From: a virus
Taxonomy: Duplodnaviria; Caudoviricetes
DNA length: 64,000 nt
Direction: 5' to 3' (one strand)
IMG/VR virus record: IMGVR_UViG_3300029288_000086
Span: 1 to 64,000 of that record
Below are positions 1-64,000 of the stretch, one piece after another. Every line of letters begins with the position of its first letter. Within the stretch, counting starts at the first letter, position 1. Under the pieces are notes generated by a model. That model saw nothing but the letters and a program-made list of their open reading frames with translations. It ran no database searches and had not been told where the DNA came from. Position numbers and translations under genes: made by a program.

Positions 1-52
1 CCCCATGAAAGATTTGTTTCATGGGCGAGAATTAGATAAAAGGAGAATAAAA

Positions 53-421
53 ATGGAAGAATATAGTGAATTAACGAAAAGCGAATTACAAGATATTGAA
101 GAAGAATTTGATACATTTTGGAAGCCTCTGATCATTAATGAAGATGGGTCAGTTAATTTAGATCATCTTAAAAGAGAACTCACAGACTATTCAACATTCG
201 TCGGAGAAGTTTCTAAGGTTTATGATAATGTGACCCATGGTAATATTAGTAAGCCAAATACTTCTGCCGAAGACGTTATTGCTGTCGCTAATGACGAAAA
301 TGATAAGTTTTATTACAATTTATTTAGAGACGATGTTTTATCTATTTTAGACGAAGAATCTTTGTCGTCAGAAGATAAATTAGAAGAAATTCGTGAATAT
401 TTTAAAGAAGAAAAAGAATAA
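53..421 (+). CDS. hypothetical acidic protein
   Basis: ORF 5..421; AGGAG RBS precedes ATG at 53; the upstream ATG belongs to the repeat site. Confidence 0.75.
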   Translation: MEEYSELTKSELQDIEEEFDTFWKPLIINEDGSVNLDHLKRELTDYSTFVGEVSKVYDNVTHGNISKPNTSAEDVIAVANDENDKFYYNLFRDDVLSILDEESLSSEDKLEEIREYFKEEKE

Positions 422-513
422 TAAAATTAACCACCATATGTACTGTATCGTTAGGCGATATGCCACTATATAGGGATTGTTACCCATGAAATCAATATTT
501 TATTAGGAGAAAT

Positions 514-1814
514 ATGAAAAAAATTAAAAAAATAAAACTTATAGCTGAAACAGACGATGGTGAAGAATGGGTTGTAATGAATAATCAATATAATAATGCC
601 GAAATAAAATTTGAAAGAGGTTTTGAAGAAGTTTCTTTTGATGGATTGCTCATGACGGCAATTCCAATAAATACATATCATATTATTATTAAAGATGCCC
701 AATAAAAGAACTATTTCATGGAGAATGGAATAAAAAATGGTTAGAGATTTAAAAGATTATGACAAAATGATTAATTTTGTAAGACAATTACAACTTGATC
801 AAAAGAAAGAACTTGGCATTGCTGGATGGGCAAGTAACTTTGAAATTTTTATTGATGGCGAAAAAGTTTTGCCGAAAGATGGTATTTTGCATCATTTTGT
901 TATTAATGCAAATATACCATGAAAAGACTTTTTGTGAGAAGGGATAACGCATGGTCACTATTTTAAATATTGATCAATTTACGAAAGAAATCAAGGGATG
1001 GATTCTAGCAACAGATATTGATGATGCTAGAAGACAAGCACAAATTGGATTTTTAAATGATTTGGCAGCAGAATTATATCAAATGACTTACTTGCCAAAA
1101 CTTACTAAATATCAGATGAAGTGCGGATATTTGATGTTACAATGAAAGGACTCTTTCATTAGAAAGGTAAAATATTATGTTTGTTTTGGATACAGGCATT
1201 TTAAATATTTTAGTGCACATCGCTTCTGTGTCTGCTTTATTAGCTTTTATTTTCGGATTAGTTTTTCTTTTAATTTATAGTAAAAATAAATCAATTTTGA
1301 TGCGTTTTTCTGGAATATTATTTATTAGTGCATTTTTTATTTTTTTTAGTAGTTCTACAACTTTAACATTAATGAATAATTTTGCAACAAGATTTGGAAC
1401 TCCCGAAAACGCATCAAATGTTGTTTACTTTAGCATTTACTGTATAATTATTGCATTTTCTTATATAATTATATCACTTATGAGTTTAATATTTGATTGG
1501 GGTTGTTCGAATAAAGTTATTTTTATAATTTTATTGTTATCAAGTTTTATACTTTCTATTTTATTGTTTGTTTTTATGCATGGTTTATGGTGGTGAAAAA
1601 ATTATATTCGTTAGATATTCGGGGAAGAGAAAAAGAATGGTCTTTTGAAATAATAGTAGATCCGAAATATATAGAAGAATGGAGAATTGATGGAATAAAA
1701 ATAAACGAAATTGTGAATAAAATTCCACAATGGTGGGTAGATATGTGGTTTTCTGTGAAGTTTTGGTGTTTTTGGCAAGATTTGTTCAATTTTAATAATC
1801 TATTTGCAAAGTAA
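514..1814 (+). CDS. run of small hypothetical ORFs (514-705, 737-922, 951-1145, membrane protein 1177-1596, 1587-1814)
   Basis: RBS-preceded co-oriented ORFs; the first three end inside repeat sites; 1177-1596 has ~4 hydrophobic segments. Confidence 0.7.
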
Positions 1815-1823
1815 GGAGAAAAT

Positions 1824-2270
1824 ATGAATAAGATAAGATTGACAGTTTGTGCATTTGTATTGGCAATAACAATGTTTCTCGTTAGCTGTGATCGTGGAAA
1901 AACAATTAGTGTGGATATGGAAGATGGGGGAAAAACATTTGTAGTTTCTGTAAATGATATCATAAAAATAAATTTGCCCAGCAACCCTTCGACCGGATAT
2001 ATGTGGGTAATAATGGATTTTGGTGAGGAGAGTGATAATAATAGCAGTATATTAAAACAAATAGAAGATTATAAGTTTACATCCAATGCTGGAAATAATG
2101 TCGTAGGGGCAGATGGCATTTCAACAATTACTTTTAAAGCAATATCTATTGGAGATACTGGAATTAGTCTTATTTATGTCCATCCTTGGGAATGGGAAAA
2201 CGGAGAACTATCTACATTTTCTACAGAGAATGGACTTAGTAGTTTTAGAATATCCGTAGAAGTAAAATAG
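1824..2270 (+). CDS. chagasin / inhibitor I42-family cysteine protease inhibitor, lipoprotein
   Basis: Signal peptide with lipobox-like LVSC; I42 loop motifs NPSTGYMW, VGADG, YVHPWE. Confidence 0.8.
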   Translation: MNKIRLTVCAFVLAITMFLVSCDRGKTISVDMEDGGKTFVVSVNDIIKINLPSNPSTGYMWVIMDFGEESDNNSSILKQIEDYKFTSNAGNNVVGADGISTITFKAISIGDTGISLIYVHPWEWENGELSTFSTENGLSSFRISVEVK

Positions 2271-2300
2271 TTTTTCATAAAAACAAGGAGGATCATTGAT

Positions 2301-3089
2301 ATGAATGTTAGTAAAAAAATTAAATTAATTATTGGATTTTTGTTGTTGATATTAGTGTTTTTAATTGCTTTTAGTGGCATGAATATGGCTTCCGCATCTG
2401 GATTAGATATAATTCCCACATCATATCCAACTCCACACAAAACACAAATGATTTATGAGTATGGGACGACCAATAATGATAAAAATATTTATAATGGATA
2501 TTGGGAAGGAAATTATTGGATAGCAGGAGTGCCATCTTACGAAACGCTAATGTTGCGAATGCCTATAGTTGCCGGAGGCTCTGCTGTAGTCTATGATCGA
2601 GGCTTAATGGAAGCAACGGCAAGACAAGGCGGATACGATATAAGCAAGTATGTTGGATCGGTTGCTGTTCCTTTTTGGTCTGAAGTAGGACACGAGGTAT
2701 GGATATATAATCCAGAATTTGGCTGGGATGGCCCTTTTCTAATCGTAGATATTTCTAGACAAATTGATGTATATCGGCAAATTGTCTATCAAAATCAGGT
2801 GGTCGAACTTGATTTTGAAACAGGTAAGCGATGGGGTATGTGGAAAACTGTTCGCGGAGAAGATATTTTAATTGATGGAAGATTGGACGGCATACTGGTT
2901 TCAAAAGTGAATCCAGAATTGGCAGACTCATATCCAGCAATTCAGTTATCAGATTTCTTTTTAGAAAATGTTAAATATACCACACATTATGAATCACCGC
3001 CAGTTTATAGACCTCCAAAATTGACAGGGTTTTCGCTACCTATTTGGAAAATTGGTGATTATTGGGTAATATTTCCAGGAATTGAATAA
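2301..3089 (+). CDS. secreted/membrane-anchored protein, possible double-psi beta-barrel (RlpA/3D-like) domain
   Basis: N-terminal hydrophobic signal; VAVP..GHEVWI..GPFLIVD..VELD pattern reminiscent of DPBB folds (inference). Confidence 0.45.
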   Translation: MNVSKKIKLIIGFLLLILVFLIAFSGMNMASASGLDIIPTSYPTPHKTQMIYEYGTTNNDKNIYNGYWEGNYWIAGVPSYETLMLRMPIVAGGSAVVYDRGLMEATARQGGYDISKYVGSVAVPFWSEVGHEVWIYNPEFGWDGPFLIVDISRQIDVYRQIVYQNQVVELDFETGKRWGMWKTVRGEDILIDGRLDGILVSKVNPELADSYPAIQLSDFFLENVKYTTHYESPPVYRPPKLTGFSLPIWKIGDYWVIFPGIE

Positions 3090-3122
3090 TAAGATTATAT
3101 TAAAAATGATCAAAGTGCTAAA

Positions 3123-3551
3123 ATGAATAAAATAAAATTTGTGTTGTTGATGTTAGTTTTGTTGCTAGGATTCTGTCTAACTAGTTGTAACAGCTCTAAA
3201 ATAATAAATATATATGAGGATAATAATGGAGCCATGTTAAACATTAATGAAGACAATACCCTTAAAATAAGTTTGCCAAATGATTGTTCTGAAACTTTGA
3301 CTTGGGTAATTGTTGAGTTTACCTATATCAATAGCTATATGGAAACAATGAGCAAAAAGGATGTTTCGTTTGGAACATCACAATCTGACACTTGTATAAA
3401 TGGCTTAGATGTTATACAATTTAAACTAAAGTCAAAAGGACAATATTGGATTACTTTGGCATATGCTCAACCTTGGGAAAATGCAATTGCTAGTGATATA
3501 AATTTTTATGAAAATCATAAAATGTTTCAGCTAGCAGCAAATGTAAGATAA
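3123..3551 (+). CDS. divergent chagasin/I42-like lipoprotein (paralog of 1824-2270)
   Basis: Lipobox-like LTSC; ISLPN..W and YAQPWE align with the upstream paralog; NPxTGY loop degenerate. Confidence 0.65.
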   Translation: MNKIKFVLLMLVLLLGFCLTSCNSSKIINIYEDNNGAMLNINEDNTLKISLPNDCSETLTWVIVEFTYINSYMETMSKKDVSFGTSQSDTCINGLDVIQFKLKSKGQYWITLAYAQPWENAIASDINFYENHKMFQLAANVR

Positions 3552-3594
3552 TAAAATGACTATTTCATTGTAAAGATTAAAAAAGGATTAAAAT

Positions 3595-5403
3595 GTGAAT
3601 ATTGCAGTTATTGATGCTGAAATTATAGGTAAAAACAAACATAGATTTCCTAATTTAGCCTTAATGAAAATTTCAGGCTACCATAAATCTATCGGTGACA
3701 ATGTAGTATTTAAAACAAATTATAACGAACTATCACAATACGATACCGTATATGTCTCCAAAGTTTTTACTGATACTCCTATTGATATAGAAATTCTCGA
3801 ATATAAAAATGTTAAATATGGCGGAACGGGTTTCTTTTATGATAAAGCAGAATCATTACCTGACAATATTGAACATCATATGCCAGATTATGATTTATAT
3901 AAAAATTGGGTAGATCAGCAAATATCTGATGGAAAAAACAAAATAGATTTTAAATATTATACTGATTATTCGATTGGGTTTACGACGAGAGGATGTTTTA
4001 GGCATTGTAGTTTTTGTGTTAATCAAAGATTCTCAAAAGTCACAAAGCACAGCGACCTATCTGAATTTGTTGATGAAGATAGAAAATATATTTGCCTTTT
4101 AGATGATAATATTTTAGGTTATTCAAATTGGAAAACTGTTTTTGATAATTTAAAAAATTCTAAAAAGTATTTTGAATATAAACAAGGTATGGATATTCGA
4201 ATTCTCAACGACGAAAAAGCAAAAGTTTTATCTACAGCAAACTATAAGTGCAACAATGGTTTTATGTTTGCTTTTGACAGTATCAAAGATAAAGAAATGA
4301 TAATCGAGAAGTTAAAAATATGGAGAAAATACTACAATAAAACAACTAAAATGTATGTTCTTTGCGCATATGATGAGTATGATAAGTATGATGAATCTTT
4401 TTGGATTAATGATATAAAAAATACATTTGAAAGAATTTTTGTATTGATGCAATATGGATGCATTCCTTATATTATGAGATACAACAAATATTTAGGAAGC
4501 CCTTATGAGAAACTATACACTGCTATTGCAGGGTGGTGTAATAATCCCCGTGAATTTATGATGAAGCCTTTTTCTGCATTTTATAAAAAATATAAGGAAT
4601 TTAATTTAAATATACCAAAACATTATTGGGATATGAATTATGAAGATATAAATAATTTTCCTTATTCTGATACAGAAGATTTGTCAAAGTGGAAGATTGC
4701 TAATTCTAACAAAAATATTCATGATATCAATCGAGAAGATATAAAAAGTAAAAGCATAGACATTATAGTATCTAGAAATTTTGATAATATTCTTTTCGAA
4801 AAAATATTAAAAAATAAAGGATTCGCAATATTAGAAAAATCAAAATTTAATAATTTTGATAACAGAATATTTTCAGTAAAGAAATCTACAGAAAATTATC
4901 TTATAATAGGGTTTAGCGATAATTATGATACAGAAAAATATTTGGATCATTATTCTAGAATTAGAGATTACATAAAAAGGAAAGTTTTGCTATCGGAATA
5001 TAAGTATAGCTCTCAAAATATTATTGACATTTTTTCTAAAATTAATAATATTACAAATCCAATAAATGCCAGACAAAGATCACAACAGAGATTGAATTAT
5101 AATTATAATCAATTTACTCTAATGACAGAAACAGAATATTTATCGTTGTCAAAATTTTTCAATTTTGATATTCGGTATAATGATTTGCTGATCATAAAAA
5201 ACGAAGACGATGAGACATATGAAAGGATAAGAAAAAACAATAAAATAAAAAATACTATAAATGTATTAGATAAAATAAGTAGCCAAGATTCGTTGATTGA
5301 TATTATAAAAAAGATTCAAAACAATAAATTAATATATTTTCATGATTATGAAATTGACGGTTTTGAAGACATTCAGTATGTAAATATATTAAGAAATATA
5401 TAA
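3595..5403 (+). CDS. radical SAM-like protein with extra C-terminal domain
   Basis: TTRGCFRHCSFC (CxxxCxxC), N-terminal FPNLALMKIS motif, LLDDN, QGMDIR. Confidence 0.75.
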   Translation: MNIAVIDAEIIGKNKHRFPNLALMKISGYHKSIGDNVVFKTNYNELSQYDTVYVSKVFTDTPIDIEILEYKNVKYGGTGFFYDKAESLPDNIEHHMPDYDLYKNWVDQQISDGKNKIDFKYYTDYSIGFTTRGCFRHCSFCVNQRFSKVTKHSDLSEFVDEDRKYICLLDDNILGYSNWKTVFDNLKNSKKYFEYKQGMDIRILNDEKAKVLSTANYKCNNGFMFAFDSIKDKEMIIEKLKIWRKYYNKTTKMYVLCAYDEYDKYDESFWINDIKNTFERIFVLMQYGCIPYIMRYNKYLGSPYEKLYTAIAGWCNNPREFMMKPFSAFYKKYKEFNLNIPKHYWDMNYEDINNFPYSDTEDLSKWKIANSNKNIHDINREDIKSKSIDIIVSRNFDNILFEKILKNKGFAILEKSKFNNFDNRIFSVKKSTENYLIIGFSDNYDTEKYLDHYSRIRDYIKRKVLLSEYKYSSQNIIDIFSKINNITNPINARQRSQQRLNYNYNQFTLMTETEYLSLSKFFNFDIRYNDLLIIKNEDDETYERIRKNNKIKNTINVLDKISSQDSLIDIIKKIQNNKLIYFHDYEIDGFEDIQYVNILRNI

Positions 5404-5433
5404 ATTACCCCATGAAATATGACTTTCATGCGG

Positions 5434-5509
5434 TTATCGCGTCAATAATCGCGACAAAATGACGCGATAAATCATTATTTTTTATTGCGAAATGCTATCG
5501 CGACAAAAT
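5434..5509. repeat. ATCGCG repeat cluster (inverted and direct)
   Basis: TTATCGCGTCA 5434-5444 / TGACGCGATAA 5460-5470 inverted; ATCGCGACAAAAT at 5448-5460 and 5497-5509. Confidence 0.85.
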
Positions 5510-5536
5510 TAATAGAAAATTAGTCCTATTTTACCC

Positions 5537-5565
5537 TTGACAAAAATTGAATTGTGTGATAGTAT
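5537..5565 (+). promoter_or_regulatory. sigma70/SigA-type promoter, extended -10
   Basis: TTGACA-17 nt-TAGTAT with TGn before -10. Confidence 0.75.
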
Positions 5566-5599
5566 TAAGTAAATCTAAAATTATAAAGGAGGTATAAAG

Positions 5600-6586
5600 T
5601 TGCAAAACAAAGTTGAAAAGAAATTTGCAGTAAAAGCATTTCAGTGGGTAATGGAAAAACACAAAGATCAAGATTATCCTACTCGCAAGTTGGTTGAAGT
5701 GGGGAAAGACTTGTCTTGGCAAGATGCTAAGAAAATGCAAAAAGAAAATATTGGAAGTTGGATTGTATAGGAGAAAAATAAAATGAGAAAACTAACACCA
5801 AAAGCGACAGATTTGATCGAAACAAAATATGATAGTGATTTTTCAGAATTACAATTTGGATTTTGGGACGAAGAAGCCGAAGAATTTATCCCCCTGGATG
5901 GAAGCGCCGAAATGTTTAATATTATTTCTGAAAAAACAGGGTTATCAAGGACAGTTCTAGATTGTCTACAAATGTTTGCTGCCGATATTAATGATAGATT
6001 TAACGCTTTGAACAATGATGTCGCAGAGCTTGCGTCAAAAGTTTTTTAACCCACCATAAAACGAACATTTCATATGGTTAAAATAGAAAAAACATGATAA
6101 TTACTGATATTTCAACACCAAAAACAATAAAACTAAATATGAATGATAAAAATTATAGTGTTACTGCGCTCTATATTTCTGCTCCCACTTTAGAACTCTT
6201 AAACCAAGCAAAAGAGGGATGTATAAAATATTTGCCATTTTCTTATAAACTCCCTTGTGGCAATGTTTTTTCAATGTCTTCGGTAGAAGAATTAAATAAT
6301 CTTCACTTTAAAGACGTTCTCTGCCCTTGTGGAAATAAGAATCATTGGTTTGTTAGATGTGTTATTGATCCGTCATTAGGCAAAAGGACTGAAGATGTGG
6401 CTTAAAAAGAAGTCTAAACCTGAGAAAACTCCAGAGCAAGAGGCATATGAATATGGAATTAAATTATGTATTACAGAATTACAAACTGGAGTTAGTGATA
6501 AAAGAGAATTATTATCGCAATTTGAAAAATTTAAAAAATGGAATTATCCGCCTCGTTGTGGAACTTGTGGTGGAAGATTAGACTAA
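5600..6586 (+). CDS. small hypothetical ORFs (5600-5770 TTG start, 5783-6049, 6094-6405, 6395-6586)
   Basis: Co-oriented short ORFs; 5600-5770 (56 aa) follows AAGGAGG and is not in the supplied track. Confidence 0.65.
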
Positions 6587-6603
6587 AACATTGGAGAATT
6601 AAT

Positions 6604-8112
6604 TTGAATAAAATTTCAGTATTTGGTAATAGTGGATTTATTGGTAGCAGATTTTGTAGTATGTTTCCAGAAGAAATAGTAAAAATCCCAAGGGGGCAAA
6701 GAGAGTCGGAAACCAACGAAATTTTAAATTTTATCAGTACTACACATAATTATAATATTTACGATGATGTTCTAAAAGATCTCGATACAAACGTGGTTAC
6801 TATGTTGCAAATACTAGACAGTGCTAAAAAGAAATTTGGTAATGATTTTGTTTTTAATCAAGTCTCAACATGGTCTGTTTACGGAAATGTAGAACTACCA
6901 GCGAAAGAAGAATGTTTTTGTAATCCTACTGGCTTTTACTCTATTACGAAACGAACGGCAGAACAAATGCTTATCGCTTATTGTAAAATTTTTGATATTA
7001 AATATCGTATATTTCGTCTTTGTAATGTTATTGGCGAATCAGATAAAATCGTACCTAAGAAAAAGAATGCACTTCAATATCTTATTAATGAACTAAAAGA
7101 AAATCGAGAAGTAAATCTCTATCATAATGGTGATTTTCTTAGAGAATATATGTATGTAGACGACATTTGTTCTGCTATGCATTTGTGTATAAATAAAGGA
7201 AATACTAATGAAATTTATAATATTGGGAATGGAAAGAAAACTGTATTTGGAGATTTGATTAATTATTGTAAAAAACATTTAAATTCAACTAGCAAAGTGA
7301 ATAGAATTGGCCCATCTAAATTCCACGATATTGTTCAAACAAAAGATATGTATCTAGATGTTAGCAAAATAAAATCTTTAGGATTTAAACCAAAAACCGA
7401 TGTTTATAAAGCATTAGATGTTATTATGGACAACAAATATTTATTGCACGATCAAAAAGGATCAGATATGAAAATCAATTTACCAGACGTTACATTATTA
7501 GCTATTAGCTCTATAGAAATTCCTGCTACTATTAAAGCCTTACAAATTTCTGCGGAAAAAATAAATTTTGCTAAAATTGTATTGGTATCAGATGTTAAAC
7601 CCGATGATTTACCCGACAATATTGAATATAAATACTATCCTAAAATCACAAATACGCATGAATTTGATGTATTTGCTGTAGAACATTTGGGTGAATATTT
7701 TGATACCTCACATGTTTTGATGGTTCAGTATCACGGATATGTCATTCATCCCGAACTATGGGATGACGATTGGTTGAAATACGACTTCATTGGAGCTTTA
7801 TGGCCGGAGAGACCAGAATTCATTTCGGTGAGCACAAATACAATGGTGCGTGTCGGAAATGGCGGATTCTCACTTCGTAGCAAAAAATTGTATGACACAG
7901 TAGAAAAACTAGGATTAAAATGCGTTTATGATAGAGGCTACAGCAATGATGATGGACTTTTGAATTCTTACTATAGAAAAACTCTAATTGAAAACGGGAT
8001 AAATTATCCTCTCCCTGAAGCTGTTGCTAAGTTTTCCTATGAGAATTTAGTTCCCGAAAATGTAGGATTACAAACATTTGGCTTCCATCGTTACGCTGGG
8101 GCATATAATTAA
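6604..8112 (+). CDS. NAD-dependent sugar epimerase/dehydratase fused to DUF5672-like glycosyltransferase-associated domain
   Basis: GNSGFIG Rossmann motif, YSITK (YxxxK), YNIGNG; C-terminal YDFIGA..VGNGGFSLRSKK; likely TTG start at 6604 after GGAG. Confidence 0.8.
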   Translation: MNKISVFGNSGFIGSRFCSMFPEEIVKIPRGQRESETNEILNFISTTHNYNIYDDVLKDLDTNVVTMLQILDSAKKKFGNDFVFNQVSTWSVYGNVELPAKEECFCNPTGFYSITKRTAEQMLIAYCKIFDIKYRIFRLCNVIGESDKIVPKKKNALQYLINELKENREVNLYHNGDFLREYMYVDDICSAMHLCINKGNTNEIYNIGNGKKTVFGDLINYCKKHLNSTSKVNRIGPSKFHDIVQTKDMYLDVSKIKSLGFKPKTDVYKALDVIMDNKYLLHDQKGSDMKINLPDVTLLAISSIEIPATIKALQISAEKINFAKIVLVSDVKPDDLPDNIEYKYYPKITNTHEFDVFAVEHLGEYFDTSHVLMVQYHGYVIHPELWDDDWLKYDFIGALWPERPEFISVSTNTMVRVGNGGFSLRSKKLYDTVEKLGLKCVYDRGYSNDDGLLNSYYRKTLIENGINYPLPEAVAKFSYENLVPENVGLQTFGFHRYAGAYN

Positions 8113-9173
8113 TGGCAAAATATGATTACGTTATCGCCGGCGCAGGTCTTGCAGGAGCAACTTGTGCCAGAGAACTTACAGACAAAGGCTATAAATGTCT
8201 TGTTGTTGAACAACGGGCTTTTATTGGTGGAAATTGTCACGATGAATTAATTGGAGATGTATATTCTTCTTGTTTTGGTGGTCACTATTATACTACTAAT
8301 GACAAATTTTTATGGGATTATGTTAATAAATTCACACCACTTATCGAGTATAGACTAACAGCAAAATCAAATGTCAAAGGTAAAATTTATTCTTATCCTA
8401 TTAATTTATCAACCCTACATCAATTATGGGGTATTACTACTCCTAAAGAAGCAGAAGAAAAAATAGAAGAAGTCAGATTAAAAATAGATAATCCTGCAAA
8501 TTTTGAAGAAAAAGCATTAAGTGTTATTGGGCAAGAATTATATGAAACATTTATGTACGGATATCTCAAAAAGCATTGGGGCACGGAGCCAAAAAATCTT
8601 CCATTGAGCTTATGGGGTAGAATTCCAGTAAGAACATACTATGAGGATGTTTATTCTACAAGTAGATATCAAGGTGTTCCTGCTAATGGATGGAATTCTC
8701 TGTTTGATGCTATGCTAGATGGTATTGAAGTGAAATTAAACGAAGAATTTCAGCCTTCAAATATCTATGATAAATTAATTTATACTGGATCTATTGACAG
8801 ATTTTATGGGTATTGTTTTGGGGAATTAGATTATAGATGCGTAAATTATATTTATACCACTGAAGATATCGGTACTCCAATGATGGCATACCCAGGAATG
8901 GATGTGCCTTATGCCAGAAAATTCTGTTATAATTATTCCAATCCGTATGTTTCTCATAAAAATGTTGTTACTGCTATTGAGTATACTACCGGAAATGGCG
9001 GAGATATTTTAGCGTATCCTATCAATGATGAAAAGAATACTAAGTTATATGAAAAATATAAATCTCTAAATACAGAAAATGTCTTTTTCAGTGGCAGACT
9101 CGGCACCTACCGCTATTGGAATATGGATATGGTAATCGCATCCGCATTAAATTTAGTAAAAAAATTAACATAA
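8112..9173 (+). CDS. glf: UDP-galactopyranose mutase-like flavoprotein
   Basis: GAGLAG FAD motif, IGGNC, YTGSID, YP..., GRLGTYRYWNMD. Confidence 0.85.
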   Translation: MAKYDYVIAGAGLAGATCARELTDKGYKCLVVEQRAFIGGNCHDELIGDVYSSCFGGHYYTTNDKFLWDYVNKFTPLIEYRLTAKSNVKGKIYSYPINLSTLHQLWGITTPKEAEEKIEEVRLKIDNPANFEEKALSVIGQELYETFMYGYLKKHWGTEPKNLPLSLWGRIPVRTYYEDVYSTSRYQGVPANGWNSLFDAMLDGIEVKLNEEFQPSNIYDKLIYTGSIDRFYGYCFGELDYRCVNYIYTTEDIGTPMMAYPGMDVPYARKFCYNYSNPYVSHKNVVTAIEYTTGNGGDILAYPINDEKNTKLYEKYKSLNTENVFFSGRLGTYRYWNMDMVIASALNLVKKLT

Positions 9174-9192
9174 AGAAAAGGATAAAAATTAA

Positions 9193-9912
9193 ATGACATT
9201 ATTATCAGTTTGTATCCCCACATATGAAGCTGATGGAAGAGGGGTTGACTTTTTAAATTACAACTTTAAGCAGATGAAACTCCAGCTTTTTAAAGACTTC
9301 GAAATCGTAATCTCAGATGATTCGGCAGATGAAGTAATCAAAAACTATATAGAAGGCATCAAAGATTTAAATATTAAATATATAAAAAATGAAGGTAAAA
9401 AAGGCATTGCTGGGAATACCAATAACGCTATTAAAAATGCATCTGGTGAAATTATCCAAATCATGTGCCAAGATGACTATTTCTATAATAAATATTCTTT
9501 GCAAAAAATTGTAGATGCGTTTGATAAAAATATTGGTTGGATGGCGTCTATGTATATGCATACCAAAGACAGGCTGGGATTGTTCAAACAGCAAATTCCC
9601 ACATGGAATGACCAAATTTATTTTCAGAATACTATCGGTACACCATCTTGCTTATCTTTTTTAAACGATGATAATCCTGTCTTGGTTGATGAAAACCTAA
9701 AATGTTTTGTTGATTGTGAACAATATTATCGCATGTATAAAAAATGGGGATTGCCAAAAGTCTTGAAAGATTTAGTGATAGTTCAATATTTATGGGAAGG
9801 TCAAGCCACTAGCGGAATTACTCAAGAAATAATTAATGCGGAAGTCGCATATATCAATGAGAAAATAGCGAATATGAATAAGAAAGAAACTAATGAACAA
9901 AAATCTAATTAA
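9193..9912 (+). CDS. glycosyltransferase family 2
   Basis: SVCIPTY, FEIVISDD, NTNNAI..ASGE, QDD. Confidence 0.85.
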   Translation: MTLLSVCIPTYEADGRGVDFLNYNFKQMKLQLFKDFEIVISDDSADEVIKNYIEGIKDLNIKYIKNEGKKGIAGNTNNAIKNASGEIIQIMCQDDYFYNKYSLQKIVDAFDKNIGWMASMYMHTKDRLGLFKQQIPTWNDQIYFQNTIGTPSCLSFLNDDNPVLVDENLKCFVDCEQYYRMYKKWGLPKVLKDLVIVQYLWEGQATSGITQEIINAEVAYINEKIANMNKKETNEQKSN

Positions 9913-10555
9913 AGAACTGATAAAAAGAAACGATCCTGTATTCCTAGAGATAGGGGCTGGAGACGGAACCGATAGCAGAGAATTTATCAAACTATTTAAT
10001 GAAACAAATTTTGAATATTTTTTGTTTGAGCCAGATCAAAGAAATATATCCACAATTATAAATACTATACATGACGGCAGAGTTGTATTATATGAAGGAA
10101 TTGTCGGAGATAGAACTGGGATAGTCGATTTTTATCAATCAACCAAAAGCCCATCAACAGGAGAAGAATTAATATTTTCTAGCTCCATGAGAGAGCCAAC
10201 GGAAGTCCTTTATCGTACATGGCCTCAATTTGTTGGAGGATTTGCAAAGACAACTGTTAAGTCAACCAAGTTAGATGATTTTGTAGAATCTATGGGAATT
10301 GAGCGAGCGGACTTCGTTTGGCTAGACTGCCAAGGATGCGAAGATATGGTTATTTATGGTGGTAGAAATACGTTTGACAATAAAGTAAAATATTTATATA
10401 CAGAATATTCTGACAGAAAAATATATAAGGATGAACCAACATTGAACAATATTATGAGTATGCTTCCAAACTATAAAATTATAGAAACTTATCCTGCGCC
10501 CAAAAGTAATGGACTAGACGGCGATGTCTTGTTAAGAAACATGAAGGTGGAATAA
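9893..10555 (+). CDS. FkbM-family methyltransferase
   Basis: LEIGAGDG, FEPD, KLDD, WLDCQGCE. Confidence 0.85.
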   Translation: MNKNLIKELIKRNDPVFLEIGAGDGTDSREFIKLFNETNFEYFLFEPDQRNISTIINTIHDGRVVLYEGIVGDRTGIVDFYQSTKSPSTGEELIFSSSMREPTEVLYRTWPQFVGGFAKTTVKSTKLDDFVESMGIERADFVWLDCQGCEDMVIYGGRNTFDNKVKYLYTEYSDRKIYKDEPTLNNIMSMLPNYKIIETYPAPKSNGLDGDVLLRNMKVE

Positions 10556-10557
10556 TT

Positions 10558-11241
10558 ATGTATTTATATAAAAAAGAAATGTATAATGATTTTAAGTTTC
10601 CATTCGATGGATTGGAGAATATTGAACAAAATTACAGTCAAGCGCTTCAGGACTTATTCGTACTTTCTGCGCTGAATGGGAAAAAGAATGGGCTATTTTT
10701 AGATATAGGTGCGTCCTCGCCAATATTTATTTCGAATACATATCTTCTAGAAAAATTCTTTAAATGGACTGGAATATGCGTTGAAATTGATGCTAGTATG
10801 AGATCATTATACGACGCACAAAGAACCTGTCATTTTTTTGGATCAGATGCATTGACTCTGAACTATAGAAACATTCTAGGGAATAATAAAAGGTATGACT
10901 ATTTATCTTTAGACATTGAACCCATGGGGAATACTTTAGCATGTTTAAAATTATTGCCTTTAGATGAATATAGATTCTCCTGTATAACCTATGAACATGA
11001 TTTTTATTCAAAGGAAACACCAGTTGAATATAATGAAGAGGTTAGAGCAGAATCAAGAAACGTATTGCAATCATTGGGATATGTTTTAGTTAATGGTAAT
11101 GCGGAAAACATGGGCAACGATCCTTATGAAGATTGGTATTTAGATAGCCAATATTTTGATGTTGAAACGATTAATAAATTCAAAAGAGATAATGATAGTC
11201 CTCTTCGGGCCAGAGATTATATGTTGAGGAATGCTGTATGA
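10558..11241 (+). CDS. FkbM-like methyltransferase
   Basis: SQALQD, FLDIGAS, SNTYLLE, DYLSLDIE, EDWY. Confidence 0.8.
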   Translation: MYLYKKEMYNDFKFPFDGLENIEQNYSQALQDLFVLSALNGKKNGLFLDIGASSPIFISNTYLLEKFFKWTGICVEIDASMRSLYDAQRTCHFFGSDALTLNYRNILGNNKRYDYLSLDIEPMGNTLACLKLLPLDEYRFSCITYEHDFYSKETPVEYNEEVRAESRNVLQSLGYVLVNGNAENMGNDPYEDWYLDSQYFDVETINKFKRDNDSPLRARDYMLRNAV

Positions 11242-12089
11242 TTATAAATGAACTATATCAAGGGAGCGGTTTTGGGAACCAGTTATTTTGCTATGCAGTT
11301 ACTCGCGTAATTGCCTTACGTAATGGCTACGATTTTGGAATTCAAGGCAAAGATGTTTACAAAGGCAAAGATATTATTGATTTAGATTTTGGCAAAGAAG
11401 TCACCCCTGAAGATATAAAATATCATTATAAAGAAAATTTTGTTACGAATGAATATCGTATTGATGTTTCTCCTGCCGATTTAGGACTAATGAGCGTACA
11501 AGATGGAACAAAAATAGAAGGTAATATGCAAGCAATGTCTTATATTGAAAGATATAAAGATGTTATTTGTGAATGGATGAAAATAAAAGAAGAAAAAATT
11601 AATACACAATATTCTGATATTAGCATTTGTGTCATGCATCTTCGTGGGGGCGACTATGTGGGATCTCCGGCAGGCTCATTACTTCCAGTTTCATATTATA
11701 AAAACGCAATGCACCAAATATTACTTCGAAACAACGATATGCAATTTGTATTATTATCAGATGATTATAATTTAGGCAATCAATATGCTAGGGAATTGAA
11801 TATTGAATTTGTGGGCAGCACCGCTAATGGCAGTACAGATAAATATATTGCCCCTCATCATAAAGGCGGAGATATATCTGTTGATTATGCTATTTTGAAT
11901 AGTGCTCAAAATATTATTCTTTCCAATTCTACTTTTGCTTGGTGGGCAGCATGGACTAATAAAAATCTCGAAAACATTATTTGTCCCAAATTTTGGTTCA
12001 CGCACAATCATCCTGCCAACTTCTGGTCTTTACCGGATATGCGAGTAAAAGAATGGGATTATATTGATAGGGAAGGAAATATAGGATGA
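11238..12089 (+). CDS. GT11 alpha-1,2-fucosyltransferase-like
   Basis: GFGNQLF, HLRGGDY, SDD, NSTFAWWAA. Confidence 0.85.
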   Translation: MIINELYQGSGFGNQLFCYAVTRVIALRNGYDFGIQGKDVYKGKDIIDLDFGKEVTPEDIKYHYKENFVTNEYRIDVSPADLGLMSVQDGTKIEGNMQAMSYIERYKDVICEWMKIKEEKINTQYSDISICVMHLRGGDYVGSPAGSLLPVSYYKNAMHQILLRNNDMQFVLLSDDYNLGNQYARELNIEFVGSTANGSTDKYIAPHHKGGDISVDYAILNSAQNIILSNSTFAWWAAWTNKNLENIICPKFWFTHNHPANFWSLPDMRVKEWDYIDREGNIG

Positions 12090-12970
12090 AAAGAAAAGTT
12101 TTCTATGCAGTGGAATTTTTTAATGAGTTGGATACACTCGAAATTGCATTAGAGACTTTAAACGATGTTGTAGATTATTTTATTGTTTCAGAAAGCACAA
12201 AGTCGCATCAAGAGGGTTTGCCCAAATTGTTATATTTTGAAGAAAATAAACAAAGATTTGCAAAATTCTTACCAAAAATAATTCATCAGGTTATAGATGA
12301 TACCCCCGATGATTTTTCTGATCTATCTCTAACCCAAGCAAAAGATGAAACACACAGAATTGTCTTAGATAAAACTAAAATCAACATTCGAGGAATTGAG
12401 ACACAAAAAAATTATTGTCGAGATGGATATGAGAAAGAATGCTTATTGAGAGCAATGGGAACATGTCAAGATGACGATATCGTTATTGTTTCCGATGCCG
12501 ACGAAATTCCAAGTATTCTTGCTGTAAAACACGTTCTTGATAATTTTGATCCAAATTTAGTTTATAATTTTAATCTCAACCATTATTGGTTTTATTTCAA
12601 TTGTTTAAAAACGGATGAATGGATTGGAAATAGATTATTAACATTCGCTAATTTCAAATCTAAATCTATGAATGAACTTAGAGACATGAAAAGATTATCA
12701 GGAGTTATTGTTAAAAACGCAGGTTGGCATTTTTCATTTCAAGGAAATACCAATGCAATAAAACAAAAAATACAATCATATGGTGAAAAAAGTATAAATC
12801 GCCCAGATGTTGTTGATAATATAAAAGAGTTTATAGATGATTGTATTACAAATCAACATGATTTTTTCTATCGTCCTGCTGAATTTACTATTGTTCCAAT
12901 TGATGAAAGCTTTCCACCATATCTTTATAATAATCAAGAAAAGTTTAAGGAGTTTATACATGAGTTTTAA
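12086..12970 (+). CDS. GT17 beta-1,4-N-acetylglucosaminyltransferase-like
   Basis: FFNELD..L..VVDYFIVSES, SDADEIP, AGWHFS. Confidence 0.85.
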   Translation: MKRKVFYAVEFFNELDTLEIALETLNDVVDYFIVSESTKSHQEGLPKLLYFEENKQRFAKFLPKIIHQVIDDTPDDFSDLSLTQAKDETHRIVLDKTKINIRGIETQKNYCRDGYEKECLLRAMGTCQDDDIVIVSDADEIPSILAVKHVLDNFDPNLVYNFNLNHYWFYFNCLKTDEWIGNRLLTFANFKSKSMNELRDMKRLSGVIVKNAGWHFSFQGNTNAIKQKIQSYGEKSINRPDVVDNIKEFIDDCITNQHDFFYRPAEFTIVPIDESFPPYLYNNQEKFKEFIHEF

Positions 12971-13697
12971 TATCTTTTTGCGCATCTCGGATAACGGGAA
13001 TCCTCTCGGACGAACCAATCTGGCAAATACATCTTTGAATTTTGTAACTAGAAAACTATGTTTCAAGAATTTAGTTAGAACTTTTGGGGTTGAAAATTTA
13101 AATGTTACGTGTGACAATTGTATAGAAAACACAATTGATTTTATTCGCAGTTATAATCCTAAAAGCATTGAAGTTACACAATTAGGAAATGTGAAGTCTT
13201 TTAGACATATTTTAGATAGGGCAATAAACGAATGTGAAGATGATGATATTATTCTGTTCGTAGAAGACGATTATGCCTTTTTGCCAGAGAGTGAAAAACT
13301 AATTCGAGAAGGATTAGAGATTGCAGACTATGTTACTTTGAATGATTGTCAGAGCAAATATAAAGGGGTTGAAGATGGTGGATATAATCCATATTCTCAT
13401 GGTGGCGGAGAAGATACTAAAGTTGTAATCACAAAGTCAACTCATTGGAAAGAAATGATTAGTACTACGATGACTTTTGCAACGACAGTAAAGCAGTTGA
13501 AAAAAGATTATGAATTAATTTTAGCATATAATAAAGATACAGATACGCATCCCATGGATTTTCTTATGTTTATTGATTTAACTAAGGTTAAGGGTAGAAG
13601 GATGTTGGCTAGTATTCCAGGTAGGTGCGCACATATAGGCAAAGAGATGTCACCATTCGTATCGTGGGAAGATATTCTAAGGAAGGAATTAGAATGA
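12960..13697 (+). CDS. putative GT-A glycosyltransferase
   Basis: ILFVEDDY, STTMTF; lies within the glycan cluster; ATG at 12960 more plausible than 12837. Confidence 0.6.
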   Translation: MSFNIFLRISDNGNPLGRTNLANTSLNFVTRKLCFKNLVRTFGVENLNVTCDNCIENTIDFIRSYNPKSIEVTQLGNVKSFRHILDRAINECEDDDIILFVEDDYAFLPESEKLIREGLEIADYVTLNDCQSKYKGVEDGGYNPYSHGGGEDTKVVITKSTHWKEMISTTMTFATTVKQLKKDYELILAYNKDTDTHPMDFLMFIDLTKVKGRRMLASIPGRCAHIGKEMSPFVSWEDILRKELE

Positions 13698-14317
13698 GTC
13701 GTGATAGCAGTATTGAAATTTTACACTATTTGAATTTTGATAATGGGATATATGTTTGCGCAGGCGCGAATAACGGATTGTTCCAATCGAATACGTACAC
13801 ATTAGAAATGGCTAGACACTGGAGAGGAATTTTGATCGAGCCGTCACCATTGGCTGCACAACAATGCGCTCAAAATAGACCAAATAATATTGTTATAAAT
13901 GCGGCATTGGTTTCACACGATTATAAAGAATCCACTATCAAGGGAGATTTCAATGGACATCCGATGGGAAGTGTTGGTGGAAGAAGGTTGCACAATGAAA
14001 AGAATTCTGTCGTAGAAGCTCCCGCGTATACTCTTGACTTTATTTTACAAGAATGCCGTGTTGATAGAATTGATTTTCTTTCACTAGATGCCGAGGGCTA
14101 TGAGCTAGAAATATTACGGGGATTAACATTTGAAAAATATGCGCCTAAATTTGCATTGATAGAATGGAATGTTGGAGAAGATGAATTGTTTCCATTTATG
14201 GAAAGCAAGGGATATGAAAATTTAGGATGTATTTCTAATTTTAATCCTATTGATGATCTTGGATATGATGGGTCTCATAATGATTATTTTTTCAAATTAA
14301 AAGAAATTGCCCCTTGA
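13694..14317 (+). CDS. FkbM-family methyltransferase
   Basis: GANNGLFQSNT, WRGILIEP, IDFLSLDAEGYE. Confidence 0.85.
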   Translation: MSRDSSIEILHYLNFDNGIYVCAGANNGLFQSNTYTLEMARHWRGILIEPSPLAAQQCAQNRPNNIVINAALVSHDYKESTIKGDFNGHPMGSVGGRRLHNEKNSVVEAPAYTLDFILQECRVDRIDFLSLDAEGYELEILRGLTFEKYAPKFALIEWNVGEDELFPFMESKGYENLGCISNFNPIDDLGYDGSHNDYFFKLKEIAP

Positions 14318-14342
14318 CAAATATTGAAATATGTGTTATAGT
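14314..14342 (+). promoter_or_regulatory. sigma70-type promoter
   Basis: TTGACA-17-TATAGT with TGn. Confidence 0.75.
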
Positions 14343-14364
14343 GAATAGATTATAAAATTAAATT

Positions 14365-15060
14365 ATGGGAGAATATATGTCGATACAAAGAGAAGAAATA
14401 CTGTTTTACGAAAAAATAAAAAATGATTGTAATGTTATTTTTGATATAGGATGTAGGGAAGATATAGATTATGTATTGATGAGCAAAAATAAAATACTTC
14501 ATTATTTTGAACCTAATCCAGAACCATATGAAAAATGTAAAGAAAAATTAAAAGATATTCATGACAATACAGTATATTTGAATAATTTTGGGGTAGGAAA
14601 TAAAACTAAAGAAATAGATTATTATCCCGATGGTCAATCGTTTTTTAGAAGAAAATATATTTATGTTTCAACATCTGATCCAATTACTTTGTCCATTGTA
14701 AGGTTCACCGATTATATTAAACAAAATAAAATAGGTTATATTGACTTTTTAAAAATGGATGTTGAAGGAGGAGAACCTGATATACTGTTAGACGATACTA
14801 ATTTTATAAAAACGTCTGTCAAATATGTTCAATTTGAATGGGCATCAACGTGGGTTGATAGAGGTGATGGTATTTGTTTGAATGATATTATTAAAGAATT
14901 TCAAGAATATTTTGATTTTTATTTTCTATATGATGAGAATCATCCTCTTTCAGCAAAATATAAAGATTTTCTTACTAAAATAAACGATGAGATATCAAAA
15001 GAAATGACCACGCATATGATGAATGCCTATGGATTTAATATTGTTATGATAAGGAGATAA
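14365..15060 (+). CDS. FkbM-family methyltransferase
   Basis: IFDIG, FEPNP, IDFLKMDVEG, VQFE. Confidence 0.85.
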   Translation: MGEYMSIQREEILFYEKIKNDCNVIFDIGCREDIDYVLMSKNKILHYFEPNPEPYEKCKEKLKDIHDNTVYLNNFGVGNKTKEIDYYPDGQSFFRRKYIYVSTSDPITLSIVRFTDYIKQNKIGYIDFLKMDVEGGEPDILLDDTNFIKTSVKYVQFEWASTWVDRGDGICLNDIIKEFQEYFDFYFLYDENHPLSAKYKDFLTKINDEISKEMTTHMMNAYGFNIVMIRR

Positions 15061-15061
15061 A

Positions 15062-15700
15062 ATGAAGTTAGATCAAATTTTTGAATTAGGATATTTAATC
15101 AATTTGAAAGAAAGAACTGATCGGTGGGAATTATGCGATCACGAATTTTATAAAATTAATTATTATCCACAGCGATTTGAGGCAATTAAAAATGAAATAG
15201 GTAGAGTTGGATGTTTTCTTAGTCATTTAGAAATATTAAAACAAGCACAAAAGGAAAATAAGAATGTTTTAATTATGGAAGATGATGTGCAATTTGATGA
15301 AGATTGTAGGCAAGTTTTAGAAGCATCATTAGATGAACTCTGTGATATGAATTGGGATATGGCTTATTTTGGAGGGAATATTCTTCGTCCGTTTTATCAG
15401 GTCACAAAACATTGGGCAAGACTGAGTCATTGTCAGAGCACGCATGCTTACTTTTTTAATAAGAAATTTTTGTCAACTGCCATTAATTTTCTTGAAAATA
15501 ATTCTACACAAAAATCAGGGTTTGCCATTGATCAATTATATGGAGATTGGCTTGTTCCAAATTGTCGAGCCTATATTGTCGTGCCGATGATTGCTAGACA
15601 ACGTTCTGATTTTTCTACCATTGAAAATCAAGTTATGACCTATGATTTACCAGTTCAACGATATTGGCATTATTTGGTGAAAAATGAATCTTTCAAATAA
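15062..15700 (+). CDS. GT25 glycosyltransferase
   Basis: INLKERTDR, GCFLSH, LIMEDD, THAY. Confidence 0.85.
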   Translation: MKLDQIFELGYLINLKERTDRWELCDHEFYKINYYPQRFEAIKNEIGRVGCFLSHLEILKQAQKENKNVLIMEDDVQFDEDCRQVLEASLDELCDMNWDMAYFGGNILRPFYQVTKHWARLSHCQSTHAYFFNKKFLSTAINFLENNSTQKSGFAIDQLYGDWLVPNCRAYIVVPMIARQRSDFSTIENQVMTYDLPVQRYWHYLVKNESFK

Positions 15701-15716
15701 AAAAAGGAGATAACTA

Positions 15717-15947
15717 ATGAGTTCCGATGTTTCAAAATATTATAACACTAAATATCCTGGGCAAGTAGATTGGGTTAGTTATTACGAAGATCATCCTCGG
15801 TATTATGAATGTTCTAAATGTGGAACAGTTATAAAATGTCCAGGAGATTGTATTCCTCTAGACGGGCTTTGTAAATCATGTAATATTGCACAGGAAAGAG
15901 AATATGAAAAAAATCAAAAATTTCTTGCATCTCGATATAGAGGATAA
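15717..15947 (+). CDS. small Cys-rich (zinc-ribbon-like) protein
   Basis: CSKC and CKSC pairs; AAGGAG RBS. Confidence 0.6.
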   Translation: MSSDVSKYYNTKYPGQVDWVSYYEDHPRYYECSKCGTVIKCPGDCIPLDGLCKSCNIAQEREYEKNQKFLASRYRG

Positions 15948-15949
15948 AT

Positions 15950-16981
15950 ATGAATTATATAGTAACACTAGTGGACAGAAATGAAGACTTTATTGAGTTG
16001 CAGTACAAAACAATTAAAAAATTTTTTATCAGCAAAATTCCTTTTGAGTACATTGTTTTTAATAATGCAGGAGATAAGAAAAGAAAAAATAATATAAATA
16101 AAATTTGTTTTAGGCTTGGAATTAGGTGTGTAGACGTTCCATCACAAGAATTTTATTCACCACAAAAAGAAAAACTTAGTCTGAAATTAATGATTAGAAA
16201 AATAAAAAAGCATAAGAATCCATTTATTCTTAGAGATTTATATTCTGATCCAAGTGAAATTGTTTCTGATAGCTTAAATTATATTTGGAATAATTATTTA
16301 AAATTTCTTGATGGAAATTTGTTTTGGATGGATAGTGATATGTTTTTTGTTGATTATTTCGATATCCAAAAAGAGATGAATAATATTGATGTTCTATATT
16401 CTCCGCAATATGTTGGAAAGAATTTAGATACAGAATATATGTGGGCAGGGTTATACTGCTTAAATTTAGACAAAGTTCATAAAAATCTTGATTTTTCATT
16501 AGGAATGGTTGAAGATGCTCAGACTGACACCGGAGGATATACTCATTATTTTCTAAAAGACAAAAATTATAAAAAAGGATATCTTACATGGGATCAATTA
16601 AATTCCATAAAAGAAAATGTGTTAGAGGTTAATTTAGATGGGCGTTCCAAGATTGAATTTACAAATGGGAAAGTTACATTTAGACAAATTATGGGAATAA
16701 ATAAAATTTTTCCTTACGAAAAAAATGATTCTAATTATTTTAAAAATATGTTTATTAGATATAATAAGCACAGAGAAATCGCTGATAAATATAGATTTCC
16801 TCAACCTTATTGCTTTGATTTATTCAGAGTATATAATAGTGAAAACTTTTTTATGTTCCATTTTAGAAGCTCCAACTGGTCAAAAGATTTATATGGTGAT
16901 GGCAATAACGACTATATGAAAGACAAGAAAGAAGCTTTAAAAAGAATGATAGACGATTTGGTGAGAAATGAAAAAATGTAG
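15950..16981 (+). CDS. putative glycosyltransferase-like protein
   Basis: WMDSDMFF (DxD), YMWAG, DTGG; cluster context. Confidence 0.55.
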   Translation: MNYIVTLVDRNEDFIELQYKTIKKFFISKIPFEYIVFNNAGDKKRKNNINKICFRLGIRCVDVPSQEFYSPQKEKLSLKLMIRKIKKHKNPFILRDLYSDPSEIVSDSLNYIWNNYLKFLDGNLFWMDSDMFFVDYFDIQKEMNNIDVLYSPQYVGKNLDTEYMWAGLYCLNLDKVHKNLDFSLGMVEDAQTDTGGYTHYFLKDKNYKKGYLTWDQLNSIKENVLEVNLDGRSKIEFTNGKVTFRQIMGINKIFPYEKNDSNYFKNMFIRYNKHREIADKYRFPQPYCFDLFRVYNSENFFMFHFRSSNWSKDLYGDGNNDYMKDKKEALKRMIDDLVRNEKM

Positions 16982-17825
16982 AACGATTATTTTTTCTCGC
17001 AACCGTCCTTTACAATTAACGTTGTGCCTTCAAACCTTACTGAATCATTGCAAAGATATTCTTGAAATTTCCGATGTTACTGTTTTATATCGAAATGATG
17101 AAGAATATCGGAAGTCTTTTGACAATTTAATGTCGGAATTTCCCCAAATTAGCTTCAAAAAGGAGGAAAACTTCAAAAAAGACCTGCTTTCTTTGCTACT
17201 CCATGAAAGCAACATTTTATGGGGTAAAAATGAGAAATCAACCCCCGCATATGCCGTGTTCTTAACTGACGACACCATATGTACTAACAACTTTTCAGTG
17301 GAACAGGTTATTTCAACACTTGTTGAAAATAAAGACTGTATTGGTTTTAGTTTACGTTTGGGTTTAAATACTAATTATTGTTTTCCATATAATTGTGAAC
17401 AAGCCATTCCAAAGACTGAAAAAGTTTCAAAAAATATTTTGAAATATGATTGGCAAACAGCAGAATATGATTTCAACTATTGTTTAGAGTTGTCTTCTTC
17501 TTGTTACCCCGTTGAAAATGTAATTGATATTTTAAGGGATTGCGAGTATAACTCACCGAATTCGTTGGAGTCAATTATGAGTTCGTGTTGTTTAGAAGAT
17601 AGGCCTAATTTATTAATGTTTGAAAAATCAGTAGCTTTTAGTTATCCGATGAATAAAGTCCAAACAACGCATCCTAATAGAAGTGCAGATTTCAATCCCG
17701 ATACTCTTCGATTGATTTATGAAAAAGGTGGGAGGTTTGAAAGTAAACAATTTGATGGTTATGTGAGTAGTGGAGCGCATGAGATTCCAGAAAGTATAAA
17801 TTTGGTGGACACATATGCAAATTGA
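16968..17825 (+). CDS. putative GT-A glycosyltransferase
   Basis: IIFSRNRPLQL, FLTDD, FSLRLG; cluster context. Confidence 0.6.
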   Translation: MKKCRTIIFSRNRPLQLTLCLQTLLNHCKDILEISDVTVLYRNDEEYRKSFDNLMSEFPQISFKKEENFKKDLLSLLLHESNILWGKNEKSTPAYAVFLTDDTICTNNFSVEQVISTLVENKDCIGFSLRLGLNTNYCFPYNCEQAIPKTEKVSKNILKYDWQTAEYDFNYCLELSSSCYPVENVIDILRDCEYNSPNSLESIMSSCCLEDRPNLLMFEKSVAFSYPMNKVQTTHPNRSADFNPDTLRLIYEKGGRFESKQFDGYVSSGAHEIPESINLVDTYAN

Positions 17826-18753
17826 GGATTTAACTGAAAAAGATTTAGAAAGATTTTGGAGCAAGGTTGATAAAAAGGGAGAAGATGAGTGTTGGAATTG
17901 GTTAGGATACGTTAATAGAAAAAATACCGGCTTTTATTGTTCTATTGATTATTCTGTTTTAAATGTTCGTCATATTATTTATTATATATATTATGGGAAT
18001 ACGGCAAAAGAAATGCCCATAGGAAGAATTTGTGAAAACGATATTTGTTGTAACCCAAAACACTTATATTTAAAAGAAAAGGATTTAGAAAAAGATTGGA
18101 TTATCGATAATCGTTTAATTAAACGCTTTTGGAAGAAAGTAAAAATATTAGGTGAAAATGATTGTTGGGAATGGCAAGCCGGAATAGGCACTAAAGGATA
18201 TGGGATGTTTGGCATAAACTATAAATCTATTAGAGCGTCTAGAGTTGCTTACATGATTGAACACGGTAAAAACAGTATACCAAAAGGGATGTCAGTTTGC
18301 CATTCTTGCGATAACAGAAAGTGTGTTAATCCTTCTCATTTATTCATTGGGACGAATTACGATAATGTGCAAGACAGACATAATAAAGGCAGAGATGGAT
18401 CTGCAAAATGTGAAAATCACGGAAGATCTAAATTGAAAAATGAGGATGTTTTTTACATTCGAGAAAGTTTTGCTGATGGATTAAAAAATCGTAAAGAATT
18501 ATCTGAAATGTTTAATATAAGTTTAAGTATGATAAAATCTATAATAAGAGGAACACATTGGAAAGGTATGGGCGGGAGAATTACAAAATCTCCAAGAGCT
18601 AAAAAATTAAATTCATATCAGGTAAAAGAAATAAAAAAATTATTAGTGGAAAAAATAAAAAACAGAAAAGATATAGCAAAAGATTATAACGTTTCTGTTG
18701 CTTGTATTAATCAAATTGCGCAAGGTAAAACATGGAAGGATATATCTTTATGA
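17815..18753 (+). CDS. free-standing HNH homing endonuclease with duplicated HNH domain and C-terminal HTH-like repeats
   Basis: Two RFWxKV..CWxW..CxNPxHL units; second intact CHSCDNRKCVNPSHL..GTNYDN. Confidence 0.85.
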   Translation: MQIEDLTEKDLERFWSKVDKKGEDECWNWLGYVNRKNTGFYCSIDYSVLNVRHIIYYIYYGNTAKEMPIGRICENDICCNPKHLYLKEKDLEKDWIIDNRLIKRFWKKVKILGENDCWEWQAGIGTKGYGMFGINYKSIRASRVAYMIEHGKNSIPKGMSVCHSCDNRKCVNPSHLFIGTNYDNVQDRHNKGRDGSAKCENHGRSKLKNEDVFYIRESFADGLKNRKELSEMFNISLSMIKSIIRGTHWKGMGGRITKSPRAKKLNSYQVKEIKKLLVEKIKNRKDIAKDYNVSVACINQIAQGKTWKDISL

Positions 18754-19571
18754 GCAAACGCAATCCTACAAAATTTGTAAACTTGGCTGATCCTCTCGTG
18801 TCCGTGTTAGTCCCAACCTACAACAGAAAATGGCTATTACCCAGAACGTTACAATCATTACTAAATCAATCCTACCGAAACGTAGAAATAATGTTGGTAA
18901 ATGATTTTGGAGAAGATGTTCAAGACATTGTAAATAAATTCAATGATTCTCGTATCAAATACCTACAAAATTCCCGCAATCTTGGCTTGGCTGGAACAAG
19001 GAATACAGGACTAAAAAATTGTACAGGAGATAGAATATGTCTCTGCGATGACGATGATATTTATATGAAATACGCTATTGAGATGCGTGTTCATATGATG
19101 AAAAAATTATCTACTGAAGTTGTTTATACTCGTTCTTTACAAGATATTTGGGAAAAGACAGATTCGGGATATCGCAGTATACATAAACAGCTTTATTGGT
19201 CGTCACCTTTCGATAAAGATTTGATCTTGATCCAGAACATAGCACCTTGCGCAAACGTTTTCTTTACAAGAAAAGCGTGGGACAATTCTAATAATTATTG
19301 GTTTAATACTGATATGACCACAAGTGAAGATCACGATTTCTGGGTCTCGCTAAGTAGAACCAACGATTTCGAAGAATTAGAATATCTGGATACTGAATGT
19401 TCTCTACGCCAAGATAAAACAAATATGACAGGGACATTAAACTTTGTTCCCAATTGGATTAAAATATTTAAGCGTTGGCGTTCAACTGCACGAGATTTAA
19501 AATACGTCACAGAAGCACAGAATAATATTTTACGTCATGTAAATATCAACCCAGAAGATTACGGATTATAG
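18750..19571 (+). CDS. glycosyltransferase family 2
   Basis: VSVLVPTYNR, SLLNQSY, RNTGL, DDDD, EDHDF. Confidence 0.9.
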   Translation: MSKRNPTKFVNLADPLVSVLVPTYNRKWLLPRTLQSLLNQSYRNVEIMLVNDFGEDVQDIVNKFNDSRIKYLQNSRNLGLAGTRNTGLKNCTGDRICLCDDDDIYMKYAIEMRVHMMKKLSTEVVYTRSLQDIWEKTDSGYRSIHKQLYWSSPFDKDLILIQNIAPCANVFFTRKAWDNSNNYWFNTDMTTSEDHDFWVSLSRTNDFEELEYLDTECSLRQDKTNMTGTLNFVPNWIKIFKRWRSTARDLKYVTEAQNNILRHVNINPEDYGL

Positions 19572-19582
19572 GAGAATAAATT

Positions 19583-20680
19583 TTGAAAATACTTTATATA
19601 TATGCCGATCCAGCTCAGGGAGCCAATTGTTCATTGCATAATGCAATCTTCCCTGCCGAAGCAATTAATAAGACCGGAAAGCATACTGCCGATTGTATTC
19701 ATATTAATGAATTTATTACAAATTCACCAATATCTCAAGAATTATGTATGAATGCGGATATTATTATTATAGAGAGGAATCTTTTTGATGACACATTATC
19801 ATATATGCAGTTTTGGAAAGTTAGGAATAAAAATTTAGCAATAATTTTTGATGACGCTTACCACCTCATAGAACCTGAGAATGCCTCACATTATTTCTGG
19901 GCAAAGGGATTAGAACAAAAAGGAACAACCCCAGATGGCAGAATTATGCTAGGCCCAAAAGAACCTCCTGCTATGAAACAGTTTAAATGGGGTTTAAAGA
20001 TTGCAAAGGGTATTATTACCCCTAGCAGAATATTATCTTCAGATTGGGATGAATATGGCCCAACTTATGTTACAAAAAATTATTTAAAATTAGATAGATA
20101 CGAAAACAAAGAACCTTTATTCCCTCATAGTAAAGATGAGATATTTATTGGATGGTCGGGAAGTATGTCACATTTTGAAAGTTTCACGAATAGCGGTATT
20201 GCTCCAGCTTTAACCTATATCCTTAAAACATACCCACAAGTAAAACTATTATTGACTGGAGATAGAAAAGTATATAACCGAATAAATATCTCTAACGACA
20301 GAAAAAAATTTGCAGATTATGTTCCTGAAGAAGATTGGTCTAGACTTGTAGCGTCGTATGATATTGGACTTTGCCCTCTTGCAACAGAATTTGATCGTCG
20401 TCGTTCTTGGATTAAAGCATTGGAGTATATGGTTATGAAAGTTCCTTGGCTTGGAACCAATATGGAAACATATGAAGAGCTTGGTGAATATGGGACTCTT
20501 GTTAAAAATGGTTTAGATAACTGGAAACAGGCAATGTCTTATGCTATCGAAAATATTGAAGAAAAACGCGAACTAGCCAATGGTAAAGCATATGAATTTG
20601 CCCTTACTCAATCTTGGGATGCTAATATTGATAAATTACTAACGATATTTGAAGAAATTGTAAGGTCACAATATCAATAA
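19583..20680 (+). CDS. GT-B (GT4-like) glycosyltransferase
   Basis: FDD, IGWSGS..H, DIGLCPL..F...RS..KALEY, SWD. Confidence 0.75.
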   Translation: MKILYIYADPAQGANCSLHNAIFPAEAINKTGKHTADCIHINEFITNSPISQELCMNADIIIIERNLFDDTLSYMQFWKVRNKNLAIIFDDAYHLIEPENASHYFWAKGLEQKGTTPDGRIMLGPKEPPAMKQFKWGLKIAKGIITPSRILSSDWDEYGPTYVTKNYLKLDRYENKEPLFPHSKDEIFIGWSGSMSHFESFTNSGIAPALTYILKTYPQVKLLLTGDRKVYNRINISNDRKKFADYVPEEDWSRLVASYDIGLCPLATEFDRRRSWIKALEYMVMKVPWLGTNMETYEELGEYGTLVKNGLDNWKQAMSYAIENIEEKRELANGKAYEFALTQSWDANIDKLLTIFEEIVRSQYQ

Positions 20681-20910
20681 AATGGTAGAATATAATATTC
20701 AATCAGCAATAGATTATCTCAATCTAATCATATCGCAGAGAAAAGAAGTCAATGAAAGCAAGTTTGGATTGAAACTAAATATAGTCGATGATAGTAATAA
20801 TGTCATCGACTATATTACTAATTATTATAATTCACAAGGAATATCTTGCGCAATGAAATATTGTGTATTAGAAAGAGACTATGAAATTATAATTTGGTGG
20901 TAATTAACCC

Positions 20911-20939
20911 TTGACAAGATTTACATTTAATGATAAACT
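20911..20939 (+). promoter_or_regulatory. sigma70-type promoter
   Basis: TTGACA-17-TAAACT with TGn. Confidence 0.7.
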
Positions 20940-20977
20940 TCTTGTATAAATATAAAAAAACAAGGAGAAACCAATAT

Positions 20978-21955
20978 ATGATATCAGATTATATCAATGG
21001 AATTGTAGCAGATTGTAAAAAACGTAATACGACGATCTTGATAGAACTTCTTATTACAAGAAAATGTAATTATCGTTGTAAACATTGTATGTATGATTGT
21101 AGTCCAGATGATTCATCGGAATATATGTCAGATGAAACACTAGGCAAAATAAAGAAGCAAATAGATTTTTTAAATAAAATGGGTCTGCCTACTTGTATAA
21201 ATTTGATAGGCGGTGAACCAACAATAAATTTTTCTAAATTTGAACATATTTTTAGAGAAGTCGAAACATGGAATACTTTTATCACAATTGGAACAAACGC
21301 TTGGTGGTTAGATAAGCCAGTCTTAGTAGATAGATTTTTTAAATTGATATCAAAGAGAGTTCAAGAAAAAAGAATTATTATAAGACTGTCGGATGATGAT
21401 TATCATATCCAAGAAAGAAAAATAAAATACCTAGACGACAAACTACAAGAAATATTTTCTGCTGGAATATTAGACAAATATAATTTAAATTATCCATCGT
21501 CAGAGCATGATTGGATTTATGATCAATCTGTATATAACAAAAATCATTTTCCAGGATATCCTTATGTAGTTTATCCGAACGGAAGAGGAAAATCTTGTGA
21601 TAATTATTTAGAATTCAAAAAATTAAATAATTTAAAAATAAGTGATAATATGTGCCTGCGAAGTTATCCTTGCGGATTTCAGATACATTATGACCCTTGG
21701 GGAAAAATATATGATGCATGTGGACAGGGAAGCATATATGACTTTGGAACAGTTGATGACAATATCTTGTTTATAGCATCTATTATTTGGAAGTATAAAG
21801 CATGGAGGCATTTTGATTCTGGAAAACAATACGATTGTTATAATTGTCGAACGTTAGTACAAGAATGGAAAAAAGATTATTTAGAAGATGCGAGAGAATT
21901 ATTTTCTAAATTTAATACAATGAATTACGATACATTTATGAAAGAATTATTATGA
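20978..21955 (+). CDS. radical SAM protein with Cys-rich C-terminus
   Basis: ITRKCNYRCKHC, IGGEP, TNAWW; start at 20978 fits the RBS and promoter. Confidence 0.85.
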   Translation: MISDYINGIVADCKKRNTTILIELLITRKCNYRCKHCMYDCSPDDSSEYMSDETLGKIKKQIDFLNKMGLPTCINLIGGEPTINFSKFEHIFREVETWNTFITIGTNAWWLDKPVLVDRFFKLISKRVQEKRIIIRLSDDDYHIQERKIKYLDDKLQEIFSAGILDKYNLNYPSSEHDWIYDQSVYNKNHFPGYPYVVYPNGRGKSCDNYLEFKKLNNLKISDNMCLRSYPCGFQIHYDPWGKIYDACGQGSIYDFGTVDDNILFIASIIWKYKAWRHFDSGKQYDCYNCRTLVQEWKKDYLEDARELFSKFNTMNYDTFMKELL

Positions 21956-22386
21956 ATGCAAAAGAAGAAATTGAATTCATGGAACAATGCAAGTCAATCG
22001 AATATCTTACCAATAGTGAAATAGATTGGCATCCGCCAGAAAAAGATATCTATACCTTTTATAAAGATTTTTTAACTTATCCTGTTATAGTAAGTAAAAA
22101 TTCTGGTCTTATGCTAATGGTAAAATCTATCCCTGAAAACTGGTCAATAGAAAAAGATTTGAAAGGGGATAAATTGAGGCTTGAAGAAGTTGATAAAAAT
22201 ATAAGTAGATTATGCAATTTGCTATCTAGTGAATTCATATCAAAAGCACCAAAAAATATAATTGAAGAGAATTGTAATAAATTAATGGATAATCAAAACG
22301 AATGGGATGTTTTAAATAAGAAAATAAGTATTATAGAAAAAGCAAAAATTTTTGTTGATTATATTGATAGTTTAGCTACACCATGA
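21952..22386 (+). CDS. protein with valyl-tRNA synthetase C-terminal coiled-coil arm-like region
   Basis: RLEE..KNISRL.NLLSSEFISKAPKNIIEENCNKL resembles ValRS L.N..F..KAP..VV..E..KL. Confidence 0.55.
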   Translation: MNAKEEIEFMEQCKSIEYLTNSEIDWHPPEKDIYTFYKDFLTYPVIVSKNSGLMLMVKSIPENWSIEKDLKGDKLRLEEVDKNISRLCNLLSSEFISKAPKNIIEENCNKLMDNQNEWDVLNKKISIIEKAKIFVDYIDSLATP

Positions 22387-22424
22387 AAGTGTTCTTTCAT
22401 TAGAAAATAAAAAGGAGATATAAA

Positions 22425-25400
22425 ATGAACAGAAAACAAGAATTGCAAAACATTATTTCCCAAGCACGTCAAGAATTGGGCAAAATTGAAGATCAAGAAA
22501 GATATGATCGAGACATTCAATATGTCGGAAAATACTATAAAATCAGAAACAATTTTTCTTGTCCGAAAGAAGAAAAAGATTATTGGTGGTTTTATATGAA
22601 TATTTATTGTATGGGAGAAAATGATGAGTTGTTATCTTTTAATTTCGAAAAAACTAGTGAAAACAAAATAAATATTGACACTAGAGAATACGCTTCTCTA
22701 TATGATGGATGGATTGAAATAACTAAAGAAGAATTTTGGGAAGCGTGGGAAAAACTAATGAGTGATTTGCAATCTTGTTTGCCTCCCCATGAAACGACTG
22801 TTTCATGCGCCGGAGAATAGGAGTAACCTATTAAATATTCAGAGATTTTTGAAAGAGATTACAATTTCTATTTGTTGAATAAGGATATATTTAATTTTTG
22901 TGGGATTCCTTCTAAATACCAAGCAATATCAGACAAAAATGGGAAATCTGCAAAAGAAGTTTTTTATAACATTGATAGTCGAGGAAAGAATATTCCATGC
23001 TTTGAACCAGAATTATTAAATCAATTGCTTTTATGTAAAGGATCGATAAATTTTAATATAAAACTATGGGCAGACGGAGTGTGGCGAGGATTATTTTTTC
23101 CATTAGATATTGAGGAAATAATAACAGAATATAGTTGTCCCGATTGGGTAAGAGATGCAATTAAAAAGCAATGTGAAAAAATCATTAAAGAAAAAGGTAA
23201 GTGTAAATATTAATATCATGAAATTTTACTTTCATTGGGTTAAATGAAAAAGGAGAGATATGTCGAAATATTATAATGAATCAGAATTTTTACATGTGGA
23301 TGATATTTATGCTCTTTGTGACAGATATCACGGAGAAGGGCAAATTCCAGAGACATATACGGGGAAAGTTGTAGACAAAAAGGGGAATAGGGTTATATTT
23401 GGACATGTTAGCCTCTTTGAAACAACTGGTATTATAGCTATTCCTTATAGTGATAAGGAACTGGCACAAAGAGAAAAACAAGGTCTTTTAAATGTTGATT
23501 ATAGTAAATGTAGCGGAAGTTTTACATCATCAACCCGATAAAACGCTTGTTTCATGTGATAAATAAAAAAGGAGAATAGAATGAAAATTTACAAACATAA
23601 ATGCCCTAAATGCGAACAAATTGACAACTACAATCAAAAAGACATAGATAATGCCCTAAAGCGTAAAGGCGAAATTGTAGTCAGGGCAACGTGCTCTAAT
23701 TGTGGTTATAAGTCTGAGTTGTTTTATAAACAAGTTTTTTCCCAATGAATGACTTATTTTATTAGAAAAAGGAGATGATATGGACGACGAAAAAGAAGAT
23801 AAATTATTAAAATGGTGGAAATCTCATCCTGTTTTTTGGACGATATGTTGCTCATTATACCTTATGGGGCTATTTGTATTTGCTGGATATTTAGTATATT
23901 CAATGACAACATTACCTCCATTAACCCCATAAAATGCATATTTCATTGAAAGGAACATAAATGACTAAAAAAGAAAAATTAGCTTTGGCTGAAGCAATAA
24001 TGGTAATCTATCTCAATGACAGGTCTGATTATCTTCCTGCATTATGGTCAATAGTAGGAATTTTAGGTGGGGAAAAAGTAAAACAGTTATTAATTGAAGA
24101 CGAACAAAAATGTATAAAAAAATACGGAATGTTAGGAGAATAACTTATGACTGATCAACCCGCAACACCTTATCTTAAAAAAAATCAAAAAATTTGTACC
24201 TGTTGCCAACTTCCATTTAAATATACTAAAAAATGGAATCCAGAAGTCTTGATGCGAGAAGCTATTAAAATTTATGGGGAAACAGTTAAGTTTGAAAAAG
24301 ATGTAGAAATTTGTAGGAAGTGTTGGGATGGATTAGAGAGACCGAAAGAAGAGGAGCCGAAACTTGAAGCCAATGGGAAAACATATCGGAAAGATTCTAG
24401 CGGTTTTTTATATCCAACTTAATAAAATGAGGATTTCATGCAGTTAAAATTAGACGAAATTATAAAATTGCCAAAAATTTTAAGAAAAGATTTAAAATAT
24501 CTTTGGTATTCTGGTTATTGGGATGGTGTTAGAAGCGGAATGCTTTCTTATAATAATCAAAGATATTGGTTTTCTCTTTTTGATGAGGCAATAGATTATG
24601 CTAAATACGACGAAGAAACTGGATATGAAGACATCGGATGGTGGAGGCGATATGCTATAATAGAATTATCCGAAGATCAACATAAAAAAGCACAATATTG
24701 GCATGATTTATTTTATAAATATGTAGGAGTTTATTGTACATATGACGAAAATGAAAAACTTTTAGGACAGGATTTCCCGCAAGAAATTGGTGAAAATGGA
24801 ATTAAATATCATTTAGGTGCAAGGCCCATGGAATTACATCATTTATTTTTTGACGAAGTAAAGAAACAATGTCCAAATTCAACAACTGATGCAGGACTTA
24901 GTGATGGTAAAATTATTGGATGGTCTGAAGTTTAATGAAACTGATATTTTATCGGATAAAAACAAAAAGAGGTATGAATGGCTATAGTTATTTTAGTTTT
25001 AGTCGCTGAGGGAATTGTGGGATTTCTCTCTGGGTTTTTTCTAACAATCTTAGATAGTTTTGATAGAGAATATATATATGGAAAAATTAAAGATGGATAT
25101 AAAAAATGTAATTGGCTTGGGTATATTTTATATTCTTTACTTTTAATTTTAGGCATTCCAGTTTTCATAAGCATTGAAATAGGTCATGGAATAATTGTAA
25201 TAGCTTGTTTGTTATATAAATGGAGTACAAAAGCTCCAAAAAATAGTGCATAAATATAAAGTTTAATTAAAAAACTAGATGAGGAAAAATATGAAAAAAA
25301 TATATAGGTTATGTACCCAATGTACTCCGCACCACATTGAAAATTGTGAAAATTGCTTTGGATTTGGAGTTTACTCTTTAAAACATGGAGATTGTGTTTA

Positions 25401-26831
25401 TGCTATGGATGCGGGATTAACTATTAGAAAAGTAATAAAATGTCCAGAATGTGGTAGTGATGAAAACGGTGCTCCTGTTGATTGGGAAAAATTAAATAAA
25501 TAATACCCCACGAAACCGGTATTTTATGTGGTAAGAAAGGATAAAAATGGAAATTTTAAATGTGGACATAGTGGATAATGGACTCTATGTAGATTGGGAT
25601 GACCCAGAATTTGGTAAAAACAGTCTTGAAGTTTATAGAATAGATAATGAACAAGCAACTTATGATGGGAGAATTACCGTCTATTCAGAAAAAGAAACGA
25701 GCAGAGAAATAATTAGAAATGTTTTTTGTGCATTGGCAGATTTTTGTATAAAAACCACCAATATTAAGTAACCCCATAAAAGAACCATTTCATGCATTTG
25801 AAAGGATAAATTATGAATAAAGATGCATATATAGCAATATTGACTGAAGCATTAATAGACTTATATGAGCCCGCAAAAATTGCGGTCAGCCAAATTATTT
25901 GTATGGGAGGAGATGAGATATGTCAGCCATGCAAAAATAGAGAAGAATTGGCACTGGCATTAGAAAAAGTTGAAAAGTTATTAGGATTGTAAAAATGTAT
26001 TGCGGAGATTGACATCAAAATACAATCATGTGACCTATTTGGTAGGTCTAACCACTTTCTCCATATGGAGAAAGTGCCTCTTGACAAAATAACAAAAATA
26101 GTGTAAACTTTACAAAATTGAACCTACATTAAGGAGAAAAGATTATGGGTAAAATGAAGGATTTAGATGTTGATAGCATGGATGATTTTGAAGACGCAGA
26201 GCCAACAGATGCAGAATTAAAAAAAATGTTGCGAGATGAACATGTAAAGAGCGAGGCAGAATTTAAGGATAAGATTTTAGAGGATTGGGACTCTGTAATT
26301 TGCCCAGCGTGTTTAAAAGATGTAAAATTAACAAAAGCAGTTTTTATAGATGATGCACCTTATCATAAATGGTGTGCAGAAGAATCAGGATTAATATGAA
26401 AACTAAAATTTCACAAGACGAATATGATCTGCTTACATTTTTAAAATCAACATATCGCCAATTTCAACAATTGGCTGATAGATTTTATTATTACGCTAAA
26501 AAAGTTGTTAAGACAGAAGAAGATGGTTGGCTAACTGATTATTTTAATGATGTTGTTCATGTGAATGACTTTCTCAAAAATATGGATATCGAGGTAGAAA
26601 AGAAAAATGAAAAAAATTAAATTTGAATTAACCGAAGAGCCGTTGTCTTTCTGTGATCCTCAACATTTTATTGCCGAAATATCTTTGAATGGTGAACAAA
26701 TTGAAGATTACTTACAAGCATTTAAAGCATTTCTAATAGCTTGCAGTTTCACAGAAGAAACAGTTTCCACTATCCAAACGGAGGAACAATTTTATTTAGA
26801 TACTCAAAAAGACTTGACAGATTCAGAATAG
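22425..26831 (+). CDS. array of ~16 small hypothetical ORFs, most bracketed by repeat sites
   Basis: e.g. 22425-22820, 22872-23213, 23260-23541, 23581-23748, 23780-23932, 23961-24143, 24147-24422, 24438-24935, 24978-25253, 25279-25503, 25547-25771, 26145-26399, 26607-26831; mostly AGGAG-type RBS. Confidence 0.7.
26053..26109 (+). promoter_or_regulatory. 24-bp perfect palindrome abutting a sigma70-type promoter
   Basis: CACTTTCTCCATATGGAGAAAGTG 26053-26076; TTGACA 26081-17-TAAACT. Confidence 0.7.
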
Positions 26832-26842
26832 TATGATAATAT
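26814..26842 (+). promoter_or_regulatory. promoter of the tyrosine recombinase
   Basis: TTGACA-17-TAATAT with TGn, ~25 nt before the ATG. Confidence 0.7.
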
Positions 26843-26866
26843 TATCTTTATAGAAAATGAGGCATT

Positions 26867-27775
26867 ATGAAAGAACTTCAAGAATTTTTATATAGAAAAG
26901 ATATTAAATCTGATCACACTAGGAAATCATATCAAAATTGTGTTGGGCAACTTTTGGCTCATTATAATATTGAAACCCTAGAAGATTACAAAAAATTAGA
27001 ATTGTCTGATTTCGAAAATCATCTTAACTCTTTACCTATCAAAGATTCATCCTATAACCAGCACCTCCGCTCTTTAAAAGCATTTTCTGCGTGGTTGAAA
27101 AATCATAATAAAATCGCACAAGATATTTTAAAGCCAATCAAGCTAACTAGCGTAAAAAAAGTAAGTGGTAATAAAGATTACGATCAAAAAAGAAGGGCAA
27201 AAGAAAAATTATACCTTGCAGATGATGAAATACAAAAAATGATTTCTGTTTCAAAAAGTATAAATTCAAAACTTGCAATTGCTTTAATGGGATATATGGG
27301 GTTGCGTCGAGAAGAACTTATTAATTTAACTATTTCTGATATCCATGGAGATAAACTTGGAGTGTCTGGTAAGGGTGGTTCTTATAAAGAAAGAAAGATG
27401 CCTCCTGTGGTTAAATTTCTATTAGATGAATATCTCAAAAATAGAAAAAATGATTGTGAATATCTTATTGTCTCTAAGGTTGGAGAACATCAAGTAAAAA
27501 ATACTCATTCTGTTTATGAACGCATTAAGTCTGCTGGAAGAAAAGCAGGAATTGATTCTGAAAAAATGAAATTAGTTACCCCCCATACTATGAGGAGAAG
27601 CATGTGTTGTAATGCGTCACTTAGAGGTGTGCCAACTCCTGTTATTCAACTTATGGCTCGTCATGAAAAACTTGAGACCACGACAATTTATTTGGAAGCA
27701 TTGAAAGACTCAGAAGCTGTTGATGCAGCATTTGATTCACAGCCGATGCCCGATATGTCTGTCCTAACGGCATAA
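26867..27775 (+). CDS. tyrosine recombinase (XerC/D-like, 302 aa)
   Basis: Full catalytic set: GLRREEL (R), GKGG (K), PHTMRR (HxxR), ARHE (H), TTIY (Y); N-terminal core-binding-like region (SDHTRKSY...LRSLKAFSAWL). Confidence 0.92.
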   Translation: MKELQEFLYRKDIKSDHTRKSYQNCVGQLLAHYNIETLEDYKKLELSDFENHLNSLPIKDSSYNQHLRSLKAFSAWLKNHNKIAQDILKPIKLTSVKKVSGNKDYDQKRRAKEKLYLADDEIQKMISVSKSINSKLAIALMGYMGLRREELINLTISDIHGDKLGVSGKGGSYKERKMPPVVKFLLDEYLKNRKNDCEYLIVSKVGEHQVKNTHSVYERIKSAGRKAGIDSEKMKLVTPHTMRRSMCCNASLRGVPTPVIQLMARHEKLETTTIYLEALKDSEAVDAAFDSQPMPDMSVLTA

Positions 27776-27809
27776 AAATATTTCAATCTAATGAAATGGA
27801 GGCGTTGCA

Positions 27810-30800
27810 ATGAATACAGAAGAATATGTTGAATTAGATAAAAGATTATGGCTGAGTTTCGTACAATGGTATGATGAAAGTTTCCAAGGATGTGACTGGA
27901 TGCCAATGATGTCTGGTACAAATGTTATGAGTAATAAAACCAGAAAATTGATAGCATATAAAACCAACATACCAGAAAGATATTTTGTGATAAGCGAAAA
28001 TATTGTTAATTCGCCATGGAAAAAATGTATTCAATAAAAGGAGATATAAAATGGAAAAATGGATTGTACTAGAAATTTGTTTAGAAAATTACACTGCTGA
28101 GATTATGCGTGATGGAAAGTATTTTGATGAAGAAGTTTTGTATTTTAATTCTTTTATCGTAGCCGAAGATTATGTGAGAAAACATGCATATGGCGGATAT
28201 GTTTATAAATATATTAATCTAATGGGATGAAGAAATCTCATAAAAATTTGGGTTACACAACAGAGATTAAAAAAGGAGAATAATAAATTATGACTGAATA
28301 TAATGCCGGGGATTCTATTAGTATTAAAGGAAACGAATATCAAATCTTATATTTTCACAAAGGGACTGGCTCTAGTCCTCTAACGGCAAGACTGCGTGGA
28401 AAAAACGGGTTTGAAATGGATATATTGAAATCGGAATTAAAAGCAGATGAGCCTGTTAAAGATACTGTTAAATCTGTAAAACAGGAAGTAGTAACCACGG
28501 TTGCGGTTCCGTTAGAAAAGATTGTTGAAGAGCAAACAGAAAAAATAGCGGTTGAAAAAAAGGCATATAAAAAGAAATATAAGAAAAATAAATAATTACA
28601 CCGTGAAAGTTCAATTTCATGGGGAATAAACAAGAATGGGAGATAATATGTTATATAAAGAAGTAGAACTTGTTGATGGAAATCCAGTCCAATATGTAGG
28701 AGTTCATGTTGTGCGTTGGAAATCAGAATGGGGAGATCCCTCTATTGGCTTTACAGAAACAGATAATTTGGAAGAACTTTTGCAAAATGCTTACATGGCA
28801 GGATTCTCTCAAGGAACTGCACAAAACATCGGAACAACTAGTGCTCTTGAAAAAGCGCAGGCATATATTGATTTTATTTTAAGATCCCAATAAAAGGGAA
28901 ATTTCATGGAGGAAATTATGAATAAACCAACGTATCATCTCGTAAATAATGACAGTGTTATCGCAACAGTATATGAGAGCGATAAATATGGTAGAACTCT
29001 TGCCATTAGGGGCACAATAAACCCAGAATTCGAAATAAGAATTTGGTCAACACCAGAAGGTAAAATGATAAACGATATTGATTTGATGGAATTTTTGTCA
29101 AGTATGATCCCAACAAACGGCAAATAAGGAAGAGGTGCTTTATGGGCATGATTGAATATTACGGCACACAAATGGATAATTTATCAGTTCTTAATGCTGA
29201 TACTATGTCGGCATATAAAAAAATTGTACCTCATGCCTGTCATTGCGGAAAACATGAAGATGATTATGTGACTGATTTTGGTTTATGGAATCCTGTTACA
29301 AATATTAGTCATACTTGGCAAGTTGTAAAATTACTTGAAAACTTTGGATACACAGGATATGATTATGACACAGTTTTTTATACATTCTATTTGGAATGTC
29401 CAGAGTGTAACGATCATGAAAAATTAAGATATGAAGGTGATGGATTAAATTTTGGTCAAGCGGTTTGCAATACACTGATTAAATTCGCCGATGATTATAA
29501 ATTTGCCTAATGAAATAAAGGTTTCATTGCAATAAAGAGGAGGACTGAAAATGGAAAGCGCAGAAAGCATAATTATTTTAAATAAAATACAAAAAGAACA
29601 ATTGGACAAATTATCTATTCGTGACATTCTTGAATCTTTTATAAATCAAGATAACGATGCCATAAAAGAACCAGTTAAAGAAGCTATTTTAAAAGTATTA
29701 AAAGACAAGTCTTCAATAAAATAGAGATTTCATTAGATTAAGAAGGAAAAATATGTCACAGCGATACGATTTCGTTCAAGAAATAAAAAATCTACCCTTT
29801 AATATCAAAAATATTTTAGGGTGGTTAAAGGTGCTTTGGAATAATTTCGATTGGAGCGGTGATTTTTTATTAGAAATTATAGAATATAAATTGCAAAGAA
29901 TGAAGCGATATATGGAAGTTGATACTTTTGTTTGCGAAGAATCAGCACAAGAAGATATTGACCAGATAAATTCTTGCTTGGAGGCTTGTAAAAATTTAAT
30001 ATCAAATGATTATGAAACTGATTTAGCGGTGAAGCATTTTGATAAATACCCTGTTGTATGGTTACACAAAGCCGATGAAAACGGGCATGAATACACCACG
30101 ATGCAATCAATGGGGGAACAAGAAAAAATAGAATTTGACGAAATGACCAAATTAATTGATGAATATCAAGAAAAATATAAGCACCAACTATTTGACACAT
30201 TACGTGAAAAATATGGTTGGTGGGGAGATTAAAATGTCATATTGGAATCATAGAGTTATACAAAAAAATTATCCAGAAGAAAACTATACAGAATATTCTA
30301 TTCGAGAAGTGTTTTACAATGACGATAATACTATTTATGCTTATACAGAAAATCCGATGCGACTTCATGGAGAGTCCATTGAATCTTTACGTAAATATTT
30401 GGAATGGTGTTTAAAAGCCTTAGATCAACCTGTTTTAATAGATGGGGAGGTTATGTTTAATGATAATGGAGATAATGAAGAAGATGGGGATGGATTTGAT
30501 AATATTGATGATTTCATTAAATCGTTAGATGAAGAAAACGATGGTTTAGACGAAGAATTTGATGGCGATATTCCTTTAACTTTAGGAGATAGTTAATGAA
30601 ATAGTGGTTTCATTGGGTTTTATTAGATTGTTTTTAGGTGGCAACAGAAAAGGATAAGGTGAAGGTAATGGGTATTTTGAATGGTGAAGAGATTAGCAAG
30701 AAAGTAAGGTATCTAATAGATTATGAAAAGATTGAAGAAAACAACTTTCAAAGCAATGTGCAAGAGGCATTGAAATTCTATCTAAATAACAAAGATAATA

Positions 30801-33723
30801 TTAGTGGCGATGATTCAAATTCCGATGACGTGAGAATAGAAGGATTTTTATTATGCCCGCAAGCATTAAACCCGTTTTTGAAAATTGTGGAATCTTTAAA
30901 TGAAGTGGACAGATTTCTAATTCTTCCCCAAAGATATTACGGAAGTGAATTTGATACAACCGGGTGGACAGAATACATCGTTATTTGGACTGGGAAAAAA
31001 TGTTTTCCTGTCGAAATTATAACTAAAAGCGTTTAATTGATTCGGGTTGCCACCTAAAATCAGTTTAATAAAAAGGAGAAATAAAAATGACTACTGGCGA
31101 TCCAACAAATACATGTCCATATTGTAACGTTACATATTATATTGTAAATGGTCATAATTGTACTCATTCTGTTTATAATAGATTTGGAAATAACTATTAC
31201 CAAGTTGGCGATATGTTGGAATATAATTTAGACAACATGTTTTATATTATTGGAGAATATGATATAACTTTTCCAAATAAAGCATATCCTGCCAAAATAT
31301 ATGCCGAAGGTAAATTGAAAGAATTGAACGATAATACAATGAAAGTTGTGACATACGATGAGGCGATTCAGATTCTTGATAAAAATAATTATATTTTATA
31401 TGGATTGAATCCATGAAATGCCCGTTTCATGCGCATTTAACCTTGACAAGAATATAAATATGTGATAGTATTAAAAGAAAAAGGAGATATGAAATGACAA
31501 ATACAGAATCACAATCAATAGATATTGGAGAGCCATTATCCCTAGGTACAGATTATAAATCAGAACTTAATATTGGAAATGGTATTATTATAGCAAAATC
31601 TACCCATCCATTTCCTAATTTATGGATTCGGTTTTGGTATAAGTTGTTATTAGGATGGGTTTGGAAAAAATTAACACCATGAAACGCAAGTTTCATTTGG
31701 TATGACAAATAAGATAAAATTAGTATAATATAAGGAGATATATGAATACAAAAAATGTAATTGTAAACGGTGAATCTTTAAGCACTATTTTGAGGCACTA
31801 TTATGCTATTGATAAATTAATCAAAGAAGTAAAGAAAAACGATGGAAGTTTTTACGAATGGGATAATGCCAGAGGAATGAGTGAGTTTGATGAAGGTGTA
31901 GAAGCAGCTATTGAATTTAAGAACTTAACACTATAAAATTAGTGTTTTATTAGATTAAATATAAAAAGGAGAATAACAATGGCAACAGATGAAAATTTAA
32001 TTGCAAAAATGATAGAGCTAGAAGACGAATATGGTGTTACTTTATTGACAGAAGATGAAGTCCAAGAATTTCTAAAATCTGATTTGGCACAACTGGAGTA
32101 TTTGGTAAAACGCGAAGTTGATCGGTCAGACGCTTGGGATACAACTTCAGAAATTAAAAAGGCATGGGCTGAAGGAATTAATCAAGGATTATTTTTGGCA
32201 AAACAATATTATGATACTAGAATTGATGAAGGATTTTAAAATTGAACTTCCAACTTTTACAGAGGCAAGTAAAGCCGTCGATTTAAACAACGCAAACCCA
32301 TTAGAGAAATTCATTTTTGAAAATGAACCGGCAGGGAATGAAGATGGATTTCTTTTCAGAGTGGGATTAATTGATCTTTTAAATTACGCTCATGAAGAAA
32401 TTGATGATTTTGTGTTTGAAAACAATGAAGAAGCTGAATTTTATCGAATTAATGATATTAAACAATAATTATTAACTATACGAATGGAGAAACTATTATA
32501 TTTGATAATAGTTAATAATCAGAAATACCCCATGAAATCGGCATTTCATGGACTAAAATAAAATTAGATAAATAAGGAGATAATATGATTTCAAATACAG
32601 TCAAGAATAAGTTGAAAGTTTCTTTGACAGAAAACCTTGAAGATTGGTGGGAAACAGAAAGTGGAAATATGCTTGGAGATATTCCATGGCTTGGGGACAA
32701 TACTATTGATAATATGGCAGAATCGGTTTTACTAATATTGCTATCTCTTGATGATGCTCAAGATTGGATGTCAAAAGAAGGCATGTTCACGGAAGATGTT
32801 TAACCCAATGAAATTGGCCTTTTTCATGGGGCTATAAAGAGATAAAATGGAAAATTTTGAAATATATCATGCTTATATAGAATCATCTGATCCTGATGAT
32901 TATCCATTCAAAGACGCTGGAGTATTTTTGAATGATTACGATTTGGCATTAACCTCATTGCTAAAAACTTGGAGAACTATTAAAAATCATTTTGACAAAA
33001 CTGAACAGTATAATCCATATTCGTATTTAGTAATAGATAGTTGGAAATATAATGGAAATTCAAAATTATCAAATAATCGCATATATTCAGAATATAGTTT
33101 AGATGTAAATATAGAAAACATAGGAGAAAAATGAAAAAATATCAAGTGTTGTTTTGCAATGACAATAAGATTTGTTTTCAAGGGGAAGACGGAATTGTTA
33201 ATCCACAAGAAGCTTTAAGTGGCGGAGGAAATATCTTTGATTTTTCGAGCGATAAAAAAGAGTTGAGAATGAAGCCAGGAACAAAACCAGATGAATATGT
33301 GAGTGTTGAGCATGTTGAGTTTTGGTTAGTAAAATAACCCCATAAAAGCGTCATTTCATTAGGTAAAATTATATAAAAGGATAAATAATGAAACATATTT
33401 ATGATTGTACATATACGTATCAATTGGCAAGAAAGAAATTGTTTGGCACAAGGAAAGACAGTTATTGGGGATATATTAAACCGGCATATGTGGATGAATT
33501 GATTGTATCGGACTTCTTTAGAAATCAATTAAAAGATGTAGGCGATAAACATCAAAACGGAGATGATTGGTATTTAGACTATACAATTACCGAAGTAGAA
33601 GTTAGATATAAAATTGCTGATGAATTATATAGTTTTTCTGGGTTATCTTCCAATTTATCTGCCGGAGATTTCTTAGAGTATTGTAAAGATCATATGATTA
33701 CATCAGTAATTATTACTACATGA
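27810..33723 (+). CDS. array of ~19 small hypothetical ORFs, mostly site-delimited
   Basis: e.g. 28290-28595, 28636-28893, 28906-29127, 29142-29510, 29551-29724, 29753-30232, 30234-30596, 31087-31416, 31494-31682, 31742-31936, 31979-32239, 32585-32803, 32847-33134, 33131-33337, 33388-33723. Confidence 0.7.
30618..31073. mobile_element. single ORF (30668-31036) flanked by 28-bp terminal inverted repeats
   Basis: 30618-30645 TTTTATTAGATTGTTTTTAGGTGGCAAC versus the reverse complement of 31046-31073: 25/28 identical. Mobility is inferred only. Confidence 0.5.
31443..31471 (+). promoter_or_regulatory. sigma70-type promoter
   Basis: TTGACA-17-TAGTAT with TGn. Confidence 0.75.
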
Positions 33724-33752
33724 AACTGCCATTTCATTGAAAGGAGGAATTA

Positions 33753-34508
33753 TTGAGATTAAACGACAATATAGTTATAAAACAATGCGATTGTATGGAA
33801 ACAATGAAATTAATTCCTGACAATTATGTTGATATGGTATTATGTGATTTGCCGTATGGAACAACTTCAAACAAATGGGATTCAATTTTGCCCATAAATG
33901 ATTTGTGGACACAATATAAACGGATTTGTAAAGATAATGCGATTATAGCTCTTACTGCATCTCAACCGTTTACGTCAATGTTGGTAATGAGCAACTTAGA
34001 AATGTACAAACATGAATGGATTTGGATTAAAAATAGAGGAAGTAATTTCGCAAATACAGTAAGAGAACCAATGAAGGAACATGAATCTGTTTTAATTTTC
34101 AGTAAAGGAAAGTGGACTTATAATAAACAGATGCAAGAAAGAACTGGATCTGGTCTTAGTAGAATGAAATATGATTTCAACACAGTTACAAAATCAGAAA
34201 ATTATAGGGAGTTTGAAAGACCACCGTCTGGTGGTGGAGAATTACGTGTTCCTTCTAGTTGGCAAAAGTTTAATACTGAAGTGGGTTTGCACCCAACACA
34301 AAAACCCGTTGCATTATTTGAATATTTAATTAAGACTTACACGAATGAGAATGAAGTTGTTTTGGATAATTGCGCAGGAAGTTTCACAAGTGGAGTTGCC
34401 TGTATAAATTTAAATAGAAAATATATTGGGTATGAGTTAGATGAAAAATACTTTGAAATTGGTAAAAATAGACTTTTAAAAGCTTTAAATACAAAAAATA
34501 CCCCATGA
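33753..34508 (+). CDS. N6-adenine/N4-cytosine DNA methyltransferase (beta class)
   Basis: DLPYG, HPTQKP, VLDNCAGS, GYE; bracketed by sites 33720 and 34505. Confidence 0.9.
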   Translation: MRLNDNIVIKQCDCMETMKLIPDNYVDMVLCDLPYGTTSNKWDSILPINDLWTQYKRICKDNAIIALTASQPFTSMLVMSNLEMYKHEWIWIKNRGSNFANTVREPMKEHESVLIFSKGKWTYNKQMQERTGSGLSRMKYDFNTVTKSENYREFERPPSGGGELRVPSSWQKFNTEVGLHPTQKPVALFEYLIKTYTNENEVVLDNCAGSFTSGVACINLNRKYIGYELDEKYFEIGKNRLLKALNTKNTP

Positions 34509-34583
34509 AACAGATATTTCATGCACTTTAATATGAAATTAATTGCATGTTCGGGTATAAAATAGGGTTTATTATGCAAGATA

Positions 34584-35921
34584 TTGCATGTTAAGAAGGA
34601 GAAAATAATGGAGGAGAATTGGATTTATAATCCTATGTTAAAACAATTCATATTTTTCAAAGGATTAAGAATTTTTATTTATAAGAATTGGAATAAGTAT
34701 TATCATCAATTCCAAGGGTATCAATGGGAAATTGGGTTTGGTCACATTGCAATCGCTTGGTACAAATAATCAAATATAAAAAGGAGAATAAAATGCAAGA
34801 TAGTAAATATGTAATTATGTTAGTAAAAGACGGAGTTGCCTTTTGGAGTAAGAATGAACATGGTTGGGTAAATTTGACATGTGCAACCGTATATAACAAA
34901 GAAGAAGTTGATGCTAAATCTGATAGGCCAATGCTTGGAAGATTTGTAGAACTACCTGCCTATAATGGTAATATTAATGTAACAATCAATGGTTATTCTG
35001 TTCCTTCTGCAAAAGATGTTGCTGATGCTATTGTTAAAACTCTCAGAACCCAAGGCGTTACTAGATAATAACTTCCCCATAAAACGAAAATTTCATGGGA
35101 AATAATTAATAAAGAAAGGAGGATTTTATGCCTACATATATCGTAACTACGGAACATTTGTATACTGAACGAGTAAGAATTGAAGCAGAAAACGAGGAAG
35201 ACGCATTAGAAGCTGTATATCAAGGTGATGGAGAAACTATAGAAGGATCATTAAATTATAGTGAATTTAATCCATTGGATAATGCTTCTGAATGGGATAT
35301 TGAGGAAGAGTAAATACCCCATGAAACAAGAGTTTTATTGACGTGACAGCGCCTATATTTATATCTGAGATCAGAAAGGATTATAATATGACAAAACGAA
35401 TTTTGCATTTACAAATTCCGATGATGGACACAAAAGCTCCAATTAGAGACGCTTTTAGAGTTAGTCCAGAAACAGCAGGAAAGTTTGTTTCTTTAGTAAA
35501 AGAAAAACTTGGAGATGATTGGATTGTAATTATGTCGCCATTTGATCCAACAATTTCTGAGGACGGTCAAACATTTTATAACTTTAAAATGGAACAACTT
35601 ACAAAAGATGAACTGATTAAATTAATTCAATAAATATTTCTATGCCTTAGCACAAGGGTAGCCGTATTGATGAAGGAGATGGGGTCGCCATAGGGAATGC
35701 AGGACGACAAGTTGTAAGGGAAATTTGCTGACAAGATCGGCACAAAATAAATGTCCGAATATGTGCCACTTAATAAAATATACGCAAAGGAGAATCCTAT
35801 GAATGACAAACAAATCAAACAAATGAATAAACACAATGAAGAACTTGCAAAATTCAATGCAGAAAAAGCAAATGCACCTAAAACACATCGAGAAAGACAG
35901 AAGGAACGTAAGCGACATTAA
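34584..35921 (+). CDS. small hypothetical ORFs (34584-34769, 34793-35068, 35128-35313, 35343-35633, 35799-35921)
   Basis: Co-oriented short ORFs; 35799-35921 (40 aa, basic) follows AAGGAG and is not in the supplied track. Confidence 0.6.
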
Positions 35922-35953
35922 TAATATTAATAAAATTGATACCACCAAAACCC

Positions 35954-35982
35954 TTGACAAAATCGGGATTGTGTGGTATAAA
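35954..35982 (+). promoter_or_regulatory. sigma70-type promoter driving the RNA island
   Basis: TTGACA-17-TATAAA with TGn. Confidence 0.7.
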
Positions 35983-35987
35983 TAATA

Positions 35988-36213
35988 CGGAGGCTTTACC
36001 TGAAAAGGACTGCCTTTTATGGCGCAATGAGGGCTTTATTGTGGGAAGTTCCTGGATGATCGTTCGAGTCGAGACGCACAATAAAGAGCGACCTGATAGC
36101 CAAAAAACAAAATATCTTGAGCGTAAAAGGCGTACGCCTAGACGTGGAAATCGTTACTGGTAAAGTCGGCTGACACGGCGGACAATGGATGTAAATTCCT
36201 ACCAAGATATTTT
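35988..36213 (+). ncRNA. unidentified structured RNA
   Basis: Nested helices 35992-36000/36159-36167, 36012-36021/36122-36131, 36034-36043/36077-36086; crossing helix 36109-36119/36203-36213; starts just after a promoter; GC-richer than its surroundings. Confidence 0.6.
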
Positions 36214-36216
36214 TAT

Positions 36217-36288
36217 AACGGGTTAGAGTAGTGGTTCACTCAGGAGCCTCATAAGCTTCGCACACATGTTAGAATCATGTGCCCGCTA
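36217..36288 (+). tRNA. tRNA-Met(CAT), degenerate / possible pseudogene
   Basis: Anticodon arm GGAGC-CTCATAA-GCTTC; T-arm ACATG-TTAGAAT-CATGT (non-canonical T loop); acceptor with an A-C mismatch; no CCA. Confidence 0.65.
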
Positions 36289-36315
36289 TTTGCACTAGAT
36301 ATCTAGTGCATAACT

Positions 36316-36410
36316 AATCCTGTACCCTTGAATGAGGCGACGGGGCAAGTCCTTATCTAATCATAAAACTCGGATTAAAGATCAGCAGGATTCCTCGATA
36401 TAAAAGGGTA
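36316..36410 (+). ncRNA. putative pseudoknotted RNA between the two tRNAs
   Basis: AATCCTG/CAGGATT (36316-22/36386-92), TACCCTT/AAGGGTA (36323-29/36404-10), GAGG/CCTC, plus an internal hairpin. Confidence 0.45.
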
Positions 36411-36431
36411 AGAGAATAAGAGGAAAAATTT

Positions 36432-36506
36432 GTACCCTTAGCTCAGTTGGTCTAGAGCAAGCGGCTCATAACCGCTGGGTCACAGGTTCAAGTCCTGTAG
36501 GGTACA
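36432..36506 (+). tRNA. tRNA with CAT anticodon, Ile2 (lysidine)-type sequence
   Basis: GTACCCT/AGGGTAC acceptor, TAGCTCAGTTGG, AGCGG-CTCATAA-CCGCT, GGTTCAAGTCC; resembles bacterial tRNA-Ile2; no encoded CCA. Confidence 0.9.
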
Positions 36507-36561
36507 CTAGGGCAATGGGGGAACATTTTTACTTTATTTTATTTTTTTAGGAGGTTTATAT

Positions 36562-36951
36562 ATGAATTACACTCTTGCAACACCGTATGATTTTTATTCC
36601 ACTTTTGATGATTTACACTATTGTTTCCAACATCTTTTCCAAGAACAGGACGGACAATACTCTGTCGAAAAAGATGGAAAAATCATTTTAATGGTAAATG
36701 TTCTTGGAGTAAGGAAAGAGGATTTAGATGTAAAAGTAGATAATGACAGAGATCATCAAGGTTGGCAAATTATTACCGTAAAAGGTAAAACCAACAACGA
36801 AGCCGTAAATAGGGAGTTTTCTGTATTTTGGCAAAAGAGGGTAAAGAATTCAATCAAAAAGCTAGATGGAGTCGTAGAAAACGGCGTCTTAACATTAACG
36901 CTCGAATTCAACGAGCCTGTTAAGCCTAGCGTTGAAATTTCCGTTAAATAG
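36562..36951 (+). CDS. small heat-shock protein (Hsp20/alpha-crystallin)
   Basis: GVRKEDLDVKV, ITVKG, ENGVLTL; flanked by a 13-bp inverted repeat. Confidence 0.8.
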   Translation: MNYTLATPYDFYSTFDDLHYCFQHLFQEQDGQYSVEKDGKIILMVNVLGVRKEDLDVKVDNDRDHQGWQIITVKGKTNNEAVNREFSVFWQKRVKNSIKKLDGVVENGVLTLTLEFNEPVKPSVEISVK

Positions 36952-37102
36952 TTGATTTATCCCCATTGCCCTAAAAAATAGTCTATCAAATATAATAACA
37001 ACAGGAGGTGAAAAATCCACGCTACCCCATGAAAGCATTATTTTATGCACCATATTTTTTGCAACACAAAATTTTAGTAAGTTTATAGATAAAGGAGATT
37101 AA

Positions 37103-38014
37103 ATGAGTTTTAGTTTTACTAAGGCAACAAAAGGCAAAAAGCCTGTTAGAATTGTTATTGGTGGGCCAAGTGGCTCCGGCAAGACGTACACATCCCTGAC
37201 TTTCGCACAATATCTTGAAAATATCACAAAGAAACCAACCGCCGTTATTGACACTGAGCATTATCGTGCCAGCCTTTATGCGGATAAGTTTGGTTTTGAG
37301 GTAAACAATTGGGAACCCCCATTTGATCCTCGTGAGCTTATCAAGGCTATTCACGAAGTAGAACAAGCGGGATTTGGTCAACTTATTGTTGATAGTAGCA
37401 CCCATTTCTATTCTGGGCAAGGTGGATTGCTCGAAATTGTTTCAGACGCAGCAAAGACGCGCTATGGTGGAAATCAGTATGCTGGATGGGCAGTTGGTAC
37501 ACCCGTACAAAATGACTTGGTAGATACCATTATTCGATCACCATTGCATATCATTTTCTGCACGAGGGCAAAACAAGCCTACGAGGAAACTGAAAAGAAT
37601 GGCAAGAAAACATATGAAAAAACCGGTATGGAACTTCAACAGAGGGATGGCTTTGAGTATGACTTCGATTTCTCGTTGATGATGGATATGGATAACAATG
37701 CTGTTGTTGCTAAAGGTATGGGGCTTGTAACTCTCGGAATGTATATCAAAAAACCTGATTACAAGACCATTGAAAATATTCTGAAGTCCATTAATGATAA
37801 CGCCACTGAAAATTCAATTTCTCCGGTGCGAATCGGTGAATTGCAAAAACAAATTATTGGTGTTTGTAAAGAACTTGGTGGAAAAACAAATACAAAGTTG
37901 ATGGAAACTTTGGAAAAATATACTCCAGATAAGAATCCAGAGCATATTGATGATGAATCCAAATTGGTTGAACTATTGGCTGAAGTTGAGAACTTGAAAA
38001 AGGAGAAAAAGTAA
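37103..38014 (+). CDS. AAA_24 / Sak4-like ATPase (recombination)
   Basis: GPSGSGKT, VIDTE, IVDS, QRDGFEYDFD. Confidence 0.8.
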   Translation: MSFSFTKATKGKKPVRIVIGGPSGSGKTYTSLTFAQYLENITKKPTAVIDTEHYRASLYADKFGFEVNNWEPPFDPRELIKAIHEVEQAGFGQLIVDSSTHFYSGQGGLLEIVSDAAKTRYGGNQYAGWAVGTPVQNDLVDTIIRSPLHIIFCTRAKQAYEETEKNGKKTYEKTGMELQQRDGFEYDFDFSLMMDMDNNAVVAKGMGLVTLGMYIKKPDYKTIENILKSINDNATENSISPVRIGELQKQIIGVCKELGGKTNTKLMETLEKYTPDKNPEHIDDESKLVELLAEVENLKKEKK

Positions 38015-38015
38015 A

Positions 38016-38417
38016 ATGAATTTCGATTGCAAATCTAAAGTATTGGCAACAAAAGTTGAAAAGAAAGGTAGTTTTTCTTTGGTCTTTCTCCGAGATTCTC
38101 GCCACGACAAAAAAGCAGATAAGTGGATTCCTAGTCCTTATACCAATGTCCACTTCGTTGCTGGAGCGCATGCCAAAATCGATGAATTGATTAATGCCAT
38201 TAATTCTGCTGATAAGTTTGCAGATGGCAATTCCAAGGGAGTTTACATTCAACCAGGGAGTTGCAGTCTCACAAATGAAGTCTATGAAAAAGAAGATGGC
38301 ACAAAAGTTTATCCAAAACAATTTACTGTTTGGGATTGGGAGTTTGCTGGAGAGAAATCAACCGATGATAATTCTCAAGAATCTGTTGAAGCATCTTCTA
38401 GCGATTTGCCCTTCTAG
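38016..38417 (+). CDS. ssb: single-stranded DNA-binding protein
   Basis: Acidic tail ending DLPF; located between recombinase and primase. Confidence 0.75.
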   Translation: MNFDCKSKVLATKVEKKGSFSLVFLRDSRHDKKADKWIPSPYTNVHFVAGAHAKIDELINAINSADKFADGNSKGVYIQPGSCSLTNEVYEKEDGTKVYPKQFTVWDWEFAGEKSTDDNSQESVEASSSDLPF

Positions 38418-38437
38418 TTAATTTCATTACAACAAGT

Positions 38438-38471
38438 TATAAAGGCGGAGTTTATTTTCTCCGCCTTTATA
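38438..38471 (+). terminator. 13-bp stem hairpin after ssb
   Basis: TATAAAGGCGGAG-tttatttt-CTCCGCCTTTATA. Confidence 0.65.
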
Positions 38472-38489
38472 GAATGGAATAATTTATAA

Positions 38490-40454
38490 ATGCTGATTGA
38501 TAAAGATTTAATCGTTGAAGCAAAAAAAACATTGGGTGAAGAAGCAGCAAATATTATAAAAAATGATCTCGATTTACAAAATTGGGATGATAAAAATTTG
38601 AAATCTCTCTGCCCGTTCCACGAGGAGGACACGGGAAGTTTTATTTGGAATCACAAAGATAATGCCTTCAAATGTTTTGGATGTGGCGTCCATTATAATA
38701 TTGTAGATCATTACATGCAATTTAATCGTCTAACTTTTATTGGTGCAATTCAAAAATTATTTGAACAAACTGAAACAAAGTATTCTTTTGGCGAGCAAGG
38801 TGTAAAAACTGAAAAATATTATAAATATCCTTTTTATGATCATTCAGAAGATAGATCGAAAGTAGAGGATTATTTAAAATTAAGACATATTTCTAATACA
38901 ACGCTAGATTTGACAGATGTTCAACAAAGCAATGATGGCAATATCGTATTTAATTATTATGATACCAATGATGTATTGACATTAGTGAAATATCGTCCTG
39001 CAAAACAAGTCAAAAAAGGCGATACTAAAACATGGTGTCAACAAGATGCAGATTCTATGCCATTGTTATTTAATATGAATCGCATTGATTTTACTAATGG
39101 GCCACTATTGATATGCGAAGGAGAAATAGACTGTCTTTCCGCCATTGAAGCCGGATATAAGAATGCAGTTAGTGTTCCTTTAGGGGCCAATAATTATGGG
39201 TGGATAGAAGCTTCGTGGGATTGGCTAGAACTATTCGATAGAATTATTATATGGTCAGATAATGACGAAGCCGGATTAAAAATGAGAAAAGAAGTATGTT
39301 CTCGTTTGGGCGTATGGCGTACTTTGTATGTAGATATGCCAATCCTCTTGGACAAAGATGGAAGTGAAATAAAAATTAATGATGCAGATGGAAAAAAGAG
39401 AGGCGTAAAAGATATTAATGAAGTTCTTTATTATTGTGGAAAACAAAAGGTTCTAGATTTAATTACCGAAGCAAAAGAATTGCCCATTGAAGGTATTGAG
39501 GACTTATCATCAGTTGAACCTTTTGATATAGAATTAGCGCCAGGATTATATTCTGGATTAGAGCCAATAGATAAAACTATTTATAAATTTTTATTTGGTA
39601 GTGTCATTGTTGTGACAGGTCTCAGGGGGGCAGGCAAGTCCACATTGCTTAACCAATGTTTTGTGTGTGAACCATTAGAGCAAGGATATGATACTTTTAT
39701 TTTTAGTGGCGAATTAAGTTCCCCAGTATTGCAAAGTTGGGTAGAATTATCTATGGCTGGCCCCGAACAAGTTAAGATGAAAACAGAACACATTCATGTT
39801 ATCAATGCAGATGCAATGAAACAAATGAAAGAGTGGTATCATGGAAGAACATGGACATATAACCAGACCGACAACAAATTAGAATCAATTCTAGACAAAG
39901 CAGTTAGCGTTACTAGAAAATATGGTGTTAAAATTTGGCTTTTAGATAATTTATCAACTATTGATATTGGTGCCAATGATAATAACCTTTTAGAGAAACA
40001 AAAAAATGTTATTGTGGAATTAATTAAACATGCAAAAACCTACAATGTCTTAATCATTCTTGTTATTCATCCACGCAAATTACAAGCAGGAACCGTAGAC
40101 ATTGTTTCAGATGATGTTGGTGGAAATGGCGCACTTACTAATTTAGCGCAATATGTTATTTCCGTAAAAAGATTTTCCCAAAAAGATAAAGCCGGAGAAA
40201 GGGATGGAAAAGGGAATTGGAAAAAGGGGAAAGAGCCTATTTCAGAAGACGTTGAAGTAAATATTTTAAAAAATCGTTATACGGGAAAAATAGAAGCACA
40301 TAAATTGTTTTTCAATTACAAATCTTACAGATTTTTTTCTAACGCAAGAGAATTATTTAAAAGATATGGATGGGATAAAAATAGGAATCGTCCTATTCCA
40401 ACATTAGAAAGTGAAGATCCAAGATTTGCTTCACCAGATTTTATGAAGGATTAA
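38490..40454 (+). CDS. DNA primase-helicase (CHC2 zinc finger + TOPRIM + SF4 helicase)
   Basis: CPFH..CFGC, EGEID, DNDEAG, KDINE, GLRGAGKST, LDNL, HPRK, KNRYTG. Confidence 0.92.
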   Translation: MLIDKDLIVEAKKTLGEEAANIIKNDLDLQNWDDKNLKSLCPFHEEDTGSFIWNHKDNAFKCFGCGVHYNIVDHYMQFNRLTFIGAIQKLFEQTETKYSFGEQGVKTEKYYKYPFYDHSEDRSKVEDYLKLRHISNTTLDLTDVQQSNDGNIVFNYYDTNDVLTLVKYRPAKQVKKGDTKTWCQQDADSMPLLFNMNRIDFTNGPLLICEGEIDCLSAIEAGYKNAVSVPLGANNYGWIEASWDWLELFDRIIIWSDNDEAGLKMRKEVCSRLGVWRTLYVDMPILLDKDGSEIKINDADGKKRGVKDINEVLYYCGKQKVLDLITEAKELPIEGIEDLSSVEPFDIELAPGLYSGLEPIDKTIYKFLFGSVIVVTGLRGAGKSTLLNQCFVCEPLEQGYDTFIFSGELSSPVLQSWVELSMAGPEQVKMKTEHIHVINADAMKQMKEWYHGRTWTYNQTDNKLESILDKAVSVTRKYGVKIWLLDNLSTIDIGANDNNLLEKQKNVIVELIKHAKTYNVLIILVIHPRKLQAGTVDIVSDDVGGNGALTNLAQYVISVKRFSQKDKAGERDGKGNWKKGKEPISEDVEVNILKNRYTGKIEAHKLFFNYKSYRFFSNARELFKRYGWDKNRNRPIPTLESEDPRFASPDFMKD

Positions 40455-40455
40455 A

Positions 40456-43400
40456 ATGAATAATTATATCAATTATCATTCGCATACATCTATGTCGAAC
40501 ATTAGCACTCCAGATAGCGTGATTTCTAATCGAGATCGCGCTATACGTGCTTCTGAATTAAAACAAACAGTTTTGAGCGGCGTGGAACATGGGTGGATGG
40601 GCAAAGTAATTGAAACAATAGAATTATCAAAGGAATTTAATATCAAACCTTTATTGGGTTCTGAAGTTTATGCCGTTAAAAATAGATTTGAAAAAGATAA
40701 AACAAATGCACATCTTATTTTATTAGCGAAAAATGAAAATGGAAGAAAGTCAATCAATAGACTTTTGAGCGAATCAAATGTATCGGGCTTTTATTATAAG
40801 GCAAGATGTGATTTTGAATTATTGTTCAATCTGCCTAAAAATGATGTTTGGGTTACTACGGCTTGTATTGCTGGGTTCCCATGGAAATACGAAGATTCAG
40901 AAAATATAATTGAACAACTATTAGACCACTTTGAAAATAATTTATTTTTAGAAGTACAAAATCATCATACAGATTCACAAAAAATATTAAATAAAAGAAT
41001 CGTTGAATTATCCAATCGTTATCATATTCCACTTATTGCAGGGATGGATAGTCATATGATATATCCTAACCAAGCACAAGAACGAGATGACTATTTATTG
41101 TCTCGCGGTATTGAATATCCAGATGAACAAAACTGGTTTTTAGATTTTCCTTCTTATGAAGAAGCACTACAAAGATTCAAAGACCAAGGTGTTTTGAATG
41201 ATGTAAAAATTGAAGAAGCATTAGATAATACCAATATATTCAATGATGTTAAAGAATATAATTCTATTGTTTTTAATCCCGATATTATTAAACTGCCTAC
41301 TTTATATCCTAATCATAAGCAAGAAGATAAAAATAAAATTCTTGAAACATTAGTTTGGTCTAAATGGGAACAAGAAAAAAACAACATTTTTTCAAGTCAG
41401 CATGCTTATTATGAGGGCGAAATTAGGAAAGAATTAGACACTATTTTCGAAACTAATATGGCTGATTATTTTTTGCTTGATTACGAAGTTATTAAAAAAG
41501 GCAAAGAAATGGGCGGACAAATCACACTAACGGGGCGCGGATCTGCTGTCAGCTTCTATATTTCTAAACTTTTAGATTTTACCACAGTAGACAGAATTGC
41601 GGCGAGTGTCAAATTGTTTCCAGAAAGATTTATTTCCGCAGAGCGATTGTTAGAAACTAAAAGCCTACCCGACATAGACTTTAATTTAGGTAATCCAGAA
41701 GTTTTTGTAAAAGCACAAGAAATTATTATTGGCGAAGGACATAGCTATCCAATGATTGCTTTTGGAACCGTGAAAGCATCTGGAGCATGGAAGTTATTTT
41801 CAAGAATTTCTAACATAGATTTTGATACTGCAAACGATGTTTCAATGCAACTACAAAAATATGACATGGATTTGAAACATGCCGAAAGCGAAGAAGAAAA
41901 AGAATCTCTTGATGTTTTAGATTATATTGAACCTAAATACCATAATATTTTCAATGAAAGCAAAAAATATTTAGGATTAGTGAATTCATTAACTCCCCAT
42001 CCTTGTGCAACACTTCTCTTCAATAATGGAGATATTCGTGAGGAATTTGGTTTAATAAAAATCAAGACAGGCAACGTAGAGCATATTTGTGCGTGTTGTG
42101 ATGGTTTATTTGCAGAAAACTATAAGTTGCTAAAAAATGATTTACTTAAAGTTAATGTTGTAAAATTAATTTATGGCGTATACGAGAGAATTAATTTATG
42201 CCCACATACTATCCCCGAATTATTGAAAGTATGCGAAAATGATAAATCAGTATGGGATGTTTACGCCAATGGTTGGACAAAAGGAATCAATCAATTTGAG
42301 CAAACAGGCACAAGAGGTAGAGCCACTAAATATAAGCCTCACAATATTTCAGAACTTTCGGCTTTTGTCGCTGCCGTAAGACCTGGTTTCAAATCAAATT
42401 ATGATGCTTTTGAAAGCAGGCAAGCATTTGAGTATGGCGTAAAATCTCTTGATGAGTTGATTCAAACAAAAGAATTCCCATATAGTTTTATGATTTATCA
42501 AGAAAACGCTATGCAGGTAATGGCATATGCTGGAATTCCTATCGCCAAAACTTATGAAATTATTAAAAATATCGCTAAAAAACGTGTCGAAAAAGTAAAA
42601 AAATATAAAGATCAATTTATTACTGGAATGAAAAAAAAATTAGTTGATGATGAAAATCTCAACGCCGAAGAAGCAAAAAAAGTTGCTTTAATGACATGGC
42701 AAATTATTGATGATTCTAGCAGATATTCCTTCAACAGTGCGCATGCATATAGTGTAGCGGGAGACTCATTATATGGCGCATATTTGAAGTCGCATTATCC
42801 CCTGGAATTTTATGAAGTATTTTTAAACATTCTTGAAGAAGATGGAGATAAAAACAGGCTATCAGAAGTAAAAATAGAAGCACAAGAAGCATATGGGATA
42901 AAATTTCCTTCACTAAAATTTGGTCAAGATAATCGTAAAATTGTAGCCAATGCTGCTACAAAAGAAATTAATCAATCTATGCAAATTTTAAAAGGTTTTG
43001 GAAATACGGTTGGAGAAAAATTTTATAACCTATCTCTTGATTTTCTCGGCAATGATTTTCTTGAGTTGCTAGTCTATGCGGAAGAAAGTGGATACATGTC
43101 TGCCAAATGGGACAAGCTCATTAAAATTAATTATTTTGATAAATTTGGGAGCAATGGAAAATTATATGAGATTTATAAAGAATTCACAGATGGTGAAAAT
43201 AAATATCAAAAAACTTATGTTGAAAAAACAAAAATAAAAAGATTAGAAACACTAAAAGAAATATGGAATAATTTACCCAATAAAAAAATTCCGTTTAATC
43301 AACAGTTGAAAAATGAATTTGAAATATTGGGAACCATTCAATCTATTTATCCTGAATTAAATAAAAAATATAAAGAAGAAAAATTCCCAACTAAATATTA

Positions 43401-43695
43401 TTATATTAAAGACTTAAATCTTACTTACGCTCCACGGCTAGAATGTTATAATTTGGCTAAAGGAACACAAGGCTCAATTAAAATGTATAAAGCAACGTAC
43501 AACAACAAGCCTTTTTCTGTGGGCGCAATCATAAAATTAAAACAAGGATGGTATGAAGAAAAACCAAACACAAAACCAAACATTAACAATGTTTTTGTTC
43601 CAGATGGAACTGGAACACATTATATTATAAGCAAGTTTGAGTTAGTTACACCAGAAGAATTAGACAAAATATTAGAGGAAAAAACAAATGCCTGA
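40456..43695 (+). CDS. dnaE: DNA polymerase III alpha subunit (family C)
   Basis: PHP NYHSH, GRGSA, LFPERF, PDIDF, KNDLL, IYQE, YSFNSAHAYS. Confidence 0.95.
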   Translation: MNNYINYHSHTSMSNISTPDSVISNRDRAIRASELKQTVLSGVEHGWMGKVIETIELSKEFNIKPLLGSEVYAVKNRFEKDKTNAHLILLAKNENGRKSINRLLSESNVSGFYYKARCDFELLFNLPKNDVWVTTACIAGFPWKYEDSENIIEQLLDHFENNLFLEVQNHHTDSQKILNKRIVELSNRYHIPLIAGMDSHMIYPNQAQERDDYLLSRGIEYPDEQNWFLDFPSYEEALQRFKDQGVLNDVKIEEALDNTNIFNDVKEYNSIVFNPDIIKLPTLYPNHKQEDKNKILETLVWSKWEQEKNNIFSSQHAYYEGEIRKELDTIFETNMADYFLLDYEVIKKGKEMGGQITLTGRGSAVSFYISKLLDFTTVDRIAASVKLFPERFISAERLLETKSLPDIDFNLGNPEVFVKAQEIIIGEGHSYPMIAFGTVKASGAWKLFSRISNIDFDTANDVSMQLQKYDMDLKHAESEEEKESLDVLDYIEPKYHNIFNESKKYLGLVNSLTPHPCATLLFNNGDIREEFGLIKIKTGNVEHICACCDGLFAENYKLLKNDLLKVNVVKLIYGVYERINLCPHTIPELLKVCENDKSVWDVYANGWTKGINQFEQTGTRGRATKYKPHNISELSAFVAAVRPGFKSNYDAFESRQAFEYGVKSLDELIQTKEFPYSFMIYQENAMQVMAYAGIPIAKTYEIIKNIAKKRVEKVKKYKDQFITGMKKKLVDDENLNAEEAKKVALMTWQIIDDSSRYSFNSAHAYSVAGDSLYGAYLKSHYPLEFYEVFLNILEEDGDKNRLSEVKIEAQEAYGIKFPSLKFGQDNRKIVANAATKEINQSMQILKGFGNTVGEKFYNLSLDFLGNDFLELLVYAEESGYMSAKWDKLIKINYFDKFGSNGKLYEIYKEFTDGENKYQKTYVEKTKIKRLETLKEIWNNLPNKKIPFNQQLKNEFEILGTIQSIYPELNKKYKEEKFPTKYYYIKDLNLTYAPRLECYNLAKGTQGSIKMYKATYNNKPFSVGAIIKLKQGWYEEKPNTKPNINNVFVPDGTGTHYIISKFELVTPEELDKILEEKTNA

Positions 43696-43888
43696 ATACA
43701 ACTTTAAATGTACATTATGCAATACAAAATTTTCTATCTTTAGATCAATGAAAGAATCATGGGAAGTATATTGTCCAAAATGCAGAAGTGAACACCTAGA
43801 AAGAATCTTCTTCCCTACTCCTGTCGTATTTAATGGGAAAGGATTTTATAATACAGATTCACGAGCACCCTTGACACCAGAAGAATAG
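43688..43888 (+). CDS. FmdB-family zinc-ribbon protein
   Basis: MPEYNFKCTLC..CPKC..FNGKGFYNTD. Confidence 0.8.
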   Translation: MPEYNFKCTLCNTKFSIFRSMKESWEVYCPKCRSEHLERIFFPTPVVFNGKGFYNTDSRAPLTPEE

Positions 43889-43899
43889 TGTGGTAAACT
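43871..43899 (+). promoter_or_regulatory. sigma70-type promoter
   Basis: TTGACA-17-TAAACT with TGn. Similar promoters at 47005, 50901 (TTGATA, before tRNA-Trp) and 52693. Confidence 0.7.
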
Positions 43900-43930
43900 T
43901 ATTGTATAAATTAAACGAACAAGGAGAATT

Positions 43931-44374
43931 ATGAATATATATTTAGCACATCCAATTAGTGGGCAGACAAGGGAAGAAATATTTAAATATTATGACCAAG
44001 CAATCTTGGACTTAAAAGATAATTTTAAAGTTTTTCACCCAATGTTGGGCAAAGATTATTTAAGAAATGATCCTAAAGAAAGAGCAAAACCAGCAGGACA
44101 AAATTCACTCAATCCTGTTGCAACAAATCATGCCATTAAAGAACGTGATAAATGGATGGTCACTCAATCTGATGTAGTATTTTTAGATTTTACTGGAGCA
44201 GAAAGAATTTCTATCGGTTGTTGTATGGAACTTGCTTGGGCAGACCTTTTAGGAAAACATACAATTGTTGTAATTGATGAATTGCATAATCATGCATTTG
44301 TATTAGATTGCGCAGACATTGTTTTTAACAATTATAATGAAGCACTTGAATATTTAAAATTATTTAAGTTTTAA
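43931..44374 (+). CDS. nucleoside 2-deoxyribosyltransferase-like
   Basis: IYLAHPI, RDKWMV..SD, SIGCCMELAWA. Confidence 0.8.
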   Translation: MNIYLAHPISGQTREEIFKYYDQAILDLKDNFKVFHPMLGKDYLRNDPKERAKPAGQNSLNPVATNHAIKERDKWMVTQSDVVFLDFTGAERISIGCCMELAWADLLGKHTIVVIDELHNHAFVLDCADIVFNNYNEALEYLKLFKF

Positions 44375-44423
44375 CCCCATGAAATGGTATTTTCATGTGG
44401 TACTAAAAATAAAAAGGAAAAAA

Positions 44424-47400
44424 ATGGGAATACGAGATCAGAATAAAAGATTTTATTTGGAATGTGACTGCGGATGTGGAATTTTAGAATTTGAGAGATG
44501 GTATTGGGAAGAAGGCAACGAAGATAATTCCCTATCATTTACTTATTATGTTAGATCCTTTGACGCTTCATGGTTTACTTCTTTTAGACGAAGAATCAAA
44601 CAAGCGTGGAAACTACTAATTGGCGACGATTCATTTGTGTGGAACGTCTGCGTAGAAGAAAAAGATTTAACAAAATTTAAAGAATTTGTAAATTCTATAT
44701 GATCACCATAAAATGAAGTTTTCATGGGATAGAGAAAAAGGATAATTATGTTTACACAAAAAATGTATAAAGCATTGCGTAGAGACAATCAAGGGAAAGA
44801 AAATATTATTACTGATCTATTAAATGAAATTGATAGACTAAATAAAGAATTACATCCGGTATGTAATTGTGAAAGATGCACAGGGATAAATGATTATTGT
44901 TTAGAAAGCGAAGATGACAACCCTAGTTTTTCAATGCATTAAATATAACCCCATGAAATCAAACTTTCATTGGATATAGAAAGGAATAATAATGGCATCA
45001 ATATCTTGTGGAGCAGAAACAGATGATATTTTAGATTCAATCTTTGATATATGTATGGACTATACAAAAACGCCTCAAGAAAGAAAAAAGAAAATTTATG
45101 ATGATGTTGTTGGGAAATTAGTATCTTCTTATAATTCAGCAGATCAAATAAGCGAATTTCTTGACAAAGAAGGTGGAGAAGAATGGGAAAGAGCACAAGA
45201 TGAAATGCGTGACAGAGGTAGTTATGGATGGGCGCGTATGGTAATACAAATGATTAAAAATATGCGAGAAGATAATTAACCCTATGAAATAAATGTTTTA
45301 TTGAATTAAATATAAAAAAGGAAAATTTATGAGCTTAACAAATTCTGGAAAATGCGAAAAATGTGGAAAAGATTTTTTTTGGAGCATCGGTAATCCTAGT
45401 TGGTTTTTTGGGAACTGGGAATTAGATTTAAAAATTATGTTTGGAGAATTATTAACAAACGAAGAAAAAGAAATAATAAAAGCAGAAAAGGCAATGAAAG
45501 CATGGTGGTTTTCGGTAAGAAACTTATGCCAAAAGTGTGCTCCTCCTCCGCCTAAAAAAGATGGAATTAAAATATCAATTGGTATGACGTAATAATTTTT
45601 CTATATACAAAGGATAAAAATGAACGCAATAATTACAGTAAAATTTAAATTATCAGGTGTTTGCGACCCTGAAGATTTAAAAAATACGGGAATGACTTTT
45701 GAGGAAATGGTTCGATACCTAATTTTACAAGAAGGTATTTTTGGACTAGTGGGAGATGACGGAGCAATTATAAATATAGAAGTTTCACAATAATATAAAG
45801 GACAATATATGATAACCAACGAAATATATAGAGTTTGTAAAACAAAAGAAGATTTTGCAGAAATAAAAGATTTTGATGATTTTGAATCTGCATATACTCA
45901 TTACAGAAAAGATATAGATCAATATATTGCAGGTAAGATAGTTCATAAATATGATTTTGAAGAAGTATTCTTTGATTTTGATAAAAGAAAATATCCACCA
46001 AGAGACCAAATTATAGATATGATAGAGAATACATAAGGAGACGATATGGAAAAAGAAGAATATAAGACTTATGTTTGTCAACTCGCAGATCTTCTAGAAG
46101 ATTCACTAGAAGATGCAGATTTTTGGTATAGCGAATGCCCCTTATACGCAGAGCATTCGGAACTATCAATCGCGCATCAGCAAATAAAAACAAAAGCTAC
46201 AGATATTTTACGGCAACTCGACAAGAAAATTCAGGAGGAATTAGCGAATGACGCAAGATGAATTTCAAGAAGTAATCAACGATAATAAGCAAGAAGAGGA
46301 TACATTTTCAATAGGATTATTGCATTTTCCAGATTGGGATAAAATAAAAAGATTAACTGGAAAAAGTAAGGAGGAGTGGCATAATGAAATTTATAGATAA
46401 GCTATTAGAAAGTACTAGGCATGGTAAAATTGATGATGCGTGGAATTTTTTTCCACCAGATAGATACAAATATCGAAGGATGTTTGATCCTCTTACAAAT
46501 CTAAATTTTTCCTTATCTGATAAAGTAATAGAATTTTTTGAAGAAAATAATAAAATAAAAAATAGAGAGAAAAAAGACAAGGGATTGATCATTTTTCCTA
46601 ATGGAGCATCCTTAGAAGTTGATAGAGAAAAACTATTAGAATTAAGTGCTGAATGTAAAAGAGCAATTATCAGGTTTATGGAGCATCTATCATCAGATTA
46701 CGTTAGTGGGAAAATGGAAGCGGATTTGCAAGCAAAACAAGATGCAAAAGATAAGCAAGAATCTAAATCAGAGGAGGCTTCGACGGATGAGGAACAAGAA
46801 GATTAGTTTGAAATATAAGGCGATGAAGCATCTATTTGAAGATATGAATTATCTTGTTAGTTTAGGTTTTGCAGAATATGTTGCTGATCCAAAAACTGGA
46901 GAAGATGGTTGGCGAATCAATCCAAAAGGCATGGAACTTCTTGAGAATTATCAAGAAAGCACTCATCCCACTCCATGAAATTGAAGTTTCATGGTAATTG
47001 GGTATTGACAAGATAAAGAAAATATGATATAAATATTACAAGATAGGATAAAAATGGATGTACAAATTAAAAAAGATAATGTTTTTATTGGGATACCAAT
47101 GAAAAATAGAAGATTTGTTGTAGATAAAGAAACTCTGAATACAATATTATCAGACAACGGATTCCAAGAAACATTTTACCTTAATATAAAAAATTTAGGA
47201 AATGAATTATTTTCTATTTATTTTCAAGATAAAAAAGATGTCCCTTTTGATAGGAATAATATTTATTTTCCTGGACACGATAATATAAATATCGAAAGAA
47301 AACTAACATGAAATGGAGATTTCATAATGATAAATACTAGTCAATTTGAAGAAATAAATAAGATTACCGACCCCATAGATGCAGCTAAAAGATATCTCCG

Positions 47401-48272
47401 TGCTGTTTCTTTGTTTAGAGACAATTGTGAAACCGACATAAATGAAATAATTTTTGACGATTTAGCATATCGCTTTACAGAAAAATGGGCTGAGATTGTT
47501 TCTAAATTACCCAATGAAAGCGCAATTTCATTGGAGGATAATGGATAAAAAATATTGCACAAATTGTATACTAAATTGTAGTAATAAGGCAAATGTTATT
47601 GCTTGTAGTGGGCCAGTTTATAGAGAAAAAGAAGAAATATTAAATGGTTGGAGATTCAGGCATAATAAGAAATTTTATTTTTATTGTCCATCACAAAATG
47701 AATTGATTAAATTAGATTCTATGGAGTAAATTATGGTAAACAATTATTACAAATGGACAGACGAACATATCCAAGAATTAAAAACGAAAGCAAAAAATCT
47801 TGATGGATATATTCTCTACTCTTTATACTGTAACGCATTAGATGAATTATTGTCACTAGCAAAAGAAACTAGTGTCATGTATGATAATCGAAGAGAATTT
47901 GAAGAAAAATATCGCAATTTATATAACATATTAGAAAAAGTTCAAGACGAAATAAATGATAACTTTCAACAATAAAACTATTATTTCATGAGGTAAAATA
48001 TGACAAAATGTTCTGCAATTATTCAGTTTGGTGATGATTATGGCGATAATCATTGCACATTTCATTGTCAGTTAGATGAAGGTCATTCAGACGAACATTT
48101 AGAAATTGGTAATATGTATGGGGTTCCTTATCGCCTAGAATGGGTTGGTGATATGACGGAAAAGGAAATTGATGAATCTGGATTGAGTTTGATTAAAGAA
48201 GAAGATAGAGATGAATTGCCTACTGTTATGGAAGACGCAATGATGAAGGCAATAAGAAATAAAAGCACATAA
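44424..48272 (+). CDS. array of small hypothetical ORFs
   Basis: e.g. 44424-44702, 44748-44942, 44992-45279, 45329-45592, 45809-46036, 46046-46261, 46384-46806, 47054-47311, 47327-47548, 47733-47975, 48000-48272. Confidence 0.7.
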
Positions 48273-48295
48273 AACGACCATTTCATGAGGATAAT

Positions 48296-48829
48296 TTGGC
48301 ATATTATACAGGCATTGGATCTAGAGAAACACCGCAAGAGATTTTAGACTTATTTATTATTGTAGGAAGATTCTTAGCACAAAAGAATTTTACATTACGA
48401 TCAGGTCATGCAAAAGGTGCAGATCAGGCATTCGAAATAGGATGTGATAAAGTAAAAGGTAAAAAAGAAATATACATTCCTTGGAAAAATTTTGAAAACT
48501 CCGATTCTAGCTTAATAGTATCAAAGCCTAAAGCCTTTGAAATAGGAGAGAAATTTCATCCCGCATGGGGCAATCTGTCAGATGGTGCTAGAAAATTACA
48601 GGCAAGAAATAGTCACCAAATACTAGGTGAAGAATTATGCGAGTTGCCTGATTTTGTAATTTGCTGGACTAAAAAAGGAAAAGGTTCTGGGGGAACAGGA
48701 CAAGCAATAAGAATTGCAAAATATTATAACGTGCCAATATTTGATGCAGGAGCTTATAATAGCATCGAGGAAGTAAAAAAAGAATTAAAAATATTTTTGT
48801 TGCCGAGGATAAAAAGTGAGAGAATATAA
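48296..48829 (+). CDS. SLOG/DprA-like nucleotide-binding protein
   Basis: YTGIGSRETP, LRSGHAKGAD.AFE, ARN, SGGTGQAIRIA. Confidence 0.7.
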   Translation: MAYYTGIGSRETPQEILDLFIIVGRFLAQKNFTLRSGHAKGADQAFEIGCDKVKGKKEIYIPWKNFENSDSSLIVSKPKAFEIGEKFHPAWGNLSDGARKLQARNSHQILGEELCELPDFVICWTKKGKGSGGTGQAIRIAKYYNVPIFDAGAYNSIEEVKKELKIFLLPRIKSERI

Positions 48830-49096
48830 AGAAATTAATACTAAAAAATTAGTAGAATCAAAACTTGTCTGCAATAAATGTGGTTTGACTTATGATGATG
48901 AAAAATCAGAACATGATTATGAAGAATGGCAATGGGAAACAATGTTCCCATTCAAAATCCATTTCGGATATTCAACAAAACATGATTTAGAAAACTGGGA
49001 ATTTGATTTATGCGAAAAGTGCATTGAAGAAATTGTATCCACTTTTAAAATTCAACCAAAAGTAGAAAATTATGATCCGTTTCATTAAAGGGCAAT

Positions 49097-49381
49097 ATGA
49101 CAACAAAAGTAGTTCATTGTAAAAAAGAAAAATATGATATTTATATTGGCAGACCTTCTATTTGGGGCAATCCTTTTAGTTGGAAAGAAAGAACTTTAGC
49201 AAAATATCAATGCAAAGACAGGGAAGATTCTTTGCGATTATATAGAGAATACGCATTAAACAATACTGAAATTATGCGAAGATTACCAGAATTAAAAGAC
49301 AAAGTTTTAGGATGTTGGTGTAAGCCATTGGCTTGTCATGGTGACGTGTTAATTGAAATTATGAAGGATAATAACATATGA
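49097..49381 (+). CDS. DUF4326-like protein
   Basis: IYIGRPSIWGNPF..LGCWCKPLACHGDVL. Confidence 0.8.
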   Translation: MTTKVVHCKKEKYDIYIGRPSIWGNPFSWKERTLAKYQCKDREDSLRLYREYALNNTEIMRRLPELKDKVLGCWCKPLACHGDVLIEIMKDNNI

Positions 49382-49851
49382 TAAGAATAATCGAAGATGA
49401 TATTTTCAATTCACCCATAAACACCATTATTTGCCATCAAGTAAATTGCCAAGGTGTCATGGGAAGCGGTATTGCTAAGGAAATTAAATCTCGTTATCCG
49501 TCCGTATATGAACAATATAAATCTTTTTGTGGCAGTTTAGATAGAAAGTACCTTTTAGGAATGGGACATTTGTCCATAGACAATCGCACCAATAGAGTTA
49601 TTGGAAATTTATTTGGGCAAGATGGTTATGGGAAAGGGTTGCAAACAGATTATTTTGCTTTACAATCTGCTCTCGGAGATGTAAAGAAATTTGCAAAAGA
49701 TCATCACCTCCTTGTCGCTATACCGTTCGGTATAGGGCGTGGTTTTGGAGGTGGAGATTGGAATATTGTGTATAAAATAATAGAAACCGTTTTTGAAGAT
49801 TATGACAATGTTGTTATTTATAAGCTACCAGATGAAACACGCATTTCATGA
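49378..49851 (+). CDS. macrodomain (ADP-ribose binding/hydrolase) protein
   Basis: HQVNCQGVMGSGIA, NLFGQ, IPFGIG.G.GGGDW. Confidence 0.85.
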   Translation: MIRIIEDDIFNSPINTIICHQVNCQGVMGSGIAKEIKSRYPSVYEQYKSFCGSLDRKYLLGMGHLSIDNRTNRVIGNLFGQDGYGKGLQTDYFALQSALGDVKKFAKDHHLLVAIPFGIGRGFGGGDWNIVYKIIETVFEDYDNVVIYKLPDETRIS

Positions 49852-50938
49852 GGTAAAAATATGAAAAAAGAAGAGTTCATAAAGAAAGTTAAACAAATTT
49901 CTAACCCTAGGATTATAGAAAGTATGGATGAATATTTAATTCTTCTAAATACTTATTGGGTCGTTGAAAGTGCAGATTTTGGTAATTTTGATCATTTCTG
50001 TACGCCACCAGTAAAACTTTCTTATAAACCTCATGAGGGTGGATCCGCTGTTCAAAAGAAAATTGACAATTTTTATAAACGAGAATCCGCACTTAGAGAA
50101 AAATATTTTAGATGGTTTGATGAAGCAATTAATAAGGAGAATATATGAATATAGATTTAGAGAATGTTAAGATTTATGAAGCTTTTAGACGATGCATAAA
50201 TAGTACACCACTAGAAGAAATTCATTGGTTTGAGAATGGTGAGGAAGTTGTTATTGATAAAGAAGTTATAAGTGAGTTTGAAGATATTGGATTAAACAAT
50301 ATTGATTTTGCTACAATGAAGTATTGGAAAAGGGTATAATGTGAAAACTAAATTTAAATTAGCAGGAAGTTCAGCCAACGTGGTTTTACGTGATGGAAAA
50401 ATATTTTATGATAGAAAGTATGCAGATGATTATTTAGTTTGCGAACAAGCCGAAACATCAAATGTTTTCTCTTTTCAAGAACATTTTTTGCCCATGATAA
50501 AAAAGACCACACAATCCTCTTCATTTGAAGACGGCAGATATCATGTTTATTTTACGGGAACGGTTGTTTGGAACGGTGGGCATAATAGTGAAAGCGGAAT
50601 CTGGGAGGGTTGGGATAAACCAGAATTAGATTATGTGCATTGGAAAAAACTAAATGACACCATGAAAGAATAGTTTCATGGGCCTAAAAGGAGAAGAATG
50701 AAAGAAATTGAAGAAATTCACGAATTAGATAACCTAAAAATTATTACAATGAGATATGTCACTAGTGAATATGGTAGCCATTATGAAATAGAATTAGAAG
50801 GTGGAATTTTTGCTAATTTCCATGGCGGAAGTGTTGGCTATGAAAACGCAACTCCATGGTATTACATGGAAAAAAGAAATAAGTTAGAATTATTAGACAC
50901 TTGATAAATAAACACATCTATGATAATATTATAGGTAT

Positions 50939-51014
50939 GGGACGTTAGCGCAATTGGTAGAGCACTCGCCTCCAAAGCGAATGGTTAGGGGTTCAAGTCC
51001 TCTACGTCCCGCCA
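50939..51014 (+). tRNA. tRNA-Trp(CCA)
   Basis: GGGACGT/ACGTCCC acceptor, anticodon loop CTCCAAA, GGTTCAAGTCC, encoded 3' CCA. Confidence 0.92.
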
Positions 51015-51167
51015 AAGGAATAATATGGCAAATATAGAAATAATTTTATTTTGTTTCGTTGTTGTCTTAATAACGATAGTTTTATTGTGTTTAGTGGCCG
51101 AGATATTGAATAAACTTACCATGAAATGAGGGTTTATGGGGTATAATATAAATATAAAAGGAGCATT

Positions 51168-51704
51168 ATGAAAGCATTCAATCCAGAAGAACATATGATT
51201 TTTAATGGCATTATTGGAAGTAGATTATATGGAACAAATAGCGAAACTTCAGATACTGATTTTCGTGGAATTTGTCTTCCGACATTAAAAGTCTTGCTTG
51301 ATCCATTCAATCGTTTCGAGCAAAAAGACTCAGGCTTTAACGAAGATGACCGTGTAATTTATTCATTAGATAAGTTTATTAAATTGTGTGCAGATTCAAA
51401 TCCGAACATTCAAGAACTCTTGTTTGTTCCAGAATCAAAAACTTTATTTAAAACTAAACAATGGGATTTGATTTTAGAAAATAGACACTTGTTTTTAAGC
51501 AAGAAAGCGAAGCATACTTTCCTTGGGTACTCCTGGGCACAAATTCAAAAAGCTAAAGTTCACCGCAAATGGTTTTTAGATCCACCAAAAGAAAAACCAA
51601 CAAGAAAAATGTTTGGATTAACAGATTCTCCAATTATTTCGGGAGAAGGCTTACAGGCGGCATCTAATATTAGATTTGATTTATTTACAGAATCTTTGCC
51701 GTAG
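51168..51704 (+). pseudogene. RlaP/YcgL-like nucleotidyltransferase, apparently C-terminally truncated
   Basis: GSRLYGT...SDTDFRG, KF..L...NPN..ELLF, FLGY; ends abruptly where CCA-enzyme sequence begins in the +1 frame. Confidence 0.6.
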
Positions 51705-52725
51705 AGATTTTACTATTAATGCAATGGCATATAATGAAGACGAAGGTTTGATTGATCCGTTTGATGGGCTACAAGATATAGAAAATCATCTTATTAAATG
51801 CGTAGGAAAAGCGAACGATAGATTTCGAGAAGATGCATTAAGAATGCTTCGTGCGATAAGATTTTCCGCGCAATTGGGGTTTTCTATAGAAGAAGAAACA
51901 GAATCATACATCATAAATAACTGTAATTTAATTGCAAATGTATCATCAGAAAGAATTAATGCTGAAATTTGTAAAATACTAATATCAAATCACCCTGAAA
52001 AAATAGCATCAATATATCTTAATAATTTATCAAAACATTTTCTTCCAGAACTTGATGCGTTGTTTTCTTGTGAACAAAATACGCCTTGGCACATCTATAA
52101 TGTAGGAATTCATACTCTTGAAGCACTAAAAAACAGTAAAAATGATTTAGTACTGAGATTAGCAATATTATTCCACGACATAGGTAAGCCTTCCTCCAAA
52201 ACCACAACACCCGAAGGGATAGATCATTTTTATCATCATCCAATAAAATCAGCAGAAATAGCAAAAGAGACAATGACAAGGTTACATTTCGATAATAAAA
52301 CTATTGAGGATGTCGTAACTTTAGTTTCTTATCACGATGCAACGATAGATACAAATAAACGTTCTATCAAAAGAATGTTAAATAAAATTGGCGAAGAATT
52401 GTTTTTCAAATTGCTTGATTTGCAATACGCAGATTGTAGTGCTCAAAATCTAGAATTGTCAATAGAAAAAATAAATTTATTGCCAAAAATCAGAAAAATG
52501 GCACAAGAAATTTTGACAGAAAAAGAACCGTTTGGCATAAAGGATCTTGCAATTAATGGAAACGACATGATGGCACTAGGCTACAAACCCAACAAAGAAT
52601 TAGGCAATGCTTTATCAACAATTTTGGAATTGGTTATTGATGATTCAACCTTAAACACAAAAAATCAATTACAAGAAATTGCTTCAAAACTCTTGACAGA
52701 TTCAACAAACTGTGGTAAACTTTAA
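51676..52725 (+). pseudogene. cca: CCA-adding enzyme (class II, with HD domain) lacking its N-terminal head
   Basis: RRDFTINAMAY, IDPFDG, RFREDALRMLRAIRF, VSSERI, HDIGKP, LAINGND; motif A (GGxVRD..DxD) absent. Confidence 0.75.
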
Positions 52726-52745
52726 ACATAAGGAGATTTTTTAAA

Positions 52746-53231
52746 ATGGAATATAGACTTTATTTTTTCGTGCCATACAATATTTCAGATATCCAAAAAG
52801 GTATTCAAGCAGGACATGCTGCCATTCAATATGCAATTCAATATGCACAAAATCAAGATTTCCGTGATTTCTTCATAAATGATAAAACTTGGATAATTTT
52901 GAATGGAGGAACGACTAGATTTCCAAAACAAGATACTGAGGGGCAAGGAACATTAAACCAAATTATGGACGATCTAGAAGCAAACGGAATCAATCATTCT
53001 TATTTCTGCGAACCAGATTTGAATTATGCTCTCTCTGCCATTTGTTTTCTTGTTGACGAGAGAGTTTGGGACAAAGAATTATATCCTGATTGGCAAGAAT
53101 ATGTAGGATTTAATCATGACAATGATAAACATTTTGATACTCGACAAACATACGATGATTGGAAAAATTTTATTGGCGGTGAAAAAAACGTATTTTTGCG
53201 CGAATTATTAAAAGATAAACATTTGGCATAA
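52746..53231 (+). CDS. PTH2-like (peptidyl-tRNA hydrolase fold) phage protein
   Basis: YFFV..IS..QKGIQAGHA, KTWIILNGG, F.EPDLN..LSAI. Confidence 0.55.
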   Translation: MEYRLYFFVPYNISDIQKGIQAGHAAIQYAIQYAQNQDFRDFFINDKTWIILNGGTTRFPKQDTEGQGTLNQIMDDLEANGINHSYFCEPDLNYALSAICFLVDERVWDKELYPDWQEYVGFNHDNDKHFDTRQTYDDWKNFIGGEKNVFLRELLKDKHLA

Positions 53232-53254
53232 ATACACAATGAAAGGAATATTTC

Positions 53255-54874
53255 ATGGGACTTAAAAAATTATCACAAGACTTAATTAATAATATGTATT
53301 TTGATTATGATGACGGACAAGAAATTATAGAAGAAACGGCATTAGCTGCGTTATTGCAATCAGAAATAGCATTTTGCTATCCGCAACCAAATAAGTCAAA
53401 AGAAGATGAATCTGTTATAGCATTGGGCGTAAATTGCAATGATATATTTTGGTGGGGTTGTGCAGATTTGGAGCTTTTTAATTATTCTGAAATTCAATCT
53501 TTGTATGAATCATCTTTTGATAAAGAGGGAAATGAAAAACCATGGGGATCAATTATTTGGTCTTGTTTGCATAGAAAAATGAGACCGCAACACCCAGTTG
53601 AAGATATGATGAAAAAGCAAGGATTTTGGACTAATGATTTAGAAGCACTACCTGTTCGTGTGAATACTGGATAGTCTCCATGAAAGAGTCATTTCATGGG
53701 ACAATGACCACTGTATATAGTGGTAGTATGACAGATATGGTAGAAGATATGAAGGCAATGAAAGGATAATATGAATTTTTTACAAAAAATATTAAAAAGA
53801 GAAGAATATAGAGCAATAAGAGAATATGATGAAAAAGAAAGAGTTGCTGCTCACAATCAACTAATGTCAGAATTATCTTTATTAGAAAATCCAGAATTTA
53901 GATTCGACAATATAAAAATATTGTTAGATTATGAAAATTCGCCAGAATATAAACTAATTGAACTAAAAAGAAAATATTTAAGATTGGTGAAAAGAATTTG
54001 CATTTTTAATAATATTCCTATAGAAAATAAAGATACTGTTGGAAATATTAATTCAAAATTATCAAAAATTTACTCAAAATTAAATGTTCCGGGAAATACA
54101 ACATTAAAAAAATATGTTGAATTGTTATCAGAAATAAATAATAGCATATAAGGGAACAAATTATGATAATAAAATATTTTTGTGATTGTGGAAAAGAATT
54201 AAATTTTGATCAATTTGAATATGACGACTACCCTAAGACTATTTTTTGTGGATGTGGGTCTAAATACGATAAAGGATTTTGTGAAGAATGTGGGCATTTT
54301 CATGTTGACCAAATGTATGTTGCTCCAAAAGAAACTATGCAACAGCAAAAAGATGGTCAGCATCATAATGTGGTTATATAGGATTCACAGGGTTTTAAAA
54401 TGGTTGTTTATTATTCTAATCGTAATTATTATTTTGGAAATGATAAATATATTTTAAGGAGACGATATGAATAAGATTTATAGCGTTGATAAGAATACTA
54501 GCGTTGGAGAATTTTGCTCAGGAATATTTATTGATCTGTTTTCAGCAATACAACACGCAAAACATATTTCTAAAACTGAAGGAAATATAACATATGTTTA
54601 TCAACATATTCTCAAAAACAAAGAATATGTCCCTGATGGAATGATTTTTGATTCAAGTACTTTTGAATCAGAACCAGAATAGGAGAAAAATATGTATGTA
54701 AAAAAATTTGATAAAATGGGAATAGATGAATTTACAACATTATCATTTCCTTCAGAAAAAGAACTGCTGAATTTTCTAGAAAATAATCCCAATTATGCGT
54801 TACACTGGGATAATGAATATTTATGGGAATTAAATAAAATTTATGTTAATGGTTGGGAAGATCCACGCCCATAG
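53255..54874 (+). CDS. small hypothetical ORFs (53255-53674, 53771-54151, 54163-54381, 54467-54682, 54692-54874)
   Basis: Co-oriented short ORFs; 54163-54381 is Cys-rich. Confidence 0.65.
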
Positions 54875-54908
54875 AACAAGTATTTCATGATATAAAATAA
54901 GGATAAAT

Positions 54909-55319
54909 ATGAAAAAAATTGAAAATATAATTAAATTTATGATAGATGCACACGGAGATCAAAAATATGGCAATTTGCCATTTTGTGTTCATCCCCTGTT
55001 GGTTTCAAGACATTTTGAAGATAATACTTTAAAAACTGTAGCATTATTACATGATGTGATTGAAGACACTCCATATTCTTTTGAAGATATTCGAAATTTA
55101 TTTGGCGAAGAAATTGCTATTGCAGTCGATGCTATTTCACGAAGAGATGATGAAAAATATTTAGAAGACTACATCCCAAGAGTAGCCAAAAACGCATTAG
55201 CCAAACAAGTAAAAATTGCAGATTTACAAGAGAATATTCATAGTGCTAAATTTTGTTATTTGGGATATGAAAAATTAATTCCTAGATATGAAAAGGCATT
55301 AAGAATTTTACAATCATAA
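54909..55319 (+). CDS. HD-domain (p)ppGpp hydrolase-like (small alarmone hydrolase / Mesh1-like)
   Basis: AHGDQ, P..VHP, ALLHDVIEDT, FG..IA..V, VKIADL.EN. Confidence 0.8.
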   Translation: MKKIENIIKFMIDAHGDQKYGNLPFCVHPLLVSRHFEDNTLKTVALLHDVIEDTPYSFEDIRNLFGEEIAIAVDAISRRDDEKYLEDYIPRVAKNALAKQVKIADLQENIHSAKFCYLGYEKLIPRYEKALRILQS

Positions 55320-55361
55320 TACCATGAAATAAGGATTTTATTGGTCTGGAAGGAGAAATAA

Positions 55362-56135
55362 TTGAAACTTAAAGATATAGCAAAAGAATCGTATTATCAT
55401 GAAAAAGGTGGAATGCTTTTAAAAGGTGATTGTTTAGATTGGATGCCGAAATTACCAGACAAGTCTATTGACATGATATTATGTGATTTACCTTACGGTA
55501 CAACAAAATGTCGTTGGGATACAATTATCCCACTAGATAAATTATGGTTGCAATATAATAGAATTATAAAAGATAATGGATCTATATGTTTGTTTGCTCA
55601 ACTTCCTTTCGATAAAGTTCTTGGATGTAGCAATTTGGAAATGTTACGATATGAATGGGTATGGGAAAAGGAACAAGGAACAGGGAATTTGAATGCCAAT
55701 AAAATGCCTTTAAAAAAGACTGAAAATATTCTTGTTTTCTATAAAAAGTTACCTTTATATAATCCTCAAAAAACCATTGGAAGACCATATGAAATTGAAA
55801 GAGAATATAATGATAACGAAATATTTGGGAAAACAGGAACAAGAGATGGATATATTACTAAGAATGATGGTTTTAGATATCCAACAAATATTTTAAAGTT
55901 TAATCGAGAACTGAAGAACAGATTACATCCAACGCAAAAACCAGTATTATTACTTGAGTATTTAATCAAAACTTATACTAATGAAAATGAAATTGTCTTA
56001 GATAATACGGCAGGATCGTGTGGTGTGGCAATTGCCTCTAAAAACATTAATCGTAAATGGATTTGTATTGAGAAAGATCAAAAGTATTGTGATGTTTCTA
56101 TAGACAGAATTAAGAATTGGACAATAACCCCATGA
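55362..56135 (+). CDS. N6-adenine/N4-cytosine DNA methyltransferase (beta class)
   Basis: DLPYG, HPTQKP, VLDNTAGS; paralog of 33753-34508; bracketed by sites 55324 and 56132. Confidence 0.9.
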   Translation: MKLKDIAKESYYHEKGGMLLKGDCLDWMPKLPDKSIDMILCDLPYGTTKCRWDTIIPLDKLWLQYNRIIKDNGSICLFAQLPFDKVLGCSNLEMLRYEWVWEKEQGTGNLNANKMPLKKTENILVFYKKLPLYNPQKTIGRPYEIEREYNDNEIFGKTGTRDGYITKNDGFRYPTNILKFNRELKNRLHPTQKPVLLLEYLIKTYTNENEIVLDNTAGSCGVAIASKNINRKWICIEKDQKYCDVSIDRIKNWTITP

Positions 56136-56166
56136 AATGCAAATTTTATTAAAAGGAGAATGAATA

Positions 56167-57721
56167 ATGACCACTACAAAAGAAAACGCCGAAACAGCAT
56201 CAGAATCATTAAAAAATCGAGCTTCAAAATCGCTTATCCAGCTCATCTATCAGGCATCTCAAGGGCAACAATATGTAAATGTGCAATCAGCAAGAAATAT
56301 TATCGAAGATATTGTCGCAGCATCACTTTTAGAAAATCAATTGTTAATAAACACAGCTATAAAAACACCAAAGGAGAAAAATTAAAATGACAGACGAAGG
56401 CAAAAAATTGCAGCAAATTCAAATTCAAAAGAGTTATAATTTTTTAAAAGAAGAACGAGTAGTTACAAGCAAAGATACAGCATTTAAATGGATATATGAA
56501 ATCGCCCAAGACTACGATGGAGCAGAAGATATCGGAGGTTTACGAGCAGTAATTGATGAACTCGCCGCCTATGCCTTGCTTGGGAAAGAATGTTCAGAAT
56601 AATATGAGTAAATCTCAAATATATGACCCAAATACCTTGACAAGAATGAGCTTTCGTGATAGACTATATCAATGGCTATCAAAGAAATTACCTTGGAGAT
56701 TGGTCTGGTTTTGTGTAATTAGAGCATTGGGTATATACAATTCTTATCGAAGATTATACCCAAATACTTTCAATATGCCTACATCTGGACTTACTGTAAT
56801 AGAGTTAATTCATAGGTTGGATGAAAAAAGATTCGATGAATGGGAGCAATAATTATTGAAAAAAATATGCTTTTATTGTGGAGAAGAAATTAATGAAAAA
56901 GATTTGTATTGGTCAGAACCAATAGAAGGTGCTTATCCCTCAAGATATGGTAACTTATTTTTTCATAAAGAAAAATGTTACAGAAAAATAAACAATATAC
57001 ATCGGTATATAAAGGACAATACTGAAAAGATATTAGAAACACTTACAAATAGCAATCCTCAAATACCAAAAAGACTAGATTCAAAAATACCTATAAACAA
57101 AAAAGAAGTAAAGAAAAATGAGAAAATTAAAACAGAAAAAACAAAAAGCAAGCATTATTCTAAAAGAAAGAGGTAGGAAACATGATTTCAAATTCTGAAA
57201 ATGAAATTTTAGATGCTATTCATTTTCCGCCAAAGAAAATTAATGTTGGAAAATATAGCGTAGAAATTAAAAATAAATTGCAAGAGGGAAATAAAGTAAA
57301 AATTGATATTGAAAAATATCGTCCACAAAAGGATTCTGGATCAATTACTGATACTTTCTGGAAATTTTTAGAAGACAATAAAGACACTGTTTTTACAATT
57401 TTCGCTCGTAATAAATATGGGATTATGTGGGGAATAGAAGAAGATGCGAGGTGGTCTTTATATAGCGATTTTTTAATTAAAGTTGAATAATTACAATAAA
57501 ACAATAATTTCATGGAGAATAATATGACAGTTGCATCTTATGTAATTTTAGGAATAGTCGGATGGATAATGTTTGGATCAATTGTTTTGGGTGGTATTGA
57601 CAAAAATCTAGAAATTACCAATTGGAAATTGCATGCTGTTTGGTGGTTGAGATTATTGGTAAATTTATTCTGGCCTATTATTGCTGTTATATATTTGAGT
57701 AAAAAGAATCACACGAAATGA
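56167..57721 (+). CDS. small hypothetical ORFs
   Basis: 56167-56385, 56387-56602, 56604-56852, 56856-57176, 57182-57490, 57512-57721. Confidence 0.65.
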
Positions 57722-57749
57722 ATATTGAGTTAGGAGAAAAATATAGTAA

Positions 57750-58301
57750 ATGATAAATAAATATATTATTGATAGTGATATTACACATATCGTCTTAAGA
57801 GAAACAGACACCGAATATATGGAAACATTGATTGATACTGAAGATTTACATAAATTAATAAATTTTAAATATAGTTGGTTTCCGGCATATTTGCAAAGCC
57901 CAAAGGCATACTACGCTCATTGTACAGAATATTTATCATCAAATCATGGCGTTCCAATTAATCGAACAATAGGGTTGCAGTGTTTTGTTTTAGACTTACA
58001 AGGGAACGATAATTGCCACGTAGATCATATAAACCATAATGCGCTAGACAACAGAAAAGAAAATTTAAGAATTATTAAAGCAAAAAACAATTTGACAAAT
58101 AGAAAATCAAGAAATTGTAACAATACTTCTGGGCATAGAAATGTATGCAAAATAAACAACAAATGGGTCGTACAATTACAAGTCAACGGCAAAAATACAA
58201 GATTAAAATCTTTTCCATTGGATAAATTAGATGAGGCTAGTGCATACGCAGAAGAGATGAGGCAATTACATTATGGAGATTTTGCAGGATTTGATTTATG
58301 A
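57750..58301 (+). CDS. HNH endonuclease with AP2-like DNA-binding domain
   Basis: VDHINHNALDNRKENLR, NTSGHRNV, W..Q..G. Confidence 0.85.
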   Translation: MINKYIIDSDITHIVLRETDTEYMETLIDTEDLHKLINFKYSWFPAYLQSPKAYYAHCTEYLSSNHGVPINRTIGLQCFVLDLQGNDNCHVDHINHNALDNRKENLRIIKAKNNLTNRKSRNCNNTSGHRNVCKINNKWVVQLQVNGKNTRLKSFPLDKLDEASAYAEEMRQLHYGDFAGFDL

Positions 58302-59017
58302 CTTATCAAATATATAATCAAAACAATACAAAAGTTTGTAGTCTACCAAAAGTAGATTTAATATATGCGGACATGATCTACGAGAATGAAAACCTTTCAT
58401 GGATTTATGATTTTTTCGATTTACTTAAACCCAATGGAATTTTTATCGTCCAAACGGATTTTCATACAAATTATTTAGTGAGAGATGTTCTTGAGAATAT
58501 CCGTCAAGCAACATTTGTAAATCATTTGGTTCAAAAAAACGAATGGGGCAACCATCCTAAGAATAGATTTCATCAATGCTATGATGACATTATAATTTTC
58601 TGTAATGGCAAAAATTGGAAATTTTATCCAGAAAGAATTCAAGTAGATAAAGTTACAAAAAACAAAGGACTGAATCCTTCAGGTAGGCAAACAAAACAAG
58701 CAACAGCATGGATAGACGATGTTTGTTTAACTACAACTTCAAAAGAACGAGTCAAGAAAGAAGATGGGCATTTGATTCGATGGCAAAAACCCTTAAAATT
58801 ATTTGACAGAATTATTGCCCCATTTACTGACGAAGGAGATGTAATATTAGATCCTTTTATGGGCAGTGGAAGTCTTGGAGAATGGTGTATAAAAAATAAT
58901 AGGAATTATGTCGGAATTGAATTAGATAAAAAGATTTTTGGACTAGCAAAACAAAGATTGGAAAAACTTACCCCACGAAATATCACTTTCATTGAAAAAG
59001 GACAAAAATATGTTTAA
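58298..59017 (+). CDS. DNA methyltransferase (beta class) with atypical catalytic motif
   Basis: VDLIYADMIY in place of DPPY; WQKP; ILDPFMGSGS; GIELD. Confidence 0.75.
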   Translation: MTYQIYNQNNTKVCSLPKVDLIYADMIYENENLSWIYDFFDLLKPNGIFIVQTDFHTNYLVRDVLENIRQATFVNHLVQKNEWGNHPKNRFHQCYDDIIIFCNGKNWKFYPERIQVDKVTKNKGLNPSGRQTKQATAWIDDVCLTTTSKERVKKEDGHLIRWQKPLKLFDRIIAPFTDEGDVILDPFMGSGSLGEWCIKNNRNYVGIELDKKIFGLAKQRLEKLTPRNITFIEKGQKYV

Positions 59018-59677
59018 TGATATGCCAAAGGGTTTTCCTAAAAATATAGGCATTATAAAGATACCTATAGGGCATCCTTATTCATATTCTAAAAATAAAA
59101 GAAAGGAGAATACAATGGAAATTTTAAGTAAAGATAAAATAAATAAATTAATAGATATGTATAGCATTGAAGATACCGTCAATACTTTTCTATCAAAAAC
59201 TATCAATAAATTTCCACTTACAGAAGATGAATTAAAATTAGCATTTCAGATTATTGATCGCTGTTTTGTAAAATATTATTTAGATTAGAATGGAAAATAA
59301 AATGATTAAATATTTTCACGAATTAACATTTGCTGAACATTTTGATATTTATAATAGGGCATTATCATGGAACAGAATAAGAAAAAAATATCCCGAGCCT
59401 CCCTGGTGCTCCAATGAAAACGCAGTTCAGGGATTGATGGGATGTGACAATTTGATGATACATGCAATTAAATCTGAACTAGATTGTCAAGAATGTAGAT
59501 TTTATAAGAGAGGAAAAACATGAACGATATTAGAATGTTAATAGAGCAACAATTAAAAGATTTTATTGATTTTCTAGCGGAAAGAAAATACTTTTTATTA
59601 TCTGAAAAAGAACATTCTAGAATCACTTTTAAAATTTTACAAGAATTAATTAATGAATATATGGAGAAAATTTAATT

Positions 59678-60505
59678 GTGCAAGCATATTTAAACATTGT
59701 AAAAGATATTTTAGATAATGGCGTATTAAAAGAAAATCGTACAGGTGTAAACGCTCTTGCTATTAGTGGAGCTATGTTTTCACATGATATGCGAGAAGGC
59801 TTTCCATTGCTTACCACAAAGAAAATGTCTTTAAAAAACATTGCAGTAGAATTAGAATTTTTTATCAAAGGCTTGAGCAGTAAAAAATGGCTACAAGATA
59901 GATGGAATTTTATATGGAATAGCTGGTGTAATCCACAAAAAGTTCCATATGGTACAGACGAAGAAACCAAGCGAAGAATGCGGGAAGAAGATGATTTGGG
60001 AGCAATTTATGGAAAGCAATGGCGTAATTTCGGCGGAGTCGACCAGCTAAAAAATGTTGTAAATACCTTGAAGGCAAATCCAAATGATCGCAGGATGATC
60101 GTAAGTGCTTGGAATCCACCAGAGCTAAACCAAATGGCACTTCCTCCTTGTCACTTAATGTTTCAAGTAATTGTAATTAATAATACAATTAATCTAAACT
60201 GGTATCAGCGCAGTGTAGACACAATGTTGGGATTGCCCTATAATATCGCATCTTACGGATTGTTGCTAGAACTTTTGGCAAAAGAATCCAATCTAATTCC
60301 TGCTAAATTATGTGGAATGCTAGGTGATGTGCATATTTATGAAAATCATATTGAAAATACAAAAATTCAATTATGGCGTGAACCAATGGAATTGCCATCT
60401 ATAGAAATAACTAATTTTACAAATATTTTTGATTGGACATACAAAGACTTTTCTTTAGAAAATTATAAATCACATCCTGCAATAAAATTTGATATAGCGG
60501 TATAA
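59678..60505 (+). CDS. thyA: thymidylate synthase
   Basis: NRTG, FPLLTTKK, YGKQWR, SAWNP, ALPPCH, QRSVD..LGLPYN, HIYENH. Confidence 0.97.
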   Translation: MQAYLNIVKDILDNGVLKENRTGVNALAISGAMFSHDMREGFPLLTTKKMSLKNIAVELEFFIKGLSSKKWLQDRWNFIWNSWCNPQKVPYGTDEETKRRMREEDDLGAIYGKQWRNFGGVDQLKNVVNTLKANPNDRRMIVSAWNPPELNQMALPPCHLMFQVIVINNTINLNWYQRSVDTMLGLPYNIASYGLLLELLAKESNLIPAKLCGMLGDVHIYENHIENTKIQLWREPMELPSIEITNFTNIFDWTYKDFSLENYKSHPAIKFDIAV

Positions 60506-60916
60506 GGAGGTAAAATGACATCAAAAGAGGAAAAAGATTTCACAGAGAAAGTAATTAGATTGTCATACAAATGTGCAAACGAATTGAACATCAAGAGAGA
60601 AGATATTGTTAGTCAAATTTTTATAAAATGGCTTATCGACAAAGTAGATAATTTTGAAAAGGAATCTCATAAAAATGAAGACAAAAATATTGATATTGCT
60701 GTATAATCCTAAAACCAAAGAATACATTGAATCACTATCCAATGAAAGTGACATTTCATGGTGTGAGGGTTGGGTTAAGGCAATGGATTTTAGTGACATG
60801 TTTTTTATTAAGAGATGGATATTGAGATTAAGGTTAGAGTATAAGTTTAGGGATTTAGGGCTAAGTTTGAGATGGAAAAAAGTGTTAGTATTTGATGGGG
60901 TTAGGGGTGTGGTGTA

Positions 60917-61630
60917 ATGGTATCTGTAAAAGATAAAAACATACATGTTTGCGCAATTTGTAATAGAGAAGGATTAAGAGACTCAGTTAAGTTTTCTAAA
61001 AAATATAATAATTTTTTATGTAAAAAACATAAATTCCAATATAATAATTTTGGAAAATTTCTAGACAACTCTCAAATGAGCACAAAAGATAAAAATGAAA
61101 TTATAATAAAAGAAGAATACGCAGAAATAATTTTGAGGAATAAAAAATATAATGAAATAGGTAGATCTTTAATAGATATAGATGATATTGAAAAAATAAA
61201 AGATATAAAATGGGGATTAGAAACTAGCAAAAACACTCAATATTGTAGAGGGAAATACAATGGGAAATTGATAAAAATACATAGGTTTTTGTTAGGTGTA
61301 TTGGAAAATAAAAATGTGCAAATAGACCATATTAATAGAAATAGGCTAGACAATAGAAAAAGCAATTTAAGAATTTGTACGAGACTTGAAAACTCTCAAA
61401 ATAGTGAATTACAAATAAATAGCTCGTCTGGATATTTGGGAGTTAATTATGATAAAACTAAAGGTTTATGGATGTCAGTGATACAGGCATACAAAAAAAG
61501 AATACGTCTTGGAGGATTTAAAACAAAAGAAGAAGCATTGGTCGAAAGATTAAAAGCAGAGAAAGAATATTTTGGAGAATACGCCCCTCAAAAACATTTG
61601 TTCGAGCAATATGTGATAGATCAATTATGA
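60917..61630 (+). CDS. HNH endonuclease with AP2-like domain
   Basis: IHRFLL, IDHINRNRLDNRKSNLR, SGYLGV, LGGF.T.EEA...R..AE..YFGEY. Confidence 0.85.
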   Translation: MVSVKDKNIHVCAICNREGLRDSVKFSKKYNNFLCKKHKFQYNNFGKFLDNSQMSTKDKNEIIIKEEYAEIILRNKKYNEIGRSLIDIDDIEKIKDIKWGLETSKNTQYCRGKYNGKLIKIHRFLLGVLENKNVQIDHINRNRLDNRKSNLRICTRLENSQNSELQINSSSGYLGVNYDKTKGLWMSVIQAYKKRIRLGGFKTKEEALVERLKAEKEYFGEYAPQKHLFEQYVIDQL

Positions 61631-62178
61631 AAAATAAAACAATATGTTGTGACGTAGATGGTGTATGCGCTGATTTAATGAAAAGATGGTTATTTGAATA
61701 TAACGAAAGTTATTCTGATAACCTTAAATCCGAAGACATAAAAAGTTGGGATACAGACTTGTATGTAAAAACAGAATGTGGTAAAAATATTTATAATTAT
61801 ATAAAATATCCTAATGAAAAAATTTATAATTATGTCGAACCTATTGATGGATCTATTAATGGAATAAATTTTCTTAGAGAAAATGAATATAAAATTATTT
61901 TTGTTACAGCATTTGAACCCAAATTTTCTTATGTAAAATTTAATTGGCTGAACAAATGGGGATTCCTAAAAGAAAAATCAGAATATGTTGAAACATTAGA
62001 CAAAAGCATTATAGGATGTGATTTTATGATTGACGATAAATTTGAAAATGTAGAATCTTGTTCTGGAATTGGCGTATTGTTTACTCAACCACATAATAAG
62101 AATAACGATTGGTATCCACGAGCAAATAATTGGACTGAAGTAATTAAAATTATAGAAGGATATCCCATAAATGAATAA
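61627..62178 (+). CDS. 5'(3')-deoxyribonucleotidase (HAD)
   Basis: CDVDGVCAD, FVTA, K..WL, DK, IDD, PHN. Confidence 0.85.
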   Translation: MKNKTICCDVDGVCADLMKRWLFEYNESYSDNLKSEDIKSWDTDLYVKTECGKNIYNYIKYPNEKIYNYVEPIDGSINGINFLRENEYKIIFVTAFEPKFSYVKFNWLNKWGFLKEKSEYVETLDKSIIGCDFMIDDKFENVESCSGIGVLFTQPHNKNNDWYPRANNWTEVIKIIEGYPINE

Positions 62179-62704
62179 GGTAATTGTTATTTCTGGAAAG
62201 GCACAACATGGCAAAGATTCCGTTGCTGAACTTTTAAAACAAAAATTGAATGGTAAAACTTTAATTTTGCATAATGCGGATTATTTAAAATATATTGCAA
62301 AAGAATACATGGGTTGGGACGGTAAAAAATCAGAGTCTGGAAGGCACCTTCTTCAGCAACTTGGGACAGAACAAGTAAGAGAGGGTTTAAAACGCCCTCT
62401 GTTTTGGGTAGAAAAAAGTTGTGATGTTATTGATATATTATCACAAGAATTTGATTATTTTATCATACCGGATACGCGATTTTTCAACGAAATCTATTAC
62501 CCACAAGCTAGATTCCCAGAAAAGGTTATATCTATTAGGGTAGAACGATTAAATTTTGATAATGGTCTTACACCAGAGCAGAAAAAACATTCTTCAGAAA
62601 CAGGGCTAGACCATTTTAAATTTGATTACAAAATTAAATCAGAAAGTGGTTTGGATAATTTAGAAATAGAAGTTAATAGAATTGTACCATTTTTAGAAAA
62701 ATAA
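62171..62704 (+). CDS. deoxynucleotide monophosphate kinase
   Basis: ISGKAQHGKD, R..LQ.LGTE, IPDTRF.NE, HSSE. Confidence 0.8.
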   Translation: MNKVIVISGKAQHGKDSVAELLKQKLNGKTLILHNADYLKYIAKEYMGWDGKKSESGRHLLQQLGTEQVREGLKRPLFWVEKSCDVIDILSQEFDYFIIPDTRFFNEIYYPQARFPEKVISIRVERLNFDNGLTPEQKKHSSETGLDHFKFDYKIKSESGLDNLEIEVNRIVPFLEK

Positions 62705-62725
62705 ATTTTATAAAGGAGATAGACG

Positions 62726-64000
62726 TTGACAGAAACATTTCCAAATGTAAGAAAATTATCAAAAACAGCAGAAAATATTTTAAAACAAAGATACTATAAT
62801 AAAGATGTAGGTGAAAGTTCATGGGAAGAGTTAGTAGACAGGGTAATTAATAATGTAATTCCCGATAGTAAAAATAAAGAATTGTCAAGAGAAATGATTT
62901 TGAATACTTATTTTGTTCCAAATTCACCTTGTTTAGTCAATGCAGGCAAAAAGAATGCTGGACTATCAGCTTGTTATGTTGTAGATTTTCCAGACACTAT
63001 TGAAGGAATTTTCAAAACAAAGCTTGATTTCGCACTTGTAGCTAGGAAAGGTGGTGGTTGTGGAACTAGTTTAACCAAGATCAGGCCAGAAGGAAATTCT
63101 GTAGCTGGAAGTACTCACGGGTATGCAGGTGGCCCAATTAGATTTGCTGATACTATTTCTCATGATGCAGAAGCTATGACTCAAGCAGGTTTTAGAAGTA
63201 TGGCAATTATGTTCACCATGTCTGTCTATCACCCAGATATTATTAAATTTATTAATGCAAAGCATGGAGATACCGAAGACGCAGAAGAAAAACGCATTTC
63301 TAATGCGAACATGTCAGTAGTAGTCGATGATAAATTTATGAATGCGGTAAAAAATGGAGATAAATACTGGACTGAGTTTGATGGGAAAAAATATCAAGAA
63401 TATGACGCAAAAACTGTATATGACTTGATTATTGATGGTGCATGGAGAAATGGTGAACCTGGCCTCCTCTTTCAGGATGCAATAGATAAATCTCCATATA
63501 AAGAAGTAGGACAAGAAATATTTGGAACAAATCCGTAAACTTACTGTGCGGCATATATTAGTGATAATTTATGAAAACTCTGAATATCGGCGAAACTCTA
63601 GAAGTAGACAACGCCGAGGGATAGATTGAAAGATAAGCCCGTAGAGACTACCAAGGAGCATCTTGTAAAAGATGGTGGCATAGTCCAAACTACAAATATA
63701 ACAAAATGAAATTGTAGAGCTTACGGCAGTGAGCAACCACTTCCACCTAATGGAGTATGTAATTTAGGTTCTTTGGATATTGGAAAATTCTTAACTAAAA
63801 ATAAACAAATCGATTGGGACAAATTGGAATTCTCAACACGATTGGCTGTTGAATTTTTAGATAGCGTTATTGATAAAACAACATACCCAACAAAAGAAAT
63901 CGGAGATTGGAGTTTTGCAAATAGACCAATTGGTTTGGGGATAATGGGATATGCCGATTATCTTTTGATGACACAAACAGCATACGGATCAGAAAAAGCC
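62726..64000 (+). CDS. nrdJ: ribonucleotide reductase, probably class II (B12-dependent); exon 1 62726-63536, exon 2 63726->64000 (runs off the window)
   Basis: PNSPCLVNAG, SACYV, GGGCG, NANMSV, GEPG; splicing restores GTNPCSEQPLPPNGVCNLGS...RPIGLGIMG. Confidence 0.9.
63537..63725 (+). ncRNA. group I intron (189 nt, no homing endonuclease ORF)
   Basis: 5' exon ends CCGT and pairs with GCGG (U.G at the splice site); terminal G 63725; P10 ACTGT/GCAGT; P4 TCGGCG/CGCCGA; R element AGAGACTA and S element ATAGTCC; removal restores the frame and the TGC codon. Confidence 0.92.

Follow-up and report, generated by a model that had tools for sequence, protein, structure and literature searches.

In a large, SPbeta-like phage, the short dyads at the gene ends of one genome arm are double-stranded DNA elements that are probably recognized by a protein and most likely serve as the crossover sites of a phage tyrosine recombinase for addressed exchange, a reading that we hold with moderate confidence. 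If it is true, related phages exchange modules in an ordered manner at matching sites. We analyzed a stretch of 64,000 nucleotides (the window) together with the whole record of this phage (G000, 143,090 bp) and with genomes of its relatives.

Strict matches to ATRAAA-N6-TTTYAT number 47 in the window versus 0.54 expected, with 3 in the largest shuffle. A weight matrix trained on these matches and then run over the window and the whole genome adds five degenerate copies at 23745–23762 (ATGAAT...TTTTAT; spacer GACTTA), 25510–25527 (ACGAAA; CCGGTA, with the same spacer at G005:124636), 28603–28620 (GTGAAA; GTTCAA), 54871–54888 (ATAGAA; CAAGTA), and 58975–58992 (ACGAAA; TATCAC), as well as a doubtful match at 39825 within the primase-helicase gene. 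The resulting number is 52–53 sites in the window, which places the hand count of about 54 in an earlier note close to the true value, and 96 in the 143,090-bp genome versus about 0.6 expected. The extended consensus proposed in the same note, ACCCCATGAAA-N6-TTTCATGGGGT, is real: positions −4 to −1 are C in 41–62 of 83 sites and positions +18 to +21 are G in 35–49 of 83. Sites of G000 follow an 11-6-11 geometry, which is weakly present in phage SPbeta, a carrier of the same motif class; in distant relatives strong conservation is limited to 5–6 bp per arm. A literature search found no paper describing this motif class.

Nearly all sites lie at gene ends in the early/accessory arm, all genes of which are encoded on one strand: The upstream gene ends with its stop codon no more than about 18 nt from the site, the next start codon follows 10–245 nt downstream, and in all relatives the sites are located between stop codon and ribosome-binding site, in agreement with the gene-junction placement described earlier. 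In about 30 of 90 sites the upstream stop is the TGA or TAA inside ATRAAA itself, as exemplified by TAA at 702–719 (GAACTA; G005:104297) and TGA at 1142–1159 (GGACTC; G005:104702). Three regions had been thought to be free of sites. For the glycan block this does not hold, since a strict copy at 17203–17220 (GCAACA; G005:118009) lies inside it, between the sites ahead of the block at 6056–6073 (CGAACA; one mismatch to G005:106701) and past it at 22383–22400 (GTGTTC; no G005 partner). The replication block, with one site directly ahead of it at 37029–37046 (GCATTA) and one past it at 44379–44396 (TGGTAT; G005:147688), indeed contains no clear copy, only the doubtful match at 39825. The claim that no site follows 60.8 kb is true from 60759 to the end of the window but not for the genome, where 44 further sites occur beyond the window, mostly at 113–143 kb in the other half of the same plus-strand arm.

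The 6-bp spacers at the center of the sites are conserved between relatives to a degree that their surroundings are not. G000 and its relative G005 have 50 spacers in common versus 3.7 expected (null maximum 13), and 49 of these 50 are collinear. Their ordered alignment comprises 46 exact pairs and 4 pairs with a single mismatch but no pair with two, corresponding to 4 differences in 300 nt or 98.6% identity per base (P about 1e-9 even if a neutral identity of 90% is assumed); among alignments of the two genomes longer than 100 bp, none exceeds 93.5% identity and most lie at 65–85%, the typical value being 70–80%. In addition to the sites given elsewhere in the text, the spacers at 5–22 (GATTTG; G005:103186), 486–503 (TCAATA; G005:103421, in the same order), 22789–22806 (CGACTG; G005:123635), 25776–25793 (GAACCA; G005:124983), 29716–29733 (TAGAGA; G005:127229), 31413–31430 (TGCCCG; G005:129739), 33342–33359 (GCGTCA; G005:130560), 35079–35096 (CGAAAA; G005:131439), 44708–44725 (TGAAGT; G005:147920), 45284–45301 (TAAATG; G005:148163), 46975–46992 (TTGAAG; G005:149094), 47308–47325 (TGGAGA; G005:149535), 47514–47531 (GCGCAA; G005:149962), 47972–47989 (CTATTA; G005:150519), and 48269–48286 (CGACCA; G005:150720) recur in the relative, and those at 5412–5429 (TATGAC; G005:106086) and 57496–57513 (CAATAA; G005:153736) do so with one mismatch. 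The sites at 3551–3568 (TGACTA), 23218–23235 (TTTTAC), 23538–23555 (CGCTTG), 23929–23946 (TGCATA), 24422–24439 (TGAGGA), 24935–24952 (CTGATA), 28890–28907 (GGGAAA), 29510–29527 (TAAAGG), 31933–31950 (TTAGTG), 32532–32549 (TCGGCA), 44953–44970 (TCAAAC), 49832–49849 (CACGCA), 50662–50679 (GAATAG), 53239–53256 (GGAATA), and 53680–53697 (GAGTCA) have no partner in G005.

Conservation is lower in the arms than in the center, the R/Y positions differing in 19–29% of the G000/G005 pairs. Around 42 of 48 shared sites the flanks are at random identity, and the perfectly matching patch around a shared spacer measures 19 bp in the median, a short length for general homologous recombination to act on. At 60742–60759 (GTGACA; G005:156495) the flanks are 82–83% identical and the spacer is identical. 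Moreover, none of the 396 sites from 8 genomes has a self-complementary spacer (9.6 expected; none of 2000 shuffles reaches that), and duplicates within the same genome are depleted (2 versus 7.6 expected; P 0.016). Conservation between relatives far beyond any other sequence, uniqueness per genome, and the lack of self-complementarity are properties of the overlap region in the sites of tyrosine recombinases, and the spacers are best read as behaving like one.

These properties can be accommodated in a mechanism in which each site consists of inverted arms (core TRAAA/TTTYA; 11 bp, ACCCCATGAAA, in this lineage) around a 6-bp center. A recombinase dimer would bind the two constant arms and exchange strands across the center, and exchange would be restricted to two sites with identical centers. 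As the center of each site in a genome is different and asymmetric, the sites of one genome should not recombine with each other, so that neither deletions nor inversions would result. The partners would rather be two co-resident genomes, that is, co-infecting phages or a phage and a prophage. Since related phages have the same centers in the same order, crossover could proceed in register at any junction and would not need homology of the flanks: A single crossover would yield a full-length hybrid, a double crossover would swap the module between the two points. It is the retention of centers in order while the intervening genes differ that makes fixed, addressed crossover points most likely.

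Such replacement of genes between conserved centers is evident from the comparison of G000 and G005, in which 24 of 48 intervals between neighboring shared spacers lack tblastx homology. Among them is a single-gene cassette encoding an N6/N4 DNA methylase (33753–34508, plus strand), which is bordered by the sites at 33720–33737 (CTGCCA; G005:130850) and 34505–34522 (CAGATA; G005:131135); the corresponding interval of G005, flanked by this spacer pair as well, holds 267 bp of unrelated DNA. The whole replication module, anchored on its left by the site at 35321–35338 (CAAGAG; G005:131657), is likewise swapped, with 9.0 kb in G000 versus 16.0 kb in G005 and polymerases that are 27% identical. 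A second methylase cassette is bordered by the sites at 55324–55341 (TAAGGA) and 56132–56149 (TGCAAA; G005:151907). Breakpoints of gain, loss, and replacement between relatives fall exactly at sites, as expected from the earlier proposal that the sites delimit exchangeable modules: In the pair W01/G006 (93% identity where aligned), homology breaks off exactly at 13 of 27 informative sites while the spacer is kept, with 12 differences in the arm on the replaced side versus 1 in the other, and a metagenome contig (L204) regains 100% identity with this phage exactly at the left edge of the site at 30596–30613 (TAGTGG). Breakpoints were found in the W01/G006 pair at 12 of 19 junctions with a site versus 46 of 119 junctions without one (Fisher P 0.078); as junctions without a site are often breakpoints, mosaicism does not require the sites. 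In G005, a related methylase is present at another address, between different spacers, and the spacers of three orthologous junctions are not the same, from which it follows that some events took place outside the center. The right flank of the site at 31679–31696 (CGCAAG) is homologous to that at G005:101485, where the spacer is CTAGAA.

Two encoded tyrosine recombinases, both catalytically intact, are candidates for the enzyme that would act on the sites. The first, an 'arm-type' protein of 302 amino acids (26867–27775, plus strand; PF00589, E 7e-21), has kept the catalytic R, HxxR, H, and Y and is closest to Xer-type enzymes, its match to IntI4 being weak (E 0.003); orthologues are found in G001 (44%) and G005 (75–76%). 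A putative sigma-70-like promoter, TTGACA-17-TAATAT with TG, precedes its gene by consensus match (26814–26842, plus strand), in line with the earlier description of an intact recombinase with its own promoter inside the array. It is no more than a candidate for the enzyme of the array: Motif and recombinase do not always occur together, as this type is absent from the complete genome of G009 with its 30 sites and survives only as a 69-aa fragment in G011 with 54 sites. The second, YomM-like recombinase is encoded in the late arm (78243–79238 of the genome) and is an equally good candidate; its type also occurs in Lactococcus phage 949, a phage without the array.

Because of their palindromic nature, the sites could in principle act after transcription as intercistronic hairpins that stabilize, process, or terminate mRNA or tune translation of the next gene. 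Their location between stop codon and ribosome-binding site in a one-strand arm, the lack of classical terminators on the plus strand, and stems of about −10 kcal/mol (z −3.7) in the best G000 copies would fit such an element, which we nevertheless consider very unlikely. Many G000 copies and nearly all copies of G001 and SPbeta have stems of only 0 to −3 kcal/mol, no T-run follows the sites, and a generic hairpin does not need a conserved, position-specific loop. The R/Y pair is GC in 46, GT in 12, AC in 25, and AT in 1 of the G000 copies (A·C mismatches in 25 of 84) and AC in 25, GT in 16, AT in 19, and GC in 5 of the G001 copies: The paired positions vary in negative association, with no compensatory change and no pairing covariation in either genome. 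Given this lack of covariation and the instability of the stems in relatives, the site acts as double-stranded DNA and not as an RNA hairpin. The duplex nature and dyad symmetry of the sites, their constant spacing, and a distance of about 11 bp from one half-site center to the other would also suit an operator or insulator at which a dimeric phage or host protein regulates each translational unit, breakpoints being incidental to short intergenic gaps. In its favor, the sites bracket coupled gene blocks, junctions without a site are breakpoints as well, and MrpR/SroF of SPbeta shows that a protein with recombinase fold can serve as a repressor whose sites are dispersed (PMC10516654). The close association with stop codons and ribosome-binding sites might point to a role in expression and was counted against the main reading. 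We still regard an operator as unlikely, since it does not predict that the uncontacted center is the best-conserved part (98.6% versus 71–85% at the R/Y arm positions), that centers are genome-unique and never self-complementary, or that they persist when both neighboring genes are replaced. Furthermore, SPBRE (ATACAAAAAATATGTAT), the operator of SPbeta, differs from the sites in both sequence and location, and MrpR has not kept the catalytic residues that the recombinase at 26867–27775 retains.

It is also conceivable, though quite unlikely, that the sites have another primary role and that general or phage recombination merely uses the repeated arms or the identical patch of 16–28 bp as micro-homology. 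Breakpoints that coincide with the edges of a site and occur both left and right of its center, together with the cassette moved between different addresses, agree with this, and a precedent exists in the PeSLs of T4-like phages, repeated intergenic promoter-terminator cassettes proposed to be micro-homology exchange points in modular shuffling (PMC2839356, PMC4122927). Laboratory hybrids of SPbeta-like phages do arise by homologous recombination: 15 of 16 junctions between SPbeta and phi3T lie in ordinary homology, their positions relative to the sites not having been considered (10.1101/2020.05.06.055103), an observation that was counted against the main reading. However, mismatches in arm and center should then weigh alike, yet the center is far better conserved; the exact patch is short; and the model leaves unexplained why the dyads are strictly symmetric with a fixed spacing of 6 bp, why self-complementary centers are absent, and why duplicates are depleted. 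Unlike PeSLs, the sites lack a structure that combines promoter and terminator. The integron-like system originally suggested, in which single genes would be captured or excised as circles between any two sites, is hardly credible, even though neighboring sites enclose one to a few genes and are found at gene 3′ ends like attC, and a tyrosine recombinase is encoded within the array. Integron attC sites are folded and 57–141 bp long, whereas the sites of this phage are 28-bp duplex-type dyads without a hairpin conserved in relatives; every center in a genome is different, the window's recombinase is closest to Xer-type enzymes, and we found no attI/Pc capture platform and no sign of excised circles. 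Genes are replaced in register and not reshuffled in order, and the pattern is best read as that of collinear genomes undergoing equal crossing-over where their addresses match rather than as an integron.

The window comprises the first 64 kb of a 143,090-bp IMG/VR phage contig with an estimated completeness of 78%. The + strand carries all genes of the first ~64 kb and all those beyond ~113 kb, and the - strand carries the late and structural genes (65-112 kb). Because it encodes a YonO-type single-chain RNA polymerase (genome 106654-109200, - strand; PF05183; 23% identical to SPbeta YonO), the phage can be placed in the wider SPbeta-like group, of which it is a distant member. Moreover, it possesses the Pol III alpha-type replicase (40456-43695), YomM-like late recombinase and long one-strand accessory arm that mark this group, and it encodes a DnaG-DnaB fusion (38490-40454). 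Blastp comparison with SPbeta yielded matches for YonO (2e-28), YorL (3e-19), YomM (2e-11) and the terminase (8e-97), the last at 33% identity.

The ribonucleotide reductase large subunit is encoded in two frames ~230 bp apart (62726-63538 and 63773-64000, the second continuing to genome 64633), unlike the single 567-aa gene of the related phage genome G001. No Rfam intron was found in the split gene at the gathering threshold; the gene may be truly split, or the interruption may represent an intron that went unrecognised or the remnant of an intein. Two tRNA-Met genes (36216-36289 and 36432-36507) are located in a 1-kb gene-poor, G+C-richer (39%) stretch directly ahead of the replication block, and a tRNA-Trp gene (50939-51014) lies beside an RlaP-type nucleotidyltransferase and a CCA-adding/poly(A) polymerase-like HD-domain protein encoded in overlapping frames (51168-52725), whose G001 homologues are located elsewhere (10459-12734). 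Two paralogous HNH genes (57750-58301 and 60917-61630, the second with an AP2 DNA-binding domain), both also akin to G001:43945-44499, probably encode free-standing homing endonucleases. A 16-kb block of sugar-nucleotide and glycosyl-transfer genes (6094-22386), including an epimerase/dehydratase-DUF5672 fusion (6538-8112), is partly kept in G001 and in G005, a relative that shares site centres with our phage; the block may serve glycosylation of the virion or of the DNA.

The window contains 47 copies of the palindrome ATRAAA-N6-TTTYAT, where 0.54 would be expected. A weight matrix retrieved 52 sites plus one doubtful match in the window and 96 sites in the genome, compared with ~0.6 in shuffled sequences: The earlier note, which had called for such a scan, thus described the sites and their placement at gene ends correctly, apart from small corrections. 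Its 11-6-11 geometry likewise stands, as the positions conserved in the genome extend from -5 to +22 and define a 28-bp format of two 11-bp arms and a 6-bp centre with the extended consensus ACCCCATGAAA-N6-TTTCATGGGGT; in SPbeta the same span is conserved weakly. Each arm is the reverse complement of the other, down to the degenerate positions (C/A at -1, G/T at +18), which suggests a single binding protein. The sites are concentrated in the + strand arm, and the late arm holds only five. The stop codon of the upstream gene is situated at most 18 nt from the site, and ~30 of 90 stops are a TGA or TAA within the left arm, while the following start codon is between 10 and 245 nt away. Translationally coupled blocks (glycan, replication) are flanked rather than interrupted by sites, with the exception of site 17203.

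Related genomes carry comparable arrays: 75 sites were found in G001 (polymerase 72% identical), 103 in the complete 160-kb genome G005, 34 in W01 (MT835469; 176 kb), 29 in G006, which is 93% identical to W01 at the nucleotide level over 122 kb, 30 in the complete genome G009, 17 in G010 and 54 in G011. Bacillus phage SPbeta contains 36 copies of TRAAA-N6-TTTYA (4.3 in shuffles), which lie over stop codons, ahead of ribosome-binding sites and beside terminators and are absent from its annotation. The genome G002 has no sites, and Lactococcus phage 949 has none above chance. A scan of genome contigs for the site type of our phage returned scattered single matches only, with neither a prophage array nor a clue to the host. 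Our literature search found no paper describing the motif, and the palindrome goes unmentioned in the SPbeta review and the hybrid-phage paper (10.1101/2020.05.06.055103). As far as the literature was searched, these dispersed, position-coded sites of recombination type in SPbeta-like phages form a class that has not been described before; within this group, the phage studied here is a diverged lineage with G+C-extended arms in which conserved addresses are especially clear.

We asked whether the conserved property resides in DNA or in a transcript. At the variable stem position of our phage, G-C (46), A-C (25), G-T (12) and A-T (1) combinations show no pairing covariation, and in G001 A-C (25), A-T (19), G-T (16) and G-C (5) combinations are found. 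RNA stems of about -10 kcal/mol are predicted only for the best copies of our phage, those of G001 and SPbeta reaching 0 to -3, and no T-run was seen 3' of the sites. Sigma-70-like promoters are not enriched between 22 and 38 kb (81 versus 83 expected), and a fixed -10 box was not seen in the positions just 3' of the site (+22 to +29; 0.08-0.31 bit). Consequently, what is conserved is a duplex sequence of dyad symmetry and constant spacing, which would be a binding site for a symmetric protein.

Several regulatory readings were considered and rejected. A sigma-70 promoter with ATGAAA as -35 element would require a -10 box 17 nt further on, where positions +22 to +29 are nearly information-free; moreover, the ribosome-binding site abuts the palindrome in G001, G009 and G011, which leaves no space for a start site. 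To our knowledge, the sites of CcpA (cre), Rex, CRP/FNR, ComK, PlcR, ArgR and LexA have half-sites or spacings unlike those of the palindrome. Identity with SPBRE is ruled out by sequence, since the element derived from six MrpR-bound promoters reads ATACAAAAAATATGTAT. A YonO promoter is contradicted by position: The late operon served by YonO is transcribed from one start upstream of yonK (PMC5467207), and the sites occupy the early arm. Outside the window, a LexA-box-like element, ATAGAAC-N4-GTTCC, is fused 1-2 bp upstream of five palindromes (genome 115892-122101); two of these elements are perfect GAAC-N4-GTTC, and more TAGAACA/TGTTCTA copies follow just downstream. These elements fit an antirepressor under SOS control that has been described in SPbeta-like phages (10.1101/2025.11.27.690993). 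Seven palindromes are followed at 4-27 nt by another short motif, CTTAACAG(A), which lies ahead of the ribosome-binding site (genome 119053-126830).

The 6-bp centres behave differently from the arms. Among 396 independent sites of eight genomes, not one centre is self-complementary, whereas 9.6 are expected from position-wise shuffling and none of 2000 shuffles reached zero. Within a genome, duplicate centres are depleted (2 versus 7.6 expected; P 0.016) and inverted duplicates are lacking. Between genomes, we compared the ordered lists of spacers: Our phage and G005 have 50 6-mers in common (null mean 3.7, maximum 13), 49 of which are collinear, the exception being the doubtful site 39825. 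Ordered alignment gave 46 exact pairs, four pairs with one mismatch and none with two, which corresponds to four differences in 300 nt or 98.6% identity. In comparison, alignments of the two genomes over more than 100 bp never surpass 93.5% identity and mostly fall between 65 and 85%; even at a neutral identity of 90%, the conservation of the centres has a probability of ~1e-9. As spacers are either identical or unrelated, sites appear to be conserved or else gained and lost as whole units rather than to drift; unmatched G005 sites lie mostly at 77-103 kb, a stretch missing from our contig. Pairing sites by their centres introduces an ascertainment bias, but the number of common spacers, their collinearity and the 46:4:0 distribution argue against this bias creating the address signal. 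At the degenerate positions of the arms, 19-29% of the site pairs disagree, which makes the centre the best conserved part of the site.

Around these addresses the genomes have diverged or been replaced. Both flanks are at random identity around 42 of 48 common sites, the exact identity around a common centre has a median length of 19 bp, and tblastx homology is absent from 24 of 48 intervals between neighbouring common spacers. For example, interval 33720-34505 contains a DNA methylase in our phage and 267 bp of unrelated DNA in G005, and interval 35321-44379 holds a replication module of 9 kb in the former and 16 kb in the latter, with polymerases that are 27% identical. The window encodes three N6/N4 DNA methylases (33753-34508, 55362-56135 and 58298-59017), the first two being diverged paralogues that each form an exact single-gene unit between two sites; in G005, a type-A methylase gene occupies the address of the type-B gene. 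This occurrence of a related methylase between different centres, together with three orthologous junctions whose centres differ between the two genomes, indicates that events outside the centre also occur. Spacer sharing with G001, W01, G009-G011 and SPbeta does not exceed chance, so in the data compared addresses are conserved only among closer relatives.

The closely related pair W01/G006 allows the joints themselves to be inspected. Thirteen of 27 informative sites are exact homology ends: Identity of up to 100% reaches as far as the outer site border and is lost beyond it, with site and spacer retained in both genomes. Arm differences fall on the replaced side (12 versus 1 in the right-conserved class), and thus each arm travels with its own flank. 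Likewise, in a metagenome contig with a 94% identical recombinase, 100% identity resumes exactly at the left edge of site 30596. As a control, non-site junctions of W01/G006 are broken in 46 of 119 cases and site junctions in 12 of 19 (Fisher P 0.078). The sites are therefore preferred but not sole mosaic joints.

Taken together, the comparative pattern is one of in-register replacement and not reordering, and we read the sites as addressed crossover points for equal crossing-over between diverged, collinear genomes. In a tyrosine-recombinase overlap region, strands are exchanged only between centres that are identical. Such a region would be expected to show the features combined here: inverted arms that stay constant, an asymmetric centre of invariably 6 bp that is unique within a genome and conserved between genomes beyond any gene, and arms that each travel with their own flank. 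The main alternative of the earlier note, operators, is compatible with a dyad but does not predict the combined properties of arms and centres. Homology-driven exchange at short conserved stretches predicts the pattern in part; it should, however, weigh arm and centre mismatches alike, and it works poorly on 19 bp.

Two enzymes are candidates for the reaction. The protein encoded at 26867-27775 matches PF00589 (E 7e-21), and alignment to XerA/XerC-like 4a8e reveals GLR, PHTMRR, RHE and IY, in line with the catalytic set of the family (R, K, HxxR, H/W and the nucleophilic Y), and the enzyme is predicted to be catalytically intact. Y275 is invariant in the alignment of homologues, and all five arm-located homologues therein, though not YopP or MrpR, retain the remaining catalytic residues. 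Its best solved relatives are of the Xer type (E 4e-18 to 7e-9); the match to IntI4 is weak (E 0.003 over 70 residues), and no PDB match to MrpR was obtained. The gene is syntenic in G001 (44% identity) and G005 (75-76%). The outer arm ACCCC, common to our phage and G005 but not G001, seems to track this enzyme (75% versus 45%) and not the recombinase of the late arm (48-50% in both), in a comparison of three genomes only. The arm-type enzyme is absent from the complete, array-bearing genome G009 and fragmentary in G011.

The second intact tyrosine recombinase, YomM-like, is encoded within the late arm (genome 78243-79238, - strand) and has homologues in all SPbeta-like relatives examined, every array-bearing genome among them. 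In SPbeta YomM the second Arg is replaced by Lys. Lactococcus phage 949, which has no array, also possesses a YomM-like recombinase. A blastp phyletic profile for a site-binding protein retrieved only replication and late proteins as shared, blastp being too insensitive at such distances. One 175-aa protein resembling ParB/GmrSD_N (genome 134636-135163) has an unusually well conserved counterpart at W01:28018-28413, with 48% identity compared with 38% for the polymerase; its gene directly follows a palindrome in both genomes, but no link between this protein and the sites emerged.

According to the mechanism we propose, SPbeta-like phages would carry ~100 mutually incompatible sites genome-wide with the 6-bp centres serving as addresses, and a phage tyrosine recombinase, possibly one of the two candidates, would cross over in register with any relative at matching addresses. 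Modules such as anti-defence genes, methylases or the replication module could thereby be exchanged between genomes without flanking homology, while gene order and genome integrity would be preserved. If true, this would account for how quickly accessory and counter-defence genes turn over in a widespread group of large temperate phages. Since SPbeta, a Bacillus subtilis phage amenable to genetics, carries the motif class, the idea is directly testable.

Phage genomes are mosaics, and the explanation of module swapping at their gene boundaries has long been debated between random illegitimate recombination followed by selection and dedicated 'linker' sequences. The sites provide a defined, countable sequence feature whose statistics are those expected of a dedicated system for site-specific exchange: Their centres are specific to their positions, never symmetric and not repeated within a genome, and no gene is as well conserved between our phage and G005. 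It is a tentative proposal, to which we give slightly less than an even chance, that SPbeta-like phages possess this natural address system, which would be an evolved mechanism of phage mosaicism and differ from integrons, from pdif modules and from shuffling driven by homology. Like integrons, the phage has small genes in arrays, with a recombination-type site behind each gene, and a tyrosine recombinase encoded nearby. Integrons, however, possess one capture site and promoter (attI, Pc), and their attC sites are imperfect palindromes of 57-141 bp that are recognised as folded single strands and conserved structurally rather than by sequence. The sites studied here measure 18-28 bp, lack pairing covariation and form unstable stems in relatives; of the interpretation in the earlier note, we thus retain site-specific exchange of small genes and abandon the integron model, as content is replaced in register without reordering.

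The resemblance to Xer/dif and to the pdif modules of Acinetobacter plasmids (PMC6449649) lies in the 28-bp 11-6-11 format, the many sites in accessory regions and the site-flanked adaptive genes. Whereas pdif modules move between plasmids as units (PMC6449649), the sites of our phage keep their order and only the genes between them are exchanged for others. A dif site has two different arms, for XerC and XerD, unlike the reverse-complementary arms found here, and pdif sites are acted on by a host enzyme, whereas we propose phage-encoded candidates. The PeSLs (promoter-early stem-loops) of T4-like phages are cassettes in which a strong sigma-70-like promoter is joined to a terminator stem-loop and which permit homologous recombination between any copies (PMC2839356, PMC4122927); they too are repeated intergenic motifs in hyperplastic regions of large phages at the borders of modules that differ between relatives, but our sites contain no promoter or terminator and combine a strict dyad with a fixed 6-bp, position-specific conserved centre. 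SPBRE, present in ~10 promoter copies and bound by the catalytically dead monomer MrpR/SroF of SPbeta (PMC10516654; 10.1101/2025.11.27.690993), shares with our sites the phage supergroup, the dispersed intergenic location and a tyrosine-recombinase-fold protein (here a candidate). The 36 sites in SPbeta nevertheless lie off the SPBRE positions and differ in sequence, and the window recombinase, unlike MrpR, keeps its catalytic residues.

A parallel in design is offered by the heterospecific lox and FRT sites of Cre and FLP, in which constant inverted arms enclose a short asymmetric centre and only sites with identical centres recombine; in recombinase-mediated cassette exchange, an engineered procedure, two or three site variants with incompatible centres are used for an in-register swap. 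Constant arms and asymmetric centres that are mutually distinct within a genome are common to both systems, and the conserved, collinear centres suggest, indirectly, that identical centres may be required here as well. The dimensions differ (arms of 5-11 bp and a centre of 6 bp versus 13-8-13), and in place of a few engineered variants each genome would hold ~100 natural ones: if our reading is true, a natural set of orthogonal recombination sites.

Follow-up and report, generated by a model that had tools for sequence, protein, structure and literature searches.

The sequence analysed here (the window) comprises the first 64,000 nucleotides of a 143-kb phage contig, G000. It is punctuated by an inverted motif, ATGAAA-N6-TTTCAT, present in 49 copies (23 of them perfect) when up to one arm mismatch is allowed, against a shuffle expectation of 2.33 and a shuffle maximum of 7. 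The whole contig contains 91 copies, all within plus-strand blocks of small genes (0-62 kb and 115-143 kb). Typically, these sites are intergenic on the coding strand, 0-35 nt ahead of the next start and often overlapping the upstream stop codon; most are not adjacent to a promoter. The features of the window are given below, sites without strand, together with identical 6-bp centres found in an IMG/VR phage of 160 kb (G001), in G005, in metagenome loci (L numbers) and in family B, an independent lineage with its own centre series. A complete phage of 180 kb (G003) was also compared.

5-22: site, centre GATTTG; same centre in the same order at G001:103186
486-503: site, centre TCAATA; identical at G001:103421
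702-719: site, centre GAACTA; identical at G001:104297; site positions 2-4 are the upstream stop codon
1142-1159: site, centre GGACTC; identical at G001:104702; flanking genes unrelated on either side
3551-3568: site, centre TGACTA; partner not found
5412-5429: site, centre TATGAC; G001:106086 matches 5/6
6056-6073: site, centre CGAACA; G001:106701 matches 5/6
17203-17220: site, centre GCAACA, within conserved ORF 16968-17825; identical in G001, G005 and family B
22383-22400: site, centre GTGTTC; identical at G005:7564
22789-22806: site, centre CGACTG; identical at G001:123635 and G005:8025
23218-23235: site, centre TTTTAC; partner not found
23538-23555: site, centre CGCTTG; partner not found
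23929-23946: site, centre TGCATA; identical in L104; coincides with a source-run contig join
24422-24439: site, centre TGAGGA, also the ribosome-binding site; right arm overlaps the next ATG; identical in L104
24935-24952: site, centre CTGATA; identical in L104
25510-25527: degenerate site (2 arm mismatches), centre CCGGTA; identical at G001:124636, L104 and L105
25776-25793: site, centre GAACCA; identical at G001:124983
26867-27775, plus strand: Xer-like tyrosine recombinase gene (302 aa) inside the site array; candidate enzyme
28603-28620: site, centre GTTCAA; identical in L077
28890-28907: site, centre GGGAAA; identical in L081
29510-29527: site, centre TAAAGG; partner not found
29716-29733: site, centre TAGAGA; identical at G001:127229 and L075
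30596-30613: site, centre TAGTGG; identical in L075; coincides with a source-run contig join
31413-31430: site, centre TGCCCG; identical in G001, G005, L084 and L085
31679-31696: site, centre CGCAAG; identical at G005:14413 and L084
32532-32549: site, centre TCGGCA; identical at G005:15165
33342-33359: site, centre GCGTCA; identical at G001:130560; opens a run of five consecutive shared sites
33720-33737: site, centre CTGCCA; identical at G001:130850
34505-34522: site, centre CAGATA; identical at G001:131135
35079-35096: site, centre CGAAAA; identical at G001:131439
35321-35338: site, centre CAAGAG; identical at G001:131657; left border of a swapped replication module
37029-37046: site, centre GCATTA; G001:132810 matches 4/6
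39825-39842: motif match, probably a chance copy, in the primase-helicase gene; centre GAGTGG, right arm TATCAT
44379-44396: site, centre TGGTAT; partner not found
44708-44725: site, centre TGAAGT; identical at G001:147920; unrelated upstream, downstream gene 95% identical
44953-44970: site, centre TCAAAC; starts an extra cassette that G001 lacks
45284-45301: site, centre TAAATG; identical at G001:148163
46975-46992: site, centre TTGAAG; identical at G001:149094, including a sigma-70-like promoter 3' of the site
47308-47325: site, centre TGGAGA, also the ribosome-binding site; identical at G001:149535
47514-47531: site, centre GCGCAA; identical at G001:149962 and G005:37905
47972-47989: site, centre CTATTA; identical at G001:150519
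48269-48286: site, centre CGACCA; identical at G001:150720
49832-49849: site, centre CACGCA; partner not found
50662-50679: site, centre GAATAG; partner not found
53239-53256: site, centre GGAATA; right arm overlaps the next gene's ATG
53680-53697: site, centre GAGTCA; partner not found
55324-55341: site, centre TAAGGA; same in L082 and L105
56132-56149: site, centre TGCAAA; identical at G001:151907
57496-57513: site, centre CAATAA; G001:153736 matches 5/6
58975-58992: site, centre TATCAC; partner not found
60742-60759: site, centre GTGACA; identical at G001:156495

Between the five consecutive sites from 33342 on that are shared with G001, the genes of the two phages are unrelated.

The original prediction had counted 51 clean spacers in this array. 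The array is real, but the count at one arm mismatch or fewer is 49, the extra two probably being degenerate copies such as that at 25510. Spacer length is fixed, as had been claimed: a gap of 6 accounts for 49 window and 91 genome-wide copies, whereas each other gap from 0 to 12 yields 0-5 and 0-8, respectively. The consensus arms are 10 bp long and inverted (CCCC-ATGAAA / TTTCAT-GGGG), and their dyad symmetry around the 6-bp centre extends to a rule for the centre ends, which are non-A at position 1 and non-T at position 6. In the window, centres begin with T (20), G (16) or C (13) and never with A, an absence already seen in the original prediction and with a chance probability of about 3e-10 at a genomic A frequency of 0.36; their last base is T in 2/49 and A in 29/49. 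Among 293 sites pooled from five phages, A is first in 4% of centres and T last in 5.5%. Where the palindrome occurs singly in cellular genomes, A-starting centres are common. The centres are also, as had been noticed for many of them, GC-richer (44%) than the leaders, taken as the 20 nt 3' of the sites (23.5%), and than the window overall (~31%). In layout they resemble the dif/lox-type core sites of dimeric tyrosine recombinases.

All 49 centres in the window are distinct, as had been noted, and so are 90/91 genome-wide, the sole repeated centre being that of the copy at 39825; none of 251 centres is palindromic. The warning that uniqueness alone is weak evidence was well founded, since identical pairs number 1 against 3.2 expected in G000 and 1 against 6.9 in three genomes pooled, which is not significant. 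Near-identical pairs are fewer than expected in G003 (5 vs 17, P<0.0005) and G001 (27 vs 40, P=0.015), lending slight support to the proposal that unique spacers block intragenomic deletion, but they are not depleted in G000 (42 vs 44), whose centres are no more dissimilar than by chance; this genome gives the proposal no support, which counts against the address reading.

Spacers were compared at syntenic sites in relatives, as had been suggested. In G001, 46 of the 91 G000 centres are identical and in the same orientation (chance expectation ~2); they follow a strictly monotonic order, and there are no matches in reverse orientation. Near-matching centres number only ~7, giving ~98.5% identity per base. 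By blastn the two genomes align over only ~30% of their length, at 77% identity, and at 34 of 42 early-region site pairs the ORFs on both flanks are unrelated. Ungapped identity drops nearly to the control level within ~10 nt on the left side of a site and ~50 nt on its right; inside the arms, 18-25% of matched pairs are unlike at wobble positions 3 and 16. Seven G000 centres are common to G005, where the recombinase is only 49% identical, and L084, with a recombinase 51% identical, also has TGCCCG followed by CGCAAG. This retention of collinear centres while flanking genes are replaced supports the earlier suggestion that unique spacers are addresses for position-specific swaps with relatives.

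In family B, ten contigs share one centre order, and the slot from GACTGA to TCTTGA holds at least 6 different cassettes. Homology breaks at sites, within a few nucleotides: 63 of 157 block ends fall within 25 bp of a site, compared with 6.5 expected (maximum 13), the other 60% lying away from sites. Elsewhere, exchange points can fall outside the site: homology at O|P in G000 and G001 breaks off ~24 nt into the leader, and several conserved islands continue past the site through the ribosome-binding site or promoter. Addressing is not strict, and a few junctions break it: G005 carries an 84% identical gene in a different slot and the centre joining the orthologous genes O and P differs between G000 and G001.

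The recombinase encoded at 26867-27775 matches PF00589 at 75 bits, and its best solved relatives are XerA, a XerC-like protein and XerD. Residues R147, K169, H240, R243, H266 and Y275 are invariant across 13 homologues, down to 45% identity. Sites are present in 27/31 metagenome loci whose homologue is at least 43% identical, a co-occurrence confounded by shared ancestry; where the homologue is at most 30% identical, they are absent from 8/9. No serine recombinase was found in a search of this phage. G003 has 66 sites and no detectable orthologue of the recombinase (best tblastn E 0.13), only other integrase-family genes. The enzyme acting on the sites would most likely be the phage's own Xer-like recombinase.

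On balance, we lean towards the view that these are dif/lox-type sites whose centres are addresses for position-specific gene exchange, with the Xer-like recombinase as candidate enzyme. Since the arms are the same at all sites, they would be the part read by the protein; the centre, being position-specific within a genome yet kept between relatives, would work as the address. Productive exchange would occur only between sites with matching centres, and so would require centre identity, with the crossover presumably located in the centre; arms that do not vary between sites keep it from being placed there on sequence alone. Co-infecting relatives could then swap any segment lying between two shared addresses, an exchange that the recombinase might carry out and that would keep gene order and avoid deletion between unlike sites.

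The main rival, which we regard as possible but rather unlikely, is short-patch homologous recombination. Here the arms serve another protein, such as an early-gene regulator, and there is no site-specific cutting; arms, centre and leader together offer 26-50 bp of identity, the sole foothold between diverged phages, and the centre is an address only in that it lengthens a position-specific stretch of identity. Recombination would proceed via, for example, a Sak4-like annealing protein, which this phage encodes (37103-38014), or host RecA. The conserved islands often reach past the right arm into the leader, ribosome-binding site or promoter, certain breakpoints lie within the leader, and linkage to the centre fades gradually on both sides with no stop at the centre border, all of which suits this explanation, as do the sites of G003 without an Xer-like orthologue. 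In T4-type phages, the PeSL cassettes illustrate how modular shuffling can be driven in this manner by repeated regulatory motifs (PMC2839356). However, such recombination has no need of palindromic arms or of a constant 6-bp gap, and identical arms at ~90 places would favour ectopic events. It also leaves unexplained why centres are better kept than arm positions 3 and 16, and why the base rule at the centre ends is dyad-symmetric.

Placement between cistrons over stop codons and just before starts, and the occurrence of the same palindrome in classical terminator hairpins of cellular genomes, might instead indicate a transcribed hairpin acting as terminator, processing site or stabiliser, with the centre as its loop. 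We consider this very improbable. There is no T-run after the sites and the stems are not extended; in pooled sites the flank pairs show no covariation, pair 3/16 is an A-C mismatch in 85/293 sites, and the two ends of the centre are complementary less often than expected (82 Watson-Crick pairs vs 104, p=0.003). Predicted RNA folds are weak (-0.5 to -6.7 kcal/mol), 4/6 being no better than shuffles, and an Rfam search gave no match at the sites. Nor is there a reason for a loop to stay unchanged in sequence when the genes on either side are exchanged. The sites behave as half-sites of duplex DNA, not as hairpins.

Dyad symmetry and fixed spacing would suit a dimeric repressor or activator binding the arms of an operator array, and in SPbeta a protein of tyrosine-recombinase fold, MrpR, does repress via a repeated element, SPBRE (PMC10516654). 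The 6 bp would then be a mere spacer, and the original prediction had named free drift at syntenic sites as the mark of such an unconstrained linker. The centres do not drift, which refutes a linker of that kind; most sites are not promoter-adjacent, and the recombinase here retains all catalytic residues. We find an operator array equally hard to credit. Least plausible of all is a Tn916-type, homology-independent recombinase leaving a new, effectively random centre after each event, as also entertained in the original prediction: it would account for centres that all differ within the window, but identical, collinear centres in phages with different cassettes are the opposite of randomisation and refute it.

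Several known systems share features with these sites. Integron attC sites, also reported in phages (PMC9892861), likewise bound single-gene cassettes in arrays, each with a tyrosine-recombinase site, but they are long and imperfectly palindromic, recombine in the form of folded single strands, and are not position-specific, cassettes entering at one attI site; none of this is seen here. Bacillus phage SPbeta, a distant relative of this phage, has SPBRE, the operator to which its repressor MrpR (YopR) binds (PMC10516654). Both have a repeated element in a large siphophage encoding a YonO-type RNA polymerase. However, SPBRE differs in sequence, has ~10 copies and lies in promoter regions, and a search of SPbeta for the motif described here found only 3 copies, the chance level. 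Like the sites here, the PeSL (promoter-early stem-loop) of T4-type phages is a repeated intergenic motif in regions rich in small non-essential genes and forms the border of insertions, deletions and replacements between relatives (PMC2839356; PMC4122927). It consists of a sigma-70 promoter and a terminator hairpin, whereas most sites here lack a promoter and show no sign of a hairpin; PeSL copies are alike, leading to non-allelic recombination and mini-circles, whereas here a conserved centre marks out every single copy.

Of the systems known, the dif modules found on Acinetobacter plasmids come closest. In Rep_3 plasmids, pdif sites (XerC/XerD) have two ~11-bp arms and a 6-bp spacer, occur many times per replicon, bound small accessory modules and differ in spacer from site to site; in the inversions, deletions, cointegrates and module replacements observed, the participating sites have spacers that are the same or nearly so (PMC13141974). 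Their inner arm ends are A/T-rich, and 6/7 spacers have C or G as first base and A as last (PMC13141974, Table 1), resembling the centre-end rule of the phage sites. In contrast to the distinct XerC and XerD arms of pdif, both phage arms have the same sequence, which suggests that one protein may act as a homodimer. Instead of a handful of sites in alternating C and D modules, the phages have ~90-100 per genome, with all centres in one orientation and their order collinear from one relative to the next; their replicon, a large phage, has its own Xer-like gene, and the cassettes are mostly single small genes.

Engineered heterospecific lox and FRT sites also combine identical arms with unlike spacers, and recombine only with a same-spacer partner; in recombinase-mediated cassette exchange, two such sites permit a clean swap of the intervening segment. 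These are laboratory designs with 2-4 variants of an 8-bp spacer, whereas the phage system would be a natural one, with ~100 variants and 6-bp centres.

The palindrome ATGAAA-N6-TTTCAT, with at most one mismatch in its arms, occurs 49 times in the window, compared with 2.3 copies expected, and 91 times in the whole contig (G000), where all but a few copies lie in two blocks of small plus-strand genes. Enrichment is confined to the 6-bp gap, with 91 copies at N6 and 0-8 at the other gap lengths scanned. The full consensus seen in the sequence logo is a dyad-symmetric 10-bp inverted repeat, CCCC-ATGAAA and TTTCAT-GGGG, of which the outer four arm bases are lineage-specific. The stop codon of the upstream gene (TGA or TAA) very often coincides with site positions 2-4, the next start codon follows 0-35 nt past the right arm, and in a few copies the centre (the 6 bp between the arms) serves as the ribosome-binding site as well. 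Some sites have a sigma-70-like promoter directly downstream (TTGACA and a TATAAT-like hexamer about 17 nt apart), in the window at 20900-20935, 31440-31470 and 47000-47035; the promoter after site 46975 is kept, along with the site, in the related phage G001. A second motif, CTTAACAG (contig 117491-126830, beyond the window), stands 4-7 nt after many sites of the 115-143 kb block and ahead of the ribosome-binding site.

The original prediction described the centres as distinct, fixed at 6 bp, in many cases GC-richer than their surroundings and never beginning with A, and recomputation for the window bears this out: 49 of 49 are distinct, none has an initial A, two have a final T, and their GC content is 44% versus 23.5% in the adjoining leaders. 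It also cautioned, rightly, that distinctness alone is weak evidence, since G000 contains one identical pair of centres where 3.2 are expected. A depletion of near-identical pairs is seen in no more than two of the relatives (G003 and G001); over-dispersion, significant in these two and not in G000, was discarded as proof of selected uniqueness.

G000, of which the window is the first 64 kb, is a single virus contig of 143,090 bp with 32% GC. In the window its genes lie nearly all on the plus strand, have strong Shine-Dalgarno sites, and encode a PolIII-alpha-type DNA polymerase, a primase-helicase, a Sak4-like annealing protein, radical-SAM and sugar-modifying enzymes, and a CCA-adding enzyme. 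Distant homologues of the SPbeta terminase, tail proteins, YomM integrase-family protein and YonO RNA polymerase are found beyond the window, and G000 is on these sequence grounds classed as a large siphophage, related only remotely to SPbeta. Among GenBank phages nothing close to G000 was found, and a megablast search of 10 kb against them gave no match. The contig starts 4 nt ahead of a site with centre GATTTG (window 1-22) and ends (143067-143090) 6 nt past a site with centre TTAGTA. Because these two centres stand 26 kb apart in G001, on either side of 24 other sites, the contig is probably both broken at sites and short of a block, which fits its CheckV completeness of 78%. Genes of G000 that bear on the following are:

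Window 26867-27775, plus strand: Xer-like tyrosine recombinase, 302 aa, inside the site array
Window 17815-18753: HNH/His-Me endonuclease
Window 33753-34508 and 55362-56135: N6/N4 DNA methyltransferase paralogues, in different slots between sites
Window 36432-36506 and 50939-51011: two tRNA genes
Contig 106654-109200, minus strand, beyond the window: homologue of YonO, the single-chain RNA polymerase of SPbeta

The YonO homologue is conserved in G001, G002 and G003 and sits within a minus-strand late block from which sites are almost absent. G001 and G005 lack a homologue of the HNH/His-Me gene, and in both of them its two neighbours lie next to each other; it probably represents the insertion of a homing endonuclease, in which the palindrome was not involved. 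Methyltransferase homologues occur in G001 and G005 (43-56% identical), each in slots of its own.

An exact-pattern scan of IMG/VR gave four further phage records dense in the motif, listed here with a fragment.

Phage records compared with G000
G001: 160 kb, 94 sites
G002: 56 kb
G003: 180 kb with terminal repeats, 66 sites
G005: 38.5 kb
G004: fragment, nearly identical to a part of G001

By blastn, about 30% of the length of G000 aligns with G001, at 77% identity, and the DNA polymerases of the two are only 27% identical. Of the 91 centres in G000, 46 recur identically in G001, where about 2 are expected by chance; their order is strictly monotonic and all have the same orientation (46 same, 0 reversed). 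Anchor intervals contain no more than about seven near-matches (5/6 at four sites, 4/6 at three). This puts per-base identity of orthologous centres at about 98.5%, an estimate that leans on the centre-based matching itself; it exceeds the identity at arm positions 3 and 16, where 18-25% of matched pairs differ. This syntenic comparison, proposed with the original prediction, disposes of two readings offered there: identical collinear centres in relatives contradict a homology-independent enzyme that leaves randomised spacers, and centres kept at syntenic sites refute an unconstrained operator linker. G005 shares seven centres with G000, in order. Sharing with G003 is at chance level, and the sets of centres are therefore lineage-specific and the core arms more widely spread.

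The genes between the conserved centres have been replaced. For 42 early-region pairs of matched sites (blastp, E 1e-3), both flanking ORFs are unrelated at 34 and one side is related at 8; both sides are related at none. To the left of matched sites, ungapped identity comes near the level of unmatched pairs within about 10 nt, while to the right it tapers off through about 50 nt of the leader. At sites 138496 and 44708 the change is sharp, from more than 90% identity to none, and five consecutive shared sites at 33342-35321 enclose four genes that are unrelated between G000 and G001. The replication module has been swapped whole between centres CAAGAG and TGAAGT (window 35321-44725), measuring 9.4 kb here and 16.3 kb in G001. 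Mapping of the crossover with arm variants was contradictory and, at 40 pairs, underpowered: position 16 is no better conserved than the control, position 19 is.

The site behaves as a pair of half-sites on duplex DNA, each read independently, around a centre that is kept asymmetric, and not as a stem-loop. In a set of 293 non-redundant sites in five phages, covariation is absent from the flank positions that a hairpin would pair, an A-C mismatch stands at pair 3/16 in 85 of the 293, and complementarity between the two ends of the centre is rarer than by chance (82 versus 104, p=0.003). RNA folding predictions gave weak structures, and of 251 centres none is palindromic. A role as RNA hairpin or regulator site was dropped in view of the absent covariation, the weak folds and the conserved centres; Rfam found two tRNAs in the window and nothing else. 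The site has the make-up of the dif and lox class, namely inverted arms of about 10-13 bp and an asymmetric, direction-giving centre of fixed length; in that class the central region must be of fixed length, 6-8 bp. By analogy with what is established for dif, lox and similar sites, the 10-6-10 bp layout with identical arms would fit a single Xer-type protein acting as a homodimer.

No serine recombinase was found in the contig, and there are two integrase-family genes. One, YomM-like (contig 78243-79238, minus strand), lies amid the tail genes and is common to SPbeta, which itself lacks the sites. The other, the Xer-like gene, matches the phage-integrase catalytic domain PF00589 at 75.2 bits (cut-off 27.1), and its closest solved relatives are archaeal XerA (5hxy), a XerC-like protein (4a8e) and XerD (1a0p). 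Alignment with 4a8e and 5hxy gives a complete R-K-H-R-H-Y set, and R147, K169, H240, R243, H266 and Y275 do not vary among 13 homologues, the most distant of them 45% identical. The N-terminal SAM-like core-binding domain scores below the cut-off in this protein (PF13495, 22.2 bits, cut-off 27), and precomputed Pfam assignments give PF13495 or PF02899 in several homologues. The recombinase is conserved in G001 (76% identical) and G005 (49%).

Among 185,579 species genomes there is no close homologue of the recombinase, and so no sign that it serves lysogeny. The same genomes gave isolated hairpins, many of them terminator-like, and no arrays of the motif, which disposes of the idea that the sites mimic a host dif or have prophage copies; with both arrays and a close recombinase homologue absent, these scans yielded neither evidence of lysogeny nor a clue to the host. 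Eleven Methanosarcina loci (L121, L131, L140, L141, L152, L157, L164, L177, L185, L186, L195) carry a longer dispersed palindromic repeat with the core CCCATGAAA-N6-TTTCATGGG, which stands in another context, forms no arrays and is probably unrelated.

The stretch is present in only one public sequencing run, which is probably the source sample and is stored as contigs. It contains a second recombinase contig (window 27389-27759) with 46 differences and a depth of 4.9 versus 13.8, so the landfill sample also contains a diverged relative. Of three contig joins within 20 kb, two coincide with sites (23929 and 30596). As to spacer heterogeneity in reads, these observations are only a hint that co-occurring relatives share sites; the joints listed, with sides of 20-27 letters at 85% likeness, are not trustworthy.

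A metagenome scan with the recombinase alignment retrieved 40 loci. Where the homologue is at least 43% identical, sites are present in 27 of 31 loci, the four site-less loci being contigs of 1.2-4 kb; where it is at most 30% identical, sites are absent from 8 of 9. Sixteen loci with 36-38% GC and recombinases 43-45% identical form a second lineage (family B) with a centre series of its own. Here the same order of centres is found contig after contig and the content of the slots varies: at least six different cassettes of 218-1200 bp occupy the slot GACTGA-TCTTGA, six arrangements follow CCTATC, and contig L098 combines two others as a mosaic. The 95-99% identity of shared parts in this family allows breakpoints to be placed with an accuracy of a few nucleotides, and they fall at sites. 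The internal ends of high-identity blocks lie within 25 bp of a site centre in 63 of 157 cases, where 6.5 are expected and none of 200 randomisations gave more than 13. The one centre common to both lineages, GCAACA, belongs in G000 to a site (17203-17220) inside a conserved ORF without Pfam match (16968-17825), and in family B lies about 0.9 kb upstream of the recombinase gene.

We suggest that, on balance, these patterns reflect site-specific exchange between like centres, with the Xer-like protein as the candidate enzyme. Exchange restricted in this way would predict unique, conserved and collinear centres with freely replaced cargo. Comparison of relatives in two lineages supports the proposal that centres act as addresses, as to conservation, collinearity and cargo replacement; the enzyme and the crossover point we infer. 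A requirement for centre identity agrees with different cassettes lying between the same collinear centres, and a few junctions misfit. In such a scheme about 100 core sites would carry identical arms and mutually incompatible centres, one phage-encoded recombinase would serve every site, and co-infecting relatives could trade genes or blocks, even the replication module, between shared addresses, leaving gene order unscrambled. That this amounts to a natural genome-wide cassette-exchange system in a large phage, with about 100 sites and a single Xer-like recombinase, is a tentative proposal that we hold somewhat less firmly than like-centre exchange as such.

General recombination on short patches of identity certainly contributes, because some exchange points lie outside sites and other observations misfit. 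Where the orthologous genes O and P meet (contig position 124967 in G000 and 64756 in G001), they are joined by different centres and the break lies about 24 nt into the leader; several conserved islands extend through the ribosome-binding site or promoter; 60% of family B block ends are away from sites; the gene that follows site 5 has an 84% identical counterpart in another slot of G005; and G003 has its 66 sites without a detectable orthologue of the Xer-like gene. It may even be the whole mechanism, with the centre doing nothing but making each 26-bp patch position-specific, which we consider clearly less probable than site-specific exchange. Recombination on arms alone with donors of unlike centre would retain the centre at doubly replaced sites at most one quarter of the time, and by a rough check the retained centres at 34 such sites, among at most about 77 candidates, argue against this arm-only model.

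The mosaic make-up of phage genomes has long raised the question of why its borders sit so cleanly in the gaps from gene to gene. In this phage a defined 26-bp site marks the borders, and its centre is a conserved label specific to each position. Such an address system would explain how small accessory genes, many of which may act against host defences, can turn over very fast under a fixed gene order. If the recombinase reads centres, the system would be a natural counterpart to engineered cassette exchange, and its roughly 100 orthogonal sites a possible toolbox.

Several known systems resemble this one in part. Integron attC sites are imperfect palindromes about 60-140 bp long, which IntI recombines in the form of a folded strand, with entry at a single attI (PMC9892861), whereas the phage site has 26 bp and no sign of folding, and identity with attC was rejected. 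SPBRE of SPbeta (PMC10516654) was rejected also: its sequence upstream of aimR, yosX, yonX and others differs, it lies in promoter regions, its protein MrpR is a catalytically dead repressor of recombinase fold, whereas the candidate here has its catalytic residues, and SPbeta has three chance-level copies of the phage motif. The PeSL cassettes of T4-type phages (PMC2839356) have the same effect, the shuffling of modules at a motif repeated between genes, but with another anatomy: PeSL is a sigma-70 promoter plus a terminator stem-loop whose copies are alike, whereas the phage sites have promoter-like sequence after only a few copies, no hairpin signal and unique centres. The closest known system is the dif modules of Acinetobacter plasmids, in which pdif sites of 11-6-11 bp have spacers that vary between sites (PMC13141974). 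These modules have distinct XerC and XerD arms, alternate in orientation and use the host XerCD, whereas the phage has one inverted arm sequence, centres that all point in one direction, about 100 sites in collinear order across relatives, and its own Xer-like gene. If like-centre exchange by that recombinase is confirmed, the logic of plasmid dif modules would extend to viruses.
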